This document shows, piece by piece, positions 1 to 64,000 of a DNA stretch of 64,000 bases. The stretch is from an uncultured bacterium (lineage in GTDB: Bacteria; Actinomycetota; Geothermincolia; Geothermincolales; Geothermincolaceae): positions 191,113 to 255,112 of the forward strand of contig CAVXXD010000005.1 of the NCBI GenBank assembly GCA_963765625.1. Reading direction: 5' to 3'. The translations under genes were made by a program, and so were the position numbers. A model generated the notes under the pieces. It saw only the letters and a program-made list of their open reading frames with translations, was not told the origin of the DNA and ran no database searches. How positions within the stretch are numbered: position 1 is the first letter of the stretch; every line of letters starts with the position of its first letter.

Positions 1-68
1 ATCCCGCTCCTGGTTTCCGCTTCCCTGAAATCAAGCATCTCGTCGTAAAGACCTTCTTGCACCGGGCC

Positions 69-491
69 TTATTCGGGAGGGGCTTCGGGCTGGATGTCAC
101 GGATGAGGTGGCCAAGCACCCCATTGATGAACTTACCCGACTCCTCGGTTGAGAAGCGCTTGGCCAGCTCGACGCATTCGTTGACGGATACGCTGGGGGG
201 GATGTCCGGCCGGAATTGTATCTCGGCGATTCCCATGCGCAGCAGGCTGCGGTCGATGATGGGCATGCGCTGGATGGACCAGCGGTTGGCATACCCCTCG
301 ATGATCTCGTCTATACGGCTGCTCTGGCCCTCGATGAGGCGCAGCAGCTCAACCGTGTAAGAGGGAAGCCCTCCTCCCCCCGACAGCTCCTTCTGGAGCG
401 ACACGATCAACTCATCCAGTGACTCACCCGTCACTTCCCGGGTGTAGAGGATGCGCAACGCCAGGTACCTGGCTTTTCTCCGTTCTTTCAA
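69..491 (-). CDS. nusB: Transcription antitermination factor NusB
   Basis: 140 aa; NusB-family motifs (ARYLALRILY...VSVNECVELAKRF..GKFINGVLG); sits in the conserved efp-...-nusB neighbourhood. Confidence 0.85.
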   Translation of the reverse strand: MKERRKARYLALRILYTREVTGESLDELIVSLQKELSGGGGLPSYTVELLRLIEGQSSRIDEIIEGYANRWSIQRMPIIDRSLLRMGIAEIQFRPDIPPSVSVNECVELAKRFSTEESGKFINGVLGHLIRDIQPEAPPE

Positions 492-515
492 CCTGCCTTC
501 TCCTCCAGCGCCTTT

Positions 516-863
516 TCAGGGCGCGTTGACCCCGACCACGCTGACGTTTACTTCGCTGACGGAATATCCGGTCATGGCCTCCAGGGCATCGCGGGTAAGC
601 TCCTGAGCCCGGCTCGCCACTTTCAGGGCGTCCTGGCCGTAATCGACGTTAAGGTCGAGGAGCAGGCTCAGTTTCTCCCCCTCGGAAGTTACTTTAACCC
701 CTTTGACAAGGTTTTTCTTTTTCTGGCGGTCTTCCGGGTGGTCCATGCGCAGACCGCTCCCGCTCCCGCCCTCCAGCTTAAGAAGGGCCATCCCGGCGAT
801 CAGTTCCAGTATGCCGGCATGCAGCTTGAAACTCTCCTCTCCCACGACACCGTCCCCTTTCAC
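516..863 (-). CDS. Asp23/Gls24-family alkaline shock protein
   Basis: 115 aa; Asp23-like C-terminus (SEVNVSVVGV); conserved position immediately upstream of nusB as in Firmicutes and Actinobacteria. Confidence 0.75.
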   Translation of the reverse strand: MKGDGVVGEESFKLHAGILELIAGMALLKLEGGSGSGLRMDHPEDRQKKKNLVKGVKVTSEGEKLSLLLDLNVDYGQDALKVASRAQELTRDALEAMTGYSVSEVNVSVVGVNAP

Positions 864-869
864 TAGCCC

Positions 870-1430
870 TCAGGTAACCCGCTCCATGTATTCTCCGGTG
901 CGAGTGTCCACCTTGATAACGTTCCCAGCCTCCATGAACAGGGGCACCTGGACCGTGGCGCCGGTCTCCAGCACGGCAGGCTTGGTGCCCCCGCTGGCGG
1001 TGTCGCCTTTCACTCCCGGAGCGGCTTCCACTACCTCGAGCTCCACGAAGAAGGGCAGCTCCACCCCGATCGGTTTGCCCTCGTACAAGGAGATTTCCGC
1101 CACGGTCCCTTCCTTGAGGAAGCGGACCGCCTCCCCCAGGTCATCCGCGGTGACGGCCATCTGGTCGAAGGTCTCGTTGTCCATGAAATGGTAACTCCCG
1201 CCCTCCTCGTACAGGTACTGCATCTTGCGCTTGTCCAGCATCGCCTGCTCCACCTTCTCCCCGGCGCGGAAGGTCTTCTCGACCACCGCCCCCGTCTTGA
1301 GGTTCTTGAGCCGGCTGCGGACGAAGGCGCCTCCCTTGCCCGGTTTCACGTGTTGAAAATAGACGATGTTGTAAAGGGTCCCGTCCATCTCTATGGTCAT
1401 GCCGTTACGAAAATCCGCCGTCGAAGCCAT
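870..1430 (-). CDS. efp: Elongation factor P
   Basis: 186 aa; EF-P signature (KPGKGGAFVRSRLKNLKTG, GATVQVPLF). Confidence 0.92.
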   Translation of the reverse strand: MASTADFRNGMTIEMDGTLYNIVYFQHVKPGKGGAFVRSRLKNLKTGAVVEKTFRAGEKVEQAMLDKRKMQYLYEEGGSYHFMDNETFDQMAVTADDLGEAVRFLKEGTVAEISLYEGKPIGVELPFFVELEVVEAAPGVKGDTASGGTKPAVLETGATVQVPLFMEAGNVIKVDTRTGEYMERVT

Positions 1431-1442
1431 ATTCCTTCCTTT

Positions 1443-2528
1443 CTAGGTATACTCCATCTCCGTGGGCAGTGAAGTAAGCAGGCGAGGCCCGTCCGGGTCC
1501 AGCCTGACCATGTCTTCCACCCTGACCCCGCCCACGCCCGGCAGGTATACGCCCGGCTCCAGCGTGAAGACCATCCCCTCCCGCAGCCTTTCCTTGCTGT
1601 TGATGCTGAGGTAAGGAGGCTCGTGCACTTCCAGGCCGACGCCGTGCCCCAGAGAATGGGATATGAAGGCGCCAAACCCGGCTTTTTCGATTGTGTCGCG
1701 CGCCAGGCAGTCCATGTCCGCGGCTCGCACACCGGGACGCAGGGCCTCAAGCACTCTTTCCCTGCTTTCGAGAACGGCAGCGTAGGCTTTCCGCAAGCGC
1801 CCGCGCGGCCGCCCCAGCCAGATGGTACGGGTCAGGTCCGCCTGGTAGCCGTTGTACCCGGCTCCCCAGTCAATCAGCAATACCGTGCCCTCCTTCAAAC
1901 GGCTGGAAGTGCTGCGTCCGTGCGGCAGGGCGCTGCGGGGCCCGGACACGGCGATGGTGGGAAAAGCGCGGTCCTCCGCCCCCAGCCTTCTCATGCAGGC
2001 TTCCATCTCCGCCGCCACGTCCCTCTCGCGCCAGGTAAGCAGGTCTTTCTTTTCCAGTAGAGACTTTAGAGCCGCTTCGCTGAGGCGGGCCGCCTTGCGC
2101 ATCAGGTCGACTTCGCCTGCTTCCTTCAACGCTCGGGGCCTGGATGCCCTGCCGGGCATGGCCACCAGCCGCGCCCCGCCCTTGAGCTCCTTTCGCAGGG
2201 CCGAAAGAAAAGCGCAGCTGAGGGCGGCGGGTTCAAAGCCGATACGTCCATACCCTTTATCGGCGCAGACCTTCGCGATGGTGCCGTAGAGGCCGGTTTC
2301 GTATACAATTATTTCCGCTTGGTCCGCTTCTTCCGGCGCTTGCAGACGATAACGCGGATCGGTGATCAGGCATGCGCCCCCCGCGTCCACCAGCGAAAAA
2401 CCGGAGGATCCCGAGAAGCCGGTATAATACCTTACGCCTGGAGCATCGGCAAGCAGGAACGCGTCCAGACGCCGCCCCTCCAGCTCTTCCAGCAGCCTGG
2501 CACACCTGGCATTATGATCTAGCTTCAT
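1443..2528 (-). CDS. pepP: Xaa-Pro aminopeptidase (M24 family peptidase)
   Basis: 361 aa; M24 metal-binding motifs (HGVGLEVHEPPYL, GMVFTLEPG); conserved pepQ-efp pairing. Confidence 0.85.
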   Translation of the reverse strand: MKLDHNARCARLLEELEGRRLDAFLLADAPGVRYYTGFSGSSGFSLVDAGGACLITDPRYRLQAPEEADQAEIIVYETGLYGTIAKVCADKGYGRIGFEPAALSCAFLSALRKELKGGARLVAMPGRASRPRALKEAGEVDLMRKAARLSEAALKSLLEKKDLLTWRERDVAAEMEACMRRLGAEDRAFPTIAVSGPRSALPHGRSTSSRLKEGTVLLIDWGAGYNGYQADLTRTIWLGRPRGRLRKAYAAVLESRERVLEALRPGVRAADMDCLARDTIEKAGFGAFISHSLGHGVGLEVHEPPYLSINSKERLREGMVFTLEPGVYLPGVGGVRVEDMVRLDPDGPRLLTSLPTEMEYT

Positions 2529-2602
2529 GCCCGTATATTACCATAGAAAGGAGCGCGCCTTCCGGGCGCGCCCCTTTTATGGCCGTCTTCGGACATCGTG
2601 GA

Positions 2603-4222
2603 TCACTGAATGACTTTCCACGATTTTACCTGGAAGGGTATGGGGAAACCGGCGACCGGCACGGAAGGCCGGCGATAGGTGATGCCGGTGCCCGTCCAGA
2701 GGGACAGGTCCGCGTCGCGCAACATGATCGAGCCCTTGGCGGTGATCTGTCCCAGGATATCCTTGAAGAACTGCAGGGGATAGTCTACCGCATAATCGCT
2801 GCCGTTGTACCCCGAGTAGATGAAGAGGGTATCCATGGGGGACAGGTTCCAGTCGATGCCGCTGCTGAACCTGACCTTGCCCTGGGCGATAACCTGATAC
2901 TCGCAATTCTCCTCCATCCACCAGCCGGAATTTATGGTGACGTCCCCCAGCGCCACGAACACCCCCTTGGTGTTGGCCTTCAGATCCGTACTGTCGATCA
3001 ACAGGTTGCCCTCGCTGAAACATATCCAGCCGTTGAAGAGGGCCTGGGTGGACTCGTTGATCTCTATGGGGTCAGGAGTGGCGGTCCCGCCGTTGGAACT
3101 ATTCCAGTACTGGGCACTGTCGTCGGAGCTGAAATAGTGCTTCTCGGAATACCCGTTATCCTCCGCCCAGACGTCCTGTATCTTGGCCTGGGCGCGGTAC
3201 CAGTCCCAGTCAGGCTCGGGCAGGACGACTTCGGGCACGATGCTGCTGCCCTGATATTCGCTTCTAGTGCCCAGGATGGTCAGGTAGCCGCCGAGCTTTA
3301 TCCCGAATATCGAGATGGGATTGTCGATATCGGCCGTATCCAGGTCACCTCCGGCGATGCAGTTGCCGTCAATGGTTATGTAGGAAGATGCCAGAAGCCA
3401 TGTCTCGGCGTCCAGGTCTATCTCCCCGCCGGCAAAGACACCCTCCCCGAGGGCCTCGAACTGGGCCGAGTCGAAGGAACTGCCCCCGGTCACCCTCACC
3501 GCCGAGCTGGCGGCTATGCCGGAAAACGCCCTCAGGTGGCAGTAATCCCTGGCGTAGACGTTACCGTTGATCTGCAACCCCACGCCGAAGCCCAGGATCA
3601 GTTTTTCATTGAGAAAATCCAGGTTCCTGCCGTAGACGTTGCCGTTGACCTTGAAGTCCGTGTAGCCCAACAAGCCCCCGGAATCGAGGTATATGGTTCC
3701 GGACTCGGAAAAGAGCACGTAATTCAGGGCATCGAAATACTTGTCGGTCCCTGCGAAAGCCACCTTCTCCTCCAGTTTGCGGGTGAAGGTCGTGCCGTCG
3801 TCATTGGTGTAAGTGCCCGTGGAAGTGATCGTCCAGTCCTTGGAGCCGTTGAGGGGATCGCTGTTTTCGATGGTGGCGATGAAGTAAGGGTTGGCGTCGA
3901 GGCGCGGGTCGTCCGGATCCTCGGGGATCGTCTTTCCGGAAACGGGCACCAGTTCCCTGGACAACTCGGCATGAGCCGCCGATATGCCGCTCTCGGCTGC
4001 GTCGAAAGCCTTGCCGGACGCCATGAGGCCCTGGGCGTTCATCAGGGAGTAGAGGGCCATGATCATTGCCGTAGCGCCCAGAACGGCCAGCATGGAGATG
4101 ATAAAGAGCACCATGACCATGGCAAACCCCTCTTCACTCCGCTCAACTGTCCCCGTCCGGCCTTCTCGAGCCGGCGTCCGCGCCTGCGTGATCCTCTTGT
4201 ATCTTCTCATGTAGCCTCTCAT
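2603..4222 (-). CDS. PilX-like minor pilin / pilus-associated protein (PilX_N-type N-terminal TM segment)
   Basis: 539 aa; basic leader then hydrophobic EGFAMVMVLFIISMLAVLGATAMIMA segment typical of the PilX N-terminal domain; last gene of the minor-pilin operon. Confidence 0.55.
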   Translation of the reverse strand: MRGYMRRYKRITQARTPAREGRTGTVERSEEGFAMVMVLFIISMLAVLGATAMIMALYSLMNAQGLMASGKAFDAAESGISAAHAELSRELVPVSGKTIPEDPDDPRLDANPYFIATIENSDPLNGSKDWTITSTGTYTNDDGTTFTRKLEEKVAFAGTDKYFDALNYVLFSESGTIYLDSGGLLGYTDFKVNGNVYGRNLDFLNEKLILGFGVGLQINGNVYARDYCHLRAFSGIAASSAVRVTGGSSFDSAQFEALGEGVFAGGEIDLDAETWLLASSYITIDGNCIAGGDLDTADIDNPISIFGIKLGGYLTILGTRSEYQGSSIVPEVVLPEPDWDWYRAQAKIQDVWAEDNGYSEKHYFSSDDSAQYWNSSNGGTATPDPIEINESTQALFNGWICFSEGNLLIDSTDLKANTKGVFVALGDVTINSGWWMEENCEYQVIAQGKVRFSSGIDWNLSPMDTLFIYSGYNGSDYAVDYPLQFFKDILGQITAKGSIMLRDADLSLWTGTGITYRRPSVPVAGFPIPFQVKSWKVIQ

Positions 4223-4237
4223 CTTCCATCACTCCCT

Positions 4238-4900
4238 TTATGGGTACACTGCCAGCTGGTTGCGGATGGACACCGATTCAGTTCCTGAGGTGGTCACGTA
4301 TTGGTCGGATTCATACATCCTGTGGCCTTCCGAGCCTGAGCCTACCGCGATCTGGTAGCCGCGCGTGATGGTCATGTTGATCTCCACGCGCTCGATAACG
4401 GTGGTATCGACTACGCCATCTTCTCCGGTTTCGTACGCGGTTATTATTTTGCCGTCCGCATCGTAGTAACTAAAGGCGAGGCTCTCTACGTCAGTGACGA
4501 TGGTTTCCGCGGCTTCCCCTTCCGCCTGGGAGACCTGCAGTTCGGTCCCGTTCAGCGTGAAAGTGATCAGGCGGGTCTGGGTCGCATCGGCATACGCGTA
4601 GAAGCTGACGCTGCTCCCGCCCGGCACGCACCCTCCCGGCACGAAGTAATGGGCCACTCTCATCTGCCAGGTCATCTTATCCATGGCCTGGCGCCATTCC
4701 TGATTGATCTCGGCATTGTACATGGTCGTCCTGGTCAGAGAGACCCCGGTCTGCGAGAAGTTGAAGGCGGCGTAGGTGAGCACGAACAGGAGCATTATCC
4801 CGACCAGCAGCTCGGCTATGGAGAAGGCATCCTCTCGCGCCAGCCGCTCCCGGCAACCTGCCTTGACCGCCTGGAACCTGTTCACTTTCGCGTCTTTCAT
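4238..4900 (-). CDS. PilW-like minor pilin (prepilin-type N-terminal domain)
   Basis: 220 aa; EDAFSIAELLVGIMLLFVL resembles the prepilin cleavage/methylation segment, with Glu at +5 but Ala instead of Gly at -1. Confidence 0.5.
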   Translation of the reverse strand: MKDAKVNRFQAVKAGCRERLAREDAFSIAELLVGIMLLFVLTYAAFNFSQTGVSLTRTTMYNAEINQEWRQAMDKMTWQMRVAHYFVPGGCVPGGSSVSFYAYADATQTRLITFTLNGTELQVSQAEGEAAETIVTDVESLAFSYYDADGKIITAYETGEDGVVDTTVIERVEINMTITRGYQIAVGSGSEGHRMYESDQYVTTSGTESVSIRNQLAVYP

Positions 4901-4913
4901 ATCCTCACTTCCC

Positions 4914-7724
4914 CTACCATGTCTGCCCGCTCGGGTTACCAGAGGTCAGACTCTTTATCGTCCACCGGTTGGTGTACGGCGTAGACTGACTGTCGATACT
5001 ATTCGTCAAGGTGATGTCGTAGTCGCCCGTGCCGGAGTTCACGTTCCAGTTCGGGCTGAAAGAACCGTGGCTGTTCCAGTTCGCCAGTGTGCTGTCGGGC
5101 ACCGTGTAGAGCAGCACACTGTGGTTGACGCGATCGACGATCGCCACATACTGCCCGGTCATGTCCACCCCGTTGCTGCCGTCAGCTTCTATGTTGATAC
5201 TGGTATTGGAGCCCGTAGTGGAGTCGAGAAAACCCTTGCCCTTGAGCATCATCTTGATGTCACCATAACGTTTGCCCCAGGCTTTGGCGGACGCCGTTTC
5301 GACAGTATAGTAGTAGTTGTTCGCGAAAAGCCAGTAGTAATACCTTATGGTCACCGCGCCGGAGCTGGCGGCAAGAAGTGTCGGTGCGCCATATTGCACC
5401 GTGAAGGTCGACCCCACGTACTCCCCTGGCTCGTAAGGGTCCACGACCCATAGTTTATACAGAGTCCCGCCAACCACACAGGGGACCTGGATGAGATTGA
5501 GTTCTCCCGCCACGGTTGTCGTCGTAATGGCCGCTGCCGCTTCCCCGTCACCTACCCCGATCTCGTAACGCGTCCCGGTGCCGTCGTTCTTCTGGTAGTA
5601 GACCTTGTCCGTAGGCAGGAACCCGGTGCCGGTCACCGCCAGCCCCAGGTCGTAGTAGTTATAGTACCAGCCGGAATTAGCACCGGTTGCAGTGTTCCTG
5701 ATAGTAGTGATCGTCGGCTTGTTGCGCACCAGGTAGGCGTATGTCGTCGTGCTGTCCATAACGGCATCCAGATAGGCCTGCTGGTGTGTCACGGTATTAT
5801 ACAGGTACAGCCAGCACTCGGAAGGCGATACCTGCGCGTTGAACCCGTTAAGGTTGAAGTTCGCCTCAATCAGATCGGAGCTCAGGTACTGGATGTCACC
5901 TGCCGCGACGTACTCCGGCAGCGTGCCTCCCCATTCGTCGATAGGCTCCCAGGTCTCAGGGTCGTATCCCACCGACGGCAAGGGCATGTCCACGATTCCC
6001 GCCGCCCCGAGGTAGACCTTTACCTCGTCCCAGTTATCCTGCACGTCCAGGCTCTTGCCCTCGATGGTCAGGTTGTACGTCTTGTTCTTGAAGCCCCAGT
6101 TGCGCCTGAACCCGCCAAAAGCAGTATAAACACTCGTGTCGTACATACGATAGACGCTCAGCTGCGGCTCCTCCACGTCGACATAGAACGTGGAGATACC
6201 CACCCTGTCCCCGAGTTGCCCGACCCTGTCGTAGTCCCGGCAGTTCCAGACCTCGACGTAGTACCGCTGGTAATTCTTGGTCGTGACGACGCCATCTTCA
6301 TCCACCACGGTCTTCTCGAAGGGGTAGTCCCAGCCTTCAGTCGAACGTCCCCTGAGGTTGAACTGGTCGGTGATGGTGTCGCTGTCCGCGCCGCCCGTGT
6401 AATTATTGCCGCTGACGATGCTGGTCGGGGTGGATTGGATGTCTTCCTTGCTCAGGTAGCGGTCCTGGATCACCCTGGTGCGGTCTACGGTACCGTCGGC
6501 ATTGCACCAGACCAGTTGCATCACCGCATAGCATCGCCGCAGGCGGACGGGGTACGTCGCGCTGCTGTTCCAGGCCAGTATGGGATTGCCCTTGATGGTA
6601 GCCGCGAAACTGCCTACACTTCCGGCGACATCCTGGAAATTACCCTCCGCGGTGACGGGGAAGATCTCCCCGTTGGTCTCGCTGCTCACGGCCTCATCTA
6701 TCACGGGTTCGGGGAACTCCACCACGAATCCCTGGTAGAGTATGGCATAAGCCGATTCCTTGTCGAGCCTCACATCCCATCCCCCCGGCTCGGCGTAGCT
6801 GCCGAAACTCGCCCAGGGCATGGTCTCGAGATTGTTGACGCTCGCAAGGTTGACGGACCCCCACAGAATGCCGTCCTGCACCTCGCTGGTATCCGTCAGG
6901 GTGATCGGGATGTCATCGTGACCCTGCATCGTCAAGCAGGCCGTGCTGCTGGCATCGAACCCGTATCCGGTTATCTTCAAGGGTATGCTGTTGACGTTAT
7001 GCGGCGCGGAGTTGGAAGTGGAGCCCTGCTTGCTCGTATCCCCGCCCTGGCTGATAACCTCGATCGCGGATACGCCCAGGTTGGCCTGGGCCTGGGTCCG
7101 CGTCATGACCGACGTGGTCGAATTGCTCTTCTCCGCTCCGTTGTCATCCATGTAGTAAGCCTTCACCTCGAACTTGATGAGGTTGATGGGCATGTTCGTA
7201 TCGTCACTCGGATCGTCGGTATTGGCGCTGGCGTAGGTGCTGCTCTTGCCTTTTGGCCCCCAGTATCCCCACATGGACGCCAGGGTCATGTCGTCATTGA
7301 GGAAGGCCATGTTGACGGTAATGCGGAATTGGGGATAGGGATCCTGATCGTAATCCTTGACCTCGACTTCGTACTGGTCGTCCCACGAGTTATCGAGGCC
7401 CCTGGACCCGGAGACCGCTTCCCAGTAGAAATCGTCCATATCCGTTTCCCCTACTTCTGAGTTGTAGGGCGTGTAGAACGACCTTGACCAGACGATTTCC
7501 GAGTAGTTGCGCAGGCACACCTCGGCCTTGTTCAGGTCCGCGGCCGTGGAAGATAACCTGATGGAAGTACCAAAGAGCTGCATCAGGGGCAGGGTGACCA
7601 TGGTCAGCACCAGCCCGGCTACGAGCACTTCAACGATGCTGAAGCCTCCCTGGTTGCGCCCAGGCGTCATCGTCTTTCTGAGCATCCTTTTCCAGCGCTT
7701 CATCTGTCTCACCCTTCCACTCAA
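4914..7724 (-). CDS. Giant modular type IV pilin-like protein (class III signal peptide + ~880-aa C-terminal module), putative pilus-tip adhesin
   Basis: 936 aa; basic leader ...GRNQG|FSIVEVLVAGLVL with Gly-1/Phe+1/Glu+5. ORF-track start 7724 is TTG; ATG at 7703 preceded by an AGGGTGAG SD is an alternative. Large Ser/Thr/Asn/Tyr/Trp-rich extracellular portion. Confidence 0.65.
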   Translation of the reverse strand: MSGRVRQMKRWKRMLRKTMTPGRNQGGFSIVEVLVAGLVLTMVTLPLMQLFGTSIRLSSTAADLNKAEVCLRNYSEIVWSRSFYTPYNSEVGETDMDDFYWEAVSGSRGLDNSWDDQYEVEVKDYDQDPYPQFRITVNMAFLNDDMTLASMWGYWGPKGKSSTYASANTDDPSDDTNMPINLIKFEVKAYYMDDNGAEKSNSTTSVMTRTQAQANLGVSAIEVISQGGDTSKQGSTSNSAPHNVNSIPLKITGYGFDASSTACLTMQGHDDIPITLTDTSEVQDGILWGSVNLASVNNLETMPWASFGSYAEPGGWDVRLDKESAYAILYQGFVVEFPEPVIDEAVSSETNGEIFPVTAEGNFQDVAGSVGSFAATIKGNPILAWNSSATYPVRLRRCYAVMQLVWCNADGTVDRTRVIQDRYLSKEDIQSTPTSIVSGNNYTGGADSDTITDQFNLRGRSTEGWDYPFEKTVVDEDGVVTTKNYQRYYVEVWNCRDYDRVGQLGDRVGISTFYVDVEEPQLSVYRMYDTSVYTAFGGFRRNWGFKNKTYNLTIEGKSLDVQDNWDEVKVYLGAAGIVDMPLPSVGYDPETWEPIDEWGGTLPEYVAAGDIQYLSSDLIEANFNLNGFNAQVSPSECWLYLYNTVTHQQAYLDAVMDSTTTYAYLVRNKPTITTIRNTATGANSGWYYNYYDLGLAVTGTGFLPTDKVYYQKNDGTGTRYEIGVGDGEAAAAITTTTVAGELNLIQVPCVVGGTLYKLWVVDPYEPGEYVGSTFTVQYGAPTLLAASSGAVTIRYYYWLFANNYYYTVETASAKAWGKRYGDIKMMLKGKGFLDSTTGSNTSINIEADGSNGVDMTGQYVAIVDRVNHSVLLYTVPDSTLANWNSHGSFSPNWNVNSGTGDYDITLTNSIDSQSTPYTNRWTIKSLTSGNPSGQTW

Positions 7725-8269
7725 TATGTGACATTACCCAGTTCGTTGATGCTTACCGTCTTGGATTTACCACCACAACTTATCGTAACCGACGCGGGTG
7801 TGATGTTCATGAGGACGCCCTGAGGCTGGATGACGATGGTAGCTGCGCTTTCGATGCTCAAATCAGACTGGCCATCCAGTAATTTGTTGATGTATTTGCC
7901 GCCCTCTTCGTCATAGGAAACACCGGCGGGCGGTTGTTCCGAGGTAGTGATAGTCGTGCCGTAGGGATCGACATACGAAGTGCTCACCTCGTAGGTGTTA
8001 TTACTATCGTTGAAGGTCAATGTAACCGTGCGATTCTGGTTGACGGCCAGGTTCACCGCATTGTCCATGGCTGCCTTGACCTGTTCGGCCGCGGCGTTGA
8101 GCTGGCTGGTTTCCCGCATGTTCATGTAGTTGAATACCGCGAGGCCGCTGATGATGGAAAGAATGAGGATGTAGGCTATCAGTTCGACCAGGGTGAATCC
8201 GCTTTCTTCCCTGGACCTGGCAGACAGTTTCTCGATCACGTTTTCCTCCCCCGGTTTATATCCAACCAT
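7721..8269 (-). CDS. FimT/GspH-like minor pilin (prepilin-type N-terminal cleavage/methylation domain)
   Basis: 182 aa; ...REESG|FTLVELIAYILILSII canonical G/FTLxE prepilin motif; first gene of the operon; stop overlaps next gene start. Confidence 0.6.
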   Translation of the reverse strand: MVGYKPGEENVIEKLSARSREESGFTLVELIAYILILSIISGLAVFNYMNMRETSQLNAAAEQVKAAMDNAVNLAVNQNRTVTLTFNDSNNTYEVSTSYVDPYGTTITTSEQPPAGVSYDEEGGKYINKLLDGQSDLSIESAATIVIQPQGVLMNITPASVTISCGGKSKTVSINELGNVTY

Positions 8270-8520
8270 TACCTATATTTTACCATTTCGCCTGATAGGC
8301 CTTTTGTGGGTAGACTTGCCTGAAAAGCCGCTCCGTTTCCGCTCTAACCAGTACTTTTATCGTCACGATCACTCTGTTTCCTTTAGCTCAATCAATATAT
8401 AGCAATGCAAAAGCTGTGCAAAGTATGTTACGTTTATGTTACGCTCAAATTATAATACCTGTTCAATGGCGGTTTTATCAATATTCTTACACTATCCCTA
8501 TTATATTAGTATATTATTTC
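8270..8520 (-). promoter_or_regulatory. AT-rich intergenic island, presumed promoter region of minor-pilin operon
   Basis: ~250 bp at ~30% GC inside a ~65% GC genome, directly upstream (minus strand) of the FimT-like gene; no convincing -35/-10 pair resolved by eye. Confidence 0.3.
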
Positions 8521-8964
8521 TTACAGCTTTTTTCCCTGTAATATCGCCTCCAGTGCAAGCAGGTAGGAAAGGTGCCCGAAACCGCTGATCACGCCGTATG
8601 CCGCCGGGGATATCACCGACCTGCTCCGCCACTCCTCCCGGGAGAAGATGTTACTGAGGTGCACCTCCACCACCGGAACGGAGATAGCGCGCACCGCATC
8701 ATGCAGGGCATAGCTGTAATGGGTCAGGGCTCCGGGGTTCAGTATCACTCCCGCATAACCTTCCCGGGCTTCCTGCAGCCAGTCTACCAGGGTTCCTTCA
8801 TGATTACTCTGGCGGATGTCGATCTCGCATCCCAGTTCCTCTGCCCGGCGGAAAAGCCCTTCCTCCATCTCCACCCAGGAAACCAGGCCGTAAAGTTCCG
8901 GCTCCCGCTCTCCCAGCAGGTTGAGATTCGGGCCGTTCAACAGCATCACCTTCAATGAGCCCAC
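8521..8964 (-). CDS. aroQ: 3-dehydroquinate dehydratase, type II
   Basis: 147 aa; type II DHQase motifs (LLNGPNLNLLG, HLSNI). Confidence 0.9.
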   Translation of the reverse strand: MGSLKVMLLNGPNLNLLGEREPELYGLVSWVEMEEGLFRRAEELGCEIDIRQSNHEGTLVDWLQEAREGYAGVILNPGALTHYSYALHDAVRAISVPVVEVHLSNIFSREEWRSRSVISPAAYGVISGFGHLSYLLALEAILQGKKL

Positions 8965-10112
8965 TTCCCGTCACCCCTTTCCTCGATGATCCCGGCATCC
9001 TCCTCCAGGACCGTCCGGATGGCTGAGACCATCTCCCGGTCCGGGTTCCGGCATAAAGTCACAGGTTGGCCGATGTTCTCGAGCAGCACCAGGCGCAGTC
9101 CTCCTTCTTCCCGCTTCTTGTCGAAGGACATGCTTTTCACCATGTCCCCGGCAAGCCCTTCCGCGTCAGGCCCCTGTTGTATCAGGCCGGTCAGGCCCAG
9201 GCTTCTCAGCAATTCCATATGATTCAGATAAAGCCCTCTTCCGGCCAACTCGAGTGACTCCGACAGTCGCGCGGCCATGCGCATTCCCACCGCCACGGCT
9301 TCCCCGTGCAGGAAAGAAGAGAAGGCCGTGGCCGTTTCCAGCGCGTGGGCAAAGGTGTGCCCGTAGTTCAGCAGGATGCGGCGCCCACTCATATCTCGCT
9401 CGTCCTCCTCGACGAGCCTGGCTTTGATGGCGGCGCAAGCCGATATGGCCCTGACCAGCTCCACCTCCCGCCGATCCAGGAGCGCCGTCCCCTTCTCCTT
9501 CAGCCAGGCATGAAAGGCAGGGTCGAATACCATGGCATATTTCGCCACTTCTCCGAAGCCTGAGACATATTCCCGCTCCGGCAGGGTGGAAAGGAGGGCG
9601 GTGTCGCAAAAGACGCCGGCCGGCTGGTAAAAAAACCCCACCAGATTCTTCCCCTGAGGCATGTCCACTCCCACCTTACCCCCGATGCTTGAATCCACCA
9701 TGGCCATGAGAGTGGTCGGCACCTGGAAGTATCTGATCCCGCGCAGATAGGAAGCGGCAACGAATCCGCCCAGGTCGCCCGCTACTCCCCCGCCCCAGGT
9801 TATCAGGGCGTCGGAGCGTTCCACCCCCAGGCCCAGCATTTCACGGTATATACGGTTGACGGTGTTGAGGTTCTTGTGTTTTTCACCGGGCGGGAAAAGC
9901 ACCGGGTGGAGACTCCGCCCTCCCGCCCCCAGCCGTTCAGCCAGTTCGCTCCATTGACGGCGGTGCTTCTTCTCCAATGTAGTGTGGCTGATCAGAACGA
10001 CCTTCCGGCATCCGGCCAGGCCTGTCACCGAACCAGACAGGTGCTCCAGCATGCCCGAGCCGATGGTTACGTCGTACTCTCGTCCCGGCAGGTTTACCGC
10101 GATCTTCTCCAT
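8952..10112 (-). CDS. aroB: 3-dehydroquinate synthase
   Basis: 386 aa; DHQ synthase family, Gly-rich NAD-binding region. Confidence 0.9.
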   Translation of the reverse strand: MEKIAVNLPGREYDVTIGSGMLEHLSGSVTGLAGCRKVVLISHTTLEKKHRRQWSELAERLGAGGRSLHPVLFPPGEKHKNLNTVNRIYREMLGLGVERSDALITWGGGVAGDLGGFVAASYLRGIRYFQVPTTLMAMVDSSIGGKVGVDMPQGKNLVGFFYQPAGVFCDTALLSTLPEREYVSGFGEVAKYAMVFDPAFHAWLKEKGTALLDRREVELVRAISACAAIKARLVEEDERDMSGRRILLNYGHTFAHALETATAFSSFLHGEAVAVGMRMAARLSESLELAGRGLYLNHMELLRSLGLTGLIQQGPDAEGLAGDMVKSMSFDKKREEGGLRLVLLENIGQPVTLCRNPDREMVSAIRTVLEEDAGIIEERGDGKWAH

Positions 10113-10603
10113 ATTTCCTCGATCTCCGCCGCTACTTCCCCGGGTTCCCTGCCGTCCGTATCGATGGAATGGTCGGCTGTCTCCCGGTAATACGGTTCTC
10201 TCTCTTCGAGCATCTTCCTGATCTTGTCAAGCCGCCCGTCTCCCGCCAGTAAGGGGCGGGTATTGTCTTTTTCGAGCCGGCGCAGTATCGCCTCCGGTGA
10301 TGCCAGGAGATGGAACACTTCTCCCGAGTTTCGAAGGGCCACCCGGTTGCCGGCCCGCAGTACCGCTCCGCCTCCACAGGAGACGACTTTCGGAGCTTCT
10401 TCGATCAGGCCGTGGATGACCTCGCCCTCCTTATCCCGGAAGGTTTCTTCACCCAGGTCCCGGAATATGTCAGCCACCGTCATGCCCGTGTCTTCCTCCA
10501 CCCTGGAGTCCGTGTCCGCGAAAGGCATTCCCAGGCGGTCAGCCAGGTCCCTGCCCACGCTGCTCTTTCCGGTCCCCATGAAGCCTATGAGAATCAGGTG
10601 CAC
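10094..10603 (-). CDS. aroK: Shikimate kinase
   Basis: P-loop LILIGFMGTGKSSVGRDLA plus shikimate kinase core. The ORF-track 371-aa form runs out of frame through aroC and is rejected. GTG at 10603 gives ~170 aa just after the aroC stop. Confidence 0.8.
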   Translation of the reverse strand: MHLILIGFMGTGKSSVGRDLADRLGMPFADTDSRVEEDTGMTVADIFRDLGEETFRDKEGEVIHGLIEEAPKVVSCGGGAVLRAGNRVALRNSGEVFHLLASPEAILRRLEKDNTRPLLAGDGRLDKIRKMLEEREPYYRETADHSIDTDGREPGEVAAEIEEIWRRSR

Positions 10604-10611
10604 CCCGCGCC

Positions 10612-11772
10612 TCAGAAGGCTCTCAGTGTTTCCAGGTAATGGCGGTACCTGCTTTCCACTTCTTCCATGCAGTCGCCCCCGGTCTTCTCCAGCAAGGCGT
10701 CGGCCAGGACCCAGGCAACCATACTCTCGGCCACGACCCCCCCGGCAGGGACCGCGCAGACATCGGAGCGCTCGGGTAATGCCCCGGCTGCTTCTTTCGT
10801 CTCGATATCCACGGTAGGAGCGGGCTTGCCAAGGGTAGGTATGGGCTTCATGGCCGCCCGAACCCGTATAGTCTCGCCGTTGCTTACACCGCCCTCTATG
10901 CCGCCGCCGTGGTTTTCCAGGCGGTGAAACCCTTCGCCCCGGGTGTAAGCAATCAGGTCCAGAGAAGAGCTCCCTGGAGACAGCGCGAGAGTAAGGCCGT
11001 CTCCTATCCCTACTTCTTTCACGGACTGGATGGACAATAGCGCTTGCCCCATCAATCCGTCCAGCCGCCGGTCCCAGTGAACATGGCTCCCGAGGCCGGG
11101 GGGCACGCTGAATGCAAGCACCTCGAAAACACCGCCCAAAGTATCCCCCGCTTCGGCCGCCTGGTCGATACTCTTTATCATCTCCCGCGACGCACTCTCG
11201 TCCAGGCATCGCAGATCGTTTTCTTCCGCTTTAGCCAGGTCCTCCAGTCCGGGGGCCCGGTTCAGGTCAGCCGCAATGCCTCCGATGGACAGTACGTGTG
11301 AGCGTACCTCGATCCCTAGCCGGCGCAGGATGAGCCTGGCCACGCTGCCGGCGCATACTCTGCCCACGGTTTCCCTGGCCGAAGCTCTCTCCAGGATGTC
11401 CCGGATGTCCCTGGTGCCATATTTCTGTGCTCCCGCCAGGTCGGCATGTCCGGGCCGGGGAGCAGTGACTTTCTTCCCTGTCTTCCCCATCTCCCGGGGT
11501 TCTGCCCCCATCAGCTCGAGCCAGTTGGCGTGGTCCCGGTTCTCAACCCATAAAGTGATGGGGCTTCCCAGCGTGTTTCCGTGACGGACTCCGCTCAAAA
11601 TCTCCACCCGGTCCCCTTCAATGGCCATACGCTTGCCGCGTCCATAACCGCGCCGCCGGCGATCCAGTTCTTCATCGATGTACTCATGCCGCACCCCCAG
11701 GGATGCCGGGCAACCTTCAACGATGGTGCAGACGCCGCGTCCGTGCGACTCTCCCGCGTCAAGAAACCTCAC
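10612..11772 (-). CDS. aroC: Chorismate synthase
   Basis: 386 aa; MRFLDAGESHGRG N-terminus and chorismate synthase signatures. Confidence 0.92.
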   Translation of the reverse strand: MRFLDAGESHGRGVCTIVEGCPASLGVRHEYIDEELDRRRRGYGRGKRMAIEGDRVEILSGVRHGNTLGSPITLWVENRDHANWLELMGAEPREMGKTGKKVTAPRPGHADLAGAQKYGTRDIRDILERASARETVGRVCAGSVARLILRRLGIEVRSHVLSIGGIAADLNRAPGLEDLAKAEENDLRCLDESASREMIKSIDQAAEAGDTLGGVFEVLAFSVPPGLGSHVHWDRRLDGLMGQALLSIQSVKEVGIGDGLTLALSPGSSSLDLIAYTRGEGFHRLENHGGGIEGGVSNGETIRVRAAMKPIPTLGKPAPTVDIETKEAAGALPERSDVCAVPAGGVVAESMVAWVLADALLEKTGGDCMEEVESRYRHYLETLRAF

Positions 11773-11842
11773 TTAACAAGCTCCTCCAAAATAATAAGGC
11801 GGCATTACCGGTAATGCCGCCCCGCCTAGCGTTTTCCGGTTT

Positions 11843-12559
11843 TCAGATCCTTCTCAGCTGGCCTTTCTGCAGTTCGTAGGTCTCGTCTCCGCACATCAGC
11901 ACGAGAACGGTGCTGGACTTGAACTCTACGATCTTATAATTGTTGCCGAAGCTCACGCCCGCTTTTATGTTCTCGTAGCTCGTGTCCCCGACCTTTATCT
12001 TGGCGTATTTGATGCCGCGGCTCTCGAAGATGTCCTGAACCAGTATGACCTGCCCGCTGCTGACCTCCGCCGTCACCGGTACGGTCGAAGAAGGAGTGGT
12101 GGTTGGAGCTGTTGATGAACCTGCCGTTCCCTCGTCCAGATCACGGTTCAGTATCAAGCCTAGTTTTGAGTCCAGTGTCCCTTCGTTATCGACCAGCGCC
12201 CCCACATCACCCATCAGCGGCATGAAGGGGTCGTTCAACACCCACACGTCCGAATAAGGTATCTCTCCCGGATAGGACGACTCGACCAGCTGGATGTTGA
12301 AGTGCTGTTCGATCGTCCGGGATACTATGGCATCCGACTCCAGCGCTCCGGCATTCTGGCCGGGCGCTAAAGACTGCGCGAGCGACCTGTCGATCGTCGT
12401 GTTGTCATTGTCGCCGAAGCTGGTTGAAAGGAACAGGAGTGACGCTATCAGAGCAACGGCAAGACTGCCGAACAGCCTTATCCTTCTGTTGGCCTCGACC
12501 TCCATGGCTTCCTGCTTCTTTCTATTCGCGCTGTTTTCGGTTCTTTTCATCATATCCAC
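11843..12559 (-). CDS. Membrane-anchored hypothetical protein, possible PilP-like pilus assembly component
   Basis: 238 aa; one N-terminal TM helix, Ser/Thr/Pro linker, C-terminal beta-rich ~80 aa; directly follows pilM-pilN-pilO in what looks like the same operon. Confidence 0.35.
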   Translation of the reverse strand: MDMMKRTENSANRKKQEAMEVEANRRIRLFGSLAVALIASLLFLSTSFGDNDNTTIDRSLAQSLAPGQNAGALESDAIVSRTIEQHFNIQLVESSYPGEIPYSDVWVLNDPFMPLMGDVGALVDNEGTLDSKLGLILNRDLDEGTAGSSTAPTTTPSSTVPVTAEVSSGQVILVQDIFESRGIKYAKIKVGDTSYENIKAGVSFGNNYKIVEFKSSTVLVLMCGDETYELQKGQLRRI

Positions 12560-12574
12560 CTCGGCTATACGATT

Positions 12575-13138
12575 CTACTTGGTCAAGAGCAGCTCGACGC
12601 CGTTGGGCGTTGTAAAGAATATCTTGAAAGTAACGGTTATTTGCAGGTAGGGCAAGGTATCTTCGCCGGCCGAGACGGCCAGGATCACTGGCTTTATGGA
12701 GCGAGGCAGTTTTTCAACCTGGTTGAAAAACTCAACCATGTTGAAATAACGGCCGTTTAAAACCGTTGCGATCGAGGATACGTAGAACTTTCCCTGCTGT
12801 ACAGGCATTTCCGGCGTAAGGCTGAAGAAATCCAGCCCTGCTTTTTCCGCGGCGTAGTCCAGCTGCTGGACGACGTCGGCCAGGTCGACGTTCTCGGGTA
12901 TCTTGCCGTCCAGGGCGCTGATCTGGCGCGTGAACTGCTCAGGGTCCTTGTTGTATGCTTCCAGCTGGGCTTGACGGCCCTGTTCTTTGCTGTATTCGGA
13001 TTTTACGCTGCTGATCTGTCCATCAAGGTCGCTGACTTTGTTCTTTTCAGGCAATACGATAAACGCCACTCCGATCGCCAGAAGTATTATGGCTACGACT
13101 ACCACGATAATCAGGTAAAAGCGCGGATTGATTTTCAT
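12575..13138 (-). CDS. pilO: Type IV pilus assembly protein PilO
   Basis: 187 aa; N-terminal TM + coiled coil + PilO-like C-terminal domain; position after pilN. Confidence 0.7.
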   Translation of the reverse strand: MKINPRFYLIIVVVVAIILLAIGVAFIVLPEKNKVSDLDGQISSVKSEYSKEQGRQAQLEAYNKDPEQFTRQISALDGKIPENVDLADVVQQLDYAAEKAGLDFFSLTPEMPVQQGKFYVSSIATVLNGRYFNMVEFFNQVEKLPRSIKPVILAVSAGEDTLPYLQITVTFKIFFTTPNGVELLLTK

Positions 13139-13974
13139 TTCCCACTACCTCCGGTGGTGGTTCCCGTTTCTTCGGCATTCTTAGACTTGAGGTCCCATGG
13201 CGCCTTTTCAGTATTCCAGTAACCATCGATCTCGAAGGCGATGGCCCAGTCCTGATAAGATTCATCCACAACGGTCTGGGTGCCGTTTTCGTCCACTTCT
13301 TCGTGCTGCACCGTTATGGTCACCGGCTCCTGGGTGGAACTCACTATCCACAGGTTGCTCCATTCCTCCATGTTTTGCAGCCTGACATAGAATTCAGCTA
13401 CCTTTGGCTGGCCACGGAAATAGTAGTAGTAGGGATAGGCGTCAAGAAAGCCGTGAGCCTTGAAGTCGCTGGCCCGGGGCAGCCATGTTTGAATGCAGAG
13501 CCAGGCCGGAGCAGCGTATCCAGTCATGGTTATCGAGGGTGACGAACTAGTCTCGGCTCCTCCCTCGAGTGGCGTCGCATCGATATTCAGGCTGGTCAGC
13601 CAGATGGCCGGTGCGCGCGAATTGCTCGCGGTAGTCAAACCTTCAGGCACATAAAGTGCCAGGTCGTTCAGCATGCTCGCCCAGCCGACCCTGCCGACGT
13701 TACAGGCTGCGTAAAGATCCTGGATGCTCTGGAGTTCGGCAGCCTGCTCTTCATAGACCTGGAGCGGCTCCTCGACCTTTTTCTGAAGTTCCTGCAACTC
13801 GGCTTCCTGGTCCTTGAGATCTGCCTCCTTACTGGTAACCTGGTTATGGAAGAAGAGCCAGCCCACTCCCACCAGTACCACTACCGCCAGCAGCGATATA
13901 ACGATCCAGGGAATGAGGTTTACCCTTTCGGCCTTTCCCTTTATCTCGGGAGGAAGCAGGTTTATGCGCGTCAT
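13135..13974 (-). CDS. pilN: Type IV pilus assembly protein PilN (with C-terminal extension)
   Basis: 279 aa; conserved N-terminal INLLPPE motif, TM helix, coiled coil. Confidence 0.75.
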   Translation of the reverse strand: MTRINLLPPEIKGKAERVNLIPWIVISLLAVVVLVGVGWLFFHNQVTSKEADLKDQEAELQELQKKVEEPLQVYEEQAAELQSIQDLYAACNVGRVGWASMLNDLALYVPEGLTTASNSRAPAIWLTSLNIDATPLEGGAETSSSPSITMTGYAAPAWLCIQTWLPRASDFKAHGFLDAYPYYYYFRGQPKVAEFYVRLQNMEEWSNLWIVSSTQEPVTITVQHEEVDENGTQTVVDESYQDWAIAFEIDGYWNTEKAPWDLKSKNAEETGTTTGGSGK

Positions 13975-15044
13975 TATTCCATCACCTCTCTGAGGGCAAG
14001 GCCGATACAGACGGCAACTGAAGGTTCGATGTCGGCCAGCTCTTCAGCCGCGAAGGGAAGCTTGCCCATCTGGAGATTCTGGAAAGGTTTCCCCATCTCC
14101 ACCGGAATCCGCAGCCCGCGGTTCATCTCCTGAGAGAGGTTGAGGGTTTTTGACCCGCTTCCGGAGAGAATGACCTTCGAGAGGTTTCTCTCCTGGGTCT
14201 GCGCGACATAGTAATCGATGGATCGACGGACTTCACCGACGAAATTGAAGATCTCCTGCTGGAGTATCTTGTTCGCCTCTTCGTGGACCTGTTTGCCGGT
14301 CCTGATCTCTTCCGCTTCTCCTGCATCCATGTTCATGCGGTCCATGATGATGGAGGTAAAGTCGTTCCCTCCCCGCAGCAGGAAGCGCGCGAACCTGGGT
14401 ATCCGGTCCTTGAGAATGACTATATTGGTGATACCGGCTCCGATATTGACGATGCAGACGCTCTCTTCCTCCCCCGCCTCTTCCATCAGCTGCACCTCTC
14501 TCTTGATGAGGGAGCGGGGCAGGGCGAACGCCTTGAGGTCGATCGCCACCGGCACCAGGCCGGCGCTCTGCAGGACCCCGACGAAGCTCTGGATCATGTC
14601 CCGGTGGGCTGCCACCAGAAGCACCGTGAGCATCCGTTCTTCTTCGGCCGTCATGAACTCCTCGATGACTTCGAAATCAAGGACGGCATCCTCGGTGGGG
14701 ATGGGTATGAATTCCTGCACCTGGAAGCGGAGAGCCGAATCCAGCTCTTCCCTCTCCATGTACGGCAGTTCGATGGGGCGGACTATCACCTTCTGGTTGG
14801 CGATTCCCAGGATGACCTTTTTCCCTTTCAAGCCGGACCGGGTCCAGAGCTCCTTGAGCAGGTTGGAAAGGGACTCCGGGTCCTCGATCTCGCCGTCACG
14901 GATCACGCCTTCAGGGAGTTGGATGAACCCCAGGTTCGATAGAATGGCATCTCCCCGGTCGATCTCGACCTCCGAGACCTTGACCGAGCTATTGCTGATG
15001 TCCAGGCCAATTGCAGTCGTCTTCTTCTTTGGACTCATCATCAT
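13974..15044 (-). CDS. pilM: Type IV pilus assembly ATPase-like protein PilM (actin/FtsA fold)
   Basis: 356 aa; IGLDISNSSVKV N-terminus and actin-like ATPase fold motifs. Confidence 0.85.
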   Translation of the reverse strand: MMMSPKKKTTAIGLDISNSSVKVSEVEIDRGDAILSNLGFIQLPEGVIRDGEIEDPESLSNLLKELWTRSGLKGKKVILGIANQKVIVRPIELPYMEREELDSALRFQVQEFIPIPTEDAVLDFEVIEEFMTAEEERMLTVLLVAAHRDMIQSFVGVLQSAGLVPVAIDLKAFALPRSLIKREVQLMEEAGEEESVCIVNIGAGITNIVILKDRIPRFARFLLRGGNDFTSIIMDRMNMDAGEAEEIRTGKQVHEEANKILQQEIFNFVGEVRRSIDYYVAQTQERNLSKVILSGSGSKTLNLSQEMNRGLRIPVEMGKPFQNLQMGKLPFAAEELADIEPSVAVCIGLALREVME

Positions 15045-15062
15045 CCCCCGCTATCGGCGTCC

Positions 15063-15242
15063 TCACGAACCCTTGGTGAGGTATTTATTGACATCGCTCT
15101 CTTTGATCCGGTAATTCTTGCCTACACGAATGGCCGGGATCTGGCCTCCCTTTACCAGGCGGTAGACCGTCATATTGGATACCCTTAGTATATCGGCCAC
15201 TTCGTTCACCGTCAGCAGTTTGTTGCTAATCTTTTCTCTCAT
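15063..15242 (-). CDS. Small helix-turn-helix DNA-binding protein, excisionase/MerR-like HTH_17 family (not in ORF track)
   Basis: 59 aa translated by hand: MREKISNKLLTVNEVADILRVSNMTVYRLVKGGQIPAIRVGKNYRIKESDVNKYLTKGS; GGAG SD 7 nt upstream; stop 18 nt before pilM. Confidence 0.7.
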   Translation of the reverse strand: MREKISNKLLTVNEVADILRVSNMTVYRLVKGGQIPAIRVGKNYRIKESDVNKYLTKGS

Positions 15243-15450
15243 CTCTCAACTCCACGTTCTTGTCGATGTGAGCTGGTACAATGCCCGATCTATTTTACCT
15301 TCGCCTCGTATGAAAAACCCGAACCGATCACATGCCGTAATGAGAGAATCTTAAACTAACACGAATCTATTCAAATTGTCAATACTATCTTTCGTCAACT
15401 ACAGTTACATCCTTTAGCACAATTTACATTCTTCAACATTACTATACACT

Positions 15451-15479
15451 ATTATAATTTAATATCAGTAGTTGTCAAT
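15451..15479 (-). promoter_or_regulatory. Sigma70-type promoter (TTGACA-17-TATAAT) for the HTH-pilMNO operon
   Basis: Minus-strand -35 TTGACA (plus coords 15474-15479), 17-nt spacer, perfect TATAAT (15451-15456), in an AT-rich island. Confidence 0.5.
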
Positions 15480-15490
15480 AGTTTATTTTA

Positions 15491-16270
15491 CTACCGCATC
15501 ATTGAGCGATATAGCTCGATTATCCACCCCCCCACAAATATCGATATCCAACTTCCTGCGATCAGATACGGTCCAAATGGTATCTTCGACTTCCACTCCT
15601 TTTTCCCTGTAAGAATTGGTGGGATTGACGCAATGCTTCCCAGAAGGAAACCGAGAAAGAGCGCGGGGATGACGTCCCAGCCCAGCACAACGCCTGAAAA
15701 TGCCATCAACTTGGCGTCACCCATGCCCATCCCTTTCGGATACAGCAGAGAGATCAGGCCCAGCGGCCCCCCGCCGATGAGCAGGCCGGCCCCCTGTTCC
15801 ACCAGGACCTGGCTGTCCCAACGGACCAGGGCGATCACTCCCACGTAGACCACGGCGATCAGAAGGGAAGGAAGGATGATGGCATTGGGGATTATCAGCT
15901 CCTTCAGGTCGATCATGCCGACCATCAGGGTCACCGTGACGAAAAAGAGATAGAGCGGCAGGAAGGCGTCCCATCCGAACCCGAAATGGGCGAAGACCGC
16001 CACGTACATGGCCGCGTTGGTGAACTCGACCAGGAGGTATACGGGGGAGATGCGGCAACCGCAACGGCGGCAGCGTCCGCGCAGTAACAGCCAGCTCAGC
16101 AGGGGTATATTGTCGTACCATTCGATGGGCGTGTCGCAACCCGGGCAGAACGACCTCGGCTTGACCACGGACAGGCCGCGAGGAACCCGGTAGATCACGA
16201 CATTGGCGAAACTGCCGATGGCCGAGCCCAGCAGGAACAGAACCACTGAAAAAAAGATAGCAGGTAACAT
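15491..16270 (-). CDS. pilD: Prepilin peptidase PilD (A24 family) with tetracysteine zinc motif
   Basis: CPGC...CRRCGC motif and 8 TM core. The ORF-track start 16348 (TTG) lies inside the pilA1 terminator hairpin, so the start is set at ATG 16270 (MLPAIFF...). TATAAT sits 9 nt upstream of that ATG, suggesting a leaderless mRNA. Confidence 0.85.
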   Translation of the reverse strand: MLPAIFFSVVLFLLGSAIGSFANVVIYRVPRGLSVVKPRSFCPGCDTPIEWYDNIPLLSWLLLRGRCRRCGCRISPVYLLVEFTNAAMYVAVFAHFGFGWDAFLPLYLFFVTVTLMVGMIDLKELIIPNAIILPSLLIAVVYVGVIALVRWDSQVLVEQGAGLLIGGGPLGLISLLYPKGMGMGDAKLMAFSGVVLGWDVIPALFLGFLLGSIASIPPILTGKKEWKSKIPFGPYLIAGSWISIFVGGWIIELYRSMMR

Positions 16271-16310
16271 GTTGGCCCAATTATAAGGAGGGCAGGTGAC
16301 AAAATCCCTG

Positions 16311-16338
16311 GCATCGAAAAGGGCCCCTGGGTGGGGCC
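16311..16338 (-). terminator. Rho-independent terminator downstream of pilA copy 1
   Basis: Minus-strand GGGCCCC-ACCCA-GGGGCCC hairpin followed by TTTTCG. Confidence 0.5.
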
Positions 16339-16374
16339 CTTTCTTCAATAACCGTTCTTCACACTCATCAGCTC

Positions 16375-16698
16375 TTAATCGCCATAAGTGTGTCCCAGAT
16401 CACAGACCGCGTACGGCGGCGTGCCGGTTACGACTTCGTAGGTGCCCCCAGCGGGGCACTCCGGCCAGTCCTTGAGGAGCTCGGGCACGTAGTCGGCGGA
16501 ATCCAGGGAGTAATCGTCAGCCCCCGCCCGATACTGTATGACGCAGCCGTCGATGGTCCTAAGGTTGTCCTTGCAGGCGCCTTCCTCCGCATTGCTCTGC
16601 GCGCTGAAGAACACCGGCACGGCAATGGCTACCAGTATACCGATGATAAGAATAACGACCATCAACTCGATGAGGGTGAACCCTTCCTGCTTTTTCAT
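16375..16698 (-). CDS. pilA: Type IV major pilin PilA, copy 1
   Basis: 107 aa; MKKQEG|FTLIELMVVILIIGILVAIAVP canonical prepilin signal; Cys pairs in C-terminal globular domain; strong GGAGGTG SD. Confidence 0.88.
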   Translation of the reverse strand: MKKQEGFTLIELMVVILIIGILVAIAVPVFFSAQSNAEEGACKDNLRTIDGCVIQYRAGADDYSLDSADYVPELLKDWPECPAGGTYEVVTGTPPYAVCDLGHTYGD

Positions 16699-16726
16699 AT
16701 CTCTTTCACCTCCTCCCTCTAGCCTT

Positions 16727-16755
16727 CAAACAGAAAAGGCCCCTAAATGGGGCCC
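16727..16755 (-). terminator. Rho-independent terminator downstream of pilA copy 2
   Basis: Minus-strand GGGCCCC-ATTTA-GGGGCC hairpin followed by TTTTCTGTTT. Confidence 0.5.
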
Positions 16756-16790
16756 TTCCTTCAATAACCGTTCTTCACACTCATCAGCTC

Positions 16791-17114
16791 TTAATCGCCA
16801 TAAGTGTGTCCCAGATCACAGACCGCGTACGGCGGAGTGCCGGTAACGATCTCATAGGTGCCGCCAGCGGGGCACTCCGGCCAGTCCTTGAGGAGCTCGG
16901 GCACGTAGTCACCGGAATCCAGTGAGTAATCGTCAGCCCCGGCACGGTACTGCATTACGCAGCCGTCGATGGTCCTCAGGTTGTCCTTGCAGGCGCCTTC
17001 CTCCGCATTGCTCTGCGCGCTGAAGAACACCGGCACGGCAATGGCTACCAGGATACCGATGATAAGAATAACGACCATCAACTCGATGAGGGTGAACCCT
17101 TCCTGCTTTTTCAT
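16791..17114 (-). CDS. pilA: Type IV major pilin PilA, copy 2
   Basis: 107 aa from ATG 17114 with the same GGAGGTG SD; the ORF-track upstream extension is ignored; 3 aa substitutions relative to copy 1 (V/M, A/G, V/I). Confidence 0.88.
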   Translation of the reverse strand: MKKQEGFTLIELMVVILIIGILVAIAVPVFFSAQSNAEEGACKDNLRTIDGCVMQYRAGADDYSLDSGDYVPELLKDWPECPAGGTYEIVTGTPPYAVCDLGHTYGD

Positions 17115-17233
17115 ATCTCTTTCACCTCCTCCCGTCACAATCTCTTTCCTGTTCACTTTCTTTAATAACAATATCGGGCTTGCCAGGAAATACCTTTAGG
17201 GTATTTTTCGTCTTCTGGTGAGACTAGACCCAT

Positions 17234-18460
17234 CTAGCTGCCGCCGGCGAACTGGCCGATGAGGGAGAAAATGGGCATGTAAAGGGAGATGACGATGGTT
17301 CCGACAACCCCTCCCAGGAGGACCATCATCAGGGGCTCCATCAGGGAGGTCAGAGACTCCACCGCTGCTTCGATCTCGGAGTCATAGAAGTCGGCGACCT
17401 TGTTGAGCATGGTATCCAACGCCCCGGTCTCTTCGCCGATGGCCAGCATCTGGGTGACCATGGGTGGGAACAGCGGGTTAGTTGCCAGCGGCTGTGCGAT
17501 GGACTCTCCCTCCTTGACGCCCATGCGAACGCTTTCGACGGCATCCGCGACCAGCCTGTTCCCGACGGTCTCGGAGGTGATCTCGAGGGCTTGCAGGATG
17601 GGTACGCCGGAAGAGACCAGGGTTCCCAGGGTACGGGAGAACCGGGACATGGCCATCTTGTGGAAGAGCGTGCCGAACACCGGCATTTTCAGCTTGAAAG
17701 CGTCCACTTTCCTTCTGCCGCTATCGGTTTTCTTCCATCTCCTGAAGAAATAGATGCTGAAGCCTACCACGAAGTAGAAGACCAGGCCGGCTAGGCTCTT
17801 GATGAAGTTGCTCAGGTTGATGATGAACTTGGTCAGTGCCGGCAGCGTCGCCCCCATCTGCTCGAACATGTTCACGAAGGTGGGGACCACCACTACCAGC
17901 ATGACTACCAGCAGATGCATGGAGATACCCAGCATGGCGATGGGGTAGGTCATGGCTGATTTTATTTTACGCCTGATGTTGTCTTCGTTCTCCAGGGTCA
18001 GGGCTACACGCAGCAGGACGTCGTCGAGCACGCCGCCGATCTCGCCGGCCTTGACCATGCTGGTATAAAGCTGTTTGAAGGTGTCGGGGTGCTTGCTCAT
18101 GGCCTCGGACAGGGAACGGCCCATCTCCACCTCGTGCTGGACATCCTGCACGACGCTGGCCAGTACCGGGCTGTCTGTCTGCTCGGCCAGAATGGCCAGG
18201 CATTTTACCAGCGGCAGGCCGGCATTGATCATGGTCGCGAACTGGCGGGTGAATACCGTTACGTCCTTGCCCTTGACCTTGGGCTTGAAGATGTGGAGTT
18301 CCTTCTTGCCCATGGCTGCCTTTTCCTTGTCTACCCCGATGACGAAGTAGCCCATCTGGCGCAGCCGCTGCGATACGTTGGCTTCGCTGTCCGCTTCCAG
18401 GGTGCCGGTTATGATCTTTCCCTGGCGGTCTCTCACCCTATAGGAATAAGTATCTGCCAT
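17234..18460 (-). CDS. pilC: Type IV pilus inner-membrane platform protein PilC (GspF family)
   Basis: 408 aa; two GspF-like repeats and TM segments. Confidence 0.9.
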   Translation of the reverse strand: MADTYSYRVRDRQGKIITGTLEADSEANVSQRLRQMGYFVIGVDKEKAAMGKKELHIFKPKVKGKDVTVFTRQFATMINAGLPLVKCLAILAEQTDSPVLASVVQDVQHEVEMGRSLSEAMSKHPDTFKQLYTSMVKAGEIGGVLDDVLLRVALTLENEDNIRRKIKSAMTYPIAMLGISMHLLVVMLVVVVPTFVNMFEQMGATLPALTKFIINLSNFIKSLAGLVFYFVVGFSIYFFRRWKKTDSGRRKVDAFKLKMPVFGTLFHKMAMSRFSRTLGTLVSSGVPILQALEITSETVGNRLVADAVESVRMGVKEGESIAQPLATNPLFPPMVTQMLAIGEETGALDTMLNKVADFYDSEIEAAVESLTSLMEPLMMVLLGGVVGTIVISLYMPIFSLIGQFAGGS

Positions 18461-18532
18461 GCGCCTTTACATCCCCTTTCAAACACATTTTAGATAGGTA
18501 ATCGGCCCTGGCGCAAAGGAACTTTAGTTAAC

Positions 18533-18561
18533 ATCTAAACCAATAATATCACTTTTGTCAA
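18533..18561 (-). promoter_or_regulatory. Putative promoter/operator upstream of pilC sharing the TAAACTATTGACAA..TGATATTA motif with the pilM-operon promoter
   Basis: Minus-strand TTGACA (plus 18556-18561) with a weak -10 (TTAGAT) 17 nt downstream; 14/14 identity to the motif at 15472-15485. Confidence 0.3.
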
Positions 18562-18614
18562 TAGTTTACAAAATCAACAGAATTTTCAGGGCCGCAACGG
18601 TTTCTTTGTTTATT

Positions 18615-19358
18615 CTAGTCACCTGCTTGATCTTCCTCCCCGGAAACAGGTTCAGCAATGGTTTTCCGCAATTCACTGATCCGGTCCTCCAGAAGATTGA
18701 TCTTGGTGACAACGAACTTCCTGGCGGCCTGGTCCAGCCCTTCACGCATCAAGGCCAAACGGTAGTAGTCCAGTTGCTCCCGCAGGGCAGCAATGGCTCC
18801 GGCCGGGTCTCCCAGGGCGTTGCTGGTCACGGCGATCCCGGCGGTCAGGTACATCATGTCCACGAATTCCAGCCGCTTGCCGATGGCTTCCCGGTAGGCC
18901 TCCCGGGCTTGTTGGTATTTTTCCTGCCTCATGTAGAGGTCGGCCAGGCTGGCGTAAAGATCGCCGTTGTCCGGGTTGTTGGCTATCCCCTCCAGGGTGA
19001 AATCTATGGCCTCCTGCTCGCTGCCGGCGTAGAAGATGGTCGCTCCGCCCACGTAATACGCGTCGATATAGTGGGGGTCGAGGTAGCTTATCAGCTTATA
19101 ATACGGGATCAGCTCGGATTCAGAGCTGAGGCTTTCATAATAGCCGTGATGGAGGCTTTCCGTCCTGATCCAGAGGACGTAGGCCAGGAACTGCCTGACA
19201 CCACCGAGAAAGTCCAGGTAGTTGACGCTGGCGGAAGCCCCCTCGCCGGCCCGGCTTTCCTCGCCGCCCAGGTCCGACCGCCCCAAAGCCACCTGTGCGA
19301 AAGAGCCCGCCAGGATAAGAGCGGCCAGGATGACGCAGAGAACAGCCCTCTTCCTCAA
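18615..19358 (-). CDS. Secreted TPR-repeat protein (PilG-like accessory partner of the ABC transporter?)
   Basis: 247 aa; signal peptide (MRKRAVLCVILAALILAGSFAQVALG), TPR-like Tyr/Ala-rich helical repeats; start overlaps the permease stop. Confidence 0.55.
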   Translation of the reverse strand: MRKRAVLCVILAALILAGSFAQVALGRSDLGGEESRAGEGASASVNYLDFLGGVRQFLAYVLWIRTESLHHGYYESLSSESELIPYYKLISYLDPHYIDAYYVGGATIFYAGSEQEAIDFTLEGIANNPDNGDLYASLADLYMRQEKYQQAREAYREAIGKRLEFVDMMYLTAGIAVTSNALGDPAGAIAALREQLDYYRLALMREGLDQAARKFVVTKINLLEDRISELRKTIAEPVSGEEDQAGD

Positions 19359-20140
19359 ATCTCCTTCCTCCGGAATATCTCTCCACCGATGAGGATGAAG
19401 ACGGTGGAGAAGACGGCTGCCAGGATGGCCAGCATGAGCATGTCCAGGGCGGTGACGGGGTAGGTCCTCTCCCCGTGCGCCACCGTCTCGTTTATGTTGA
19501 AGAAGCTCAGGTTGGGCAGGATGTAATAGAAGAGCCCGGCTATCCCCCGCAGCAGGAAGTTGTGGGCACCGTCGGCCATTATGTCGTGCAGGAACTCACC
19601 TTTCAGGTGGCAGACCACGTAGAAGGCGGTGGTCCCGAAGAAGGAGACCACCGGGCTGGCGAAGGTGGTCAGCATGAGGGTGAAGGCCGCCAGTATGGCC
19701 GACTCCATGTATATGGCCAGCACTGCTTTGTACAGCCCGGGGTTGAAGACGTTGAACTTGAGATAGATAAAAGCCACCGCCACCAGCCAGGAGAAGGCCA
19801 GGGTGACCGCCATCACCAGCATCACCCCGGTATAACGGCCAGTGTAATACGTCCAGCGGGAGATCGGCTTGGAGAGGATGTAGTAGACGGCCCGCCGCTC
19901 GACTTCCACGGAGATGGCCATTGCCGCCAGGACCACGGTCAGCACCAGGGACATCAGGGAGATGAGGCCGAGGAAGCCGTCGCGCATGAGGTCTATCTGC
20001 ACGCCCACCCGCGCGCTGGGCAGGACCGGCACCATCAGGACCAGTATCAGGGTAATGGCCACCAGCGCATAATAGAGCTTGCGGTGTACGGCATCTTCGA
20101 TGACGCTGCGCACGATGGCGGTGAAAGCCCGGAGCCTCAT
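19355..20140 (-). CDS. ABC-2 type transporter permease (PilI-like)
   Basis: 262 aa from ATG 20140 (MRLRAFTAIV...), ATGA overlap with the ATPase stop; 6 TM; the ORF-track 364-aa N-terminal extension is rejected. Confidence 0.7.
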   Translation of the reverse strand: MRLRAFTAIVRSVIEDAVHRKLYYALVAITLILVLMVPVLPSARVGVQIDLMRDGFLGLISLMSLVLTVVLAAMAISVEVERRAVYYILSKPISRWTYYTGRYTGVMLVMAVTLAFSWLVAVAFIYLKFNVFNPGLYKAVLAIYMESAILAAFTLMLTTFASPVVSFFGTTAFYVVCHLKGEFLHDIMADGAHNFLLRGIAGLFYYILPNLSFFNINETVAHGERTYPVTALDMLMLAILAAVFSTVFILIGGEIFRRKEI

Positions 20141-21066
20141 TCCCTTTCCCTCCTGCTGCTGACGTGCGCCAGAAAATACTCCTCCAGGGTGATCCTTCGA
20201 GGCTTGACCTCGAGGATGCGCGCCGGCTTCGTCGACAGTTCCCGCAGGAATAGATCGAGATTGGGGCGGGGCACGATGAACCCGGGAGCGCCTTCCGTCT
20301 TCCTGGCCCCCAGCAGCTCGAGCTTTTCTGCCTCCAGTTCTTCTTCTCCATCCAGGGTGACCTGATAAGTCTCCTCCCGGCCCAGCAGGTCGGATATGGA
20401 GCCCTGGGCCACCTCCCTGCCCCGGTCGATGATGCAGAGGTGGTCGCATATCTCTTCCACTTCGGAGAGCTGGTGGGAGCTTAAAAGAATGGTGGTCCCC
20501 TGCTCACTGGTATCCTGCAGGATCTTCCGGACCTCCATCTTTCCCAGGGGATCAAGCCCGGTGGAGGGTTCATCCAGGATCAGCAGCGAGGGCTGGTTTA
20601 ACAGCGCCTGGGCGATGCCCAGCCTCTGCAGCATACCTTTGGAGAAACGGCTGAGTGCCAGGTCGCGCTCCCTGGAAAGCCCTACTAGAGACAGTAGGTG
20701 GGAGACACGCACGTCAATCTCGGGATCCGGCATGTACATCAGCCTGCCCAGGTAGCGCAGGATACGGTTGGGCGTCAGGTAATAATAGAAATACGGCTGT
20801 TCCGGCAGGAACCCCATGCGCTGCCGCGCCCGGGGCTCGCGCCAGTCGTCCCCGAAGATGCGCACCTCCCCTTCGTCTGGAACGAGGAAGTCCATGATTA
20901 TCTTGAGGGTGGTGGTTTTACCCGCTCCGTTGGGGCCCAGCAAGCCCATCACCTTTCCGGCAGGCAGAGTGAAGCTCAGCCCGTTCAAGGCCTGACGGCG
21001 CTCCTTGTGAAAACCTATGCGATAGCTCTTGCCCAGGCTCTTGACGTCAAGTGCCACATCGGACAT
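20137..21066 (-). CDS. ABC transporter ATP-binding protein (PilH-like)
   Basis: 309 aa; Walker A GPNGAGKTT, ABC signature, Walker B ILDEP. Confidence 0.88.
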   Translation of the reverse strand: MSDVALDVKSLGKSYRIGFHKERRQALNGLSFTLPAGKVMGLLGPNGAGKTTTLKIIMDFLVPDEGEVRIFGDDWREPRARQRMGFLPEQPYFYYYLTPNRILRYLGRLMYMPDPEIDVRVSHLLSLVGLSRERDLALSRFSKGMLQRLGIAQALLNQPSLLILDEPSTGLDPLGKMEVRKILQDTSEQGTTILLSSHQLSEVEEICDHLCIIDRGREVAQGSISDLLGREETYQVTLDGEEELEAEKLELLGARKTEGAPGFIVPRPNLDLFLRELSTKPARILEVKPRRITLEEYFLAHVSSRRERE

Positions 21067-21083
21067 CCAGGTTTGCCTCCCGA

Positions 21084-22208
21084 TCAGCCGATCAGACGTT
21101 GCATCTCGTCACGGTTGGCGCAGCGGGCCATGGCTACCTCGAAAGATACGATGCCGTTCTTGTAGAGAGCGGCGATAGAGTGGTCCATAGTCTGCATGCG
21201 ATATTGTCCGCCCGCCTGCATGGCTGAGTAGATCTGGTGGGTTTTGCCTTCCCGGATCATGTTGCGGATGGCCGAGGTGGCGATCATGATCTCCACCGCC
21301 GGAACCCGGCCCTTGCCGTCACGTGTAGGCAGGAGCTGCTGGGTGATGATGGCCTGCGTCGTGCCCGCGAGCTGGATGCGCACTTGCGCTTGCTGGTAGG
21401 TGGGGAAGACGTCGATGATGCGGTCGATGGTCTGGGGGGCATCCTGGGTATGCAGGGTGGCGAATACCAGGTGGCCGGTTTCCGCCGAGGTTAAAGCGGT
21501 GGATATGGTTTCCAGGTCTCGCATCTCACCCACCAGGATAACATCGGGGTCCTGGCGCAATACATACTTCAAGGCATTGCCGAAAGAATGGGTGTCCGCG
21601 CCGACTTCGCGCTGGTTGATGATGCAGCGTTTGTGAACGTGGAGGAACTCGATAGGGTCCTCGACGGTGATGATGTGGTCGTTGCGGGTCTCGTTGATCA
21701 GGTCGATAATGGCGGCCAGCGTGGTGGATTTGCCCTGGCCGGTGGGCCCCGTGACCAGGACGAAACCGCGTGGCAACTGGGTGAGGTCCTTGATTACCGG
21801 AGGCATGTTTAGCTCCTCCACCGTCTTGATGCGATAAGGGATGATGCGGAAGGCGGCGCCCAGGCTGTTTCTCTGGAAGTAGGCGTTGACCCTGAACCGG
21901 GCGCTGCCCGGCACCGAGTAGGAGAGGTCGTATTCCAGGTTGGCTTCCAGCTGCTCCCTCTGGCGGGCCGTGAGGATGCTGTAGATCATGTCCCGCGTGT
22001 CGTTGCCGGTAAGCCTGGGGTACTCCTCGATCCGCTGCAGTACGCCGTTGATGCGCATGACCGGTGGTGCTCCCACGGTTATGTGTAGGTCGGAAGCCCC
22101 ACGGACCAGGACTTCTTCCAGCATTTCGTTGATATCGATCTTCTTCTTGGTCGTGGTCAATTCAAAAACCTCCCTTATCCGGCAAGCCGCCTCGAAGACA
22201 TTCGACAA
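21084..22208 (-). CDS. pilT: Twitching motility / pilus retraction ATPase PilT
   Basis: 374 aa; ASDLHI, Walker A GPTGQGKSTT, PilT family motifs. Start could instead be the internal MLEEVL... Confidence 0.9.
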   Translation of the reverse strand: MSNVFEAACRIREVFELTTTKKKIDINEMLEEVLVRGASDLHITVGAPPVMRINGVLQRIEEYPRLTGNDTRDMIYSILTARQREQLEANLEYDLSYSVPGSARFRVNAYFQRNSLGAAFRIIPYRIKTVEELNMPPVIKDLTQLPRGFVLVTGPTGQGKSTTLAAIIDLINETRNDHIITVEDPIEFLHVHKRCIINQREVGADTHSFGNALKYVLRQDPDVILVGEMRDLETISTALTSAETGHLVFATLHTQDAPQTIDRIIDVFPTYQQAQVRIQLAGTTQAIITQQLLPTRDGKGRVPAVEIMIATSAIRNMIREGKTHQIYSAMQAGGQYRMQTMDHSIAALYKNGIVSFEVAMARCANRDEMQRLIG

Positions 22209-22251
22209 TCCGTAGAAATATTATAAACCAATCTCCCTCGTAAAGCATGGG

Positions 22252-23910
22252 CTACATAACAACCCTCAACACTTCATCCAGTGAAGTCACGCCCTGCAGC
22301 ACCTTGGCAAAACCGTCCTCTCTCAGGGTTACCATTCCCTCGGCTTTCGCCAGTTTGGCGATCTCGATATGCGGAGCGTTCTTGGCCACCAGTTTCTCGA
22401 TCTCCTCGCTGACCCTCAATATCTCGTAGACTCCGACCCGCCCCTTGAACCCGGTATTGTTGCAGGCTGCGCAACCGACCGGTTTATAGAGCGTCATTTT
22501 TTCCTGTATGGGAAACCTGATCTCCTGGAGGTATTTCTCCTCCGGCTCGATGGGCTCCTTGCAGCGCTCGCATAACCTGCGGGTAAGACGCTGAGAGGTG
22601 ATGCAATCGATGGCTGAGGCGATGAGGAAAGGTTCGATGCCCATCTCCAGCAGGCGGGTCAGGGCGCTGGGGGCATCATTGGTGTGCAGGGTAGCCAGCA
22701 CCAGGTGCCCGGTGAGGGCCGACTCGATGGCGATCTGGGCCGATTCCTGGTCACGGATCTCACCAACCAGGATGATGTCGGGGTCACAGCGGAGGAAAGA
22801 GCGCAGGGCTCCCGCGAAGGTCAGCCCGGCCTGGTAATGCACCTGCACCTGGTTGATAAGGGGAAGCCGGTACTCCACCGGGTCCTCCACCGTCATGATG
22901 TTCTTGGCGATATCGTTCAGGACGTTAAGGGTGGCGTACAGGGTGGTGGTCTTGCCGCTGCCCGTAGGCCCGGTGACCATGATGGCGCCATAGGGCTTGG
23001 TAAAGCTTTCCTTGAAGTTGTCGAGAGATTCGGGCGTAAAGCCCAGGTCCGACAGGGTCAACAGCGCATTGCTCTTGTCCAGGATGCGCAGCACCACTTT
23101 CTCGCCGTGGATGGTGGGGAGAGACGCGACACGGATATCCACGGGCTTCCCCAGCACGTCCATGGCGGCCCTGCCGTCCTGGGGCAGTCGCTTCTCGGCG
23201 ATGTTCATGTCCGCCATGACCTTGATCCTGGCAACCACGCCCGGCTGGAGCTTCTTGGGAGAACGCCTGATCTGGTGGAGCACGCCGTCTATGCGGTAGC
23301 GGATACGTACGTCGTCCTCCATGGGCTCGATGTGGATGTCGCTGGCCCTTTCCCGAACGCCCTCGCTGATCAGCAGGTTCACGTACTTGACGATCGGGGC
23401 CTCAGCCGCCGCGTCGTCGCTCTCGTCGATATCTTCGATGTCGTCATCAAGCTCGCTCAGGTCGATGTTGGTATCGGTTCGGCAGAATCGATTGATGGCG
23501 CCGATGATGTCGTCCTTGGTGCTGACGGCAGGCTCGACTTCCAGGCCGGTCATGATACGTATGTCGTCCAGGGCAAAGACGTTGGTGGGGTCGGCCATGG
23601 CCACCAGCAGCTTGCCGTCCTCTATGGAGATGGGGATTATGTTGTATTTGCGGGCCGTCTCGGCGTCCACCAGGGACGTGGCGGCGATGTCCACCTGGTA
23701 ACTGCTGAGGTCGACGTACTTCATGCCGATCTGCTGTGCCAGGATGGCGGTGAGTGCCCCTTCGCTGACTATCTTCAGCTCTATGAGTACGCGGCCCAGA
23801 GACTTGCCGCTGGCTTGCTGCTTCTCCAGCGCTTCGGCCAGCTGGTCTTCGTTTATGATCTGGTTCTGAAGCAGGATCTGTCCGAGTTTGTCCTGTTTAG
23901 GCTTTTCCAT
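22252..23910 (-). CDS. pilB: Type IV pilus assembly ATPase PilB (GspE family, N-terminal GSPII domain)
   Basis: 552 aa; N-terminal GSPII-type domain, Walker A GPTGSGKTTT, tetracysteine motif. Confidence 0.92.
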   Translation of the reverse strand: MEKPKQDKLGQILLQNQIINEDQLAEALEKQQASGKSLGRVLIELKIVSEGALTAILAQQIGMKYVDLSSYQVDIAATSLVDAETARKYNIIPISIEDGKLLVAMADPTNVFALDDIRIMTGLEVEPAVSTKDDIIGAINRFCRTDTNIDLSELDDDIEDIDESDDAAAEAPIVKYVNLLISEGVRERASDIHIEPMEDDVRIRYRIDGVLHQIRRSPKKLQPGVVARIKVMADMNIAEKRLPQDGRAAMDVLGKPVDIRVASLPTIHGEKVVLRILDKSNALLTLSDLGFTPESLDNFKESFTKPYGAIMVTGPTGSGKTTTLYATLNVLNDIAKNIMTVEDPVEYRLPLINQVQVHYQAGLTFAGALRSFLRCDPDIILVGEIRDQESAQIAIESALTGHLVLATLHTNDAPSALTRLLEMGIEPFLIASAIDCITSQRLTRRLCERCKEPIEPEEKYLQEIRFPIQEKMTLYKPVGCAACNNTGFKGRVGVYEILRVSEEIEKLVAKNAPHIEIAKLAKAEGMVTLREDGFAKVLQGVTSLDEVLRVVM

Positions 23911-24784
23911 CCCGTCCTCCCGCGCACAACCTTCCGCTCATCAATTCCTCCTCGAGGGCACGACGCATCTTGGCCAGGGGCGGCTCTGTCCCCGTCCATA
24001 TGCGGAAAGATCCCGCCGCCTGGTACAGGAGCATGGGGCGGCCGTTCACGGCCATCGCCCCCCTCTTCTCGGCCTCCCGCAAGAAGGCCGAGCGGTGCGC
24101 CAGGTAGCCCAGGTCCAGTGCTACCTGCCCCGGAGTGAACATGCCGTAGTCGACGGGCAGTTCACCCGGTACGTCCCGATCAAGGGGAGTGGAGTTCACT
24201 ATACAGGAGCATTCCCGCAATACGCGAGCTCCAGCTTCCTCATATTCCTGGATGTATATTTCGTCAAAGATGCCTTTACTCTTTAAGATTCCTCGCAATT
24301 CCTCCGCCCTTTCCCTGCTGCGGTTGAAAATATGGAGCGAGTCGGCCCCCATTCGGGATAGCGCCAGGGCGGCCGCCCTGGCCGCTCCGCCCGCGCCGAT
24401 CAGGAACGCCGGCCCCGCCGGGTCGGCCCCTGCTTCCCGCAGAGAGCGCAGGAGGCCTTCGGCGTCGGTGTTGTAACCGATCATCATGTCCCCCTCGTAA
24501 CTGACGGTGTTCACTGCGCCCAGGACCAGGGCGTCATCTCTCACCTCGTCCACCAGCCCACAGGCTTCCACCTTATGGGGGATGGTTACGTTCAAGCCGC
24601 GGAAGCCGGAGGAGCGCAACCCCTCAAGCGCCGGCTTCAGACAACCCGGCTCCACCCTGAGGGGCAGGTAGGCCCAGTTCAGGCCGAGAGCCTCGAAGGC
24701 GGCATTGTGCATGGCGGGAGAAGGCGATCTGCCGATATCCCCGCCCACCAGGCCCGTCAGAACCGTCTGTCCGTCTATCCTCAT
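23897..24784 (-). CDS. aroE: Shikimate dehydrogenase
   Basis: ~295 aa from ATG 24784 (MRIDGQTVLTGLVGGDIGRSPSPAMHN...). The ORF-track 363-aa form overlaps the GTPase gene and is rejected. NADP-binding GAGGAARA. Confidence 0.8.
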   Translation of the reverse strand: MRIDGQTVLTGLVGGDIGRSPSPAMHNAAFEALGLNWAYLPLRVEPGCLKPALEGLRSSGFRGLNVTIPHKVEACGLVDEVRDDALVLGAVNTVSYEGDMMIGYNTDAEGLLRSLREAGADPAGPAFLIGAGGAARAAALALSRMGADSLHIFNRSRERAEELRGILKSKGIFDEIYIQEYEEAGARVLRECSCIVNSTPLDRDVPGELPVDYGMFTPGQVALDLGYLAHRSAFLREAEKRGAMAVNGRPMLLYQAAGSFRIWTGTEPPLAKMRRALEEELMSGRLCAGGRDGKA

Positions 24785-24884
24785 GTGGTACTCCGGGTTC
24801 CTTTCTTTCCTTTGATTATACTCTCCGAGCACAGCCCGGCAGACCGGAGAAATAGCGGTCACGGTACGAGATTTTCCGGAGGTC

Positions 24885-25418
24885 TTACTTGTCGAGGGTC
24901 TTGAGGATGTCGTACAGCAGGCCAAGGAGGACCTTCTTGACGTCTTCCTTTTCCTTGGCATCGCAGGCGATGATCTGGATCTCTCCATCCATGTTCAGTT
25001 CCTTGCGGATCTTCTCGATGATGGAGTCCTTGTCGTTCTCGGGAATGCTCCTGGCCCCGATCACGTATGGGGTATCGGACAGTGTGGCAAAGAACTCCAG
25101 GATGCGCCGGGCTTCCGCGAAGGTCTCGTCCCTGCTGGCATCGACCATGATGATGTAACCCAGCATGCCTTCGGAGAGGATCTGCCACATGAAATCGAAA
25201 CGCTCCTGTCCTGGAGTTCCGAAGAGGTACAGGACGATGTCCTTGGATATGGTGATGCGGCCGAAGTCCATGGCCACGGTGGTTTCCTGTTTTACGGAAC
25301 GGGTATGGTCGGATATCGACCTCTCAGTGGAGACTATGGCGATCTCCGAGATGGTCTTGATGAATGTCGTCTTACCGGCACTGAAGGGACCGGTCACAAC
25401 GATCTTGAATGAACGCAA
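24885..25418 (-). CDS. Small Ras-like GTPase of the roadblock-associated MglA/CvnD (conservon GTPase) family
   Basis: 177 aa; G1 GPFSAGKTTF, TVAMDFGRI, G3 LYLFGTPGQERF; close match to Streptomyces CvnD-type GTP-binding proteins. Confidence 0.8.
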   Translation of the reverse strand: MRSFKIVVTGPFSAGKTTFIKTISEIAIVSTERSISDHTRSVKQETTVAMDFGRITISKDIVLYLFGTPGQERFDFMWQILSEGMLGYIIMVDASRDETFAEARRILEFFATLSDTPYVIGARSIPENDKDSIIEKIRKELNMDGEIQIIACDAKEKEDVKKVLLGLLYDILKTLDK

Positions 25419-25430
25419 TTACCCTACTCC

Positions 25431-28400
25431 TTACAGTTTCTTGATCCCATCGATGATGCGCACGATGATGCCCTTGGTGACAGTCTTGTCGCGCTTCACC
25501 TTGGGGACCGGTTTTCCCTTGGCCATTTCCTGCATAGGGCTCTCTCCTTCCTTTACGGGCGTCCCGGGCTTGACCGGGATCTTGATCTTCTTGGTCGGCT
25601 GAGGGGCTCCGGCACCGGTCAGTTCCGCCAGTTCCCTCTCCAGCGAGAAGGAGCCTGTGTCATAAGACTTCTGTCCTCCCGGAGCAGCCTCTTCAAACTC
25701 AAGAGCCTGTTCCATGGCCGGCGACGCGGTCGCAGCCACCTGGGGCTCCTCTAATGTTTTCGGCACGACATCCTCTTTCACCTCGGGGATATTTGCCGTG
25801 GGGGGTGCGCCTGCCGCAGCGGAAGGCCGGGCCACCGCCCTGGGCGCAGCCGTCGGCCTGGGCGCAGCGGCCACAGGCGGGGCCTCAATGGGCGGCACGG
25901 GCGTGGGTACGGTGGCGGCGGGCGCTACGGGCTCCGGCCTCGGCGCAGCGGCCACAGGCGGGGCCTCCATGGGCGGCACGGGCGTGGGTACGGTGGCGGC
26001 GGGCGCTACGGGCTCCGGCATAGGCGCAGCGGCCACAGGCGGGGCCTCCATGGGCGGCACGGGCGTGGGTACGGTGGCGGCGGGCGCTACGGGCTCCGGC
26101 ATAGGCGCAGCGGCCACAGGCGGGGCCTCCAGCTCGGGCTCCGGCATAGGCGCAGCGGCCACAGGCGGGGCCTCCATGGCCGGCACGGGCGTGGGTACGG
26201 TGGCGGCGGGCGCTACGGGCTCCGGCATAGGCGCAGCGGCCACAGGCGGGGCCTCCAGCGAGCGCTCCAGCAACTCCAACTCCATCTCGGTAGTCTGTGG
26301 CGCGGCGGGAGCCGGGGCCTCTTCAACCGTCTCCGTAGCCCCCAGGAGGTTCTCCAGCATGTCCAGCTCGCCGGCCTGTGGCGCGGTAGGAGCCTCTGCC
26401 TCCTCCACCGCTTCCGGCATATCGATTATGCGTTCCAGCATGTCCAATTCGGAGGGCTGGGGCCCGGTGGCAACCGGTGTTTCCTCCTCCACCGTTTCCG
26501 GCGCCTCCAGGAGGTGCTCCAGCATGTCCATGTCGTAGGGGGCAGGCGCGGCATAAGGTGAAGGTTCGGGAGAAACGGTGGGTGCGCTGGGCGCTTCCGC
26601 CACTTCCGGCGCTCCCATCAGGTGTTCCAGCATGTCCAATTCGGAGGGCTGCGCGGCAGGTTCGGGCTCTTCGAAGACCACGGCCCTCTCCGGCGCCTCC
26701 TCCGTTACTTCCGCCGCTTCCATGAACTGTTCCATCATCTCGGTCTCGGACGGTCCGGTTACAGCGGGGGCCGCCGGCTCAGATTCCTCGAGGACGACGG
26801 CCGGCTCAGGGACCTCCTCTGCCGTCTCCTCTTCCGCCAGGCTCTTCTCGATCTCTTCTATGTCGGTGAGGATATCCTCCTCGAGGGCGATTTCTTCTCC
26901 AGAAAACAGCTCCTTCTCCAGAGCGGCTAGATCGTCTTCCAGCCCTTCCAATCCTTCCAGCTCTTCAGGCAGCCGGGCGACTTTCTCTTCAGCTTCCTCG
27001 ACGGCCGGGGCAGCCCCGGAGATGGCTTCTCCGGCTTCGTAGTCGACCAGCATGTCGTCTTCCAGTTCCTTGATGCTCAAGCTCTCCGATGGCGCGCCGG
27101 CAGCCGTAGCCCCTACCTCCACGGGTACCCTGGCTTCTTCCATGGGCTCTGTCACTTCTTCTAACCTGGTGGCCGCATCTGCCGCCGTCTCCAGCTCGAC
27201 CAGGTCCTCCTCGATCACTCCCTCCAGCATATCCATCTCGAGTTCCTCGATGCGGAGGAAGGTGTCGTCGATGACAGGCGCTTTGGCCTTTTCAGCCCCG
27301 GCCTGTTCCGCTTCCTCGGTCACGGACGCCGGCGCGGCCACAGCTGGTTCCAACGGCTCCGCCTCTTCCCCAACGTCCTCGAGCATCTCTTCTTCGAGCA
27401 GCTCGATGGGGTCCCGGGTGGAAGTGAAACCGGCTGCGCGAGGATGCCCTTCGGCTATTCCGGTCCCCTCCAGGGCTTCCTCGTCCTCGATCGTGCCGGT
27501 GCCATAATCTCGCGACGTCCTCTCCGCCATGGCGACGGATGCTTCCGTGTCCCCCATGCGGTCCCTGAGGCTCTCGGCCATGTCCGGCCCCAGTTCTTCC
27601 ACCAACTTCTCGATGGAGATACTGCCGGTGGGCCTCTTCAGGCTGACGACGTTCTCGCCGTAGACATTCTCGCCTTCTTCTTCCCCCTGTTCGCCGCCCC
27701 GGAACGCGGCGCCCAGGATTTTGGTGGGGTCGATGCCGCGCCCTCCCGGGACGCCTATCTCCGCCTTGCCGGACGGCAGTCCCCCCACCAGGTCGTCCTC
27801 AGCTTCATGCCGGTGGGATATACGGTCAAGGTGTCCGCTCCACTCCATGGGGATCTCTTCCGGCTCCATCTCGGCCGGGCTTTCCTGGTCCGCGAGCTTG
27901 CCGATCTTCCCGTATCTTTTCTCGAGGTAGGCGCGTTTGGCCGCCTGGGCCTCGATGCTCTCTTCGGTTATGCTCTTGTGGTGGTAGGAAGGCGGCTGCT
28001 TCTCTCCGGCAGCGGCGTCCGCGCCAGGCGCCTCCTCCTCTTTTTCCCCGAGGCCCATGCCTTCCGGCAGGAGGGAGATGATCTTTTCCTTGAGGATGTT
28101 CAGTTCTTCTTCCTTTTCCCCCAGCTTTATCTCGGCGACGGCTTCCTGGCTGTCTTCAAGGGTAGCCCCCCTCATCTCGCTTATCGCGCTGGTCTCTTCC
28201 GCCTCTATCTCCTCAAGCAACTTCTTGCCCACGCCTGGCAGGTCACCCAGACCTTCCAGCGGTATCTCCTCCAAGGCTCCTTCTACCCCGGCGGGAGCTT
28301 CGGCCTCCTCTTCCGTTTCCAGCACGTCCGACAGCATATCCGCTTCAAGTTCTTCCACCTGGCCCAACGGCTCGGACGCCGCCTGTTCGGTCAAGGCAGT

Positions 28401-29828
28401 CACGTCGACGGCTTGTTCCACCATTCCGAAATCCACTACCTGCTCGGCGGCTTCCGCCACCAGGTCCTCCAGCTCAACGACAGGCTCTTCTACTGCAATC
28501 GGCTCCTCGACCACCGGCAGTTCCGCAACGACCGCCTCTTCCGGAACCTGCGTTTCGGCCTCTTCTTCTTCAGCCAGGACGTCCTCGGCTATCTCTTCGC
28601 TGATCTCTTCGATGCCCTCTACTTCCTCGGCTTCCTCGATCCCGATGATCTCTTCGTCGACCGGGATTTCCTCTATGAGGATCTCCCCTTCCATGTCTTC
28701 TTCGATCTCGACTTCCATTGCTTCCGCAAAGGACTCTTCCGGCTCGACGGCAACGACCTTCTCCATTGCCGGAGAGGCTTCGACGGTTTCTTCCTCGATC
28801 TCTTCGACGACTTCTTCCCCGATCTCTGCAGCAGCCTCTGGTTCGGTTTCTTCCGAAACCGGGGTCCCGACTTCGACCATCAGTTCCTGAACCTGTTCCA
28901 GCAAGGTGGTCTTGGATACCTCTCTGACCGGCTTGGTCGGCGGTGCTTCTTCAGCCGCGGTGAAGTCCACTTCAGGCTCTTCCGCTACTATGGGGGCCAG
29001 CTCTTCCTCACTGGGAGCGGGAAAGACGGGTTTCACGTCCGCCTTCTCTTCGAGCTGCATCAACTCTTCGGCCATCCGCTCCAGTTCCTGCTCCACCTTG
29101 GCGTCGGTCTTGTCGGGGGAGACGTTCTCCAGCAACCCCGAAGAGATCAGTCCGTAGACTATCTTGCAGGTCTGCAGGGTGCCCATGCCGGCCATGTCCA
29201 CGATGTCCTTGACCGTACGCTCTCCGTCCACGAAGGTGAGGACCATCCACTCCTCCGGGGTCAGGCTGATCTGCGCGGCTAGCCTCTCATTCATGGACTT
29301 CATCTTGAAGATGACGTCAAGGTCGGGGATTTTCTTCTCTATGCGGTTCCACTCGTCCAACCGGCGGGACCCCTCCATGATCAGCTCCTCGGTGCTGATG
29401 GACAGGCCGATGTCTTCCTCCGGGAAGACCACGCCGGGCTGGAATTCGAATTCGCCTTCCGTCCAGCGCAACAGTTCAAAGACGGCATCCTGGATCTGCT
29501 CCTGCACGAAAAGCTCGAGTTTGTCCTTGGTCAGATAGCCCAGGCGGATGAGCAACTGCCCCAGGCGTTGACCGCGGGCGGTGGTCCTCTGCAGTTCGAG
29601 GGCCTCGTCCACCTGTGCCTTGGTCACGATACCTACCTGCAGCAGCTTTACGCCCAGTGGCTTCCTCTTCCAGTTGGTGGTAGCGAAGAACACCTCCCCG
29701 TTCCGGAAACAGACATAGCCCCTGGCATTGCCGCGCAGCAAGTTGAGGGTTCCGTTCTTCTTGCTGAAATTGAGCAGCTGGAAGAGGTCTGGCAAGCTGA
29801 AATCCTTGAGGCTACCTTTTAAGGCCAT
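25431..29828 (-). CDS. Giant DUF4388 (PATAN-like, MglA-partner) domain protein with ~1200-aa acidic repetitive low-complexity region
   Basis: 1465 aa single ORF; N-terminal SLKDFSLPDLFQLLNFSKKNGTL...ELLRWTEGEFEF matches the DUF4388 consensus. The remainder is E/A/P/V-rich with 27-aa APPVAAAPMPEPVAPAATVPTPVPPME tandem repeats and recurrent ELDMLExLL motifs; short basic C-terminus. Confidence 0.75.
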   Translation of the reverse strand: MALKGSLKDFSLPDLFQLLNFSKKNGTLNLLRGNARGYVCFRNGEVFFATTNWKRKPLGVKLLQVGIVTKAQVDEALELQRTTARGQRLGQLLIRLGYLTKDKLELFVQEQIQDAVFELLRWTEGEFEFQPGVVFPEEDIGLSISTEELIMEGSRRLDEWNRIEKKIPDLDVIFKMKSMNERLAAQISLTPEEWMVLTFVDGERTVKDIVDMAGMGTLQTCKIVYGLISSGLLENVSPDKTDAKVEQELERMAEELMQLEEKADVKPVFPAPSEEELAPIVAEEPEVDFTAAEEAPPTKPVREVSKTTLLEQVQELMVEVGTPVSEETEPEAAAEIGEEVVEEIEEETVEASPAMEKVVAVEPEESFAEAMEVEIEEDMEGEILIEEIPVDEEIIGIEEAEEVEGIEEISEEIAEDVLAEEEEAETQVPEEAVVAELPVVEEPIAVEEPVVELEDLVAEAAEQVVDFGMVEQAVDVTALTEQAASEPLGQVEELEADMLSDVLETEEEAEAPAGVEGALEEIPLEGLGDLPGVGKKLLEEIEAEETSAISEMRGATLEDSQEAVAEIKLGEKEEELNILKEKIISLLPEGMGLGEKEEEAPGADAAAGEKQPPSYHHKSITEESIEAQAAKRAYLEKRYGKIGKLADQESPAEMEPEEIPMEWSGHLDRISHRHEAEDDLVGGLPSGKAEIGVPGGRGIDPTKILGAAFRGGEQGEEEGENVYGENVVSLKRPTGSISIEKLVEELGPDMAESLRDRMGDTEASVAMAERTSRDYGTGTIEDEEALEGTGIAEGHPRAAGFTSTRDPIELLEEEMLEDVGEEAEPLEPAVAAPASVTEEAEQAGAEKAKAPVIDDTFLRIEELEMDMLEGVIEEDLVELETAADAATRLEEVTEPMEEARVPVEVGATAAGAPSESLSIKELEDDMLVDYEAGEAISGAAPAVEEAEEKVARLPEELEGLEGLEDDLAALEKELFSGEEIALEEDILTDIEEIEKSLAEEETAEEVPEPAVVLEESEPAAPAVTGPSETEMMEQFMEAAEVTEEAPERAVVFEEPEPAAQPSELDMLEHLMGAPEVAEAPSAPTVSPEPSPYAAPAPYDMDMLEHLLEAPETVEEETPVATGPQPSELDMLERIIDMPEAVEEAEAPTAPQAGELDMLENLLGATETVEEAPAPAAPQTTEMELELLERSLEAPPVAAAPMPEPVAPAATVPTPVPAMEAPPVAAAPMPEPELEAPPVAAAPMPEPVAPAATVPTPVPPMEAPPVAAAPMPEPVAPAATVPTPVPPMEAPPVAAAPRPEPVAPAATVPTPVPPIEAPPVAAAPRPTAAPRAVARPSAAAGAPPTANIPEVKEDVVPKTLEEPQVAATASPAMEQALEFEEAAPGGQKSYDTGSFSLERELAELTGAGAPQPTKKIKIPVKPGTPVKEGESPMQEMAKGKPVPKVKRDKTVTKGIIVRIIDGIKKL
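25864..26260 (-). repeat. 81-bp tandem repeat array (4 full + 1 partial + degenerate units) inside the giant gene
   Basis: Unit gcagcggccacaggcggggcctccatgggcggcacgggcgtgggtacggtggcggcgggcgctacgggctccggcataggc repeats at 25864, 25945, 26026, 26152; 45-bp partial unit at 26107. Confidence 0.85.
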
Positions 29829-29868
29829 ACTGCATCATCTTCCGGTAAGGGTTGGTATCCACATTTCT

Positions 29869-30264
29869 CTACTCATATTCGATACGAAACTCCTGCTTGA
29901 TGATCTCCGCGATCTTTGTCGCGGCTCCCTTGACGTCGTACAGGACCAGCCCCAGCTTGCTACCCTTGCGCACCAGGGCGGTCAGCACCGCATCCTCCCC
30001 GGCGGACATCAGGAAGACGTAACCCGCCTTCCCTTCCACGAAGACCTGGGCCAACTCACCCCTGCCCAGTTCCTCGGAGGTACGTTCACCAAGGCTGAGG
30101 AGTGCGGCGGACATCGCTCCGAGTCGATCCTCTTCCAGGGTATTGGGGAGCACCGAGGCCATGACCAGGCCATCCATGCTCACAACCGCGGCGGCATCGA
30201 CTTCAGCGGAACGTTGAATCAGCTCGGTTAGAGCGCTTCGCAGCATTTCCTCTCTATCTGCCAA
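29869..30264 (-). CDS. Roadblock/LC7 (MglB/CvnB-like) domain protein, paralog 1
   Basis: 131 aa; Roadblock/LC7 fold pattern (AAVVSMDGLVMAS...GYVFLMSAGEDAVLTALV). Confidence 0.7.
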   Translation of the reverse strand: MADREEMLRSALTELIQRSAEVDAAAVVSMDGLVMASVLPNTLEEDRLGAMSAALLSLGERTSEELGRGELAQVFVEGKAGYVFLMSAGEDAVLTALVRKGSKLGLVLYDVKGAATKIAEIIKQEFRIEYE

Positions 30265-30293
30265 ACAGCTACCTCCTGCCTATAACGCCTTGA

Positions 30294-30668
30294 TCATGCC
30301 GAAAACAGTTCCGCCAGTTCGTCGGCGGTTTTTTTAGTCTCCATGAAGAGCACGCCCAGTTTCGCTGAAAGGTTGACCAGTACCGCCAGGATGGCTTCGG
30401 GCCCGCAGTTCATGACCAGGAGATAGCCCAGGTCTCCCTTGATGTATACCTGGTCCAGCACACCCCGCTTCAACTCCCTGGCGGCCCTTTCCCCCAAGCT
30501 CAGCACGGAGGCGGCCATGGCACTGATCTGGTCCTCGTTCAGGTCCCCCCCGACATCCGACGCCAGGGCCATGGCGTCGCCGCTCAACAGCACCGCGGCT
30601 TCCACGTCCGCGATGTTGGCCCTGAGGTCGTGAAGGATGGTATTCATTTTCTCGACTTTGTCCGCCAA
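30294..30668 (-). CDS. Roadblock/LC7 domain protein, paralog 2
   Basis: 124 aa; same fold pattern (AAVLLSGDAMALAS...GYLLVMNCGPEAILAVLV). Confidence 0.7.
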   Translation of the reverse strand: MADKVEKMNTILHDLRANIADVEAAVLLSGDAMALASDVGGDLNEDQISAMAASVLSLGERAARELKRGVLDQVYIKGDLGYLLVMNCGPEAILAVLVNLSAKLGVLFMETKKTADELAELFSA

Positions 30669-30750
30669 CGTTTCACCTCCAAAACCGGTTCATCGATAAT
30701 GCCCGCGGGCACCGCCCGGGAGCACCGAGTCTGTTCCTTGCCTCGTCCAG

Positions 30751-31104
30751 CTACAGGGATTTCTCAATGGCGGGGAGAAATTTCCTGAGATCGTAACGCG
30801 CTTTCCCCAGGTTCGCGGCTGAGGGCAGGATGGAGACCAGTATGGCATCAGACCCTACCGCGCTCATCAGGATGGCCCCCTTCTCAAACTCGAACATCGC
30901 CTGGGCCATGGGGCCCTGGGACAGTTCCAGCCCGATCACTTCAGCCGCTCCCAGCGAGCTCGGCGCGATAGCTCCGACCGCCTCCAACTGGCCGGACTCG
31001 TCTCCGGCAGTCTCGATTATAAAGCCGTCTCTCCCGACAACCAGGCAGGACCGCACCGTACCGGCAGTAACCAGTTCCTCGAGGATCCTTCTTAGATCTG
31101 CCAA
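30751..31104 (-). CDS. Roadblock/LC7 domain protein, paralog 3
   Basis: 117 aa; same fold pattern (SCLVVGRDGFIIETAG...ILMSAVGSDAILVSIL). Confidence 0.7.
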   Translation of the reverse strand: MADLRRILEELVTAGTVRSCLVVGRDGFIIETAGDESGQLEAVGAIAPSSLGAAEVIGLELSQGPMAQAMFEFEKGAILMSAVGSDAILVSILPSAANLGKARYDLRKFLPAIEKSL

Positions 31105-31231
31105 TCCACACCATCTCCTTCCGCCAAAAGAGGGTTTCTCATGAATCAGACTCTCTTCCGAATAATTGCTCCTTGTAGGATATATTCATCTTATACAAAT
31201 TTAAAGTGCTTGCTGTTGTTTCTGTTGTTTA

Positions 31232-31260
31232 ATTATACAAAAGTTAATTATTCTTGCCAA
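31232..31260 (-). promoter_or_regulatory. Sigma70-type promoter (TTGGCA-17-TATAAT) upstream of the roadblock x3/DUF4388/GTPase operon
   Basis: Minus-strand -35 TTGGCA (plus 31255-31260), 17-nt spacer, perfect TATAAT (31232-31237) in an AT-rich island between the ferredoxin stop and the roadblock start. Confidence 0.5.
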
Positions 31261-31278
31261 CATCCAGTAACTATTTCT

Positions 31279-31563
31279 TCAATACTCGCCCCTTACCTTT
31301 CGTAAGACCTCAGGATCCTGCGATGAAAGGAGTATCCTTCTTGTGCCCTCGATGCTGATGGCACGGCCCCGGCATGCTTCGACGCAACTGAAGCACCGTA
31401 TGCAGTTTTCCGGATGCACCACCCTTGCGGTCTCACCCTTTCCCCCTTGCAGCACTGGCTTCTCAAGCCCTTTCACCTGCGGGCACGCATCCACACACTC
31501 ACCACATTTGCGGCAGAAGGATTCTCTTATCTCGATGCTGACCAGAGATATTTCCTCTTCCAT
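31279..31563 (-). CDS. 2x[4Fe-4S] ferredoxin
   Basis: 94 aa; two CxxCxxCxxxCP-type motifs (CRKCGECVDACP, CIRCFSCVEACR). Confidence 0.75.
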   Translation of the reverse strand: MEEEISLVSIEIRESFCRKCGECVDACPQVKGLEKPVLQGGKGETARVVHPENCIRCFSCVEACRGRAISIEGTRRILLSSQDPEVLRKVRGEY

Positions 31564-31604
31564 GGGCTTATCGTCATTGCCTCCTGATCACTTTATGCTT
31601 CGAA

Positions 31605-32930
31605 CTAATGTATTCCACACGGCAGGCAGGGGGCATAGGCCCGCACCACCATTTCCAACCGGTTGCGCATCACTTCCTGGGCCTCCAGGACTCCTCCCAT
31701 CTGGCTTGCGCCGCTCTTCAGGCTCTCCTGCAGGGAAAGCAGGTTGCACTGGAGGGGCGAAAGGATGTTGAGCCTTTCCAGCACGCCATTTTCGCTTATC
31801 TCGATGTAGTAAGCCATGGTGCCTTCGGGTGATTCGACCACTCCCACGCCGGTTCCGGCAGCCGCTTTAACCGGTGCCTTTACTTCCCCGCCCGAGATGG
31901 AGGCGTCACCCAATAGCGCCACCATGCGTTCCCATGCATAAGTCATCTCGATCATGCGGGCAGCGTGGTTAAGAAGAATTTTCTGTAGCTTACCGCCCCA
32001 CTGGGCCTTGAGCTCCTCGAGTTCCGCCTCGGCCTGGGGCGTTCCCAGCCGGGTGGCCACGTTAAGCCTGGAGAGGGGGCCGACCCGGAAAGTGGTCCCG
32101 TCCGCCAGGCGGGCCGTCTTGACCTGAGTGTACGGCTGTGGCTCCTCGACTAGGTGCTCGAACACAGCGTGTTCCGCTATTTCCTCCTTGACCTCTCCGT
32201 TGGCACCGACCAGCCGGAGTTTCCCTCCCTCCAGCGCCAGCCCATCTTCCCTGTGGAGGGCCAAGTGGCATGTTTCGATATCGCCCAGTGACTGTACCAG
32301 CTCGGAGTTGCGTTTGAGGAGCATCTTGACGAGCCGGGACATCTCGTCCAGCAGCGATTCCGACCTGGTCAGCAGCTCCAGCAGCTGCAGCCTCTTGTCT
32401 TCAGCCAGGGGCTTGAGCACCCCTCCCGGGACGATGTTCACTGGATGGACGGGGTTTCCCCCCGCCGCCTCAACTACCATGACTCCGAGGGCACGGAGAG
32501 AAAACACCTTGCGGACGATCTCTTCCTCCACGCGATAGATGGAGAGCATGTTACGCACGGTCACGTCGGACGTGGGAAAGAGCAGGTCAGGCAGGCTGTG
32601 CATGGTGAGGGAGAGGGCGTGGCTGCCCAGCAGCTGGCCCAGCATGATGAGCTCTCTCAACTTTACCGCCGTCTCCGGCACCTTCACTCCCAGCGCGTTC
32701 TCGACGGCCCGGGCGGCAGCCTCCTGGTGTGAGACTGCGCAGGTCCCGCAGATGCGGGAGACCAGGGGCACTACGTTTTCGAGTCGCGCGCCCTGCACCA
32801 GGCGCTCGAAGCCCCGGAAACCGGATGCGCGGAAATGGACATCCCCCAGGCTGCCGGCCTCATCGAAGATGATTTCGATGGCGGCATCCCCGGTTATCCG
32901 GGTCACCGGGTCTATCCTGATGGGGTCCAA
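31605..32930 (-). CDS. [NiFe]-hydrogenase large subunit (group 3-like, e.g. MvhA/FrhA-type)
   Basis: 441 aa; N-terminal RICGTCAVSH (RxCGxCxxxH) and C-terminal APCLPCGIH (CxxCxxH) Ni-binding motifs. The protein ends at the His, so there is no C-terminal maturation peptide. Confidence 0.8.
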   Translation of the reverse strand: MDPIRIDPVTRITGDAAIEIIFDEAGSLGDVHFRASGFRGFERLVQGARLENVVPLVSRICGTCAVSHQEAAARAVENALGVKVPETAVKLRELIMLGQLLGSHALSLTMHSLPDLLFPTSDVTVRNMLSIYRVEEEIVRKVFSLRALGVMVVEAAGGNPVHPVNIVPGGVLKPLAEDKRLQLLELLTRSESLLDEMSRLVKMLLKRNSELVQSLGDIETCHLALHREDGLALEGGKLRLVGANGEVKEEIAEHAVFEHLVEEPQPYTQVKTARLADGTTFRVGPLSRLNVATRLGTPQAEAELEELKAQWGGKLQKILLNHAARMIEMTYAWERMVALLGDASISGGEVKAPVKAAAGTGVGVVESPEGTMAYYIEISENGVLERLNILSPLQCNLLSLQESLKSGASQMGGVLEAQEVMRNRLEMVVRAYAPCLPCGIH

Positions 32931-32972
32931 CCTCTCTCCTTCCCTGTTCCGTATGGTCTAAAGGCCCGCGCT

Positions 32973-33890
32973 TCAGCGTACGGTCTCGCCCAGCCTCTTC
33001 AGGTAACGGGCCGTTCCTCCCTGCCCCTTCTTCCGCTGCAGCGGCTCGGCGAAGACGTATTTAAAAAATGTGTGCGGCGTGTCGGTCACGGCGGTCTCGA
33101 GCTCCTTGCGGGTCAGTTTGCCAGCCCTGGCCACACGGCGCAGGATATCGATGCTTATGCTGCGTATGGGCTCCAGTAGTACCTGGAGAGAGGGGCCCCG
33201 GCATCCCGTGCAGGGTGAACCCCATTCCGTGGTGCAGGCCGCGTGGCATCCACCCCGCGTCACCGGCCCAAGGCATATGAACCCCTGCTCCAGCAGGCAT
33301 TCGCCGGGGCTGGGACGGTCGGCAAGGATATCTTTGAGCCCTCCTCCCCCAGAGGTACCGCAATCCAGCCGGCACTCCGAGCAGACGTTCATCTCCTCGT
33401 CGGCGAACGGCGCCGCCAGCCCCTCCCCTTTGCCGGAAAGTTTGAGCAGGATCCAGGCCAGCGCGTCCCGGGGAGGCGGACAGCCCGGCAGCTTCAGGTC
33501 CACGTCCATGTAAGAATCAAGCGGGAGCAGCCTTCCGTACCCCTCCGGCAGGCCGACAAAACGGTGGTCGTCGTAGGAGCGCCGGAAGAGCCCTGCTTCG
33601 GAGATCTGGTTGCCCAGACCGGGAACGCCGCCGTAAACGGCGCAGCTTCCCAAGGCTATGACGCGCGAAGCCGCGGCGCGCAGGGCCAGGGCAGCCTCCA
33701 GCTGCCTCTCGTCCCGTATGCCGCCCTCGATGATGGCCAGATCGCACTCGGTCGGGCTTTTCTTGTCCATGAGGAAAGGTACGTATACCAGCTGGTTCTC
33801 CCCGATGATCTGGAAGAGCGTCTCCCCCATGTCCAGCATTGTCAACTGGCAGCCCAGGCAGGCGCTGAATGATGCTATCGCTATCTTCAT
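32973..33890 (-). CDS. [NiFe]-hydrogenase small subunit (NuoB-like fold with C-terminal Fe-S cluster domain)
   Basis: 305 aa; N-terminal FSACLGCQ and GSCAVYGG motifs, Cys-rich C-terminus. Confidence 0.7.
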   Translation of the reverse strand: MKIAIASFSACLGCQLTMLDMGETLFQIIGENQLVYVPFLMDKKSPTECDLAIIEGGIRDERQLEAALALRAAASRVIALGSCAVYGGVPGLGNQISEAGLFRRSYDDHRFVGLPEGYGRLLPLDSYMDVDLKLPGCPPPRDALAWILLKLSGKGEGLAAPFADEEMNVCSECRLDCGTSGGGGLKDILADRPSPGECLLEQGFICLGPVTRGGCHAACTTEWGSPCTGCRGPSLQVLLEPIRSISIDILRRVARAGKLTRKELETAVTDTPHTFFKYVFAEPLQRKKGQGGTARYLKRLGETVR

Positions 33891-33908
33891 CCCGTCTTCT
33901 CTCTCGCT

Positions 33909-34436
33909 TTAATCCAGGGTGGTCTCGAATACGAGCATGCAGGCACCCGGCCCCGCATGATCGGTCCTGATATCGACCTTGCGTTCAAAGATCCGCTCCA
34001 GGGCTCCGGCCAGGTACCCGTGGGTGATCTGGCAGACCACTCCGTCCATGCGTACCCCGGATGCCAGGCAGGCTTCACGAATCGGGCAGGCCGAGAAGAG
34101 GAGGTGCATCTTCATCTCCAGGCCCTCGCCGAAGACGTATTCCTCGTCTTCCGCGTTTTTCCACAGCGTAGCGTGCCAGACCTCTCCGGGCGGCCCATAG
34201 ATGGACTCCAGGGCTTCCTCGATGTCTTCGGTGGCGTCAAGCCTGTTCCCTTCCTCCCTGCCCAGGTCCTTGCCGGTGATGTACATGAGGTGAGGGGCGG
34301 CCTTGCCGATTACTTCCTTGCTGGCCAGGTCGACGTAAGAGAGGGTGCGCATCAGAGCGAGCATACTCTCCTGGAGGGTCTCTTCTTCCAAGCTTTTCTC
34401 CCTTACTTGCCACCTGCCCGAGGCGCGCCAGCCCAC
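33909..34436 (-). CDS. V4R (4-vinyl reductase-like) domain protein
   Basis: 175 aa; C-terminal FSACPIREAC...CQITHGYLAGALERI...GPGACMLVFE matches the V4R Cys/Gly pattern. Start uncertain; internal MLALMRT... is possible. Confidence 0.5.
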   Translation of the reverse strand: MGWRASGRWQVREKSLEEETLQESMLALMRTLSYVDLASKEVIGKAAPHLMYITGKDLGREEGNRLDATEDIEEALESIYGPPGEVWHATLWKNAEDEEYVFGEGLEMKMHLLFSACPIREACLASGVRMDGVVCQITHGYLAGALERIFERKVDIRTDHAGPGACMLVFETTLD

Positions 34437-34524
34437 GGCCGTCCGTACGTATCCGCCTTCTTTTTTACAACTACCATCTTTTTCTTATTCTACCTTGAAA
34501 AAGCGGTGGAAGGTATAGCATCCG

Positions 34525-35517
34525 TCAGTTATTCCGGGCTTCGCCTTTGGCTTTGAGAAACTCATTGTAATCGGCGGTGAAGAAGTGGCGGTTTCCTTCT
34601 CCCGTGGCCACGAAATAGAGGTATTCCACCTGGGCGGGGTAGAGGGCGGCCTCGATACTGGCGAGGCCGGGATTGCAGATGGGGGCCGGCGGCAGGCCGT
34701 TGTGCAGGTAGGTATTATACGGTGAGGGTATCTCGAGGTCATCGTAGGTGAGCACGTCCTTCTGTTCGGGCAGAAGGTATTCCACGGTGGAGCACATCTG
34801 CAGGCGCATCCCCTTGTCAAGACGGTTGTAGATGACCGCGGCCACCAGTGAACGCTCCTCGGGCAGCACCGCTTCCCGTTCGATGATGGAGGCGGCTATC
34901 AACACCTGGTAGGGGGTGACCCCCAGCGCTTCCGCCCGGGACCAGTCGAGATCGGCGGTCTCCGCCTGGAACTGCGTCAGAAGCATGCTTACCAGGTCAG
35001 CCGGCTGCATCCCCTCCGTAAGGTCGTAGGTTTTGGGGAAGAGGTAGCCCTCGAGGTTGTTCTGTTGTTCGGGCGGCAGGTTCGGCACCTCATAGTCGCC
35101 CCGCGCCGCCGCGGCGAGGAATTCTTCGGCGGTCACGGTCCCGGCCGATGCCACCCGGGTGGCGGTCTGCCGGTTGGTGAAACCCTCCGGTACGGTGACC
35201 CGGGCAACCACCACCGGGCTCTTCTCAAGCTCCTCGAACACCTCTCCGTAATGCATTCCACTGAAAAGGACGTGGTCGCCGGCCTTGATCTTATCCCCCT
35301 TGCCCTCCAGCCAGGCCAGGAAGCGAAAGACGGTCGCGCTGGTCACGATGTCCTGCCCGGCCAACCGGGAAGCTATGGAGGACACGCTCTCGCCTTCCGA
35401 GACGTTGAAGTGGATGGGCTGATCGCCCCGGCTGGGGTTGAAGTAGTGGAAAATTAGAGGGATCGAGATCACCAGCAGCAGCAATACGGCGATGATGGCG
35501 AAGAATCTTTTTTTCAC
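34525..35517 (-). CDS. mltG: Endolytic murein transglycosylase MltG (YceG-like)
   Basis: 330 aa; N-terminal TM, LysM-like region, YceG catalytic core (LIAASIIEREA...YNTYLHNGLPPAPICNPG). Confidence 0.85.
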   Translation of the reverse strand: MKKRFFAIIAVLLLLVISIPLIFHYFNPSRGDQPIHFNVSEGESVSSIASRLAGQDIVTSATVFRFLAWLEGKGDKIKAGDHVLFSGMHYGEVFEELEKSPVVVARVTVPEGFTNRQTATRVASAGTVTAEEFLAAAARGDYEVPNLPPEQQNNLEGYLFPKTYDLTEGMQPADLVSMLLTQFQAETADLDWSRAEALGVTPYQVLIAASIIEREAVLPEERSLVAAVIYNRLDKGMRLQMCSTVEYLLPEQKDVLTYDDLEIPSPYNTYLHNGLPPAPICNPGLASIEAALYPAQVEYLYFVATGEGNRHFFTADYNEFLKAKGEARNN

Positions 35518-35557
35518 TATGTATTTTTTTCCGGCTATCTTCAGGCTGGCTATGTCG

Positions 35558-35971
35558 TCATCCCCTTTCCGAGCGCAAGTACGCCTCCAGCAGGAGCGCT
35601 GCGGCGGCGCTGTCCATTTTGACGCGCGCGCCCCGTCCCGACGTTCCCGCTTCCCGCAGGCGTCGAGCGGCTTCGGTGCTGGTGTAACGTTCGTCTACGA
35701 AGGTCACTTTGACACCGGGAAGCCCTTCGAGACAGGCAGCATAGTCCCGCACCCAGCCTGCCTGCTGGCCTTCCTGCCCCTTCAGGGTATAGGGCATGCC
35801 GACGACAACTTCGTCCACGCCCTCGAGGGCGATGAGTTGTTCCAGGTAGGCACGGAGACCGGGGGGGTCGGTGCCGGTCAGCACCTCCAGGGGAGAGGCC
35901 AGTATGCCCAGGGGGTCGGTGATGGCCACCCCGATGCGCTTGCTCCCCAGGTCCAGGCCGACCTTACGCAT
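35558..35971 (-). CDS. ruvX: Holliday junction resolvase-like protein RuvX/YqgF
   Basis: 137 aa; GLDLGSKRIGVAITD RNase H-like motif. Confidence 0.88.
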   Translation of the reverse strand: MRKVGLDLGSKRIGVAITDPLGILASPLEVLTGTDPPGLRAYLEQLIALEGVDEVVVGMPYTLKGQEGQQAGWVRDYAACLEGLPGVKVTFVDERYTSTEAARRLREAGTSGRGARVKMDSAAAALLLEAYLRSERG

Positions 35972-38612
35972 CTCCAGCGGCGAGTACCGCGGCGGCCGCC
36001 TGCGTCACCTTCTCTAGCGCTTCATCGATGCCTTCGCGGCGGGTGCCGCCGCCCACCGCCATGTGCGGCTTACCGCCGCCACTGCCCCCCAGGGAGGCGG
36101 AACCGGTTTTCACCAGATCCCCCGCCTTCAACCCCGACGCTACCAGTTCCTTCGATACCGCCACCACCATGTCGATCTTTTCACCTTCGGCGACCAGTGC
36201 GACCACGCCGGGCTTGATCCTTTCGAGGGCCCGGTCCGCCAGGTCACGCAGGAGGTCCTTGGGGACCCCGCCGGCCCGCGCCGTGAGGATAGTGGCCTTG
36301 CCGTCCGTCCATCGGCCGCCCTTTTCCAGCACTTCCTCCAGGACGCCGGACAGGGCCTGCACCGAACTCTTCTCAATTTCCTTCTCCAACTCACGCTGGT
36401 GCTGGAGGAGTTTTTCCAGGCGGGACAGTACCTGCCCGCTATCCGCCTTGATCAGGCCGGAAACGCCGTCCAGTACCGCGGCCGTCTCTTTGACCCGGAG
36501 GTAGGCGGCCGTCCCGGTGACGGCCTCCAGGCGGCGGAGGTTGGCCCCCACGCTGCCTTCGGAGGTGAAGAGACAGAGGCCGATCTCGCCAGTGCGGCCG
36601 ACATGGGTGCCGCCACACAGTTCGCGGCTGAGTTCGTCCACCTCCACCACGCGCACCTGGTCCTCGTACTTCTCCCCGAAGAGAGCGACGGCGTCGATGC
36701 TCCGGGCGTAGTCATAGGTGGTGATATAGGCGCGCACGGGGTAGTCGGCGATGATCATGCGGTTGACCCGGGCTTCCATATCACTCAACTCTTCCGGGGT
36801 GGGCTGGGCGTAGTGGGTAAAGTCGAAGCGCAGGTGCTCCGGGTCGACCAGGGAACCCGCCTGGCGGGCGTGTTCCCCCAGCACTTCTCGCAGCGCCCTG
36901 TGGATAAGGTGAGTGGCGGTGTGGTTGCGCCGGATGGCGTCGCGGCGTTCCTCGTCCACCTCCACGCAGACTTCCTGTTCAGGCTCCAGGACACCGCGGA
37001 CCACGCGCCCACGGTGTACGGTGAGGCCCTTGACGGGGTGCTGGGCGTCGGTGACCTCCACCTCCACCCGGTCCGATGAAAACTTTCCGTGATCGCCTAC
37101 CTGGCCACCCATCTCCCCGTAGAAGGGGGTGCGGTCCAGGACCACTTCCACTTCCTCGCCCTGGGCGGCGGAAGAGACGAAGCGGTCCCTGACGATGACC
37201 GCCTTGACGCGGGCGTTCTCCGCTGTCACCTGGTAGCCGTCGAAGAGGGTGGTGCCGAAGTTGTCCAGCACCTCGAGGTAGACTTCCTTCTCGGCCACGG
37301 AGTAGCCTTCTTCCACCCTGGCCTGGCGGGCCCGCTCCTTCTGCTGGCGCATCAGCCCGGTAAAGCCTTCCTCGTCCAGGCTGAAGCCCTGCTCCAGAGC
37401 TATCTCCCGTGTCAGCTCCAGGGGGAACCCCAGGGTGTCGTGGAGGTGAAAGACTATCTCTCCCGGCACGGCCGCCGCGCCGTCTTCTTTTAAAGAAGAC
37501 AGGGAGTCCTCGAGGTAGGAGAGCCCGCCGCGCAGGGTCTCGAGAAAACGCTCTTCCTCGCTTCGGACCATACTGACGATGAAGGCCCGGTTGCGTTTGA
37601 GATCGGGGTAGGCCTCGCCCATCAGCTCGACGACAGCCTCCACCATCTCCGGCAGGAAGACCTTGTCCGCCCCCAGGCTCCGCCCGTGGCGAACGGCCCG
37701 GCGGATGATGCGGCGCAGGATGTAACCTCGCTCCTCGTTGGAGGGAAGGACGCCGTCGCTGATAAGGAAAGTCATGGCCCGGGCATGGTCGGCCACGATA
37801 CGCAGGGAGGTGTCGGTGGTGGCGTCCCTGCCGTAGGCCGTCCCGGCCAGGCCGGCCATGCGATCCATGAGCGAACGGAGCTGGTCCGTCTCGAAATTAT
37901 TGGGCACTCCCTGCAGGACCGAGGCCACCCGCTCCAGGCCCATGCCGGTATCGATGTTTTTTCTGGGCAGGGGGGTCAGGCCGCCCTGCTGATCACGGTC
38001 ATACTGCATGAAGACCAGGTTCCAGAGCTCCAGGTAGCGATCGCAGTCGCAGCCGGGCGCGCACTCAGGGCGTCCGCAGCCGGCCTCGGGGCCCTGGTCG
38101 TAGAGTATCTCGGAACAGGGGCCGCAGGGGCCGGTCTCCCCCATGTCCCAGAAGTTGTCTTCCTTACCCAGCTTGACGACACGGTCGGCGGGAACGCCCA
38201 CCTCGTCGCGCCAGATGGCCAGCGCCTCGTCGTCCTCCTCGTAGACGGTGAAGTAGAGGCGCTCCAGGGGGAGGCCCAGTTCGCCCACCAGGAAGTCGTA
38301 GGCGAAACGAGCGGCTTCGCTTTTGTAATAGTCGCCGAAGCTGAAGTTGCCCAGCATCTCGAAGAAGGTCAGGTGGCGCGCGGTATGGCCCACGCGGTCG
38401 ATGTCAGTGGTGCGCACGCATTTCTGGGCCGAGGTGGCACGGGTGAACTCCGGGGTCAGTTCTCCCAGGAAATAGGGCTTGAACTGGACCATGCCCGCGG
38501 TGGTCAGCAGGAGGGTGGGGTCGTCGGGGATGAGGGAGGAACTCTCCACCACCCGGCACCCCCGCTCCGCGAAGAACTCCAGGAACCTGCGCTTGATGTC
38601 GTCGCTCTTCAA
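35964..38612 (-). CDS. alaS: Alanine--tRNA ligase
   Basis: 882 aa; class II aaRS motifs, editing HxxxH, C-terminal DHHA1 GGGKPHMAVGGG. Confidence 0.95.
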   Translation of the reverse strand: MKSDDIKRRFLEFFAERGCRVVESSSLIPDDPTLLLTTAGMVQFKPYFLGELTPEFTRATSAQKCVRTTDIDRVGHTARHLTFFEMLGNFSFGDYYKSEAARFAYDFLVGELGLPLERLYFTVYEEDDEALAIWRDEVGVPADRVVKLGKEDNFWDMGETGPCGPCSEILYDQGPEAGCGRPECAPGCDCDRYLELWNLVFMQYDRDQQGGLTPLPRKNIDTGMGLERVASVLQGVPNNFETDQLRSLMDRMAGLAGTAYGRDATTDTSLRIVADHARAMTFLISDGVLPSNEERGYILRRIIRRAVRHGRSLGADKVFLPEMVEAVVELMGEAYPDLKRNRAFIVSMVRSEEERFLETLRGGLSYLEDSLSSLKEDGAAAVPGEIVFHLHDTLGFPLELTREIALEQGFSLDEEGFTGLMRQQKERARQARVEEGYSVAEKEVYLEVLDNFGTTLFDGYQVTAENARVKAVIVRDRFVSSAAQGEEVEVVLDRTPFYGEMGGQVGDHGKFSSDRVEVEVTDAQHPVKGLTVHRGRVVRGVLEPEQEVCVEVDEERRDAIRRNHTATHLIHRALREVLGEHARQAGSLVDPEHLRFDFTHYAQPTPEELSDMEARVNRMIIADYPVRAYITTYDYARSIDAVALFGEKYEDQVRVVEVDELSRELCGGTHVGRTGEIGLCLFTSEGSVGANLRRLEAVTGTAAYLRVKETAAVLDGVSGLIKADSGQVLSRLEKLLQHQRELEKEIEKSSVQALSGVLEEVLEKGGRWTDGKATILTARAGGVPKDLLRDLADRALERIKPGVVALVAEGEKIDMVVAVSKELVASGLKAGDLVKTGSASLGGSGGGKPHMAVGGGTRREGIDEALEKVTQAAAAVLAAGDA

Positions 38613-38702
38613 CTGTGTATTCCTCCAAATTTAAAGGGGTTCCGGCCCGCGCCGGAACCCCACTATTCTAGCATACGGATAAATGTAGATGGCCGGGCGG
38701 TT

Positions 38703-39122
38703 TTACTCCGCGGCCTCCTCCGCCGCGGGTGCCGCGGCCTCCACCGCTTCTTCTTCCTCCTTTTTCCCGCCGGGAGAGATGGCCTTCTGGATGCCCGCGC
38801 CCACCCCGATTATTTTCACCACGGGTGAGGAAACCACCTGCTGGGCCAACTTGGTCATGGAGTTAACGCGGTTGGTGATGGACTCCCCGGTGGACACCAC
38901 CCGCTCGACCATCTCCAACTCGGTGTTGACGTGGTCCATGGTGGTCTGGAAGCGCGTCATCAGCGGGATGGTCTGCTTGCGTACGTCGTCCAGGAAGTTA
39001 TTGGTGATGGAGAGGGTCTTGGCCAGCTTGAGCATGACCCATGTGGCTGTGAGCATGAACAGGGTAAAAGAAATTGCGATGGCCAGCCAGGTGATGGCAC
39101 CTGCCACAGTAACTCCGAGCAT
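38703..39122 (-). CDS. DUF948 family membrane protein
   Basis: 139 aa; N-terminal TM + coiled-coil pattern typical of DUF948; acidic Ala/Glu C-terminus. Confidence 0.55.
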   Translation of the reverse strand: MLGVTVAGAITWLAIAISFTLFMLTATWVMLKLAKTLSITNNFLDDVRKQTIPLMTRFQTTMDHVNTELEMVERVVSTGESITNRVNSMTKLAQQVVSSPVVKIIGVGAGIQKAISPGGKKEEEEAVEAAAPAAEEAAE

Positions 39123-39160
39123 CGAACTACCTCCCTTGCCTTGAAAAGATCGGGGGCCCG

Positions 39161-39532
39161 TTATTCGCCCTTCCTGGAGCGGTAATCCTCGATGGCGGCA
39201 CGTATGCCGTCCGCTGCCAGGTTGGAGCAGTGCATCTTCTCGGGGGGCAGCCCGCCCAGGGCTTCCGCCACCGTGGAGTTGGTGATCTCCAGGGCTTCGT
39301 CCAGGGTTTTACCTATGACCATCTCCGTCCCCATGGAACCCGAAGCCACCGCCGCCGTGCACCCGAAGGTCTTGAACTTCACATCGGCCAGGCAGTCATC
39401 CTGTACCTTGATGGATATACGGATCATGTCGCCGCAGACGGGGTTGCCGATCTCGCCGATCCCGTCGGCGTCCTCAATCTCCCCCACGTTGCGAGGATTT
39501 TTAAAATGGTCGATCACTGCATCACTATACAT
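39161..39532 (-). CDS. Fe-S cluster assembly scaffold NifU/IscU-like
   Basis: 123 aa; conserved Cys ligands (GNPVCGD, FGCTAAVAS, HCSNLA). Confidence 0.85.
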   Translation of the reverse strand: MYSDAVIDHFKNPRNVGEIEDADGIGEIGNPVCGDMIRISIKVQDDCLADVKFKTFGCTAAVASGSMGTEMVIGKTLDEALEITNSTVAEALGGLPPEKMHCSNLAADGIRAAIEDYRSRKGE

Positions 39533-39564
39533 GCATCAAAACATATCAAACGGCCTGTTGGGTG

Positions 39565-40875
39565 TCAATGAAGCAGGCGGCGCCATTTCTCGGTCATGGC
39601 CGCTTCCTGCCCGTTCTCCGAGGACTCGTAGAAGACCTTGCCCCGCAGGTTCTCCGGCAGATAAGCCTGCTCCACGTAATGGCCCGGATAGTTGTGCGGG
39701 TAGAGGTAGCCCGCGCCGTGGCCGAGCTCCTCCGCCCCGCTATAGTTGGATCCGCGCAGATGGAGAGGGACGGTAGCGACCTCCCCCTGTTTGACCTCGC
39801 GCATGGCCAGGCCCAGGGCTACGGTGGTGGAGTTACTTTTGGGAGCGAGGGCCAGGTAGGTGGTGGCGTGGGCCAGGTTGAGCTGGGCCTCGGGCAGGCC
39901 GACGAACTCCACCGCCCGGGCCGCCGCATCCGCCACCAGCAGAGCCCGGCTGTCGGCCAGCCCCACGTCCTCGGAAGCGAAGATGACCATCCGGCGGGCG
40001 ATGAAACGGGCGTCCTCCCCGGCATAGAGCATGCGGGCCAGCCAGTAGAGGGCTGCCTGGGGGTCGGAGCCGCGCATGGATTTGATGAAGGCGGAGATGG
40101 TGTCGTAGTGGTTGTCCCCCCACTTGTCGTAGAGGAGGGCTTTGCGCTGGGCCGCCTCTTCGGCAACTTCCAGGGTGATACGGCCGCATTTCCCTTCCCG
40201 GGCCAGGAAGGCGGCTGCCTCCAGGGTGTTCAGGGCCACCCGGGCGTCTCCCCCGGACAGGTCGATCATGTGCTCGAAGGCGTCGTCGTCCACCTCGAGG
40301 TGGAGGTCCCCCAGCCCCCTCTCGCTGTCGGTGAGGGCTGAGCGCAGTACCCGCGCCAGGTCTTCTTTTGAAAGAGATTCCAGCCGGAAGATCTTGGAGC
40401 GGGAAACCAGGGCCGGGTTGACCTCGAAATAGGGGTTCTCGGTGGTGGCGCCGATGAGGACGATGATGCCGTCCTCCACCGCGGGAAGGAGGGCGTCCTG
40501 CTGGGCTTTGTTGAAGCGGTGTATCTCGTCGATGAAGAGGATGGTGCGGGTGGTGTACATGGACTTGCGCTCCGCCGCCTCGGCGATGACTTTGCGCACG
40601 TCCGCCACCCCGCTGGTCACCGCCGAGAGTTGCTGGAAATGGGCGCGGGTAAGGTTGGCGACGATGCGCGCCAGGGTGGTCTTCCCCGTGCCGGGAGGAC
40701 CCCAGAAGATGGCAGTCCGCAGCATGTCCGCCTCTATGGCGTTGCGCAGGAAGGTGCCCTCCCCCACCACGGCCTGCTGACCCGCGAATTCGTCCAGGGT
40801 GCGGGGGCGCATGCGCACGGCCAGGGGGGCGTCGCGCTTTATCGATTCCTCGAGGTTGTTCTCGAAAAGGTCCAT
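39565..40875 (-). CDS. rarA: Replication-associated recombination protein A (RarA/MgsA AAA+ ATPase)
   Basis: 436 aa; Walker [14 protein letters not shown], MgsA helical lid and C-terminal domains. Confidence 0.9.
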
Positions 40876-41219
40876 TTCTTTTCTTCTCTCATCATTACCG
40901 GGGGGTGTTCGTGTCTTATTTCATTACACCGCCAGGCGACGACAAAACCCTTTTCTCGCGGCTTTGTCAACGGCTATCAAGCCTGCATGTGGAGTGATAG
41001 TATGATGGAGAGAAGTTTGAAAAAGGCTCTGCCTTGTACGTTATTCCCTGTGATTATCTTTGAGCCAACACCTTGAACAAGCGGGACCGGAATCCGCGAG
41101 TGGACGTAATGCCCCCGCCCGGGTGGGGGACCACGGAAGCGAGTGGCAGGTCCCCACCTGCTTTTAAAGCAGGTTCAAAGATAACGGAGGAGACGGCAAG
41201 GCGGAGTTTTGCTTTGGGG

Positions 41220-44204
41220 TCAGGGAGAGTAGCCGATGGAGTCGTGGGCCCAGGACCTGCCATTGCCGTAGACGGCCCGCTCGCAGATGACCGCCCCGCT
41301 CGCTTCCACCCGGGTGGAGACGTCCCAGTCGGTGACGTAGTCGTTGGCCTTGAAGGTGCGGCGGCTTCCGGCGGGAATGATGGCGTCCCGCGGCCCGGTC
41401 TGCTCACCCGCCGAAGTCATGAAGGTGAGGTTCGCGCTCACCTCGGTGTCCCCGGGGTTCTGGACCAGGATGAAGGTCTCGAAGTCCCCGCCGGTGCAGC
41501 CTTCGGCCAGATACCAGTCCCGCGCTGCCCACGCCGCCCCTATCGATTCGTGCGCCCAGGTACGGTCGTTGCCGTACATGGCCCGCTCGCAAACCACCGC
41601 TCCGCTAGTCGCGGTAACGCGGGTGGAGACGTTGTAGGTGGCAACGTAGTCGTTCACCCTCAAGGTCACGCGAGATCCCTTCGCGACGTTCAAACCTTGC
41701 AGGGTTAACGGCGCCACTTCTCCATTATCAGTCTGAAAAACAACGTCCACGACGGCATCGGTTCTGGGGTCGGGAGCCTGTATGAGGACGTAAGTCTCCA
41801 TGCCCCCGTCAGTCGAACCTTCCGCCAGGTACCATTCCCTGGCGGCTTGCGTCGTCCCGATGCTGTCATGCGCCCATACGCCTCCCGGCCCGTACATGGC
41901 CCGCTCGCAGACCACCGGCAAGCCCGCCGCCATGACCGTGGTGGAGACATTGTAGTCGGTCACATAGTCGTTGAGCCTGAACGAGCGGCGGGAATTGGCG
42001 GGGACCTGGTCATCGACTGCGATGTATTCCGAAGAAGTGCCCAGTGCCAGTATTACGTCGACCGCTTCCGCATTGGGATTCTGCACCAGTATCCAGGTCT
42101 CCATGCCTCCATCGGTACATCCTTCGGCGAAGTTCCAGCCGATGGACGGGACGGTCACCCCGATGGAGTCGTGGGCCCAGGACCTGCCATTGCCGTAGAC
42201 GGCCCGCTCGCAGATGACCGCCCCGCTCGCTTCCACCCGGGTGGAGACGTCCCAGTCGGTGACGTAGTCGTTGGCCTTGAAGGTGCGGCGGCTTCCGGCG
42301 GGAATGATGGCGTCCCGCGGCCCGGTCTGCTCACCCGCCGAAGTCATGAAGGTGAGGTTCGCGCTCACCTCGGTGTCCCCGGGGTTCTGGACCAGGATGA
42401 AGGTCTCGAAGTCCCCGCCGGTGCAGCCTTCGGCCAGGTACCAGGTGGTTGGCTCTATCGTGAATGCTCCCGGCAGAGTGGCTGCCTGGCCGTCGGGATT
42501 GGTGACCACCACGTCCCAGGCCCCCGGCGCGGCACCGGCGAGGTCGAAGGCGCAGTTGACCCGGGTGGGCGAGGCCACCGTCACGCCCGTCGCCACTACG
42601 TCCGGCTGGCCGGATTTTCTCAAGATGACTACCGGAACGCCCCCCACGTCGAAGAAGCCTGTGCCGGCCAGGTCGGTGATGCCGACAACGGTCCCGTTCG
42701 GAGCGGCTACGGGGGTGATGCCGGTCACCGTGGGCGCCTGCCGGGAGACCCGCTGAGCGTAGATGTCGGACCTGGAACCGGAGCGAAGGTCTTCCCAGGC
42801 GACTATGGCACCTCCGGCGCCGTCGGCGGCCATGTTCACCGAGAACTGGTCATCGACGGCGCCACAGACCACCAGGCCGCTCGCGGGCCAGTTCGGGTAG
42901 AGCGTCCCATCGGCCAGCACCCGCTGGGCGTAGATATCGTAGTTGGGTGCAGGGCGGTCATCTTCCCAGACGATGATGGCACCGCCGGAACCGTCGGATG
43001 CTATGTCGGGGGCATACTGGTTGCTGGCGGCGTCGCAGACCGCGCGTCCGTTCGCCGGCCAGGCCGGGTCCACCGTCCCTCCCGCCAGCAACCGCTGGGC
43101 ATACACGTCATAGTTGCCCGAACGTTTGTCCCTCCAGGTGATGACGGCTCCCGTGGAGCCATCGGATGTAATACGGGGTCCGGACTGCTCATCGGCGGTG
43201 TCACAGACAGCCCGCCCGTTAACCGGCCAGGCCGGGTCCACCGTGCCACTCGCGAGCACTCGCTGGGCGTAGACGTCGGGGTTGGGGCCTGAGCGATGGT
43301 CCTCCCAGGTGATGATGGCGCCGCCGGAGCCGTCCGGGATCATCCGTGGTCCGAACTGACCGTTCGCCGCTATGCACACCGCCCGCCCGTTAACCGGCCA
43401 GGCCGGGTCCACCGTGCCACTCGCGAGCACTCGCTGGGCGTAGATGTCGTCACCAAGCATGGAGCGTCCGTCCTCGTAGGCGATGATGGCGCCGCCGGAA
43501 CCATCCGGGGTTATCCGGGGGTTACCCTGGCCGTTGGGCAGGGCGGTGCAGACCGCCAGGCCGTTGGCGGGCCAGGCTGGGTCCACCGTGCCGCTCGCGA
43601 GCACCCTCTGGGCGTAGATATTGTAGTTGGTGGTAGAGCGGCGGTCCGGCCAGGTGATGATGGCGCCGCCCAGGCCGTCGGAAGCCAATTGAGGACCGTT
43701 CTGGTAATCGGGGTCGGTGCAGACGGACAGGCCGTTAGCGGGCCAGGCCGGGTCCACCGTCCCGTTGGCGAGCACCCGCTGAGCATAGATATCGGGGATG
43801 CCCGCCCGGTTGTCATCCCAGGTGATGATGGCTCCGCCCGAGCCGTCAGCTATTATCTGGGGGCTGCCCGCATCGCCCGAGAGGCCGCTGCCGCGGACCT
43901 CCACTCCGTTGGCAGTCCAGGCCGGGTCCACCGTCCCGTTGGCGAGCACCCGTTGAGCGTAGATATCCGACTGGCCGTTGCGCTTATCCGCCCAGGTGAT
44001 GATGGCCCCGCCGGAGCCGTCCGAGAGTACCCGGTGTGAATACGCGTCCCCGATGAGACCGGTGCCCCGCACCTCTATGCCGTCGGCGGTCCATCTTACC
44101 CCGGCCGGGCAGGCCGTTGCCAGCACCAGCATCAGTAACACCAGCACCATCACTGGTAGTATTTTACGAATATAACTGTGGCTCGCGTTGGTTGATAGCC
44201 TCAT
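41220..44204 (-). CDS. Secreted multi-repeat surface protein: signal peptide + 8 x ~55-aa beta-propeller-like repeats + IPT/TIG-like domain + 4 x ~93-aa C-terminal repeat modules
   Basis: ~994 aa from ATG 44204 (MRLSTNASHSYIRKILPVMVLVLLMLVLATA), GGAGG SD. N-terminal YAQRVLA.GTVDPAWPANG..VC repeats; C-terminal WYLAEGCTGGDFETFILVQNP...WAHDSIG modules. Confidence 0.6.
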   Translation of the reverse strand: MRLSTNASHSYIRKILPVMVLVLLMLVLATACPAGVRWTADGIEVRGTGLIGDAYSHRVLSDGSGGAIITWADKRNGQSDIYAQRVLANGTVDPAWTANGVEVRGSGLSGDAGSPQIIADGSGGAIITWDDNRAGIPDIYAQRVLANGTVDPAWPANGLSVCTDPDYQNGPQLASDGLGGAIITWPDRRSTTNYNIYAQRVLASGTVDPAWPANGLAVCTALPNGQGNPRITPDGSGGAIIAYEDGRSMLGDDIYAQRVLASGTVDPAWPVNGRAVCIAANGQFGPRMIPDGSGGAIITWEDHRSGPNPDVYAQRVLASGTVDPAWPVNGRAVCDTADEQSGPRITSDGSTGAVITWRDKRSGNYDVYAQRLLAGGTVDPAWPANGRAVCDAASNQYAPDIASDGSGGAIIVWEDDRPAPNYDIYAQRVLADGTLYPNWPASGLVVCGAVDDQFSVNMAADGAGGAIVAWEDLRSGSRSDIYAQRVSRQAPTVTGITPVAAPNGTVVGITDLAGTGFFDVGGVPVVILRKSGQPDVVATGVTVASPTRVNCAFDLAGAAPGAWDVVVTNPDGQAATLPGAFTIEPTTWYLAEGCTGGDFETFILVQNPGDTEVSANLTFMTSAGEQTGPRDAIIPAGSRRTFKANDYVTDWDVSTRVEASGAVICERAVYGNGRSWAHDSIGVTVPSIGWNFAEGCTDGGMETWILVQNPNAEAVDVILALGTSSEYIAVDDQVPANSRRSFRLNDYVTDYNVSTTVMAAGLPVVCERAMYGPGGVWAHDSIGTTQAAREWYLAEGSTDGGMETYVLIQAPDPRTDAVVDVVFQTDNGEVAPLTLQGLNVAKGSRVTLRVNDYVATYNVSTRVTATSGAVVCERAMYGNDRTWAHESIGAAWAARDWYLAEGCTGGDFETFILVQNPGDTEVSANLTFMTSAGEQTGPRDAIIPAGSRRTFKANDYVTDWDVSTRVEASGAVICERAVYGNGRSWAHDSIGYSP
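41234..41511 (-). repeat. 278-bp perfect direct repeat, copy A (inside the repeat-protein gene)
   Basis: Identical to 42162-42439; encodes an identical ~93-aa module. Confidence 0.85.
42162..42439 (-). repeat. 278-bp perfect direct repeat, copy B
   Basis: Identical to 41234-41511. Confidence 0.85.
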
Positions 44205-44273
44205 AGCCTCCCCCTTCGGCTTCGGCAGAAACGGCGCCATATGTCCTGATTCTAACACCAGGACCATCGTTAT

Positions 44274-46031
44274 CTATAAAATCTTGAGGTGGAGTTCGCG
44301 CATCTGCTGCGGGTAGAGCACGTCGGGGGCGCCGGTGAGCAGGCAGGCGCCCGACTGGGTCTTGGGAAAAGCGATGACGTCGCGGATGTTGTCCCGGCCG
44401 GCCAGCAGCATCACCAGGCGGTCCAGCCCGAAGGCCAGCCCGCCGTGGGGCGGCGCGCCGAACTCAAGGGCCTCGAGCAGGTGTCCGAACTTCTCCCGCG
44501 CCTCCGCCTCGTCTAAGCCCAGCAGTTTGAAGATGCGCTCCTGCACGTCGCGGCGGTGGATACGGATACTTCCGCCTCCCACCTCGTTGCCGTTCATCAC
44601 CAGGTCGTAGGAGTCGGAGAGGGCCGCGGTGGGGTCCTCTTCCAGCTTGTCCAGGAACTCGGGTGAGGGGCTGGTAAAGGGGTGGTGGTTGGACTTGTAG
44701 CGCTTTTCCTCCTCGTCCCACTCAAAGAGGGGGAAATCCACCACCCAGAGGAAGGACCATTCCGTCGAGGGCTCGAGGGAGAACTTCTCCACACAGTGCT
44801 TGCGCAGCCGTGCCAGCCATTCGGAGGTCTTGCGGAAATTGCCCACCATCAGCAGGCCGACGTCCCCGGTTTCCAGGGCCAGGGCCTCACGGAGCGCGGC
44901 TTTCTCTCCGTCCGAGAAGAACTTGGCCATGGGCGATCGCAGTTCCGTGCCTTGGTCCGCGACCACCCAGATGAGGCCGGAGGCACCCAGGCCCTTGGCG
45001 TAGTCCACCAGTTCGTCCAGGACCTTGCGGGAGGGCGCCTTGGCCCCCTCCACCTTGAAGCCCCGGATGAGTTCGCCGGCGGCCAGGGCCGACTGGAAGA
45101 GCTGCACGCCGCTCTGGTCGAAGACAGCGGTCAGGTCTGAGATGAGCATGCCGTAGCGGGGGTCGGGGCGATCGTCGCCGTAGAGTTCCATGGAACGCTG
45201 CCAGGTGATGCGCTCGATGGGCAGGGGGAGTTCCTCTCCCTTGACCTCTCGGAAGAGGTGGGCGAACATCCCCTCCATGCAGGAGATAACGTCGCCTGCG
45301 TCGACGAAGGACATCTCCAGGTCGATCTGGGTGAACTCGGGCTGCCGGTCGGCCCGCAGGTCCTCGTCACGAAAGCACTTTACGATCTGGTAGTAACGGT
45401 CGTATCCGGCTACCATCAGCAGCTGCTTGTACAGCTGAGGAGACTGGGGAAGGGCGTAGAAATGACCGGCCTGCAGGCGGGAGGGAACCACGAAGTCGCG
45501 GGCGCCTTCCGGGGTGCTCTTGCCCAGCACCGGTGTCTCGATGTCGATGAAGCCCTCGCCGTCGAGGTAGTTGCGGACGGCGCGGGTCACCGCGGCGCGC
45601 AGCATCATAACCTGCTGCATCTCGGGGCGGCGCAGGTCCAGGAAACGGTGGCGCAGGCGCACGGATTCGTCCACCCCGACGCCGTCCAGGATCTCGAAGG
45701 GCGGGGTGCGGGATTCGGAGAGCACCTCCACCTCCGACACCCACAGCTCGACTGAGCCGGTGCCCAGGTTGGGGTTGACCGCGTCGGCCGGACGCGCCTT
45801 GACTTCGCCGCGGCACGCCAGCACGTACTCGCCGCGCACGCCGTGAGCCATGCCGTGCGCCGTCTCGCTGGCCGCGGGATTGAAGACCACCTGCACCAGC
45901 CCGGTGCGGTCGCGCAGGTCGATAAAGATGACCCCACCGTGATCGCGCCTGGTGTGGACCCAGCCGCAGACCGTTACTTCCTGCCCGGTATGATCGGAGC
46001 GCAGTTCCCCGCACATCAGTGTTCTTTTCAT
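44274..46031 (-). CDS. aspS: Aspartate--tRNA ligase
   Basis: 585 aa; OB-fold N-terminus, class II motifs (FRDEDLRADRQPEFTQID, GGGSIRIH). Confidence 0.95.
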   Translation of the reverse strand: MKRTLMCGELRSDHTGQEVTVCGWVHTRRDHGGVIFIDLRDRTGLVQVVFNPAASETAHGMAHGVRGEYVLACRGEVKARPADAVNPNLGTGSVELWVSEVEVLSESRTPPFEILDGVGVDESVRLRHRFLDLRRPEMQQVMMLRAAVTRAVRNYLDGEGFIDIETPVLGKSTPEGARDFVVPSRLQAGHFYALPQSPQLYKQLLMVAGYDRYYQIVKCFRDEDLRADRQPEFTQIDLEMSFVDAGDVISCMEGMFAHLFREVKGEELPLPIERITWQRSMELYGDDRPDPRYGMLISDLTAVFDQSGVQLFQSALAAGELIRGFKVEGAKAPSRKVLDELVDYAKGLGASGLIWVVADQGTELRSPMAKFFSDGEKAALREALALETGDVGLLMVGNFRKTSEWLARLRKHCVEKFSLEPSTEWSFLWVVDFPLFEWDEEEKRYKSNHHPFTSPSPEFLDKLEEDPTAALSDSYDLVMNGNEVGGGSIRIHRRDVQERIFKLLGLDEAEAREKFGHLLEALEFGAPPHGGLAFGLDRLVMLLAGRDNIRDVIAFPKTQSGACLLTGAPDVLYPQQMRELHLKIL

Positions 46032-46068
46032 GATCGGATCTTTCTCGCTAATCTTGCTACGTACTTCC

Positions 46069-47307
46069 CTACATTATATGGTCCCACAAGGACTCGTGGG
46101 AGACCTGCTCCTGGCTCGAGGACACCATGTCGCGAACACTGTAGAACCCGCTGGCCAGTTCGTCCTCACCGATCACCACTACCCAGCGGTAACCGGAACG
46201 GTCCGCCGCCTTCATCTGTGCTTTGACGCTTCGCTCCAGGCTGTCGAGCTCCGCCGGCAGGCCGCGCCGGTGGGCTTCCTCCAGCAGGGCGAAAGCGCGG
46301 TGCCGGGGCTCACCGGGCATGGCTACTATGTAAGCGCCCTCGAGGGTCTCTTCTTCTTCCTTCTCGAGATGCTCCACCACACGCTCGATGCCGATGGAGA
46401 ATCCGGTGGAGGGGGTGTCTTTGCCGCCGTAGGAAGCGATGAGATCGTTGTAGCGCCCGCCAGCCGCCAGGGTGTTCTGAGCGCCCTCGCCGGGGCGTTG
46501 GAATTCGAAGACGGTGCGGGTATAGTAGTCGAGGCCGCGCACCAGCCCGGGCTCCAAGGTGTAGTCCACTCCGGCCATGTCCAGATAACCCCGGAGGTCC
46601 TCCAGGTGCTCACGGCATGCTTCGCAAAGGTGCCCGGTGATACGGGGGGCGTCCCCGATGGCCTTGCGGCAGGCCTCCACCTTGCAGTCGAAGATGCGAA
46701 GGGGATTGACCTCCAGGCGCCGCTTGCAGTCACCGCAGAGATCTCCGCTGATGCCCGAGAAATAGTCGCGCAGGGCCGCGACGTAGGCGGGGCGACACTC
46801 GCGGTCTCCGACGCTGTTGACCAGGAGCCTGAGGTCCCCGATACCCAGTTGCTTGAAGAAGCGGTCGCAGAGAGCGATGACCTCGGCGTCGGCCACGGCC
46901 TGGGCGCTGCCGATGAGCTCCACGCCCAGCTGATGGAACTGGCGGTAGCGGCCGGCCTGGGGACGTTCGTGCCTGAACATGGGCCCGTGGTAATAGAGTT
47001 TCACGGGCAGGCCCCGCTCGGCCAGGTTGTGTTCGACGAAGGCGCGCGCCACTCCCGCCGTGGCTTCCGGCCGCAGGGTCAGGGAGCGGCCCCCTTTGTC
47101 TTCGAAGGTAAACATCTCCTTGGAGACGATGTCGGAGCCTTCGCCTATGCCGCGGACGAAGACCTCGGTGGCCTCCATAACCGGCAGGATGATCTCGCGA
47201 AAGCCATATAACCGGAAGAGTTCCTGCGCCGTGCCCATGACCCGGCGCCAGGCCTCACTCTCGGGGGGGAGTACGTCCTTGATCCCCTTGGGCGCCGACC
47301 ACTTCAC
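46069..47307 (-). CDS. hisS: Histidine--tRNA ligase
   Basis: 412 aa; HisRS motifs (YHGPMFRHERPQAGRYRQFHQ). Confidence 0.92.
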   Translation of the reverse strand: MKWSAPKGIKDVLPPESEAWRRVMGTAQELFRLYGFREIILPVMEATEVFVRGIGEGSDIVSKEMFTFEDKGGRSLTLRPEATAGVARAFVEHNLAERGLPVKLYYHGPMFRHERPQAGRYRQFHQLGVELIGSAQAVADAEVIALCDRFFKQLGIGDLRLLVNSVGDRECRPAYVAALRDYFSGISGDLCGDCKRRLEVNPLRIFDCKVEACRKAIGDAPRITGHLCEACREHLEDLRGYLDMAGVDYTLEPGLVRGLDYYTRTVFEFQRPGEGAQNTLAAGGRYNDLIASYGGKDTPSTGFSIGIERVVEHLEKEEEETLEGAYIVAMPGEPRHRAFALLEEAHRRGLPAELDSLERSVKAQMKAADRSGYRWVVVIGEDELASGFYSVRDMVSSSQEQVSHESLWDHIM

Positions 47308-47951
47308 GACAGCCTCCTGCGGTCCAGCCCCACCAGGTAGGGATTGCTCTTCTTCTCCTTGCCCAGGGTGGTCTCCGGACCGTGCCCGGGATGGATGACG
47401 GTGTCGGGGGGCATGTCCCAGACTTTTTCGTAAACTGCGTCCAGCAAGGCCTCCAGTGAACCGCCGCGTAGGTCGGTCCGGCCGATGGAACCTTCGAAGA
47501 TGAAGTCGCCGCAGAAGAGATGGCCGGGCAGGTGGAACGATACGCCACCCGGGGTGTGGCCGGGCGTGTAAAGCGTCTTCAGCACCAGCTGCCCTACCAT
47601 GAACTCGTCACCTTCCTGTAGTTCCTGCACTTCCCGGGGGCGGTTGGGTATGACCCCGGCCTGCAACCCCAGCAGGAGGTGCCGGCGACTGGCCACCCCG
47701 CTCGCGTCCAGCGGGTGTATGAAGACAGGCGCCCCGGTGGATTCGGACAGGGACCCGGCCCCGGCAGCGTGGTCGGCATGGCCGTGGGTGAGCAGGATGG
47801 CCTTGAGCTTGAGGTCGTGCTCCCGCAAGGCCGCGGATATCCTCTTCACTTCACCCGCCGGGTCGATGACCACAGACTCTCCGCCCGGCGTGTCCGCCAG
47901 GACGTAGCAATTGGTCTCGAGCATGCCCAGCACCAGGCGCTTTAATATCAC
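47304..47951 (-). CDS. MBL-fold metallo-hydrolase (glyoxalase II-like)
   Basis: 215 aa; THGHADHAAG metal-binding motif. Confidence 0.75.
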   Translation of the reverse strand: MILKRLVLGMLETNCYVLADTPGGESVVIDPAGEVKRISAALREHDLKLKAILLTHGHADHAAGAGSLSESTGAPVFIHPLDASGVASRRHLLLGLQAGVIPNRPREVQELQEGDEFMVGQLVLKTLYTPGHTPGGVSFHLPGHLFCGDFIFEGSIGRTDLRGGSLEALLDAVYEKVWDMPPDTVIHPGHGPETTLGKEKKSNPYLVGLDRRRLS

Positions 47952-47985
47952 TTTTTCCTCCGTTCACCGTCCGGGTTCTGGATAA

Positions 47986-48447
47986 TTATAAACCAACCCC
48001 CGGTTGCTGTCTGCTGTCGAGCATGAGGGTGACCGGGCCGTCGTTGACCAGCTCCACCCGCATGTGGGCGCCGAAAACACCGGCCGCGGGCTCGAGCCCT
48101 CGTTCGCGCAGCTTCTCCAGGAAGAGCAGGTAGAAGGGTTCCGATTTTTCCGCCGGGGCCGCCCGGACATAGCTGGGGCGGCGGCCTTTGCGGGCATCGC
48201 CGTACAGGGTGAACTGTGACACCACCATGATCTCGCCTTCCACGTCGGCCAGGGAGAGGTTCATCTTCCCCTCGCCGTCTCCGAAAACGCGGAGGGAGAG
48301 TATCTTTTCGACCATCCAATCCAGGTCTCTCTCTTCATCTTCGACGGAGACCCCCAGCAGTACCAGCAGCCCCGGCCCGATGCGGGAGATCTCTTCCCCG
48401 TCCACCGCGACGGTACTATTACTTACACGTTGTAATAATGCTCGCAT
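47986..48447 (-). CDS. dtd: D-aminoacyl-tRNA deacylase
   Basis: ~153 aa from ATG 48447 (MRALLQRV...) with GAAGGAG SD; SQFTLYGD motif. The ORF-track upstream extension overlaps rel and is rejected. Confidence 0.85.
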   Translation of the reverse strand: MRALLQRVSNSTVAVDGEEISRIGPGLLVLLGVSVEDEERDLDWMVEKILSLRVFGDGEGKMNLSLADVEGEIMVVSQFTLYGDARKGRRPSYVRAAPAEKSEPFYLLFLEKLRERGLEPAAGVFGAHMRVELVNDGPVTLMLDSRQQPGVGL

Positions 48448-48460
48448 GGGCGCTCCTTCG

Positions 48461-50626
48461 TCACTTGGAGGGGATAACGCGGTAGGCACTGAAGATGTTC
48501 TCGATCTTGGTGATGTTGCGCAGGATGTCTTCCAGGTGTGCGATATTGCCCAGCTCGAAGGTGAAGCGGCTGATGGAGAGGCCCTCCCGGTTAATGGTCA
48601 TGGTGGCGGAGATGATGTTGACGTGGAACTCCCCCATCACCGTGGTGATGTCGCGCAGCAGGCGCGGCCGGTCCATGGCCTCGACCTTGATCTCCACCTG
48701 GAAGGTGGTGGACTGCGCCGCATCCCAGCTGACGTCGATCTCGCGGTAGTCCTGCTCGCGCATGTGCATGGCATTGGGGCAGTCGCCGCGGTGTACGCTC
48801 ACCCCGCTGCCGCGGGTGACAAATCCGACGATCTGGTCGGGAGGGACGGGGTTGCAGCAGCGCGCGATGCGCACCAGCACGTTTTCCACTTCCTCCACCT
48901 TGACCCCGCGGCTGAAGGCGGGGAGCTTGTGGGGCAGGATGGGCTTGGACGGCTGCGGCTCCTCCACCTCTTCCGGCAGAAGCCGGGAGCCGATGCGGGC
49001 CGAGACCTGTATGGGGGAGGTCTTGCCCGCCCCGATACTGGCCAGGAGATCGTCTGTGGAGAGGAAGTTGTAATCGTCTTTGGCCACTTCCCCCAGGAGG
49101 CCGCCGGTAAAGACCTTCTGCAGGGGCAGGTGAGCCTTGCGCAGGGCCTTCTGGAGCATCTCACGGCCCTCCGCCGCATCCTCCACCTTGCGATCCCGGC
49201 TGAACCACTGGCGGATCTTGGTCCTTGCCCGGGGGGAGACAGCTATTTTCATCCAGTCCTGGGAGGGGCCGGTGGAGGTCTTGGAGGTGATGATCTGGAC
49301 GATGTCGCCGTTGTTGAGCTGGTATTCCAGGGAGACGATGCGATCGTTGACCTTCGCTCCCACCAGGGCGTGACCTACCTCGGTATGGATGGCGTAGGCG
49401 AAGTCGATGGGGGTGGAACCACGCGGCAGGGTAACCACGTCCCCCTTGGGGGTAAAGACGAAGACCTCCGCCTGGAAGAGGTCCATCTTCAGGCCCTCCA
49501 TGAACTCCCGGGGGTCGCGCAGGTCGCTCTGCCACTCCAGTATACCCTTGAGCCAGCCGAGCCTCTCCTTGATCTGGTCACGCGAGCGCTGGGTCTCCTT
49601 GTACTTCCAATGGGCGGCGATGCCGTATTCCGCCGTGCGGTGCATCTCCTCGGTGCGTATCTGTATCTCCAGGGGGCGCCCTTGCGGCCCCACCACCGTG
49701 GTGTGCAGGGACTGGTACATGTTGAACTTGGGCATGGCGATGTAGTCCTTGAACCGCCCGGGCAGGGGTTTCCAGAGGGCATGGGCCACCCCCAGCACCG
49801 CGTAGCAATCCTTGACGTTGCGGGTTATCACCCTCACCGCGAAAAGGTCGTAGATCTCGTCGAACTCCAGTCCGCTGGTTATCATCTTGTTGTAGATGCT
49901 GTAGAAATGCTTGACCCGGCCGCTGATCTCCGCATCGATCTTTAAGGACTTGAGCTGCTTCTGGAGGTTCTCGGCAACTTCCTTGACGTAGGCCTCCCGC
50001 TCCGGCCGCCGCTGATTGACCATCTGCTGGATCTCCTGGTAACGCAGTGGGAAGAGGGTGGCGAAGGCCAGGTCCTCGAGCTGCCAACGTAACTGGGTGA
50101 TACCCAGGCGGTGGGCGATGGGGGCATAGATGTCCAGGGTCTCGCGCGCCTTCTGCCGCTGCTTCTCCTCCGACAGGTGATATATAGTGCGCATGTTGTG
50201 CAGGCGGTCAGCCAGTTTTATAAGGATGACCCGGGTGTCCTCGGCCATGGCCACGAAGAGTTTGCGCAGGGTCTCGGCCTGGGCCGCCTCCCTGCTCTCG
50301 AAGTTGATCTGCTCCAGCTTGGTGACCCCGTCGATGATGGAGGCGACCTCCTCGCCGAAGAGCTCGCGGACATCGTCCAGACCCGCGCTGGTGTCCTCCA
50401 CCACGTCGTGCAGGAGGGCCGCAGCGATGGTGATGGAGTCCAGGTGAAGGTCGGCCAGAGTCATGGCCACCTCCAGGGGGTGCTGGATGAAGTCCTCGCC
50501 ACTGTAGCGGTACTGGTTCTGGTGATGAGTGCTGGCGTACTCGAAGGCCTCCTTTATCAGTCGGAGGTCACCTTTGCTGTCGTATGACTTGACCTTGCCG
50601 GTAAGGCTCTCGATGGTCTGGGGCAC
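48461..50626 (-). CDS. rel: Bifunctional (p)ppGpp synthetase/hydrolase Rel
   Basis: 721 aa; HD hydrolase, synthetase, TGS and ACT domains. Confidence 0.92.
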   Translation of the reverse strand: MPQTIESLTGKVKSYDSKGDLRLIKEAFEYASTHHQNQYRYSGEDFIQHPLEVAMTLADLHLDSITIAAALLHDVVEDTSAGLDDVRELFGEEVASIIDGVTKLEQINFESREAAQAETLRKLFVAMAEDTRVILIKLADRLHNMRTIYHLSEEKQRQKARETLDIYAPIAHRLGITQLRWQLEDLAFATLFPLRYQEIQQMVNQRRPEREAYVKEVAENLQKQLKSLKIDAEISGRVKHFYSIYNKMITSGLEFDEIYDLFAVRVITRNVKDCYAVLGVAHALWKPLPGRFKDYIAMPKFNMYQSLHTTVVGPQGRPLEIQIRTEEMHRTAEYGIAAHWKYKETQRSRDQIKERLGWLKGILEWQSDLRDPREFMEGLKMDLFQAEVFVFTPKGDVVTLPRGSTPIDFAYAIHTEVGHALVGAKVNDRIVSLEYQLNNGDIVQIITSKTSTGPSQDWMKIAVSPRARTKIRQWFSRDRKVEDAAEGREMLQKALRKAHLPLQKVFTGGLLGEVAKDDYNFLSTDDLLASIGAGKTSPIQVSARIGSRLLPEEVEEPQPSKPILPHKLPAFSRGVKVEEVENVLVRIARCCNPVPPDQIVGFVTRGSGVSVHRGDCPNAMHMREQDYREIDVSWDAAQSTTFQVEIKVEAMDRPRLLRDITTVMGEFHVNIISATMTINREGLSISRFTFELGNIAHLEDILRNITKIENIFSAYRVIPSK

Positions 50627-50727
50627 CGCCGCACCTTCTTCTAACGCAATATTGTTACAGTATGAATAATTTTAGCTCTTTTTATCTATGATACCCCATA
50701 AGTAAAGGTTCGTCCCTGACGCTTATG

Positions 50728-50755
50728 TTGACCCATGAGTAACTTATGTGATAAT
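50728..50755 (+). promoter_or_regulatory. Putative sigma70 promoter for the plus-strand acyl-CoA dehydrogenase pair
   Basis: TTGACC (50728-50733), 16-nt spacer, TGtGATAAT extended -10 (50750-50755) in the divergent AT-rich region between rel and the first ACAD. Confidence 0.4.
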
Positions 50756-50872
50756 ATTTCTTCGTCGTGTTGCAAGGAAGTAGCTTATCAGGCATATTAA
50801 TTGGGTATATTGATCGGGTAATAAGGCTGTTCCGCACTTTTAACAACGAGGGAAGAAAAGGAGGGAGTGTTT

Positions 50873-51982
50873 ATGGTTTCGTTCGATCTTAGCGACGAAC
50901 AACGCATGGTTCAGGAGACCGTGGCCTCATTCGCTGTCGACCAGATCGAGCCGCTGGCGCACGAGAGCGAGGAGGGGCACGCGGTCCCCGAGGAGGTCAT
51001 CGCCAAGGGATGGGAGCTCGGCCTGGTGGGCGGCTGCATCCCCGAGGAATACGAGGGCTTCGGTGATGGTTTGTCGGCCCTCACCAACATCATCGCCATG
51101 GAGGAACTGGCCGCCGGGGACATGGCCATCGCCATGCACCTGATGTCCCCCACCGCCTTCGCCTACGCCGTGCTGGACCAGGGCACCGAGGAGCAGAAGA
51201 AGGAATTCCTCCCCGGTTTCTGCGGCGAGGCCTTCAAGCCCTCCAGTTGCGCCCTGGTTGAGCCCAAGTACGACTTCTGCCCTTCCGCCATCTTCACCAC
51301 GGCGGAGAGGGAATATGGCGAATACGTCCTCAACGGCCAGAAGTGCCTGGCCGTGCTGGCCGCCGAGTCCGACCTGCTGCTGGTCTTCGCGGCGACCGCC
51401 CCGGGCATGGGCTTCGCCGGTGTGGATGCCTTCATCCTGCCGGGCGGCACCAAGGGCATGGAGATCGGCGAGCGCGAAAAGAACATGGGCCTGAACGCCC
51501 TCTCCACCTACCCCGTCACCTTCAAGGACTGCCGCGTCCCCGCCACGTCCAAACTGGGCGGCGAGTCCGGCAGCGACTTCCTGCGGCTTCTTTCCCGCTC
51601 CCGCCTGGCCCTGGCCGGCCTGGCGGTGGGCATGAGTAAAAGAGCCGTGGCCCACTCCCGCGATTACGCCCGCGACCGCGTGGCCTTCGGAGAGCCCATC
51701 GGCAGCCGCCAGGCCATCGCCTTCATGCTGGCGGAGATGGCCATCGAAGTTGACGCTACCCGCTTGCTCGCCTGGGAAGCTGCCTGGCGGGCCGACGGCG
51801 GTATGGACTTCACCAGGGAAGCAGCCATCGCCAAGAACTACGCGGCGGACATGGCCATGATGGTGGGCGACCGCAGTGTGCAGATCATGGGCGGCCACGG
51901 CTACATCCGGGAGAATCCGGTGGAGTTGTGGTTCCGCAACGCACGCGGCATGGCCACCTTCGAAGGCATGGTAATGGTATAA
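50873..51982 (+). CDS. Acyl-CoA dehydrogenase family protein (subunit 1)
   Basis: ~369 aa from ATG 50873 (GGAGGGAG SD 6 nt upstream; ORF-track GTG 50867 less likely); ACAD N-terminal, middle and C-terminal signatures. Confidence 0.8.
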   Translation: MVSFDLSDEQRMVQETVASFAVDQIEPLAHESEEGHAVPEEVIAKGWELGLVGGCIPEEYEGFGDGLSALTNIIAMEELAAGDMAIAMHLMSPTAFAYAVLDQGTEEQKKEFLPGFCGEAFKPSSCALVEPKYDFCPSAIFTTAEREYGEYVLNGQKCLAVLAAESDLLLVFAATAPGMGFAGVDAFILPGGTKGMEIGEREKNMGLNALSTYPVTFKDCRVPATSKLGGESGSDFLRLLSRSRLALAGLAVGMSKRAVAHSRDYARDRVAFGEPIGSRQAIAFMLAEMAIEVDATRLLAWEAAWRADGGMDFTREAAIAKNYAADMAMMVGDRSVQIMGGHGYIRENPVELWFRNARGMATFEGMVMV

Positions 51983-51999
51983 GGGAGGGGGATGGAATA

Positions 52000-53250
52000 A
52001 TGATAGATTTCGAACAATCACCGAAGATCCGCGCCACCAAGAACATGATCCACATGTTCGCCGAAGGCGCCATGCGTCCCGTCGCCCGCCAGTACGACGA
52101 GCAGGAGCATGAAAAGCCCCGCGAACTCTTCAAGATGGTCCAACAGGTTATGAAGGGCGGCCTGGGCGGAATGGGCGGCGGAGGCGACAAGAAGGCCGAG
52201 GGCGATAAGCCCGAAGGGCCGAGGAAGCCCCGCGAAACCCAGATGCTCAATTCCATCACCGTGGAGGAGATATTCTGGGGAGACGCCGGCATCGCCCTGG
52301 CCATCCCAGGCGGCGGCCTGGGCGGCGCGGCGGTGGAAACCAGCGGCACCCCGGAGCAGAAGGAGAAGTTCCTGGCCCGCTTCGCGGGGGACGAACCCTG
52401 CTGGGGCGCCATGGCCATCACCGAGCCCGAAGCAGGTTCCGACTCCGCCGCCATCAAGGCCACCGCGGTACTGGACGGCGACGAGTGGGTGCTCAACGGC
52501 GAGAAGATCTTCGTCACCTCGGGCAAGAGCGCCCTGGAGGACTCCGAGGGCTTCGTGGTAGTCTGGGCCACCATCGACCGTTCGGCCGGCCGCGCCGGCA
52601 TCAAGCCCTTCATCGTGGAAGGCGGCGCCCCGGGACTGCAGATAACCAAGATCGAGGACAAGATGGGCATCCGCTGCTCGGACACCGTCTCCCTCTCCCT
52701 GATGGACTGCCGCATCCCCAAGGAGAACATCCTGGGGAGCGCGGAGGTAATGGACAAGACCAAGACGGAAGGCTTCAAGAAAGTCATGGCCACCTTCGAC
52801 GCCACCCGCCCCATGGTGGCGGCCATGGCCATCGGGGTGGGACGCGCCGCGCTCGACTTCCTCAAGGCGCACCTCTCGGAGCAGGGAGTGGAGATCCGCT
52901 ACGGCATCAACCCCAACAACATGACCGTGCTGGAGCGGGAGATCATCCAGATGGAGGCTAACCTCAAGGCGGCCCGCCTGCTGACCTGGCGGGCGGTGTG
53001 GATGCTGGACAACGGCATCCGCAACGACCTGGAGGCTTCCATGGCCAAGGCCAAGGCGGGTTCGGCCGTCTCCCACATCACCCAGAAAGCGGTGGAGCTG
53101 ATGGGGCCGCTGGGCTACTCCCGCGAGCTGCTGCTGGAGAAATGGATGCGCGACTCCAAGATCAACGACATCTTCGAGGGCACCGGCCAGATCCAGTTGC
53201 TGATCACCGCCCGCCGCCTGCTGGACTTCGGACGCGACCAGTTGAAGTAA
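52000..53250 (+). CDS. Acyl-CoA dehydrogenase family protein (subunit 2, with Gly-rich insertion)
   Basis: ~416 aa from ATG 52000 (MIDFEQSPKI..., AGGGAGGGGGA SD). The ORF-track N-terminal extension overlaps the upstream gene. ACAD fold with inserted GGLGGMGGGGDKKAEGDKPEGPRKP segment. Confidence 0.8.
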   Translation: MIDFEQSPKIRATKNMIHMFAEGAMRPVARQYDEQEHEKPRELFKMVQQVMKGGLGGMGGGGDKKAEGDKPEGPRKPRETQMLNSITVEEIFWGDAGIALAIPGGGLGGAAVETSGTPEQKEKFLARFAGDEPCWGAMAITEPEAGSDSAAIKATAVLDGDEWVLNGEKIFVTSGKSALEDSEGFVVVWATIDRSAGRAGIKPFIVEGGAPGLQITKIEDKMGIRCSDTVSLSLMDCRIPKENILGSAEVMDKTKTEGFKKVMATFDATRPMVAAMAIGVGRAALDFLKAHLSEQGVEIRYGINPNNMTVLEREIIQMEANLKAARLLTWRAVWMLDNGIRNDLEASMAKAKAGSAVSHITQKAVELMGPLGYSRELLLEKWMRDSKINDIFEGTGQIQLLITARRLLDFGRDQLK

Positions 53251-53261
53251 ACGACGCGGAT

Positions 53262-53295
53262 ACGAGAGAGGCGGGCCGGAAGGCCCGCCTCTTTT
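53262..53295. terminator. Bidirectional rho-independent terminator between convergent ACAD operon and secF
   Basis: AGGCGGGCC-GGAA-GGCCCGCCT hairpin followed by TTTTCTTT on the plus strand; lies between the plus-strand stop (53250) and the minus-strand secF stop (53340). Confidence 0.45.
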
Positions 53296-53339
53296 CTTTG
53301 TGATATTCTCTCCCCGCGAGGACTCTCGCCCCGTAAGGG

Positions 53340-54833
53340 TTATTTCTTCTTTTTCTTCTTCTTCTTGGAAGAAGACGTCGGCCCCTTGGTGGTCTTTTTA
53401 GTTCCGGGCTTGGCGGCAGGCTTCTTGGTGGTGGCCTTGGGCGCGCTCTGGGAAGCCGGCTTCTTCTTTGCGACCGCTTCCGTCTCTTCTTCGTCAGGTA
53501 CCATCTCCGCCTTGGTGGCCGACGGCGGTTTTGCGCTTACTTTCTCACCCTTCTTGTTCAGCACCACCTCGCGGGCGCCATGCTTTTCGGCCTTGGCCTT
53601 GAGCGAGGCGTACTTGGGCTCGGTCTCCTTCCAGAAGGTCAGGATGGGCGGGGCTACGAAGATGGACGAGTAGGCCCCCAACATGACCCCGATGAAGAGG
53701 GCGAAGGCGAAGTCCTTCAAGGTGTCCCCGCCGAAGATGAGGATGGTGAAGATGGGCAGCAGGGTGGTGAGGGTGGTGCCGATGGAGCGCATCAGGGTCT
53801 GGTTGATGCTGTCGTTGACCACGTCGCGGTAGGTCCGCCGCCCGGTGCGGTCCATGAGGTTGGCGTTCTCAGCGATGCGGTCGAAGACCACGATGGTGTC
53901 ATAGAGGGAGTACCCCATGATGGTGAGGAAGGCAATGACCGTGGCCGGCGTCACCTGCCTCCCGGTGAGGGCGTAGATGCCCACGGTGATCACTATGTCG
54001 TGGACCAGGGCCACGATGGACGGGACGGCCATCTTGAACTCGAAGCGGAAGGAGATGTAGATGAGGATAACGGCCAGGAAGACGGCCAGGCTGATGAGGG
54101 CCTTGCGGCTGACCTCCTTGCCCCATTCCGATCCCACCTGCTCCTCCGACTTGGTGATGATGTTGTAGGGGCTGCTGGTCAGGTCCTCGACCAGGGCCGC
54201 CTGAACCTGTTCGGCTTGGGCCGCCTGGTCGGCCGAGGCAGCCTCGCCGGTCAGGTCGAAGGTGACGATGATGTATTCACGGTCTTCGCCATTGACGCTC
54301 TCGGAGCCGCTGCTCACGCTGTACTGGCCGACACCCAGGTCGGTGTATCCGGCCATCAGGTCCTCCACGTAAGACGCGGGCGTGACGCTCTTCATGAACA
54401 CCTTGAGTACCCACTGGCCGTTCTCGTTCGGGGCCAGGGAGGCTACCTCCGGAGCATTCTCGTATCTGGCGATGAGGTCGTTCTTGACGCCGGAGATGAT
54501 GGCGCTGCGCGCCGCCTCGTCCTCGATGTAGGGCATGCGGATGGTGAGGGTGGTGCCGTCCTCGGAGACCTGAACGATGTGCTCGCTCAGCCCCTGATCG
54601 CTGTAGGTTTCGAGCAAGTCGTTGATCTCCGGCACGGTGGTGGGATTGTCCAGCTCCACCTTGAGCAGGTAGCCGCCCTCGAACTCGATGCCGAAATTTA
54701 TACCCTTGAAAGAGAGAGCCAGGATGGCCACCAGCAGGGCCACCGCGGAGAACATGAGGCCTTTCCAGATCAGGCCGGAGAACTTCTCCCGGCCGATGAA
54801 GTTGAACTTGTGCTCCTTCCCCTTGATGTACAT
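53340..54833 (-). CDS. secF: Protein translocase subunit SecF (with enlarged periplasmic domain and Lys-rich C-terminal tail)
   Basis: 497 aa; SecF TM core; C-terminus ends KKKKKKKK after a Lys/Pro/Thr-rich tail. Confidence 0.85.
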   Translation of the reverse strand: MYIKGKEHKFNFIGREKFSGLIWKGLMFSAVALLVAILALSFKGINFGIEFEGGYLLKVELDNPTTVPEINDLLETYSDQGLSEHIVQVSEDGTTLTIRMPYIEDEAARSAIISGVKNDLIARYENAPEVASLAPNENGQWVLKVFMKSVTPASYVEDLMAGYTDLGVGQYSVSSGSESVNGEDREYIIVTFDLTGEAASADQAAQAEQVQAALVEDLTSSPYNIITKSEEQVGSEWGKEVSRKALISLAVFLAVILIYISFRFEFKMAVPSIVALVHDIVITVGIYALTGRQVTPATVIAFLTIMGYSLYDTIVVFDRIAENANLMDRTGRRTYRDVVNDSINQTLMRSIGTTLTTLLPIFTILIFGGDTLKDFAFALFIGVMLGAYSSIFVAPPILTFWKETEPKYASLKAKAEKHGAREVVLNKKGEKVSAKPPSATKAEMVPDEEETEAVAKKKPASQSAPKATTKKPAAKPGTKKTTKGPTSSSKKKKKKKK

Positions 54834-56231
54834 CTAGGCCTCCTCCCCCTGTGCTTCCCGTCCCACGCCGAGCATGGCGGGCTTGCGGAAGATGTCCAGG
54901 CGGCCCAGCAGCACTACCACGTTGTGGGTGAAGCAGTAATTGATGAAGACATCCAGGACGGTGGAGAGGCCCAGGGTGAAGGCGAAGCCGCGCACCGGGC
55001 CGATGGCCAGCATCCACAGGATGAGGGCGGCGATGAAAGTGGAAAAGTCGGCGGCGATGACCGTGCGGAAGGAGTTCTTAAAGGCACGGTCGGCGGAAGA
55101 GCGCATGGTCTTGCCCATGCGTACTTCCTCCTTCAGCCGTTCGAAATAGACCACGCTGGAGTCGGCGGCGATACCGACGGAGACTATGATACCGGCGATA
55201 CCGGCCAGGGTCAGGGTCCAGCCGGCCCACTCGCCCAGCAGGCAGATGATGCCGTAGGTGAGGGCGCCGAAGAGGGCCATCTGCCCGATGGCCACCATGC
55301 CCAGGCCGCGATAGATGATCAGCATGTAGAGGAGCACGAGGATAAGGCCGGCGAGGCCGGCCAGCAGGGCCTTGTCGAGGGATTCGCGTCCCAGGGTGGG
55401 GCTGACCACCTCGGAAACCGGCATGGTGAAGTCCACCGGCAGGGCGCCAAGCTTGAGCACCAGGGCCAGGTCCTGCGCATGCTGCTTGTCAAAATCTCCG
55501 GTGATCTCCCCTTTGCCGTCGGTGATGGCGCTCTGAACCGCCGGATGCGACTCGATACTGTAGTCCAGCACGATGGCCAGCTGGTTCATGGGGGAGGTCT
55601 GCGGCTGCAGCTCAGTGGTCAGGTCGCCGAACTGCTTGGTGGCGGCGTCGGTCAGGGTGAAATTGATGAGCCAGCCGTTCTCGTTCTGGTTAACCGCCGC
55701 GGTGGCTGTGTTGATGACGTCGCCGGTGAGTCGGGTGGGCCCCAGCTTTATTTTGTAAACGTTGCCGTTTTCCTCTTTCTCCAGCACGATCTCCTGGTCC
55801 TTGAGGGCCTGGTAGGCCTGTTCGTCGGTGGAGTCGACCTGGGTGACTTCGGTGGTATCGTAGGCCGCGTCGCCCGCGGCCAGTATCTCCAGCACCTGGC
55901 GGAACTGGAGCTGAGCGGTGGAGCCGATGATCTTTTTGACGCGGTCGACATCCTTCTCGCCGGGTATCTGCACCAGCACACGGTTCTCTCCCTCCGCCGC
56001 CACCACCGGTTCGGTGAGGCCCAGGGCATTGATACGGTTGCGGATGATCTCCGCCGCTTTTTCCATGGTGTCGGCGTCGGTCTCCCCCACCGCCTGCATG
56101 GTGATGCTGATGCCGCCCTCCAGGTCCAGGCCCAGCTTGGGGCTCATATCCCCGATGATGACGGGGATATAGATGGCCAGCAGCACTCCCAGCACCAGCA
56201 CCAGCCATCCGACGTTATTTTTCAGCTTCAC
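54834..56231 (-). CDS. secD: Protein translocase subunit SecD
   Basis: 465 aa; SecD periplasmic domain and 6-TM RND-like core. Confidence 0.9.
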   Translation of the reverse strand: MKLKNNVGWLVLVLGVLLAIYIPVIIGDMSPKLGLDLEGGISITMQAVGETDADTMEKAAEIIRNRINALGLTEPVVAAEGENRVLVQIPGEKDVDRVKKIIGSTAQLQFRQVLEILAAGDAAYDTTEVTQVDSTDEQAYQALKDQEIVLEKEENGNVYKIKLGPTRLTGDVINTATAAVNQNENGWLINFTLTDAATKQFGDLTTELQPQTSPMNQLAIVLDYSIESHPAVQSAITDGKGEITGDFDKQHAQDLALVLKLGALPVDFTMPVSEVVSPTLGRESLDKALLAGLAGLILVLLYMLIIYRGLGMVAIGQMALFGALTYGIICLLGEWAGWTLTLAGIAGIIVSVGIAADSSVVYFERLKEEVRMGKTMRSSADRAFKNSFRTVIAADFSTFIAALILWMLAIGPVRGFAFTLGLSTVLDVFINYCFTHNVVVLLGRLDIFRKPAMLGVGREAQGEEA

Positions 56232-56317
56232 TGTGCACCTCCGTCTATCCCTCCATAATCGATGACCGGGTGATTGACCCGGCCATGGATGTAAACCATT
56301 CCAAGGACATCTCCGCC

Positions 56318-56848
56318 CTAGGCTTTGCCGCCCTTTTTGTTCTGCTTCCCGGCCTTCTCTTCGTCCCCGGCCGGTTCCGCTTCCACGGCATCCTCTTCCG
56401 GAACTTCCTCCGCTTCCTCGAGAGCCGCGGCTTCTGTCTCCTCGACGGGCTCTTCCTCGGACTCTTCAGCCTCTTCTTCTTTCGCCTGCTCCTTCTCCGC
56501 CTGCCTCTCGGCCTTCCTCTCCAGGGCGGTGAGGTTGCGGGCGACGGAACTCTTGGCGATGCGGACCTCCACTCCTTCGCTCACCTCGATGAGCATGGTG
56601 TCGTCCTCGAGCTCGGTGATGAACCCGTAGATCCCGCCCTGGATGATGACCTCGTCACCCGTCTTGGCGGTGTCGATAAGCTCCGCCTGGTCGCGCATGC
56701 GCTTCTGCTGCGGGCGCCAGAGCATGAAATAGAAGATCACCGCGAAGAGCACGATGATGATGATGAAGCTGTAGGAACTGGAACCGCCCGAGGTTTCTTC
56801 TTGAGCGAGCACCATGGCCTGCTGAGCCAGTAACATGGCCGTTAACAT
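56318..56848 (-). CDS. yajC: Preprotein translocase subunit YajC (with long acidic C-terminal extension)
   Basis: 176 aa; single TM + YajC core (GDEVIIQGGIYGFITELED) followed by a ~70-aa Glu/Ala-rich tail. Confidence 0.8.
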   Translation of the reverse strand: MLTAMLLAQQAMVLAQEETSGGSSSYSFIIIIVLFAVIFYFMLWRPQQKRMRDQAELIDTAKTGDEVIIQGGIYGFITELEDDTMLIEVSEGVEVRIAKSSVARNLTALERKAERQAEKEQAKEEEAEESEEEPVEETEAAALEEAEEVPEEDAVEAEPAGDEEKAGKQNKKGGKA

Positions 56849-56899
56849 CCGTATGTACCACCTTTCATTCCCGAGCCGCCTACGCTTGAGACGGCCGAA

Positions 56900-58003
56900 T
56901 TATTCCGCACGGTTCCAGCCTTTCCAGGCGGAAACGAACTGGTCCATTCTACCAGCTTTTATCGCGCTTCTGCAATCCGTCAGAAGTGCCTGCATAAAGG
57001 CGAGGTTGTGCTCCGTTAAAAGCATGTGGGCGAGGATCTCATTGTTTAAGAAGAGGTGGCGGATGTAAGCCCGGCTGAAGCCCCGGCAGGCGGCGCACCC
57101 GCAACCATCCTCCAGGGGCGAGAAGTTGTCGCGATGGATGGAATTACGCAGGTTGAGACGGCCCTGCCGGGTGAGAGCGGACCCGTTGCGGGCCAGGCGG
57201 GTGGGGAGGACGGAGTCGAACATGTCCACTCCCTGGGCGACGGCCTCCACCAGGCCCTCGGGGTCCCCCACCCCCATGAGGTAACGGGGCTTCCCGGCCG
57301 GCAGGTACCCGATCTGACCAGCCAGCGTTTCCAGCATCAGCTCCCGCGGCTCACCTACGCTCAGGCCGCCAATACCGTAGCCGGGGAAATCGAGCTCCAC
57401 CGTGAGCTCGGCCGAGCGCCGCCGCTCCGCCGGCCAGGTGCCTCCCTGCACTATGGCGAAGAGAGCCTGCCGGGGATGGCGATGAGCCTGCCGGCAGCGC
57501 TTGGCCCAGCGCCAGGTGAGGTCCACCGAGTCCCGAACGTAGGCCTGCTCGCAGGGCCAGGGGGCGCATTCGTCCAGCACCATGGCGATGTCGGAGCCGA
57601 AGGCCTCCTGGGCCCGCACCGCTTCCTCGGGGGAGAAGAAGACCTCCGCGCCGTCGTAGACCGATCGGAAAGTCACGCCTTCTTCCGAGAGCTTAAGAGT
57701 TTTAGAGAGAGAGAAGACCTGGTAGCCACCGGAGTCGGTGAGGAGGGCACCGCTCCAGCCGTTGAAGGCGTGCAACCCGCCGGCCGCCTCGATGACCTCG
57801 AGGCCGGGGCGGAGGTAGAGGTGGTAGGTGTTGGCCAGCACCAGGCCGTATCCCATCTCCCTCACCCGCTCCGGCATGACCGCCTTGACCGAGCCGCGTG
57901 TGCCCACCGGCATGAACACCGGGGTTTCCACGTCGCCGTGGGCGGTGTGGAGTACGCCGCAGCGGGCGGCCGTTCTGCTGTCTTTCGCGGTTATGGTAAA
58001 CAT
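56900..58003 (-). CDS. tgt: Queuine tRNA-ribosyltransferase
   Basis: 367 aa; TGT catalytic motifs and zinc site CGCAAC. Confidence 0.92.
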   Translation of the reverse strand: MFTITAKDSRTAARCGVLHTAHGDVETPVFMPVGTRGSVKAVMPERVREMGYGLVLANTYHLYLRPGLEVIEAAGGLHAFNGWSGALLTDSGGYQVFSLSKTLKLSEEGVTFRSVYDGAEVFFSPEEAVRAQEAFGSDIAMVLDECAPWPCEQAYVRDSVDLTWRWAKRCRQAHRHPRQALFAIVQGGTWPAERRRSAELTVELDFPGYGIGGLSVGEPRELMLETLAGQIGYLPAGKPRYLMGVGDPEGLVEAVAQGVDMFDSVLPTRLARNGSALTRQGRLNLRNSIHRDNFSPLEDGCGCAACRGFSRAYIRHLFLNNEILAHMLLTEHNLAFMQALLTDCRSAIKAGRMDQFVSAWKGWNRAE

Positions 58004-58007
58004 GTTT

Positions 58008-59038
58008 TCACATTATAAGCATGGCGTCGCCGAAGCTGAAGAAGCGATAACATTCTTCGACCGCTTCACGGTAGGCGCGCATCACCAGTTCCCGCCCCCG
58101 AAGGCGCAGGCCAGCATGAGCAGCGTGGAGCGCGGCAGGTGGAAGTTGGTGAGCAGCACGTCGACGGTGCCAAAGGAATATCCCGGGTAGATGAAGAGGC
58201 TGGTGCCGCCGCGGAAGGGCCGCAGCGCCCCCTCGCTCCAGGCCGTCTCCAGGGAGCGCACCACCGTCGTGCCCACCGCCACCACCCGGCCGCCCTCCCG
58301 GCGTGTCCGGTTTACCAGGGAGCATGTCTCCTCCCCCACTTCTACCTCCTCGGAGTGCATGGGATGGTCCTCCACTATCTCGGACCGCACCGGGCGGAAG
58401 GTGTCCAGGCCGATCTCCAGGTCGACGTAGCCCGTCTCCACCCCCATGGCCCGCGCTTCCTCGAGGGTGCCCGGGGTAAAGTGGAGACCGGCGGTGGGGG
58501 CGGCCACCGACCCGGTGCGCGCGGCGTAGACGGTCTGGTAGCGCTCCCCATCCTCGAGTTCTTCTTTGACATAAGGGGGCAGGGGCACCCGGCCCAGTTC
58601 CTCGATGAGCTCATCCGGCGGCTCCCCGGACCTGGGAAGAAGCTCCACCCGCAGCTCACCCGAGCCCAGGTTCTCCGCCACCCTGACCTCGAGACGCCCA
58701 GCTTCCACCACCACGATGTCACCGGAGCGCAGGCGGCGGGAAGGCCGCCCCAGAGCCTCCCACTTCAGGTGGGCCCGGTCCAGGGGGCGCAGCAGGAGTA
58801 TCTCCGCCCGCCCTCCTCCGCGCAGCTTGCCGGGCAAGCGTGCCTTACGCACCCGGTTGCGGTTGAGGACCAGGGCGTCGCCCTTAGCCAGGTGGGACGC
58901 GAAATCCGTGAAGGCAAGGTGCTCGATACTGCCCCCGTCCCGCCTGACCACCAGCAGCCGTGAGGCGTCCCTGGGCTCGACGGGGTGCTGGGCGATGAGC
59001 TCGGGGGGCAGCTCGTAGTCGAACAGGTCTACCCGCAT
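58008..59038 (-). CDS. queA: S-adenosylmethionine:tRNA ribosyltransferase-isomerase QueA (reading frame interrupted by an apparent 1-nt indel near 58085-58100)
   Basis: N-terminal 318 aa in one frame (58082-59038, MRVDLFDYELPPELIAQHP...LACAFGGGNW*). The conserved QueA C-terminus ...GRELVMRAYREAVEECYRFFSFGDAMLIM continues in another frame (58008-58325). The shift lies in a gggggcggg run. Confidence 0.75.
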
Positions 59039-59574
59039 GTTTTTTTCTTGTCGTAACGCTCCCGCTCACTGAAGATACAGCCGCAGTAAGGCTGGGCGTA
59101 GAGGGCGCGCGAACGCGCATCCTGCAGGCCTTCGCGGTAGTAACCGCGGCCGTCCCAGGCCAGGAAGCGCTGGCCCCGGCTGGCCGCGATGGACTCGCCC
59201 AGCAGCTTGAGCATGTCGTGCTTCTGCCAGGGGCTGGCCAGCAGGGTGGTGGTGAAGGTGTTGAAGCCTTCCTCCATGGCATAGTCGGCCGTCCTCCGCA
59301 GGCGCAGGCGGTAGCACATCTCGCAGCGGTTCTCCTCACGGAAGGAGACGGCGCGGATCCAGTCCTCCGGTTCCCACGGGAGCACTTCGTAGCTGAAGCC
59401 CTCCGAGTCCATGTAGGACTGGAAGGAATCGAGCCGCATCTTGTATTCGCTCCAGGGGTGGATGTTGGGGTTGTAGAAGATGAACCGGGTAGTGTCGCGC
59501 TCCACCGCCATCTCGTGGTCGAGGACGAGGGAGCAAGGCCCGCAACAAGCGTCGATGAGCAATCTCTCCGCCAC
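59029..59574 (-). CDS. queH: Epoxyqueuosine reductase QueH (DUF208)
   Basis: 181 aa; IDACCGPCS Cys cluster and DUF208 core. Confidence 0.8.
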   Translation of the reverse strand: MAERLLIDACCGPCSLVLDHEMAVERDTTRFIFYNPNIHPWSEYKMRLDSFQSYMDSEGFSYEVLPWEPEDWIRAVSFREENRCEMCYRLRLRRTADYAMEEGFNTFTTTLLASPWQKHDMLKLLGESIAASRGQRFLAWDGRGYYREGLQDARSRALYAQPYCGCIFSERERYDKKKTCG

Positions 59575-59576
59575 GT

Positions 59577-60599
59577 TCAGAAGAGCCTTTCTCTTTCCGC
59601 CCCGCCGCCGCCCGCCAGTCCCAGGTGGCGGTAGGCGTTCTCGGTCACCACCCGGCCCCGCGGGGTGCGCTGCAGGAAGCCCTCCTGCATGAGGAAGGGC
59701 TCGTAGACCTCCTCGATGGTGTCGATCTCCTCGCCCACCGAGGCCGCCAGGGTGTTGATGCCCACCGGCCCCCCGCCGAACTTGACGATGATGGCCTCGA
59801 GGATCATTTTGTCCACCTTGTCCAGGCCGCGGGCGTCCACCTCGAACAGCTCCAGGGCCTCGTCGGCCACCTTGCGGTCGATGAAACCCTCCGCCTTCAC
59901 CTGGGCATAATCCCGCACCCGTCGCAGCAGCCGGTTGGCGATGCGCGGCGTGCCGCGCGAACGCAGGGCTATCTCCCCCGCACCTTCGACATCGGCATCC
60001 ACGCCCAGGATGCGCGCCGAACGCTCGACGATGCGGGCCATCTCGGCGTGGTTATAGTAGTCGAAGCGGGAATGGACGCCGAAGCGGTCGCGCAGTGGGG
60101 CCGTAAGCAGGCCGGAACGGGTGGTGGCGCCCACCAGTGTGAAGCTGGGGAGGTCCAGCCGGATGGAGCGGGCCGCCGGCCCCTTGCCGATGATGATGTC
60201 CAGTTTGCGGTCCTCCATGGCCGGGTAGAGCACTTCCTCCACCGTACGGTTGATGCGATGGATCTCGTCGATGAAGAGGACGTCACCGTCGACCAGGTTG
60301 GTGAGGATGGCCGCCAGGTCGCCTGCCCGCTCCATGGCCGGCCCCGAGGTCTGCTTCATCCCCGCCCCCATCTCGTTGGCGATGATCGTCGCCATGGTGG
60401 TTTTACCCAGTCCCGGGGGGCCGGAGAGGAGGACGTGGTCCAGGCTCTCTCCCCGTTCCCGCGCCGCCGAGATGAATATGTGGAAATGCTCGCGCAGGCG
60501 GTCCTGGCCGATGAACTCGTCCAGGTGGCGCGGACGCAGGGTGAGGTCGAGCTCGCGTTCTTCTTCGGTCAGCTGGGGGTCGAGGAGGCGGTCTTCCAT
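59577..60599 (-). CDS. ruvB: Holliday junction branch migration ATPase RuvB
   Basis: 340 aa; AAA+ Walker [10 protein letters not shown] and RuvB C-terminal domain. Confidence 0.95.
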
Positions 60600-60611
60600 G
60601 GCTCCTGCCCC

Positions 60612-61205
60612 TTACTCCCCGCCCAGGTGGGTCAGGGCGTAGCGGATGAGCTGCTCGACCTCGGGCTCCCCGTCGCCGGTGTAGCCCTCCAGGGCCTTTG
60701 CCGCCTCGGCCGGGGAGTAACCCAGGCCACGCAGGGCTTCGCGAGCGTCCCGCAGCGTCTCGCCGGAGACCGGGCCGGCCATCCCGGCCAGTTCCTCGGG
60801 GAAAGGGCCCAGCCTGTCCTTCAACTCCATCAGCAGGCGCTGGCCGGACTTTTTCCCCACCCCGGGGATGGTGGTAAGGGAGTCCAGGTCCCCGGTGGCC
60901 ACCACCCTCAACAGGTCGTCCGGCTTGAAGGCCGAGAGTATGACCAGGGCCATGCGCGGCCCCACTCCGCTGACGCAGATGAGCTGGAGGAAGAATTCCT
61001 TCTCGCGGGGGTCGGCGAAACCGTAGAGTTGCAACAGGTCCTCCCGCACGTGGAGGTGGCTTAAGAGCCTGACCTTCGACCCGAGCTGCGGCAGGCTCTC
61101 CAGAGTGCGGCCGGAGACGAAGAGCTGCAGGCCCAGGCCACCCACTTCCACCACGGCCGAGTCCTCCCGCTTTTCTGCCAGCTTTCCTTCCACCGAGGCT
61201 ATCAA
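60612..61205 (-). CDS. ruvA: Holliday junction DNA helicase RuvA
   Basis: 197 aa; OB + HhH2 + C-terminal domain III pattern. Confidence 0.9.
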   Translation of the reverse strand: MIASVEGKLAEKREDSAVVEVGGLGLQLFVSGRTLESLPQLGSKVRLLSHLHVREDLLQLYGFADPREKEFFLQLICVSGVGPRMALVILSAFKPDDLLRVVATGDLDSLTTIPGVGKKSGQRLLMELKDRLGPFPEELAGMAGPVSGETLRDAREALRGLGYSPAEAAKALEGYTGDGEPEVEQLIRYALTHLGGE

Positions 61206-61233
61206 TACTCCGTTGCTCCTTATCCCGGCAGGG

Positions 61234-61731
61234 CTAGGTCGCCCCGTCGATATACTTTTTCATATTGGCGGACTGCAGGTGGCAAAGGGCCAGGGCCAGG
61301 GCGTCCGAAGCATGGGAGGAAGGCAGCTTGCCTTCGATCCCCAGCAGGGCCTTGACCATGTACCCGACCTGGTCCTTGCTGGCCCGCCCGTTGCCCACCA
61401 TGGACATCTTTACCTCCAGGGGCGTGTACTCGCCCACCTCCACCCCGGCGCGCTGAGCGGCCAGGATGATGACGCCCCGGGCCTGGCCCACGTTCATGGC
61501 GCTACGGACATTGGCATTGAAGAAGAGCTGCTCCACTGCCACTGCCTGAGGGGCGTAGGTGCGCAGCAGTTCCTCGGTCTCCGTGAATATCTTATCCAGG
61601 CGCTCCGACAAAAGGGCCCCGGGGGAGGTCTGGATGCCTCCGTATCCCAGGGTCCGTACGCGGTTTCCTTCCGACTCCACCACCCCGTAGCCGGTGTTGG
61701 CCAGGCCGGGGTCGATGCCCATGACTATCAC
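61234..61731 (-). CDS. ruvC: Crossover junction endodeoxyribonuclease RuvC
   Basis: 165 aa; MIVMGIDPGLANTGYGV RNase H-like catalytic motif. Confidence 0.9.
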   Translation of the reverse strand: MIVMGIDPGLANTGYGVVESEGNRVRTLGYGGIQTSPGALLSERLDKIFTETEELLRTYAPQAVAVEQLFFNANVRSAMNVGQARGVIILAAQRAGVEVGEYTPLEVKMSMVGNGRASKDQVGYMVKALLGIEGKLPSSHASDALALALCHLQSANMKKYIDGAT

Positions 61732-61737
61732 CAGCGG

Positions 61738-62496
61738 TTACCCTTCCTGCGAGAGCTCCTCCATCACTTCGTCGGAGATGTCGAAGTTGGAGTAGACCTC
61801 CTGCACGTCGTCGTTTTCTTCCAGGGCGTCGATGAGCCTGAGGATCTTCTTGGCCGTGTCCTTTTCCAGCTGGACGGTGTTTTTAGGCAACATGGTGATC
61901 TCGGCCGAGGCGAAGGCGATATCCCTGGCCTGCAGGCTCTCCAGCACCCCCCGAAAACTCTCGGAGTCGGTGGTGATCTCAAAGAGGTCGTCTTCGGCGC
62001 TCATGTCCTCTGCTCCCGCCTCCAGGGCGATCTCCAGCAGGTCGTCCTCTTCCACCCCGGTGTCCCGGTTCACGGTGATTACCCCCTTGCGCTCGAACAT
62101 CCAGGCGACGCTTCCGGTGGTACCCAGGGAGCCCCCGGCCCGGTTGAAGATGCGCCGGACGTCGGCGGCGGCGCGGTTGCGGTTGTCGGTCATGACGTCG
62201 ACCATCACCGCCACGCCGTTGACGCCGTAACCCTCGTAGGTGATGTTCTCGAAGATGACCCCGCCGGACTCCCCGGTGCCCCGCTTGATGGCCCGCTCGA
62301 TGTTTTCCTTGGGCATGGAGTAGCTCTTGGCTTTTTCGATGGCGTTGGCCAGCGAGACGTTCATGTCCGGATTGCCCCCGCCGTCCTTCGCCGCCACCAT
62401 GATGGCGCGGGAAAGCTTCGAGAACAACTGCCCCCGCTTGGCGTCTTCGGCGCCTTTCTTGTGCTTGATGGATGACCACTTGGAATGTCCGGACAT
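61738..62496 (-). CDS. yebC: YebC/PmpR family DNA-binding transcriptional regulator
   Basis: 252 aa; MSGHSKWSSIKHKKG signature N-terminus. Confidence 0.88.
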   Translation of the reverse strand: MSGHSKWSSIKHKKGAEDAKRGQLFSKLSRAIMVAAKDGGGNPDMNVSLANAIEKAKSYSMPKENIERAIKRGTGESGGVIFENITYEGYGVNGVAVMVDVMTDNRNRAAADVRRIFNRAGGSLGTTGSVAWMFERKGVITVNRDTGVEEDDLLEIALEAGAEDMSAEDDLFEITTDSESFRGVLESLQARDIAFASAEITMLPKNTVQLEKDTAKKILRLIDALEENDDVQEVYSNFDISDEVMEELSQEG

Positions 62497-63101
62497 GACT
62501 CCTCCTTCTTATGCTTATACTCCTCCACCATGTGGATGAAATAGCGGTGTATCCGGTCGTCGTCGGTGAGCTCGGGGTGGAAAGCGCCGGCCAGCAACCG
62601 CCCCTGGCGCGCCATGACCACACGGTCCCGGCAGATTGAGAGCACTTCCACGCCCTCTCCCGTCTCTTCTATCCAGGGAGCCCTTATGAAGATCGCCCGG
62701 AAGGGACGGTCCGCCTGTTCTATTCCTTTGACTTCCAGGTCGGCCTCGAAGCTGTCCACCTGCCGCCCGAAGGCATTGCGGCGGGCTACCATGTCCATCA
62801 GGCCCAGAAGCGGCTGCTCACCTTCGGCCACCCGTTTCGCCAGCACGATGAGGCCGGCGCAGGTGCCGAAGATGGGCAGGCCGTCCGCCGCGCGCTCCCG
62901 CAGCTTGTCACCGAAGCCGTCCCGCACGATGAGCTTGCCGATGGTGGTGCTCTCCCCGCCCGGGATGATCAGGCCATCACAGGAAAGAAGCTCTGAGGGA
63001 TACTTGACCTCGGTCCCTCGAGCTCCGCAGCGCTTGAGCATGTTCAGGTGCTCGCGCACCGCCCCCTGCAGGGCCAGCACGCCGATGGTCGTTACGCTCA
63101 T
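62361..63101 (-). CDS. pdxT: Pyridoxal 5'-phosphate synthase glutaminase subunit PdxT (3' end uncertain)
   Basis: Class I glutamine amidotransferase (GTCAGLIVL, HPELT). Homology ends near ...MVEEYKHKKEE at ~62490, but the ORF runs a further ~45 codons with no stop, overlapping the yebC start by ~136 nt. Confidence 0.75.
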   Translation of the reverse strand: MSVTTIGVLALQGAVREHLNMLKRCGARGTEVKYPSELLSCDGLIIPGGESTTIGKLIVRDGFGDKLRERAADGLPIFGTCAGLIVLAKRVAEGEQPLLGLMDMVARRNAFGRQVDSFEADLEVKGIEQADRPFRAIFIRAPWIEETGEGVEVLSICRDRVVMARQGRLLAGAFHPELTDDDRIHRYFIHMVEEYKHKKEESCPDIPSGHPSSTRKAPKTPSGGSCSRSFPAPSWWRRRTAGAIRT

Positions 63102-63129
63102 GTGCCTCCCGCGTTTCTCGCCCCGCGGC

Positions 63130-63996
<867 letters not shown>

Positions 63997-64000
63997 GGTC

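Follow-up and report, generated by a model that had tools for sequence, protein, structure and literature searches.

Four consecutive minus-strand ORFs, here named P1 to P4, fill exactly positions 2603-8269 of the window (the whole 64-kb stretch of DNA analyzed) between aroQ and pepP, and raise the question of whether they encode the tip of a type IVa pilus and how they came to occupy this site. The initial annotation regarded them as a minor-pilin operon, suggested a tip-adhesin role for the C-terminal module of the 936-aa product and described the block as either an insertion or a retained ancestral feature. To our knowledge, hardly any work exists on the type IVa pili of Actinomycetota. The analysis described here indicates with good confidence that P1-P4 form the core minor-pilin (priming/tip) operon serving a type IVa pilus whose machinery the window also encodes (Table 1).

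Table 1. Pilus-related features of the window and their flanks. A slash marks the predicted cleavage site.
Feature	Position	Strand	Remarks
pilB	22252-23910	(-)	Pfam T2SSE 9e-140 and MshEN
pilT	21084-22208	(-)	Pfam T2SSE 7.5e-46
TPR protein, ABC-2 permease, ABC ATPase	between pilC and pilT, within 17234..23910	(-)	
pilC	17234-18460	(-)	Pfam T2SSF 8e-68
Two tandem, nearly identical major pilin genes	16375..17171	(-)	107-aa precursors, MKKQEG/FTLIELM
pilD prepilin peptidase	15491..16348	(-)	Pfam A24_N_bact 2e-33, Peptidase_A24 4.5e-11
pilM	13974-15044	(-)	Pfam PilM_2 2e-57
pilN	13135-13974	(-)	alignment subcomplex
pilO	12575-13138	(-)	Pfam PilO 3e-14
Conserved 238-aa gene of no assigned family	11843-12559	(-)	between pilO and aroC
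aroQ	8521-8964		flank beyond P1
aroQ-P1 spacer	8270..8520	(-)	AT-rich, 251 bp; candidate promoter region
P1	7721..8269	(-)	182-aa ORF, GspH/FimU/FimT-class minor pilin
P2	4914..7724	(-)	936-aa ORF, putative modular PilV/GspI-class pilin
P3	4238..4900	(-)	220 aa, putative minor pilin at PilW/GspJ position
P4	2603..4222	(-)	539 aa, predicted GspK/PilX-class tip pilin without Glu5, ComZ/tapirin-like beta-solenoid
GC-rich hairpin	2553..2571	(-)	stem GCGCGCC/GGCGCGC in 74-bp P4-pepP spacer
pepP (Xaa-Pro peptidase)	1443-2528		flank beyond P4; then efp, asp23, nusB

The operon is not free-standing. A complete, co-oriented type IVa pilus gene set is found 3.6-16 kb upstream, in the order aroE-pilB-pilT-pilC-two major pilins-pilD-pilMNO, followed by aroC-K-B-Q; in the metagenomic loci that extend that far (L001, L005, L007, L008 and L009) pilMNO and the 238-aa gene likewise adjoin aroC. 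As the initial annotation had stated, neither a secretin (PilQ/GspD) nor a PilY1/Neisseria_PilC beta-propeller family match was detected among the 47 ORFs of the 64-kb window compared with Pfam. The P1 and P2 ORFs overlap, and gaps of only 13 and 15 bp separate P2 from P3 and P3 from P4. GC content drops to about 0.50 in the aroQ-P1 spacer, where two promoter-like sites, TTGATA-18-TATTAT (8481->8452, 10/12) and TTTGCA-17-TATATT (8422->8394), suggest that it probably holds the operon's own promoter; an Rfam scan of this leader returned no riboswitch and no other family. At the opposite end, the minus strand directly past the P4-pepP hairpin reads TCCTTTCTAT, and the hairpin is a possible operon terminator. 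Two long plus-strand ORFs (2372-4288 and 5784-7460) were rejected as coding and are presumably antisense frames of P4 and P2.

Class III N-termini occur in the four proteins (G/FTLVE in P1, G/FSIVE in P2, A/FSIAE in P3 and G/FAMVM in P4), with Phe at +1 throughout, Glu at +5 in P1-P3 and Met at this position in P4, Gly at -1 in P1, P2 and P4 and Ala in the window's P3. The 21 residues past the cleavage site are strongly hydrophobic in each of them (mean Kyte-Doolittle 2.15-2.45). In a chance test over the 533 stop-to-stop frames that reach 60 aa or more in the 64-kb window, the motif [GAS][hydrophobic]xxxE followed by a hydrophobic 21-mer was encountered six times; five occurrences are N-terminal and real (P1, P2, P3 and the two major pilin genes), and the sixth is internal, inside an antisense frame. 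Pfam N_methyl or NCBIfam IV_pilin (TIGR02532) matched P1, 10 of 26 P2-family members and five of six P3-family members. The signals are kept in orthologues from five further loci with N-termini read, the P2 gene call of L005 being truncated. The motifs and the family matches thus bear out the four consecutive prepilin N-termini proposed in the initial annotation, which had staked its reading on recognizable prepilin domains; these were found in P1 and in members of the P2 and P3 families.

P1 is the best-defined member of the set by class. Its likely start is GTG 8239 (172 aa), supported by the preceding ribosome-binding site GGGGGAGG and by independent public gene calls, and its leader is MIEKLSARSREESG, with cleavage before FTLVE. 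Judged by the curated Pfam cut-off, it is a GspH/FimU-class protein: GspH (PF12019) matches at 1e-6 over the full profile (1-108) with 29.6 bits versus a cut-off of 21, and N_methyl at 2.5e-5. Sub-threshold NCBIfam matches comprise GspH, Verru_Chthon cassette D (5e-9; 36 vs 70 bits) and ComGD. The P3 signal reads LAREDA/FSIAE, and all five orthologues have Gly at -1 (G/F[ST]LVE). Members of its family give weak matches to HpsC (2e-6), Verru_Chthon cassette C (2e-4) and GspJ (9e-4); these, seen in relatives only, and mainly the position of the gene tentatively suggest a PilW/GspJ-class protein. A RecA match for P3, discarded as an artefact, stemmed from six weak repeats within a fusion construct. 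In a profile search against PDB sequences, P1 and P3 matched the generic N-terminal pilin helix only, and P2 and P4 matched nothing.

The likely start of P2 is ATG 7703 (929 aa), supported by the ribosome-binding site AAGGGTGAG and independent gene calls, and its signal reads GRNQGG/FSIVE. A pilin module spans about 28-206, and TIG-like Ig domains are placed at about 238-345 and about 572-789; the remainder is beta-rich, and only about 40% of the roughly 730-aa extension beyond the pilin module is assigned. TIGR02523 PilV matches residues 25-109 (1.9e-5) with 25.2 bits, below the cut-off of 52.2, and within the family 12 of 26 members match this model (best 1.4e-7) and two match XpsI/GspI, all below curated cut-offs; weak HpsB matches occur in some members. 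These sub-threshold matches point to a PilV/GspI-class module. The order reminiscent of fimU-pilV-pilW-pilX noted at the outset is supported, with P1 matching GspH above the cut-off and weak matches to PilV in the P2 family and to GspJ/HpsC in the P3 family.

A profile search with P2 retrieved 635 relatives. Among the best 150, 26 are full-length, 90 share the pilin module only and keep a prepilin-type G/F-xxx-E N-terminus with occasional variants, and 36 are TIG-repeat proteins whose matches cover profile positions 225-345 and 505-690. Pfam TIG has no match on P2 itself; in other proteins its matches coincide with repeats homologous to P2 238-345 and 572-789, and hhalign aligned the internal repeats A and B2 of P2 with an E-value of 6.9e-5. 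The extension thus appears to contain no fewer than three IPT/TIG Ig-like domains. With an N-terminal pilin module joined to a non-pilin domain, P2 qualifies as a modular pilin in the sense of Raynaud et al. (2021). Modular pilins are tip adhesins (PMC8179133), and P2 may act as an adhesin. An AF2 model built from four homologues reached a pLDDT of 38.9, and Foldseek with this low-confidence model found nothing at 1e-3 or below, the top non-significant matches being mostly multi-Ig chains. Word-index homologue searches retrieved four relatives of P2 and eight of P4. An NHL/Vgb-type propeller, unrelated to PilY1, was observed in one distant P2-family member.

The Foldseek check proposed in the initial annotation was informative for P4, in contrast to P2. 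The P4 model comprises a large, triangular beta-solenoid of roughly 350 aa and ComZ/tapirin type on a GspK-like pilin domain, and ComZ was its sole significant match, at 10-14% identity. The order of its secondary-structure elements (four strands over 97-156, a beta-rich stretch from 168 to 516 and a last conserved strand, PIPFQVKSWK, at 530-538) is compatible with the ComZ-type arrangement. The model therefore suggests a GspK/PilX-class subunit that lacks Glu5 and bears a ComZ-type solenoid, and makes P4, besides P2, a candidate for a bulky tip protein. The 936-aa protein does carry the large C-terminal module attributed to it, but it would not be the sole tip module, as P4 also has a solenoid.

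ComZ of Thermus thermophilus (pilA1-pilA2-pilA3-comZ; PDB 6QVI) is a tip pilin as proposed for P4, with a GspK-like fold into which the solenoid is inserted; it binds DNA and the PilV-like PilA2, and is required for transformation and dispensable for piliation (PMC6561018). In addition, distinct core minor-pilin sets specialize cyanobacterial filaments for competence or motility (bioRxiv 10.64898/2026.02.12.705559). P1-P4 might accordingly assemble into a short fibre of the pseudopilus or competence type that serves DNA uptake, with P4 as the DNA receptor, rather than into the tip of a long pilus for adhesion or motility, a reading considered unlikely. Thermus is a diderm with a secretin, and its PilA2 is small in comparison with the extended P2.

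A second alternative, less probable still, is that P2 and/or P4 are membrane-anchored surface proteins using the pilin-like helix as a mere anchor, a precedent proposed for some PilX_N or pseudopilin-like proteins. Both proteins are very large, P4 has a 32-residue leader (ERSEEG/FAMVMVL), and its NCBI gene call (505 aa) starts downstream of the cleavage site; Glu5 is absent from the window's P4 and from all five syntenic orthologues read. In keeping with this alternative, ComZ itself is not predicted by PilFind to be a peptidase substrate (PMC6561018). For the GspK/PilX class, the tip subunit assembled first, a missing Glu5 is, however, the norm; P4 relatives conserve the residues ahead of the cleavage site, and the long form (539 aa) has a good ribosome-binding site (AGGGAG, 9 nt before ATG 4222). 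The G/FxxxE motif is retained in the P2 family apart from the variants mentioned, and in every locus the P2 and P4 genes sit among bona fide minor pilins.

On the preferred reading of P1-P4 as the minor-pilin operon of the pilus encoded in the window, the four genes would be transcribed as one tightly coupled unit from the promoter in the AT-rich aroQ-P1 spacer. The prepilins would be inserted into the membrane and cleaved after Gly/Ala(-1), as the motifs suggest, by the co-encoded PilD. By analogy with GspH-I-J-K and FimU-PilV-PilW-PilX, the mature proteins may form a four-protein complex on the PilC/PilMNO platform, with P4 apical, P2 and P3 beside it and P1 joining the complex to the filament. 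This complex would prime the PilB-driven polymerization of the two 101-residue mature major pilins, be incorporated into the pilus and remain at its tip, and PilT would retract the filament. The tip surface would then display the modeled P4 solenoid and the P2 extension, which could supply capping and the binding of a ligand (surface polymer, cell or DNA), the task of PilY1 in Proteobacteria. No secretin was found in the window, as expected in a monoderm actinobacterium, and bulky tip subunits would therefore not need to pass a secretin channel.

The four classes proposed for P1-P4, in the canonical order, make up FimU-PilV-PilW-PilX of Pseudomonas aeruginosa, PilH-I-J-K of Neisseria and GspH-I-J-K of type II secretion systems, although the similarity is confined to the N-terminal modules and, except for P1, stays below curated cut-offs. 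Relative to the Pseudomonas core set, the window locus lacks PilY1, a PilE-like sixth gene and a secretin; P2 is 4-5 times larger than PilV and P4 about 2-3 times larger than PilX. In cyanobacterial FimT-PilV-PilW-PilX sets, PilY1 is absent, the beta-solenoid PilX resembles ice-binding proteins and is proposed to replace the PilY1 plug, and PilX and PilV subfamilies strictly co-occur (bioRxiv 10.64898/2026.02.12.705559). The present locus would similarly join the same four families without PilY1, with P2 and P4 always together. The phylum and the cell envelope differ, the HpsC and HpsB matches of P3-family and some P2-family members are only weak, and the likeness is one at the level of families.

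Modular pilins of a monoderm type IVa pilus are known from Streptococcus sanguinis, namely PilB with a vWA module and PilC with a lectin module (PMC8179133, PMC6916266), in contrast to the multi-domain array with IPT/TIG Ig-like domains of P2; that system has three minor pilins, whereas four GspH-I-J-K-like ones are found here. Caldicellulosiruptor tapirins (PDB 4WA0, 6N2B; bioRxiv 10.1101/359786) share a solenoid resembling that of P4, but they are not pilins and have neither a class III signal nor a pilin domain. The Verru_Chthon cassette A-D of NCBIfam (TIGR02596, TIGR02599 and relatives) is likewise a four-gene prepilin-type cassette, from different phyla, and the scores are far below its cut-offs (for protein C, 256.5 bits; for protein D, as given for P1). 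The locus offers a complete, compact parts list for an actinobacterial type IVa pilus, comprising the machine, two major pilins and a putative four-protein tip set. It would extend the ComZ/cyanobacterial theme of a solenoid PilX instead of PilY1 to a monoderm phylum, and it suggests that a very large modular extension can be borne at the PilV position as well. The locus adds to a known kind of system and leaves current models standing; it is useful for comparison but not surprising.

Regarding its origin, seven independent metagenomic loci, all containing both P2 and P4, repeat the order pilMNO-x-aroCKBQ-P1-P2-P3-P4-pepP-efp, with P4 identities of 29-51%. The GC3 of P2-P4 is 0.77-0.80, and both GC3 and codon-usage distance are inside the range of neighboring genes. 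In Mycobacterium and Streptomyces the order is aroQ-pepQ-efp-nusB, and Corynebacteriales may retain a gene resembling a prepilin peptidase between aroE and aroC. The pil genes here lie among aroE, aroCKBQ and pepP-efp-nusB, an arrangement comparable with the order pilMNOPQ-aroK-aroB of Proteobacteria: in E. coli, homologues of pilMNOPQ lie ahead of aroK-aroB, and in Acinetobacter they are found in operons together with aroK and aroB (PMC5542475). This parallel points to an old linkage, with the aroQ-pepQ junction of Mycobacterium and Streptomyces explained as a loss. A literature search found no paper dealing with interleaved aro and pil genes in Gram-positive bacteria or with a remnant of PilD in Mycobacterium. 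Synteny in seven loci, native composition and the E. coli linkage favor a block that was retained rather than recently inserted; of the two origins initially put forward, this one is the better supported. A recent island at the aroQ-pepP junction, to which the interruption of the Mycobacterium/Streptomyces order and the GC dip at P1 (0.52) and its upstream spacer might point, is the least probable alternative and was rejected on composition and synteny, since position and order are identical in the seven loci despite the divergence of P4, codon usage is native, no integrase, tRNA or other mobility family appeared among the scanned flanking genes or by Rfam, and the remaining pil genes are likewise interleaved with aro genes.

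Taken together, these elements allow a broader reading, which is possible but distinctly tentative as a whole. The pilus tip would consist of two giant core minor pilins, P2 (PilV with a stalk of roughly 730 residues of Ig-like and other beta domains) and P4 (a PilX with a ComZ/tapirin-like solenoid), independent of PilY1, unconstrained by a secretin and vertically retained in the aro-efp cluster since before the actinobacterial classes diverged, and P2 would be the founder of a family of PilV-based modular pilins not described before. If true, this family would comprise hundreds of metagenomic members with interchangeable C-terminal modules, including a beta-propeller variant. A separate metagenome scan with a nine-sequence P2 alignment, keyed on the N-terminal GF[ST]xxE pattern alone, returned distant pilins, unlinked to aro genes, that lie beside pilB/C/D/M.

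The four genes between aroQ and pepP, P1 to P4, had been read in the initial annotation as encoding prepilin-type proteins in an order reminiscent of fimU-pilV-pilW-pilX, and both parts of this reading are borne out. Each product carries a class III motif followed by a hydrophobic stretch (mean Kyte-Doolittle hydropathy of 2.15-2.45 over the 21 residues after the cleavage site), and the motifs are kept in the orthologues read at their N-termini, which come from five other loci. Gly occupies position -1 of P3 in 5/5 of these orthologues, so the Ala of the window protein is a local variant, and Glu5, the residue at +5 after cleavage, is never present in P4 of the window or of the five loci. Pfam N_methyl or TIGR02532 is matched by P1, by 10 of the 26 P2-family members and by five of the six P3-family members. 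The whole window has 533 stop-to-stop frames that reach 60 aa or more, and in these the prepilin motif occurs six times, five of them at real N-terminal sites (P1, P2, P3 and the two major pilins) and once internally in an antisense frame.

Features of the pilus region and prepilin signals of P1-P4 (↓, predicted cleavage site; window positions unless a locus is named)
Feature	Position	Strand	Details
P1	7721-8269	minus	182-aa ORF; ...REESG↓FTLVE
P2	4914-7724	minus	936-aa ORF; ...NQGG↓FSIVE
P3	4238-4900	minus	220-aa ORF; ...REDA↓FSIAE
P4	2603-4222	minus	539-aa ORF; ...SEEG↓FAMVM
aroQ-P1 spacer			251 bp; AT-rich, GC ~0.50
P4-pepP spacer			74 bp; GC-rich hairpin, then T-rich stretch
238-aa gene	11843-12559	minus	between pilO and aroC; pilP/pilQ position
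HTH_17 (excisionase/MerR-like) gene	15063-15242	minus	59 aa; between pilD and pilM; also in L001
Major pilin genes	16375-16698 and 16791-17171	minus	tandem, almost identical
ABC ATPase, ABC-2 permease, TPR protein	18615-21066	minus	between pilT and pilC
Ras-like small GTPase	24885-25418	minus
DUF4388/PATAN-domain protein	25431-29828	minus	1465 aa
Roadblock/LC7 (MglB-like) genes	30294-30668 and 29869-30264	minus	first genes of the module directly upstream of aroE-pilB
Fifth-pilin/ECF sites, locus L002	8590-9246 and 5820-8404
Fifth-pilin/ECF sites, locus L006	2626-3216 and 2-2474

The order appears to correspond to GspH-I-J-K or FimU-PilV-PilW-PilX, as judged from family and fold assignments. 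P1 covers the full Pfam GspH profile with 29.6 bits (curated cut-off 21), with sub-threshold matches to NCBIfam GspH, ComGD and Verru_Chthon-D, and residues 25-109 of P2 match TIGR02523 PilV (1.9e-5, below cut-off), a family matched by 12/26 of the P2-family members (best 1.4e-7), with XpsI/GspI matched by two. P3 is tentatively placed in the PilW/GspJ class, mainly by position and size; weak matches to HpsC (2e-6), Verru_Chthon-C (2e-4) and GspJ (9e-4) come from its relatives only. P4 itself has no Pfam match, and its relatives weakly match Bactofilin, FapA (a beta-solenoid) and PilX_N. AlphaFold2, given an alignment of seven sequences, models P4 (pLDDT 68.9, pTM 0.65) as a long helix (31-87), four strands (97-156), a beta-rich region (168-516) and a final strand (530-538). 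The sole significant Foldseek match of this model in the PDB is Thermus thermophilus ComZ (6qvi, E 1.6e-5, probability 1.0), after which tapirins rank without significance. ComZ is a competence pilin that joins a GspK-like pilin domain to a solenoid resembling ice-binding proteins (PMC6561018), a combination that P4, as modelled, appears to share.

By its sequence P2 is a modular pilin as previously defined (PMC8179133), since TIG-like repeat regions join a pilin module; besides this module it has three or more Ig-like domains and some 400 residues without a domain match. With four full-length homologues as the profile, a search of 1.84 billion representative proteins retrieved 635 at E <=1e-3 (29 at <=1e-30). 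The best 150 of these 635 include 26 relatives that are full-length (670-900 aa), 90 proteins with only the pilin module in common (profile positions 1-190) and 36 large repeat proteins matching only positions 225-345 or 505-690. The module-only proteins have different C-terminal regions and total lengths of 120-1270 aa, and all 90 carry a prepilin-type G↓F-x-x-x-E, with occasional variants. In the repeat proteins the matched segments recur up to 17 times per protein and coincide with Pfam IPT/TIG matches. TIG-like repeats map to residues ~238-345 and ~572-789 of P2, the first and last such regions being mutually similar (hhalign E 6.9e-5). One member of the family carries an NHL/Vgb-lyase-type beta-propeller, reminiscent of that of PilY1, in place of the usual C-terminus, which shows that the module is exchangeable. 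The AF2 model of P2 was too poor to use (pLDDT 38.9), and no fold matched it significantly.

Every gene in the first 30 kb of the window lies on the minus strand. In transcription order, two Roadblock/LC7 genes, the DUF4388 protein and the Ras-like GTPase, which make up an MglA/MglB- or conservon-like module with a possible role in regulating the pilus, are followed by aroE, pilB (with an MshEN domain), pilT, the ABC ATPase, ABC-2 permease and TPR genes, pilC, two nearly identical major pilin genes, pilD, the HTH_17 gene, pilM, pilN, pilO, the 238-aa gene, aroC, aroK, aroB, aroQ and P1-P4, with pepP, efp, asp23 and nusB downstream. Each major pilin gene encodes a 107-aa precursor (MKKQEG↓FTLIELM...; mature form ~101 aa, four Cys). 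The 238-aa gene has no Pfam or NCBIfam match and is conserved in the related metagenomic loci that reach that far (L001, L005, L007, L008, L009), and L002 matches in part. As initially noted, secretin and PilY1 are absent from the matches: a Pfam scan of 47 ORFs of the window assigned none of them to either family. The remainder (pdxS, yebC, ruvCAB, queA, tgt, yajC, secDF, relA, dtd, hisS, aspS, rarA, alaS and mltG; ruvC and ruvA assigned by position and size only) matches the conserved actinobacterial backbone known from Mycobacterium and Streptomyces. This otherwise housekeeping backbone is broken by NiFe-hydrogenase large-/small-subunit-like genes (31605-33890, minus) between mltG and the Roadblock genes. 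A 6S RNA (Rfam RF00013, 81 bits; 41023-41211, plus) lies opposite to almost all genes and adjoins a 1015-aa ORF (41220-44267, minus) with only a weak DUF5122 beta-propeller match.

By analogy with the GspHIJK and FimU-PilVWX paradigms and with ComZ-PilA2 (PMC6561018), the operon most probably encodes the complex that primes the pilus assembled by the adjacent machinery and forms its tip. PilD would cleave all four prepilins; P4, without Glu5, would be the apical, first-assembled subunit, joined by P2 and P3, and P1 would connect this complex to the major-pilin filament, extended by PilB and retracted by PilT. The solenoid of P4 and the Ig-like array of P2 would be exposed as the tip surface. 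In cyanobacteria, which are without PilY1, a PilY1-like plug role was proposed for solenoid-bearing PilX proteins (bioRxiv 10.64898/2026.02.12.705559), and cellulose is bound by tapirin-like folds (bioRxiv 10.1101/359786). ComZ binds DNA (PMC6561018), and P1-P4 could form a dedicated DNA-uptake fibre, an unlikely reading. That the proteins are non-filament, membrane-anchored adhesins is highly improbable.

The initial annotation had left open whether the operon was inserted or retained; retention is favoured and insertion is not. The order pilM-N-O-x-aroC-K-B-Q-P1-P2-P3-P4-pepP-efp-asp23-nusB was found in L001, L005, L007, L008 and L009; identity of P4 to the window protein is 29-51% across related loci, and in the genome collection the two nearest relatives are both MAGs. 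The most distant loci, L002 and L006, hold the same four genes beside pepP, here on the opposite strand, plus a fifth pilin-like gene preceding P1 (motifs HG↓FSFNV and SG↓FSVIE); a divergently oriented ECF sigma factor and a DUF5667 anti-sigma-like gene adjoin the block. The block lies downstream of aroQ also in L002, and the L006 sequence ends short of the aro genes. GC3 of P2-P4 is 0.77-0.80, and neither GC3 nor codon-usage divergence departs from the range of the neighbouring genes. Neither the Rfam scan nor the flanking genes that were scanned yielded an integrase, a tRNA or any other mobility family. In E. coli K-12 (NC_000913.3, 3515000-3525000) hofM-N-O-P-Q, homologues of pilMNOPQ, directly precede the co-oriented aroK-aroB, mirroring pilMNO-x-aroC-aroK-aroB of the window, which suggests a very old linkage of pil with aro genes; aroK and aroB also occur within T4P operons of Acinetobacter (PMC5542475). 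The shared order, native composition, absence of mobility genes from the scans and pil-aro linkage elsewhere thus indicate that the block belongs stably to an aro-pil supercluster and has been retained in this lineage by vertical descent, and a recently acquired island is scarcely credible.

Precedents exist for core minor-pilin sets, ComZ-type solenoid PilX proteins, modular pilins, monoderm T4aP without secretin and pil-aro linkage. Three points are new. The host belongs to an uncultured clade of Actinomycetota, the proteins of which, EF-P included, are singletons at 90% identity; two oversized tip subunits are combined; and metagenomes contain a sizeable family of modular pilins that appear to be PilV-based.

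P1 and P2 overlap, and gaps of 13 bp (P2/P3) and 15 bp (P3/P4) separate the others. GTG 8239 is favoured as the start of P1 (172 aa) and ATG 7703 as that of P2 (929 aa), by their ribosome-binding sites as well as by independent public gene calls; GGGGGAGG precedes the former and AAGGGTGAG the latter. The long, 539-aa form of P4 is supported by AGGGAG 9 bases 5' of ATG 4222. The NCBI/ENA call of 505 aa starts at Met35, 3' of the G↓F site. This call is probably an error, since relatives conserve the RxEEG-F/I-A/F-M motif 5' of that start. The aroQ-P1 leader matched no family in the Rfam scan, and this spacer holds the region's best pairs of sigma-70-like hexamers.

Follow-up and report, generated by a model that had tools for sequence, protein, structure and literature searches.

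A minus-strand gene in the window analyzed here, a stretch of 64,000 nucleotides, encodes a product that begins as a type IV prepilin and continues for roughly 900 residues. The question raised by this locus was whether such a protein is a pilus subunit and what its large extra module would do there. A sequence-only reading of the window had proposed a new pilus-tip adhesin or lectin. Our findings suggested that the protein is probably a modular pilin-adhesin, an enlarged form of the I-type core minor pilin that belongs to a retractile type IVa pilus. The features on which the argument rests are collected in Table 1.

Table 1. Features of the locus, numbered from the first nucleotide of the window; a slash marks the prepilin cleavage site.
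Feature	Position	Strand	Basis or remark
Coding sequence, 929-aa modular minor pilin	4914..7703	minus	ATG 7703 to stop 4914-4916
Class III signal peptide leader, residues 1-20 (MKRWKRMLRKTMTPGRNQGG)	7644..7703	minus	Read from sequence; predicted PilD cleavage after Gly20
Pilin module, residues 21-205, PilV/GspI-like	7089..7643	minus	AF2 model, TIGR02523 match, invariant columns
D1, residues 209-335, IPT/TIG-like beta-sandwich	6699..7079	minus	Most conserved module domain
D2, residues 336-514, IPT/TIG-like beta-sandwich	6162..6698	minus	hhalign 96.0 %, E 4.5e-09
D3, residues 515-664, IPT/TIG-like beta-sandwich	5712..6161	minus	hhalign 95.6 %, E 1.2e-08
D4, residues 665-776, IPT/TIG-like beta-sandwich	5376..5711	minus	hhalign vs TIG profile 79.8 %, E 1.5e-05
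D5, residues 777-929, terminal Trp/Tyr-rich all-beta domain, ~10 strands	4917..5375	minus	AF2 strands, pLDDT mostly 80-92
Upstream minor pilin, GspH/FimU-like, 182 aa, G/FTLVE	7721..8269	minus	Pfam GspH E 1e-06, N_methyl 2.5e-05, TIGR01708 5.7e-10
Downstream minor pilin, J-like, 220 aa, A/FSIAE, Glu5 present	4238..4900	minus	Orthologue matches
Large K-like minor pilin, 539 aa, G/FAMVM, no Glu5	2603..4222	minus	Predicted tip cap; weak GspK match, E 0.045
Sigma-70-like promoter match, TTGATA, 18 nt, TATTAT, 10/12	8452..8481	minus	Consensus match only
Prepilin peptidase PilD	15491..16348	minus	Pfam A24_N_bact 2.2e-33, Peptidase_A24 4.5e-11
Two tandem major pilin genes, 107 aa each, 97 % identical, MKKQEG/FTLIE	16375..17114	minus	N_methyl 3.2e-10

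Extent and reality of the gene

The reading frame at 4914..7724 on the minus strand was free of interruptions and comprised 936 codons when counted from TTG, as had been reported from the sequence alone. The start codon had been left ambiguous between TTG 7724 and ATG 7703; this could be settled in favor of ATG 7703, because public gene calls start there, the N-termini of homologues align to it, GGAAGGGTGAG lies 5' of it, and TTG 7724, although the frame is open from there, shares nucleotides with the upstream gene's stop codon. The identical 929-aa product was recorded on a 460-kb NCBI/ENA contig and in independent Logan assemblies of run ERR15459710, and relatives with 35-46 % identity aligned to it from end to end.

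These records bear on the possibility that the long frame is an artefact, with an error in assembly or reading frame having joined a small PilV gene to the surface-protein gene that follows it. Frame errors do occur in assemblies of this type, as seen at the MAG locus L003, where homologous genes are split into overlapping ORFs; however, the errors at L003 break a gene and do not join genes. The presence of the exact product in independent assemblies, the intact full-length homologues of 780-900 aa from many unrelated samples, and the conservation that ran unbroken over the pilin-D1 junction (ANLGV motif) all argue against a joined gene. By these comparisons, a fusion or frameshift artefact is extremely improbable and already effectively refuted, and the gene encoding the 929-aa modular pilin is real.

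Signal peptide and pilin module

The N-terminus read from the translation was GRNQGG/FSIVEVLVAGLVLTMVTLPL, with Gly at -1, Phe at +1, Glu at +5 and a hydrophobic stretch behind them, which bore out the claim that the protein has the N-terminus of a PilD substrate. The junction MKRWKRMLRKTMTPGRNQGG/FSIVEVLVAGLVLTMVTLPLMQLFG is that of a type IV pilin leader, and the motif G/F[ST]xxE was common to all close relatives. The mature protein was computed at 909 aa (100.4 kDa, pI 4.3), in agreement with the earlier estimate of about 900 aa. The N_methyl model (PF07963) scored the 929-aa pilin at 14.2 bits (E 0.034) against a gathering score of 21.2; at E <= 0.05 it matched 13 of 25 relatives, with a best value of 9.5e-05. 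This short motif model is weak for the divergent modular-pilin family.

The AF2 model in use was built from a 25-sequence alignment and reached a pLDDT of 75.5, with uncertain interdomain geometry (pTM 0.46); a model from a 4-sequence alignment (pLDDT 34.6) was discarded. In the model, residues 23-72 form a continuous 50-residue alpha1 helix that includes Glu5, and strands 113-116, 127-135, 175-185 and 191-201 form a four-stranded sheet (pLDDT ~75-88), together giving the long helix and small beta-sheet of a pilin fold. Asp88, Asp90, Asp91 and Asp163 of this module were invariant in the alignment of relatives. Searches of the PDB with the N-terminal profile yielded weak generic pilin alpha1 matches only (geopilin, E 0.0085), and phmmer with the full protein yielded no match among PDB sequences. 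Because residues 21-205 are the pilin module itself, the grafted module comprises about 720 residues (210-929) rather than the roughly 880 first estimated.

The sequence-only reading had named two outcomes that would speak against it: a prediction with the N-terminal helix buried in a globular non-pilin fold, and an ORF split by a frameshift on resequencing. Neither was found, as AF2 returned a pilin fold and the ORF was reproduced in independent assemblies. A sortase-assembled Gram-positive pilin was considered as another candidate and rejected. Sortase-assembled pilins carry a C-terminal LPXTG sorting signal and a hydrophobic tail; no [LIV]Px[TSA]G motif occurred anywhere in the protein, which ends in ...SLTSGNPSGQTW.

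Operon context and subunit type

The gene is part of a tightly packed H-I-J-K operon, with the stop codon of the GspH/FimU-like gene 17 nt before ATG 7703 and the start of the J-like gene 13 nt past the stop codon of our gene. The operon lies beside PilD, PilB, PilT, PilC, PilM/N/O and two major pilin genes. PilD, PilC (T2SSF, 8.4e-68), PilM (2.3e-57) and PilO (3e-14) were identified by Pfam, while the PilB-like and PilT-like ATPases and the two major pilins were recognized by reading the cluster translations. PilD is the predicted processing enzyme of the modular pilin, and the tandem major pilins are the predicted filament body under the tip complex. The sigma-70-like match sits in the AT-rich aroQ-H intergenic region and is a possible promoter of the minor-pilin operon. 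A Pfam scan of the cluster proteins returned no PilY1 homologue, and a secretin was absent from the cluster. The missing secretin, together with the label that one related MAG carries, indicates that the host lineage is probably monoderm.

The order H-I-J-K was kept in three loci of distant relatives (L001, L004 and L006), and the pattern of Glu5 over these four subunits was E, E, E, non-E in four loci. The K-like pilin had a hydrophobic residue at +5 in all four orthologues. The orthologue of the J-like pilin in L006 matched GspJ (E 1.5e-04), and orthologues also matched HpsC and Verru_Chthon cassette C.

Like PilV/GspI (XcpV), our protein is encoded second in an H-I-J-K operon whose K lacks Glu5, has Glu5 itself, and pairs alpha1 with a small beta-sheet. 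Its first ~85-100 residues matched TIGR02523 (PilV; 25.2-29.2 bits, E 1.9e-05 / 1.1e-06), TIGR01707 and XpsI, all below threshold, the equivalog cutoffs being 52.2 bits for TIGR02523 and 44.35 bits for TIGR01707. Among 23 relatives, PilV matched 15, XpsI 5 and GspI 2, again all sub-threshold. Such scores make the protein I-like and not a proven equivalog, and at that level we assigned it to the H-I-J-K core minor-pilin set as its I-type (PilV/GspI-like) member. It differs from canonical PilV/GspI, which are small single-domain proteins of roughly 100-180 aa, in the 909 aa and five extra domains of its mature form, and in a pilin module with long conserved loops, an invariant DxDD and D163. The I subunits are usually the smallest of the set, which makes a 100-kDa I subunit an uncertain fit below the J and K subunits of the priming complex.

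The size of the protein, which might hinder incorporation, and its sub-threshold N_methyl and PilV scores would also fit a class III signal peptide used for membrane anchoring only, so that the surface protein would never enter a filament, like archaeal counterparts. However, conservation extends to Glu5 and to the alpha1 helix over its full length, and the gene holds the I position in an H-I-J-K operon kept across distant relatives. In those systems that have been studied, nucleation depends on the HIJK subunits (PMC9934059), and S. sanguinis incorporates large modular pilins (PMC8179133). Anchoring alone was considered very unlikely, and a role as a filament subunit was retained.

Domains of the grafted module

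As judged from profile comparison and the AF2 model, the grafted module is an array of four IPT/TIG Ig-like domains (D1-D4) and one unclassified terminal beta-domain (D5). Membership in IPT/TIG was indicated by profile-profile and fold-level similarity, below the Pfam gathering score; Pfam TIG (PF01833) matched neither the protein nor its 25 relatives, with cutoffs relaxed to E <= 0.05-10. D4 was related to D1 (92.4 % in the D1 vs D4 comparison), and profile positions 498-665, in the D3 region, matched repeat proteins bearing TIG domains. D2 contained lineage-specific insertions at 341-363 and 461-480, both with low alignment occupancy and low pLDDT. Foldseek with the model against the PDB returned generic multi-Ig proteins only (TM 0.09-0.18), a result that, for the modeled structure, shows tandem beta-sandwiches and nothing more specific.

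D5 lacked a TIG signal (hhalign 1.1 %), and its profile had nothing significant in the PDB and Pfam. It was conserved across about 20 relatives and, in the model, is a candidate ligand-binding head. D5 as a recognizable lectin or CBM was unsupported by its profile. In the whole protein, no recognized binding domain (vWA, lectin, CBM) was found, and the absence of any Pfam or PDB sequence match to an adhesin domain agreed with the earlier remark that none was obvious. The sequence-only reading had advised a search for vWA, lectin or Ig-like domains; profile comparison yielded the last of these, as IPT/TIG, with no vWA and no lectin.

The composition of the module was compared with that of housekeeping proteins of the same window. 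Its reported richness in Ser, Thr, Asn, Trp and Tyr was confirmed, Ser being 1.45 times as frequent as in those proteins and the other four residues 1.8-2.9 times. The several Cys pairs described earlier did not hold up, as only 7 Cys were present (0.8 % of the module, under the 1.1 % background). Among 25 relatives, only C63, C742 and partly C488 were conserved; on Cys count and conservation, conserved disulfide pairs were rejected.

An array of this kind could also belong to an adhesin with a polysaccharide ligand, similar to SGBP-B, in which an IPT/TIG stalk carries a glycan-binding end and the pilus tethers cells to plant, algal or microbial polysaccharide. Bacteroides SGBP-B and other IPT/TIG-stalk proteins have an outer-membrane lipoprotein N-terminus where our protein has a pilin helix, and the glycan binding of SGBP-B finds no counterpart in the PDB and Pfam comparisons of D5. 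We consider a polysaccharide ligand of this type unlikely.

Relatives and exchange of distal domains

An exhaustive HMMER search returned 159 matches, whereas a word-indexed homology search returned 4 relatives only. At the 50 % identity level, the modular-pilin family comprised some 25 relatives of full length, and about 55 larger pilins share the pilin base of our protein, which follows the pattern G/F[ST]xAEV...LPFY...DxDD...WGPK...DxP. The distal part varied among relatives, being either an all-IPT stalk or NHL beta-propellers; in some relatives at the same operon slot, the distal domains were replaced by the propellers. This exchangeability suggests, by sequence comparison, that the distal domains set ligand specificity. 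It is only from this module exchange among relatives that we infer a direct role of the extra module in adhesion.

The same architecture could be read as a tip minor pilin whose module is mainly structural, acting as a retraction "cork", a wall-crossing spacer or an effector-docking platform (like CofB-CofJ). Four of the five module domains are IPT/TIG, which are generic spacer or protein-interaction modules, and no recognized ligand-binding domain was found. For the PilY1/minor-pilin complex, a function as a cork has been put forward (PMC7541494), and CofB works as an adapter (PMC8179133). However, NHL beta-propeller swaps at the same operon slot are easier to explain by changing ligand specificity, and the conserved D5 is Trp/Tyr-rich, as binding surfaces often are. 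A mainly structural module therefore appeared rather unlikely, and the modular pilin-adhesin remained the preferred interpretation.

Proposed mechanism

In the mechanism that we propose, PilD would cut after Gly20 and methylate Phe21, and the protein would join the H-, J- and K-like pilins in the membrane to form a priming complex topped by the K subunit, which lacks Glu5. As PilB drives polymerization of major pilin underneath, this complex would be pushed outward, which would leave the protein at the tip of the pilus. With the four IPT/TIG domains as a stalk, very roughly 15-20 nm if extended, D5 would be held off the filament for binding of a surface ligand, and PilT-driven retraction would pull on the ligand contact. 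One polypeptide would then do both jobs, nucleation as the I subunit and the effector function that falls to PilY1 in diderms and to PilB/PilC in S. sanguinis.

Display at the pilus tip is the most likely location of the protein; the adhesin role and the ligand we infer purely, because D5 has no homologue. Of the tip-adhesin interpretation first put forward, the part that stood was a pilin N-terminus on a very large module, as seen in the AF2 model and the T4aP cluster, while the lectin was not found. As a more tentative proposal, a tiny nucleator I/PilV may perhaps have become, in a lineage of uncultured, probably monoderm Actinomycetota, an effector carrier of ~100 kDa with an IPT/TIG stalk and a swapped head. 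If this were true, the locus would represent a one-polypeptide, PilY1-independent route to tip adhesion, D5 would add a ligand-binding fold not seen before, and the family would offer a tractable system for learning how so bulky a subunit is accommodated below J and K.

Comparison with known systems

The protein combines a pilin module with extra non-pilin modules, which is the definition of a modular pilin. Large modules on pilins had been described in the sequence-only reading as known from a few monoderms; this was too narrow, as Raynaud et al. (2021) reported more than 1,200 modular pilins with 264 architectures in both monoderms and diderms (PMC8179133). Our protein shares with them the N-terminal pilin module with its class III signal peptide, the short linker and the non-pilin modules, as well as the predicted tip display in a minor-pilin complex of a retractile pilus (PilT present). 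It also follows the same logic of a carrier plus an exchangeable effector, backed here by the beta-propeller variants. In S. sanguinis, PilB carries a vWA module and PilC a lectin module (PMC8179133), and the I-like PilA is small and unmodified (PMC9934059), whereas the carrier here is the I-type subunit. The module is also much larger than those of PilB and PilC (~720 aa, five domains), lacks vWA and lectin domains, and is invisible to Pfam.

PilY1/PilC of diderm T4aP is similarly large (~100 kDa), is associated with the minor-pilin tip complex and carries a variable effector on an attachment part that is conserved; a beta-propeller also occurs in some relatives of our protein. Since no PilY1 is encoded in the cluster, our protein may fill the PilY1 role. 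The analogy is functional only: PilY1 is a non-pilin that attaches via a C-terminal PilY1 beta-propeller, whereas our protein would attach via its own pilin helix, had no Pfam match to the PilY1 domain (PF05567), and has relatives whose propellers are of the NHL/Vgb_lyase type, not the PilY1 type. CofB/TcpB (T4bP; ETEC, V. cholerae) and Thermus ComZ are likewise large minor pilins, to which additional beta-rich domains have been appended or in which they are inserted; they are tip-located and initiate assembly (PMC8179133). They belong to T4b or competence systems and not to the HIJK T4aP set, and CofB has a beta-repeat and beta-sandwich and ComZ a beta-solenoid, where our protein has an IPT/TIG array. 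PDB sequence and profile searches detected no sequence similarity to CofB, TcpB or ComZ.

The protein is a new example of the known modular-pilin design and not a new kind of system; what had been called new is so for the family and the architecture, while the principle was already known. It bears on two live questions, namely how simple type IV filaments gain many functions and what the tip contains in bacteria without PilY1. The locus adds a clear case of an effector grafted onto the I-type core minor pilin itself, and it shows that modules are swapped in nature (Ig-like stalk vs beta-propeller) while the operon position stays the same. In practical terms the locus offers modest returns, namely one candidate adhesin and one unclassified terminal domain whose structure would be worth solving; the principle behind it is established. 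None of the current domain databases captures the family, and InterPro-based censuses of modular pilins therefore undercount such proteins, as the census authors anticipated. Experimentally studied actinobacterial pili have so far been of the Tad/Flp (T4c) type (PMC6916266), and the system documented here in Actinomycetota-related MAGs is a T4aP.

Gene and product of the large minor pilin

The large modular pilin was encoded by a single unbroken ORF on the minus strand, running from TTG 7724 to 4914, and its translation from TTG starts LSGRVRQ-MKRWKRMLRKTMTPGRNQGG-FSIVEVLVAGLVLTMVTLPLMQLFG. The N-terminus MKRWKRMLRKTMTPGRNQGG-FSIVEVLVAGLVLTMVTLPLMQLFG therefore has Gly at -1, Phe at +1 and Glu at +5, exactly the prepilin signal peptide described in the sequence-only reading, with ~20 hydrophobic residues after the Glu +5 motif in the translation. 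The start had been left ambiguous between TTG 7724 and ATG 7703; it was settled as ATG 7703 (929 aa; residue numbers count from here), which is the start in public gene calls, lines up with the N-termini of homologues and is preceded by GGAAGGGTGAG. TTG 7724 was rejected, as it shares bases with the TGA that ends the upstream gene. The computed mature protein (909 aa, 100 kDa, pI 4.3) agreed with the ~900 aa anticipated.

A frameshift fusion or other assembly artefact was effectively refuted as an explanation of this ORF. The identical 929-aa product is recorded in a 460-kb NCBI/ENA contig and in independent Logan assemblies, and relatives align with it end to end at 35-46 % identity, indicating a real gene.

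Assignment to the I position

The first ~100 residues matched the PilV model TIGR02523 (E 1.9e-05; 1.1e-06 for the isolated pilin module), as did the N-terminal modules of 15 of 23 relatives (best 1.7e-09), and some relatives matched GspI or XpsI, all of these matches lying below curated cutoffs. Orthologues of the first (H-like) gene of the four-pilin set matched GspH, ComGD and Verru_Chthon cassette D, those of the third (J-like) gene matched GspJ (1.5e-04), HpsC and Verru_Chthon cassette C, and those of the fourth (K-like) gene matched GspK (0.045), the matches for each pilin type being individually weak. Glu5 was kept in the H-, I- and J-like proteins at 4/4 loci examined, while the K-like proteins of the four loci carried Met, Met, Leu or Phe at +5. 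Missing Glu5 is the hallmark of PilX/GspK, the subunit capping the tip complex (PMC7541494; PMC9934059). Because gene order, profile pattern and Glu5 pattern agree, the protein was taken as the I member of an H-I-J-K core minor-pilin set; it counts as I-like rather than as a proven equivalog.

All 23-25 relatives share an invariant acidic cluster in the pilin module (D88-x-D90-D91 plus D163), along with conserved PFY and WGPK motifs. The cluster could bind a metal (Ca2+) within the alpha-beta loop.

Architecture of the grafted module

Pfam, NCBIfam and PDB sequence searches returned nothing beyond the N-terminus, in line with the earlier impression of no obvious known adhesin domain. An exhaustive profile search collected 159 proteins at E <= 1e-3 (28 at E <= 1e-30), most of 670-900 aa. 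The AF2 model was unusable with a four-sequence alignment (pLDDT 34.6) and reached a pLDDT of 75.5 with 25 of these proteins aligned. The latter contained an unbroken helix (residues 23-72) and four strands up to residue 201, a pilin fold that upheld the proposed prepilin, followed by beta structure only. Since the pilin module takes up residues 21-205, the grafted part comprises about 720 residues instead of the ~880 first estimated. The "several Cys pairs" also failed to hold: there are only seven Cys, at a frequency below the local background, and pairs are not conserved.

Foldseek returned generic multi-Ig proteins with low TM-scores. Repeat proteins matched by profile positions 215-345 and 498-665 were Pfam TIG proteins (E down to 8e-73), and hhalign was used to compare a TIG-repeat profile built from them with the family alignment, slice by slice. 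Successive domains D1 (residues 209-335; probability 97.8 %, E 7e-13), D2 (336-514; 96.0 %, E 4.5e-09), D3 (515-664; 95.6 %, E 1.2e-08) and D4 (665-776; 79.8 %, E 1.5e-05) matched, against 1.1 % (E 0.049) for D5 (777-929) and 0.1 % (E 0.72) for the pilin module (21-208) as control, with a bias in favor of D1 and D3 since the TIG set was recruited with the family's own profile. D1 and D4 were also related to one another (92 % in profile comparison). D5 was a confidently modelled, Trp/Tyr-rich beta-domain of roughly ten strands with no PDB or Pfam match at profile level. From the N-terminus, the protein thus has a leader, then the I-like pilin module and four IPT/TIG domains, and ends in an unclassified domain.

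Relatives and module exchange

Family members of 24-46 % identity were found in loci L001, L003, L004 and L006, again flanked by aroQ and pepP and in the order H-like, large I, J-like, large K; one related MAG, L002, is labelled uncultured Actinomycetota. Conservation peaked in the pilin module and D1 and fell distally, and many large pilins (480-1,268 aa) shared only the base, or the base and D1. The relative P0011 tracked the target profile to position 448 and continued as an NHL/Vgb_lyase beta-propeller (E 1.4e-97); P0067 and P0082 also carried beta-propellers. The P0011 and P0082 genes directly follow an H-like pilin gene, as the target does, and share an ECF sigma factor and DUF5667 neighborhood with the all-IPT member P0007. 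Propeller and all-IPT members at one slot with the same surroundings are direct evidence for swapping of the distal module, with the carrier and its place in the operon unchanged.

At L003, apparent frameshifts split the I-, J- and K-like orthologues and pepP into overlapping ORFs; the most likely cause is error in assembling or sequencing that MAG, not decay to pseudogenes.

Pilus cluster and surroundings

The pilus cluster lies on the minus strand, with pepP, efp, asp23 and nusB downstream of the four pilin genes. Between aroQ and the first of these pilin genes, AT-rich intergenic DNA holds a sigma-70-like match (10/12 consensus positions).

Features of the window and of related loci (slash, predicted cleavage site)
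Feature	Position	Strand	Remarks
GTPase/Roadblock module	24885-31104	minus	upstream of aroE-pilB-pilT
PilB-like ATPase	22252-23910	minus	recognised from translation
PilT-like ATPase	21084-22208	minus	recognised from translation
TPR protein, ABC-2 type transporter pair (permease, ATPase)	18615-21066	minus	between pilT and pilC
PilC	17234-18460	minus	T2SSF, 8e-68
Two tandem 107-aa major pilins	16375-17114 (16375-16698, 16791-17114)	minus	97 % identical; MKKQEG/FTLIELMVV...
PilD	15491-16348	minus	2e-33
PilM	13974-15044	minus	
PilN-like	13135-13974	minus	by position
PilO	12575-13138	minus	
238-aa protein	11843-12559	minus	no known family
Its counterparts	L001:4799-5500; L006:2948-3652		
aroC-aroK-aroB-aroQ	~8521-11772	minus	
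Four genes with pilin N-termini	2603-8269	minus	gaps only 13-17 nt
H-like pilin, 182 aa	7721-8269	minus	G/FTLVE; Pfam GspH 1e-06, TIGR01708 5.7e-10
I-like target, 929 aa	4914-7703	minus	pilin module 7089-7643
J-like pilin, 220 aa	4238-4900	minus	A/FSIAE
K-like pilin, 539 aa	2603-4222	minus	G/FAMVM
K-like orthologues	L001:13070-14578; L004:11420-13318; L006:11353-13740		
Split I, J, K and pepP	L003:9998-14845		
6S RNA (SsrS)	41023-41211	plus	Rfam RF00013, 81 bits, full-length

The aroC-aroK-aroB-aroQ genes, which belong to the shikimate pathway, stand between pilMNO and the minor-pilin operon; aroE is found just upstream of pilB, and this aro/pil order is kept in distant relatives (same region of L001, L004, L006 and L008). 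Just upstream of the H-like gene, L004, L007 and L008 carry an additional ORF of 215-243 aa besides genes for an ECF sigma factor and a DUF5667 protein; in L004 and L008 these lie between aroQ and the H-like gene. The conserved ORF directly after pilO (233-238 aa) has one N-terminal hydrophobic segment and no match in Pfam and NCBIfam profile scans; it is possibly a lineage-specific machinery part, perhaps PilP-like or cell-wall-spanning. Each major pilin has four Cys in a small globular part (CKDNLRTIDGC ... WPEC ... [quoted passage not shown]

In the module upstream of aroE, three Roadblock/LC7 proteins accompany a small GTPase of 177 aa (Ras-like) and a DUF4388 protein of 1,465 aa that has long repeats, acidic and Pro/Ala-rich. 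Its layout resembles MglA/MglB-type polarity modules, and by this analogy the module could be a regulator of the pilus system. The 6S RNA gene was the sole Rfam match above gathering score in the window, and no tRNA gene turned up there.

Proposed role

No PilY1-like protein or secretin was found among the cluster proteins scanned, whereas in diderm T4aP the effector is the non-pilin PilY1. By analogy with the models established for HIJK, for PilY1 and for PilABC of S. sanguinis (PMC8179133; PMC7541494; PMC9934059), PilD would cut the target at Gly20/Phe21, and the product would join H, J and K in a priming complex that major pilin polymerising beneath would lift to the pilus tip. A rival reading keeps the protein membrane-anchored and never in a filament. 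At the tip, the IPT/TIG stalk, an estimated 15-20 nm or so from typical Ig-domain dimensions rather than measurement, would hold D5 out to a ligand, and PilT would pull the pilus back. The module could instead be a structural, cork or adapter part, or be specifically glycan-binding, like SGBP proteins. On the boldest reading, to which we give somewhat less than even credence, the target would be nucleator and adhesin in one polypeptide, independent of PilY1 and with a new binding fold, in uncultured Actinomycetota.

S. sanguinis has a small I-like PilA and places its effectors on PilB and PilC (PMC9934059), whereas in the target the effector appears to be part of the I-type subunit itself. The modular-pilin principle is already known: the class is established and diverse, counting over 1,200 proteins with 264 architectures across monoderms and diderms, with an extreme of 860 residues, and many more with modules lacking database signatures were predicted (Raynaud et al. 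2021, PMC8179133). The target is one of this predicted kind. Novelty lies in the family and in its particular architecture, which combines an I-type carrier with four IPT/TIG domains, an unclassified head and, among relatives, propeller variants.

The K-like pilin is also unusually big (502-795 aa in relatives), with no Pfam or NCBIfam match except one weak GspK match, and its extra domains could form a second tip effector.

Follow-up and report, generated by a model that had tools for sequence, protein, structure and literature searches.

How a set of type IV pilus genes comes to lie among the genes of the shikimate pathway is the question raised by the 64-kb stretch of DNA analyzed here (hereafter, the window). 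The machine is of a known kind, a type IVa pilus (T4aP), and the variant and its gene context are apparently undescribed. As judged from profile or structure matches, the gene set is complete and of the kind found in bacteria without an outer membrane. Monoderm phyla, Actinobacteria among them, have been predicted to carry T4aP, the secretin having been lost repeatedly (PMC6668835), and we consider it likely that the complete monoderm-type set described here was vertically inherited and has been interleaved with shikimate genes since before several actinobacterial classes split.

The organism is a member of the Actinomycetota near Candidatus Solincola (Geothermincolia). The best named matches of its AlaS are to Ca. 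Solincola (60-62%) and Geothermincolales (57%), and the stretch from relA to the PATAN gene is collinear with its counterpart in Ca. Solincola tengchongensis, bearing out the placement that an earlier note had made from a first reading of this DNA.

Mutual nesting of pilus and shikimate genes

All pil and aro genes of the locus are carried on the minus strand, with Pfam or NCBIfam support for each of the earlier note's calls except pilN, in the interleaved order aroE, pilB-T-ABC-C-A-D-M-N-O-P, aroC-K-B-Q, minor pilins, and pepQ-efp. The stop of aroE (shikimate dehydrogenase, 23897..24784; Pfam Shikimate_dh_N, SDH_C, and Shikimate_DH) and the start of pilB overlap by 14 nt, and aroE and pilB also overlap in L001, L090, and L092. 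The other shikimate genes are aroC (chorismate synthase, 10612..11772; Chorismate_synt, 370 bits), aroK (shikimate kinase, 10094..10603; SKI, 166 bits), aroB (3-dehydroquinate synthase, 8952..10112; DHQ_synthase and DHQS_C), and aroQ (type II dehydroquinase, 8521..8964; DHquinase_II, 187 bits). The earlier note's gene calls, from aroE through pilB, pilT, the ABC transporter, pilC, two pilA, pilD, and pilM/N/O to aroC-K-B-Q, all hold, that of pilN by position and its INLLP motif; the additions to it are a 59-aa HTH_17 gene (15063-15242) and one of 238 aa (11843-12559). Its description of pil genes nested within an aro block is right for the aroE-aroC interval but incomplete, since pil genes also lie past aroQ (2603-8269). 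Because four minor-pilin genes continue there, aroCKBQ lie inside the pil genes, and the nesting is mutual.

The flanking gene order given in that note also stands on both sides, the fuller order being nusB-Asp23-efp-pepQ beyond aroQ and mltG-ruvX-alaS...aspS-hisS-(MBL, dtd)-relA...secF-secD-yajC-tgt-queA-ruvB-ruvA-ruvC-yebC-pdxT-pdxS beyond aroE, except that mltG does not adjoin aroE. Between the two, at 24885-34436, come genes for a [NiFe]-hydrogenase, for three Roadblock proteins, for a PATAN/DUF4388 protein of 1465 aa, and for a small Ras-like GTPase. The flanking order is presumably comparable to that of the Mycobacterium tuberculosis region Rv2533c-Rv2606c.

Motors, platform, and pilins

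The extension ATPase gene pilB (22252..23910; Pfam T2SSE, 466 bits) encodes an N-terminal MshEN c-di-GMP-binding motif, scoring 57 bits against the motif model NF053729 (cutoff 38) and 668 bits against NCBIfam TIGR02538 (cutoff 676). The retraction ATPase gene pilT (21084..22208) falls in the PilT/PilU family TIGR01420 (480 bits, cutoff 319), and its product contains the AIRNMIREGK motif. A single platform protein, PilC (17234..18460), has two Pfam T2SSF domains and reaches 439 bits, under cutoff, against the Thermus-type NCBIfam PilC model. Two major prepilin genes lie in tandem. The first (16791..17114; Pfam N_methyl) encodes MKKQEG/FTLIELMVV, with G-1, F+1, and E+5 all present, and the second (16375..16698) is its direct repeat, with a 416-bp period, 93% nucleotide identity, and 4 differing residues; the product of the second is similar to Thermus PilA4 (6xxd) over its full length (E about 1e-4). 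In the prepilin peptidase/N-methyltransferase PilD (15491..16270; A24_N_bact and Peptidase_A24), alignment shows the two catalytic Asp residues to be invariant, as are the cysteines of CxxC...CxxC.

The four pilin-like genes between aroQ and pepQ (2603-8269), outside the interval with which the earlier note was concerned, are called with varying firmness. A GspH/FimU-like minor pilin (7721..8269; ESG/FTLVELIAY) matches Pfam GspH and N_methyl and NCBIfam GspH/ComGD-like models, and a promoter-like site (10/12 match) lies near its gene at 8452-8481. A 936-aa pilin-like protein (4914..7724; QGG/FSIVEVLVAG), with homologs at the equivalent position in L001 and L083, combines a PilV-like N-terminus (NCBIfam, E 1.9e-5, under cutoff) with a large C-terminal region and is a candidate tip or adhesin subunit. 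A 220-aa protein (4238..4900; EDA/FSIAELLVG) has a class III-like N-terminus and a weak prepilin N-terminal match (E 0.0066), its assignment being mainly positional. The last, of 539 aa (2603..4222), is a weak PilX/GspK-like call made from position and N-terminal shape, with faint PilX_N/GspK matches and a hydrophobic N-terminus that lacks E+5.

A PilP-like protein and no secretin in the window

Downstream of pilD lie pilM (13974..15044; PilM_2, 195 bits; TIGR01175, 221 bits, cutoff 133), pilN (13135..13974), and pilO (12575..13138; Pfam PilO, 53.8 bits, cutoff 22). PilN begins MTRINLLPPE and has one TM helix; no profile matched it above threshold, the PilN part of NF045709 giving a weak match (E 2.6e-8) far under cutoff. 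After pilO comes the gene for a 238-aa PilP-like protein (11843..12559) with an N-terminal TM helix, a disordered linker containing DPF.PL, and a C-terminal HR-type beta domain. This protein has no sequence-profile match of its own; a member of its family in L009 matches Pfam PilP (E 0.0017), and the family HMM recovers post-pilO genes in L083, L001, L009 (1e-20), L025 (4.6e-6), and L035 (3.4e-5), with no match in the Actinoplanes loci L007 and L026.

Profile searches of the ORFs tested found no secretin domain within the 64 kb, so the absence of PilQ claimed earlier holds for the window, and the Pfam and NCBIfam calls together with the AlaS matches support a secretin-less T4aP locus in an actinomycetotal genome. 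The reviewed monoderm T4aP of Streptococcus sanguinis and Clostridium spp. are without PilP, an absence termed "logical" (PMC6916266), whereas here a PilP/GspC-HR-type protein follows pilO. If the organism were diderm, or if a secretin were encoded elsewhere, this protein could couple PilNO to that secretin, and the system would be a diderm T4aP of the ordinary kind whose pilQ has moved elsewhere. The HR domain of PilP does bind the secretin N0 domain in known systems (PMC10191384), the envelope of Geothermincolia-like organisms is uncharacterized, and our view takes in 64 kb of the genome. We nevertheless regard a displaced secretin as very unlikely, given that none was found in the related aro-linked loci examined either, that the lineage is Actinomycetota, that in Kineococcus a CWB2 cell-wall-binding protein gene directly follows the PilP-position gene, and that PilN-PilO depend on PilP for their stability irrespective of the secretin (PMC6916266). 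On our preferred reading of a monoderm-type pilus, the retention of a PilP-like gene next to a missing secretin gene is a possible scar of secretin loss.

That suggestion draws on the collinearity of pilM-N-O-P(like)-aroC-K-B with hofMNOPQ-aroKB of Escherichia coli, which would also make the linkage older than the phylum. In E. coli and in the pilQ-aroK operon of Acinetobacter baylyi (PMC9596432), pilM, N, O, and a PilP-type gene precede aroK and aroB in the same order and on the same strand. Here, unlike in those diderm clusters, there is no pilQ, aroC precedes aroK, aroQ follows aroB, a terminator-like site stands before aroC, and the PilP-like protein is TM-anchored, without a lipoprotein signal.

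Accessory and regulatory genes

Compared with the reviewed monoderm T4aP, the locus adds an ABC/TPR module, an HTH gene, an adjoining GTPase/Roadblock/PATAN module, and the aro interleaving itself. The ABC module consists of a PilH-like ATPase (20137..21066; ABC_tran), a PilI-like ABC-2 type permease (19355..20140; ABC2_membrane_2/3, under cutoffs) whose gene overlaps each neighbor by 4 nt, and an exported TPR protein (18615..19358; Pfam TPR families). The ATPase and permease pair is conserved in L001, L083, L090, and L092; modules 42-43% identical adjoin pil genes in Bdellovibrionales (L061, L073) and Coriobacteriia (L090, L092), and the TPR protein has a 30-31% identical homolog at the equivalent position in Coriobacteriia. 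Between pilD and pilM, the 59-aa HTH_17/excisionase-family DNA-binding protein (15063..15242; HTH_17, 66.6 bits; TIGR01764, 68 bits), also found in L083 and L001, is a candidate regulator.

A candidate regulatory module on the same strand (24885..31104) comprises the GTPase (24885-25418), with TPGQ in its G3 motif, the PATAN/DUF4388 protein (25431-29828), and three Roadblock/LC7 proteins (29869-31104), all identified by Pfam. In Coriobacteriia, Roadblock-PATAN-GTPase genes come directly after pilB, with a GTPase 64-72% identical. Because these genes co-occur with pil genes in other lineages, all three sets are likely accessory or regulatory. Myxococcus xanthus pilGHI similarly embeds an ABC ATPase, an ABC-2 permease, and a third gene among pil genes (PMC6060248), and the small Ras-like GTPase, with its TxxGQ motif and its Roadblock partners, recalls MglA/MglB polarity control. 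These are likenesses of gene arrangement and motif; the third gene here encodes a TPR protein, the locus differs from the M. xanthus cluster in having no PilQ, Tgl, or TsaP, and the GTPase also resembles the actinobacterial conservon protein CvnD (Pfam ATP_bind_1).

Descent of the pil-aro arrangement

Complete or partial nesting of the form aroE-pilB...pilD-pilM...-aroC-aroK-aroB-aroQ-pepQ was seen in close relatives (L001, L083), in Solirubrobacterales (L025/35/47/57), in Kineococcus vitellinus (L040), and in Actinomycetes or other Actinomycetota MAGs (L019, L009, L087, L094), and the aroE-pilB junction is shared by Coriobacteriia/Anaerosomatales (L090, L092). Among the matches listed, which are not representative of frequencies across genomes, nesting occurs in 8 of 25 loci titled with an actinobacterial taxon, and also in L001, L006, L083, L087, L094, L090, and L092. 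PilD homologs do occur at the actinobacterial aroC-aroE junction, as had been suggested: in L043, of an Actinomycetes lineage, pilD and a 158-aa PilM N-terminal stub directly precede aroC as a true relic, and its relative L094 still has, in that position, a pilin gene along with minor-pilin genes, pilD, pilMNO, and one more gene. Micromonosporaceae, Microbacteriaceae, and the Actinomycetota MAG L093 are without the linkage.

Could the pil genes instead be an island, acquired horizontally and inserted only recently into an aroE...aroCKBQ block that was already in place? Overall GC at 12-18 kb is 0.54-0.56, below the window mean of 0.61, T4P systems are frequently transferred (PMC6668835), and in Ca. 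Solincola, the nearest named relative, pilD lies elsewhere, beside glycosyltransferases. Yet GC3 of the pil genes (0.66-0.87) is the same as that of the adjoining aro genes (0.70-0.75; flanks, 0.72-0.89), the insertion points aroE/pilB and pilO-pilP/aroC recur in at least 4 classes, and our ORF and Pfam survey found no integrase, tRNA, or repeat boundary. In a neighbor-joining tree of PilB, PilT, and PilC, built without support values, the aro-linked systems cluster beside other actinobacterial T4aP and apart from Firmicutes. A recent insertion is thus highly improbable. The earlier proposal of an ancestral locus is largely supported by the recurrence of nesting across classes, the decay in L043, and the lack of a transfer signal in GC3 and the tree; its supposition that only relics survive elsewhere fails, as complete or near-complete loci are common.

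Alternatively, the adjacency may have arisen several times independently, for example if essential, constitutively expressed aro neighbors protect genes from loss or silencing. In that case it would not be ancestral to Actinomycetota, nor would it have a common origin with the Gram-negative pilMNOPQ-aroKB order. Minor pilins lie after aroQ here, L019 and L094 have them between pilD and pilM, Coriobacteriia carry permuted ABC and Roadblock modules, aroE-pilD alone is found in unrelated phyla, and many actinobacterial T4aP loci are unlinked to aro. The Actinoplanes loci L007 and L026, from the genus whose A. missouriensis zoospore pili have been studied experimentally (class Actinomycetes; Kimura et al. 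2019, as cited in PMC11522434), share the pilB-pilT-pilC...pilD-pilM order, and their PilB/T/C group beside the aro-linked clade, but they have no aro linkage within 10 kb. Nor is co-transcription obvious, with a terminator-like hairpin (11796..11823, minus strand; 12-bp stem, T-rich tail; a pattern match) between the pilP-like gene and aroC. Since a perfect match to the sigma-70 consensus, TTGACA-16-TATAAT (15451..15478, minus strand), also precedes HTH-pilMNOP, the locus appears to form several predicted transcription units rather than one operon. Against independent origins, the two junctions, aroE/pilB with its overlapping codons and pilMNOP/aroC-K-B, recur together, the pilM-N-O-P-aro(C)KB order is identical to that of E. 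coli hofMNOPQ-aroKB and of Acinetobacter pilQ-aroK (PMC9596432), and no functional cause for convergence is known. We therefore judge repeated origin unlikely and favor common descent. Because aroE-pilD-aroC/aroK also occurs outside the phylum, in Omnitrophica (L032), Verrucomicrobiota (L068), and an AT-rich bacterium (L063), and pilMNOPQ-aroKB in E. coli and Acinetobacter, the linkage is probably older than Actinomycetota and not an actinobacterial peculiarity.

A working model of the pilus

From what is known of these families, PilD would cleave and methylate the two near-identical major prepilins as well as the four pilin-like minor proteins, the fiber would be assembled by PilC together with the c-di-GMP-binding PilB, and PilM-PilN-PilO with the membrane-anchored PilP-like protein would form the alignment complex. 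The PilGHI-resembling trio, the small HTH protein, and the MglA-like GTPase with its Roadblock/PATAN partners would likely serve as accessory or regulatory parts. The comparisons made here suggest that the aro-interleaved set was inherited vertically rather than recently inserted, in an arrangement that is older than the split of several actinobacterial classes and has decayed to fragments in some lineages. With no secretin encoded in the window, the fiber would cross the cell wall only, and PilT would retract it, so that the pilus could pull, whether in twitching, adhesion, or DNA uptake.

Gene content and order of the locus

Almost all genes in the window lie on the minus strand. Read 5′ to 3′ on that strand, the order begins pdxS-pdxT-yebC-ruvC-ruvA-ruvB-queA-tgt-yajC-secD-secF and, after two plus-strand acyl-CoA dehydrogenase genes, continues relA-dtd-MBL-hisS-aspS-(1015-aa unknown)-MgsA-NifU-DUF948-alaS-ruvX-mltG. 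A 175-aa ORF, the small and large subunits of a [NiFe] hydrogenase, a ferredoxin, 3 Roadblock genes, a 1465-aa PATAN/DUF4388 gene, and a small GTPase then lead to aroE, which is followed by pilB-pilT-ABC ATPase-ABC-2 permease-TPR-pilC-pilA-pilA-pilD-HTH_17-pilM-pilN-pilO and a gene for a 238-aa protein. Next come aroC-aroK-aroB-aroQ, and after aroQ a GspH-like pilin, pilin-like proteins of 936 and 220 aa, a 539-aa PilX-like protein, and pepQ-efp-Asp23-nusB.

An earlier note had described a complete secretin-less type IV pilus locus at 8521-24784, between aroE and aroC. All of its gene calls were recovered by profile searches of the window, and the absence of a secretin holds within the window as well: no PilQ secretin domain was found among the ORFs tested in the 64-kb window and in the related loci. 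Both boundaries need correction. aroE does not adjoin mltG, from which hydrogenase and Roadblock/PATAN/GTPase genes separate it by approximately 10 kb. The pilus locus extends past aroC: 4 pilin-like genes lie 3′ of aroQ (2603-8269), so that pil genes flank aroCKBQ on both sides. The note had also overlooked 2 minus-strand genes, those for the 59-aa HTH_17 protein (15063-15242) and the 238-aa protein (11843-12559).

Several features outside the pilus genes were also recorded. The queA region (58008-59038, minus strand) consists of 2 overlapping ORFs of 318 and 105 aa that match model positions 2-295 and 293-322, respectively, a split that may stem from a frameshift or from an error in sequencing. 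Between relA and secF, the acyl-CoA dehydrogenase genes take up 50867-53250 of the plus strand, and the minus-strand ORFs opposite them are shadows. Between aspS and MgsA, the 1015-aa protein (41220-44267, minus strand) has only a faint beta-propeller repeat as a family match, and adjoining its gene is a 6S (SsrS) RNA at 41023-41211 (81 bits; gathering score, 46.4) on the plus strand, where features are few.

A type IVa pilus in Actinomycetota

The window locus is a real and complete type IVa pilus gene set, a machine of known kind in a little-studied phylum. PilB matches Pfam T2SSE (466 bits) together with MshEN, and its best-scoring family is TIGR02538, the type IV-A PilB, at 668 bits, which is 7-8 bits under the equivalog cutoff of 676; its MshEN-type c-di-GMP-binding motif scores 57 bits against a cutoff of 38. 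PilT (TIGR01420, PilT/PilU, 480 bits; cutoff 319), PilM (TIGR01175, 221 bits; cutoff 133), and PilO all exceed their curated cutoffs, and pilN was provisionally assigned from its INLLP motif, topology, and position alone. PilC is a single 408-aa platform protein with 2 T2SSF domains and no TadB/TadC pair. PilD is a prepilin peptidase of the bifunctional type (A24_N_bact, 115 bits, plus Peptidase_A24), with the catalytic Asp residues and 4 Cys invariant in the PilD alignment. N_methyl is matched by the 2 PilA copies and by the GspH-like protein, and the sequences of the 936-aa and 220-aa proteins show a class III signal peptide motif (G|F...E5). The pilA pair is a 416-bp tandem duplication with 93% nucleotide identity; PilA carries the classical signal G|FTLIELMVV and is similar to Thermus PilA4 across its entire length.

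Related machines were considered and rejected. The hallmarks of Tad/Flp (type IVc) pili are a TadB/TadC platform pair, a short Flp-type pilin, and a TadV peptidase without the N-terminal domain, and they are ruled out by the single PilC, by pilins of the T4a type (107 aa), and by the A24_N domain of PilD. Com pseudopili use ComGA/ComGB/ComGC-GG without PilT or PilMNO; here, PilT and PilMNO are present, and the ComGA and ComGB models score far under those of PilB and PilC. A type II secretion system is ruled out on gene content. According to reviews, the actinobacterial pili studied so far are of the Tad type, except for the zoospore pili of Actinoplanes (PMC11522434). Type IVa pili in this phylum have seen hardly any experimental study.

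Host lineage and conservation of the nesting

The host's place in Actinomycetota is upheld by both similarity and synteny. AlaS from the window is 62% identical to that of “Ca. Solincola tengchongensis”, and every named top match is actinobacterial (“Ca. Solincola” 60-62%, Geothermincolales 57%, Coriobacteriia 51-53%, Aquicultor 50%). Gene order from relA to PATAN is identical in “Ca. Solincola tengchongensis” (L089), and together these place the window in or near the class Geothermincolia.

One genome per GTDB species was scanned with PilD as the anchor, and the loci recovered, at least 80, were probed with the window proteins. The nesting, with the whole locus, is found in 2 close relatives (L001 and L083), which keep the ABC/TPR module, the HTH gene, the PilP-like gene described below, and the minor pilins after aroQ. 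The same nesting is present in an Actinomycetota MAG (L009), in L006, L087, and L094, in an Actinomycetes MAG (L019) with the order alaS-ruvX-mltG-aroE-pilB-T-C-A-D...M, in 4 Solirubrobacterales loci (L025, L035, L047, and L057), and in the cultured Kineococcus vitellinus (L040). Among the loci listed, 8 of the 25 with actinobacterial titles are aro-linked, that is, have pil genes interleaved with shikimate genes; unlinked T4aP loci occur in Micromonosporaceae, Microbacteriaceae, Amycolatopsis, and Acidimicrobiaceae. AlaS-anchored loci from Coriobacteriia/Anaerosomatales read mltG-ABC ATPase-permease-TPR-like-HAD-aroE-pilB-Roadblock-PATAN-GTPase, so a fourth class shares the aroE|pilB junction with its overlapping codons, as well as the two accessory modules. 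In one further MAG, mltG is not followed by aroE.

PilD is also found in another setting. In “Ca. Solincola”-type MAGs (L081 and L085) it lies far from any PilB/C and adjoins TMEM260_N and YfhO-type glycosyltransferases, a methyltransferase, and a ComGC-like pilin, which may reflect a different, glycosylation-linked use of the peptidase.

Our literature search found no paper describing aro nesting in Actinomycetota. The conserved interleaving of pil with shikimate genes, the retention of a PilP-like protein where no secretin is encoded, and the co-travelling ABC/TPR and GTPase/Roadblock/PATAN modules all appear to be undescribed.

A PilP-like protein without a secretin

The 238-aa protein encoded between pilO and aroC has no match in Pfam, including PilP (PF04351), or in NCBIfam, and a phmmer search of PDB sequences returned nothing relevant. 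An exhaustive search of 1.84 billion representatives recovered 24 relatives at E ≤ 1e-3, and their alignment shows a DPF.PL motif with invariant F and P as well as a conserved C-terminal domain. A transmembrane helix at residues ~27-48 is followed by a disordered linker, within which NDPFMPL (109-115) is a linker motif of the (R/K)DPF.P type. This motif aligns with the PilP/HofP alignment in hhalign at a probability of 76% and E 2.3e-5 over 21 columns; an earlier hhalign comparison, of 4 versus 3 sequences, had aligned the beta domains at a P of only 0.056. AlphaFold2 modeled residues ~168-238 at pLDDT 94-98 from the family alignment, compared with pLDDT 46 for the protein from its single sequence, and the protein has the C-terminal HR-type beta domain of the PilP/GspC-HR/GspB family. 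Pfam PilP approaches some homologs, with E 0.0017 and 18.8 bits (under the 25.6 cutoff) for that of L009 and E 0.04 for one member of the family alignment. The family HMM finds the post-pilO gene in L083, L001, L009, and 2 Solirubrobacterales loci. Its membrane anchor, the DPF motif in a disordered linker, the HR domain, and the place of its gene after pilO make the protein PilP-like as judged from sequence and predicted structure.

The absence of PilP from monoderm systems has been called “logical”, there being no secretin (PMC6916266, a review). A PilP-like protein in a secretin-less locus runs against the expectation that monoderms have no use for PilP, and its presence points to a secretin-independent function, either stabilization of PilNO or interaction with a cell-wall partner. 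In K. vitellinus, a 541-aa secreted protein with 3 CWB2 cell-wall-binding repeats (L040, 14494-16119) is encoded between the PilP-position gene and aroK, where diderms carry pilQ, and could serve as a wall-anchoring partner.

Accessory modules and transcription signals

The ABC ATPase and ABC-2 permease embedded among the pil genes are kept in L001, L083, and the coriobacterial loci L090 and L092, and the module adjoins pilD in Bdellovibrionales, Acidobacteriota, and Aminicenantes loci. By this embedding and conservation among pil genes, it would be a module of the PilGHI type.

The block of hydrogenase, 3 Roadblock, PATAN, and GTPase genes between mltG and aroE (24885-34436, minus strand) is shared with “Ca. 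Solincola” (L089), and in Coriobacteriia (L090 and L092) the Roadblock-PATAN-GTPase genes lie directly 3′ of pilB instead. These placements suggest that the Roadblock/PATAN/GTPase genes are a candidate MglA/MglB-like pilus regulator. The small GTPase has TPGQ where DxxGQ is expected. At 25854-26530, the PATAN gene contains 81-bp (27-aa) tandem repeats, 97% identical, that encode a Pro/Ala/Val-rich region in the C-terminal half of the very acidic 1465-aa protein.

Many genes in the window overlap by 1-14 nt. Pattern matching alone identified a perfect TTGACA-16-TATAAT at 15451-15478, upstream of HTH-pilMNOP, a strong hairpin with a T-rich tail at 11796-11823 between the pilP-like gene and aroC, and promoter-like sites 5′ of pilC and of the minor-pilin genes.

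Inheritance and decay

The pil genes could instead have been inserted recently by horizontal transfer, a prospect the earlier note had raised against its own reading. This is unlikely. The pil genes do not differ discernibly in GC3 from the aro genes or the flanks, and both junctions recur in other genomes. In a neighbor-joining tree built from 1247 columns of concatenated PilB, PilT, and PilC, without support values, the aro-linked systems cluster with one another, adjoining further actinobacterial T4aP and separate from Firmicutes. The survey of the window revealed no mobile-element genes.

The suggestion that relics of the locus survive at the aroE-aroC interval proved correct in one Actinomycetes MAG (L043), in which pilD is followed by a 158-aa ORF and then aroC-aroKB-aroQ-pepQ. 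This ORF matches the first ~100 residues of PilM (E 5e-7). L094, whose PilD is 75% identical to that of L043, keeps a pilin, 3 minor pilins, pilD, pilM, pilN, pilO, and one further gene between pilO and aroC, and the comparison of the 2 loci documents deletional decay within one lineage. All relatives found with the relic PilD are at least 71% identical and come from soil metagenomes. For the genes Rv2551c, cg1830, and SCO1497, the literature yielded no usable statement, with Rv2551c appearing solely in a membrane-protein list.

In Solirubrobacteraceae loci L035 (1426-2886) and L057 (2472-4444), the stretch between aroE and pilT holds a fragmented pilB or none, with the remainder of the locus retained, which is either intermediate decay or an assembly error.

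The aroE-aroC interval, a conserved and readily recognizable genomic address, would allow the presence, decay, and loss of this pilus to be traced across the phylum.

Possible deeper ancestry of the pilus-shikimate linkage

Escherichia coli K-12 carries hofM-N-O-P-Q-aroK-aroB on one strand. The window order pilM-N-O-P(like)-aroC-K-B is collinear with it but lacks pilQ and has aroC added. In Deinococcus and Thermus, the order is presumably pilMNO(P/W)Q followed by aroC-aroK-aroB. The Deinococcus pilMNOPQ genes are dr0770-0774 (PMC7314969). An aroE-pilD-aroC or aroE-pilD-aroK arrangement with no other pil genes nearby is found in an AT-rich bacterium (L063), an Omnitrophica genome (L032), and a Verrucomicrobiota genome (L068), so the linkage of pilD to shikimate genes reaches beyond Actinomycetota.

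A tentative explanation, to which we give somewhat less than even chances, is that the actinobacterial pilMNOP(like)-aroCKB and the diderm pilMNOPQ-aroKB share a common origin, with the secretin excised from the former and PilP re-used there in a secretin-independent role. By the inference of Denise et al. (PMC6668835), the secretin was lost repeatedly as monoderm T4aP arose. The pil and aro genes may instead have become linked convergently, and the view of the window locus as a fossil of secretin loss is attractive but unproven.

If descent from the diderm arrangement is correct, the pilus-shikimate linkage would be older than the split between Actinomycetota and Proteobacteria, and what survives in Actinomycetota would be a genomic fossil from which only the secretin gene has been removed. 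It would then offer gene-order evidence for loss of the outer membrane and secretin in the ancestry of a monoderm phylum, a matter of debate between diderm-first and monoderm-first models (PMC8871954). Collinearity with pilMNOPQ-aroKB provides a testable gene-order character for asking whether monoderm phyla descend from diderms.
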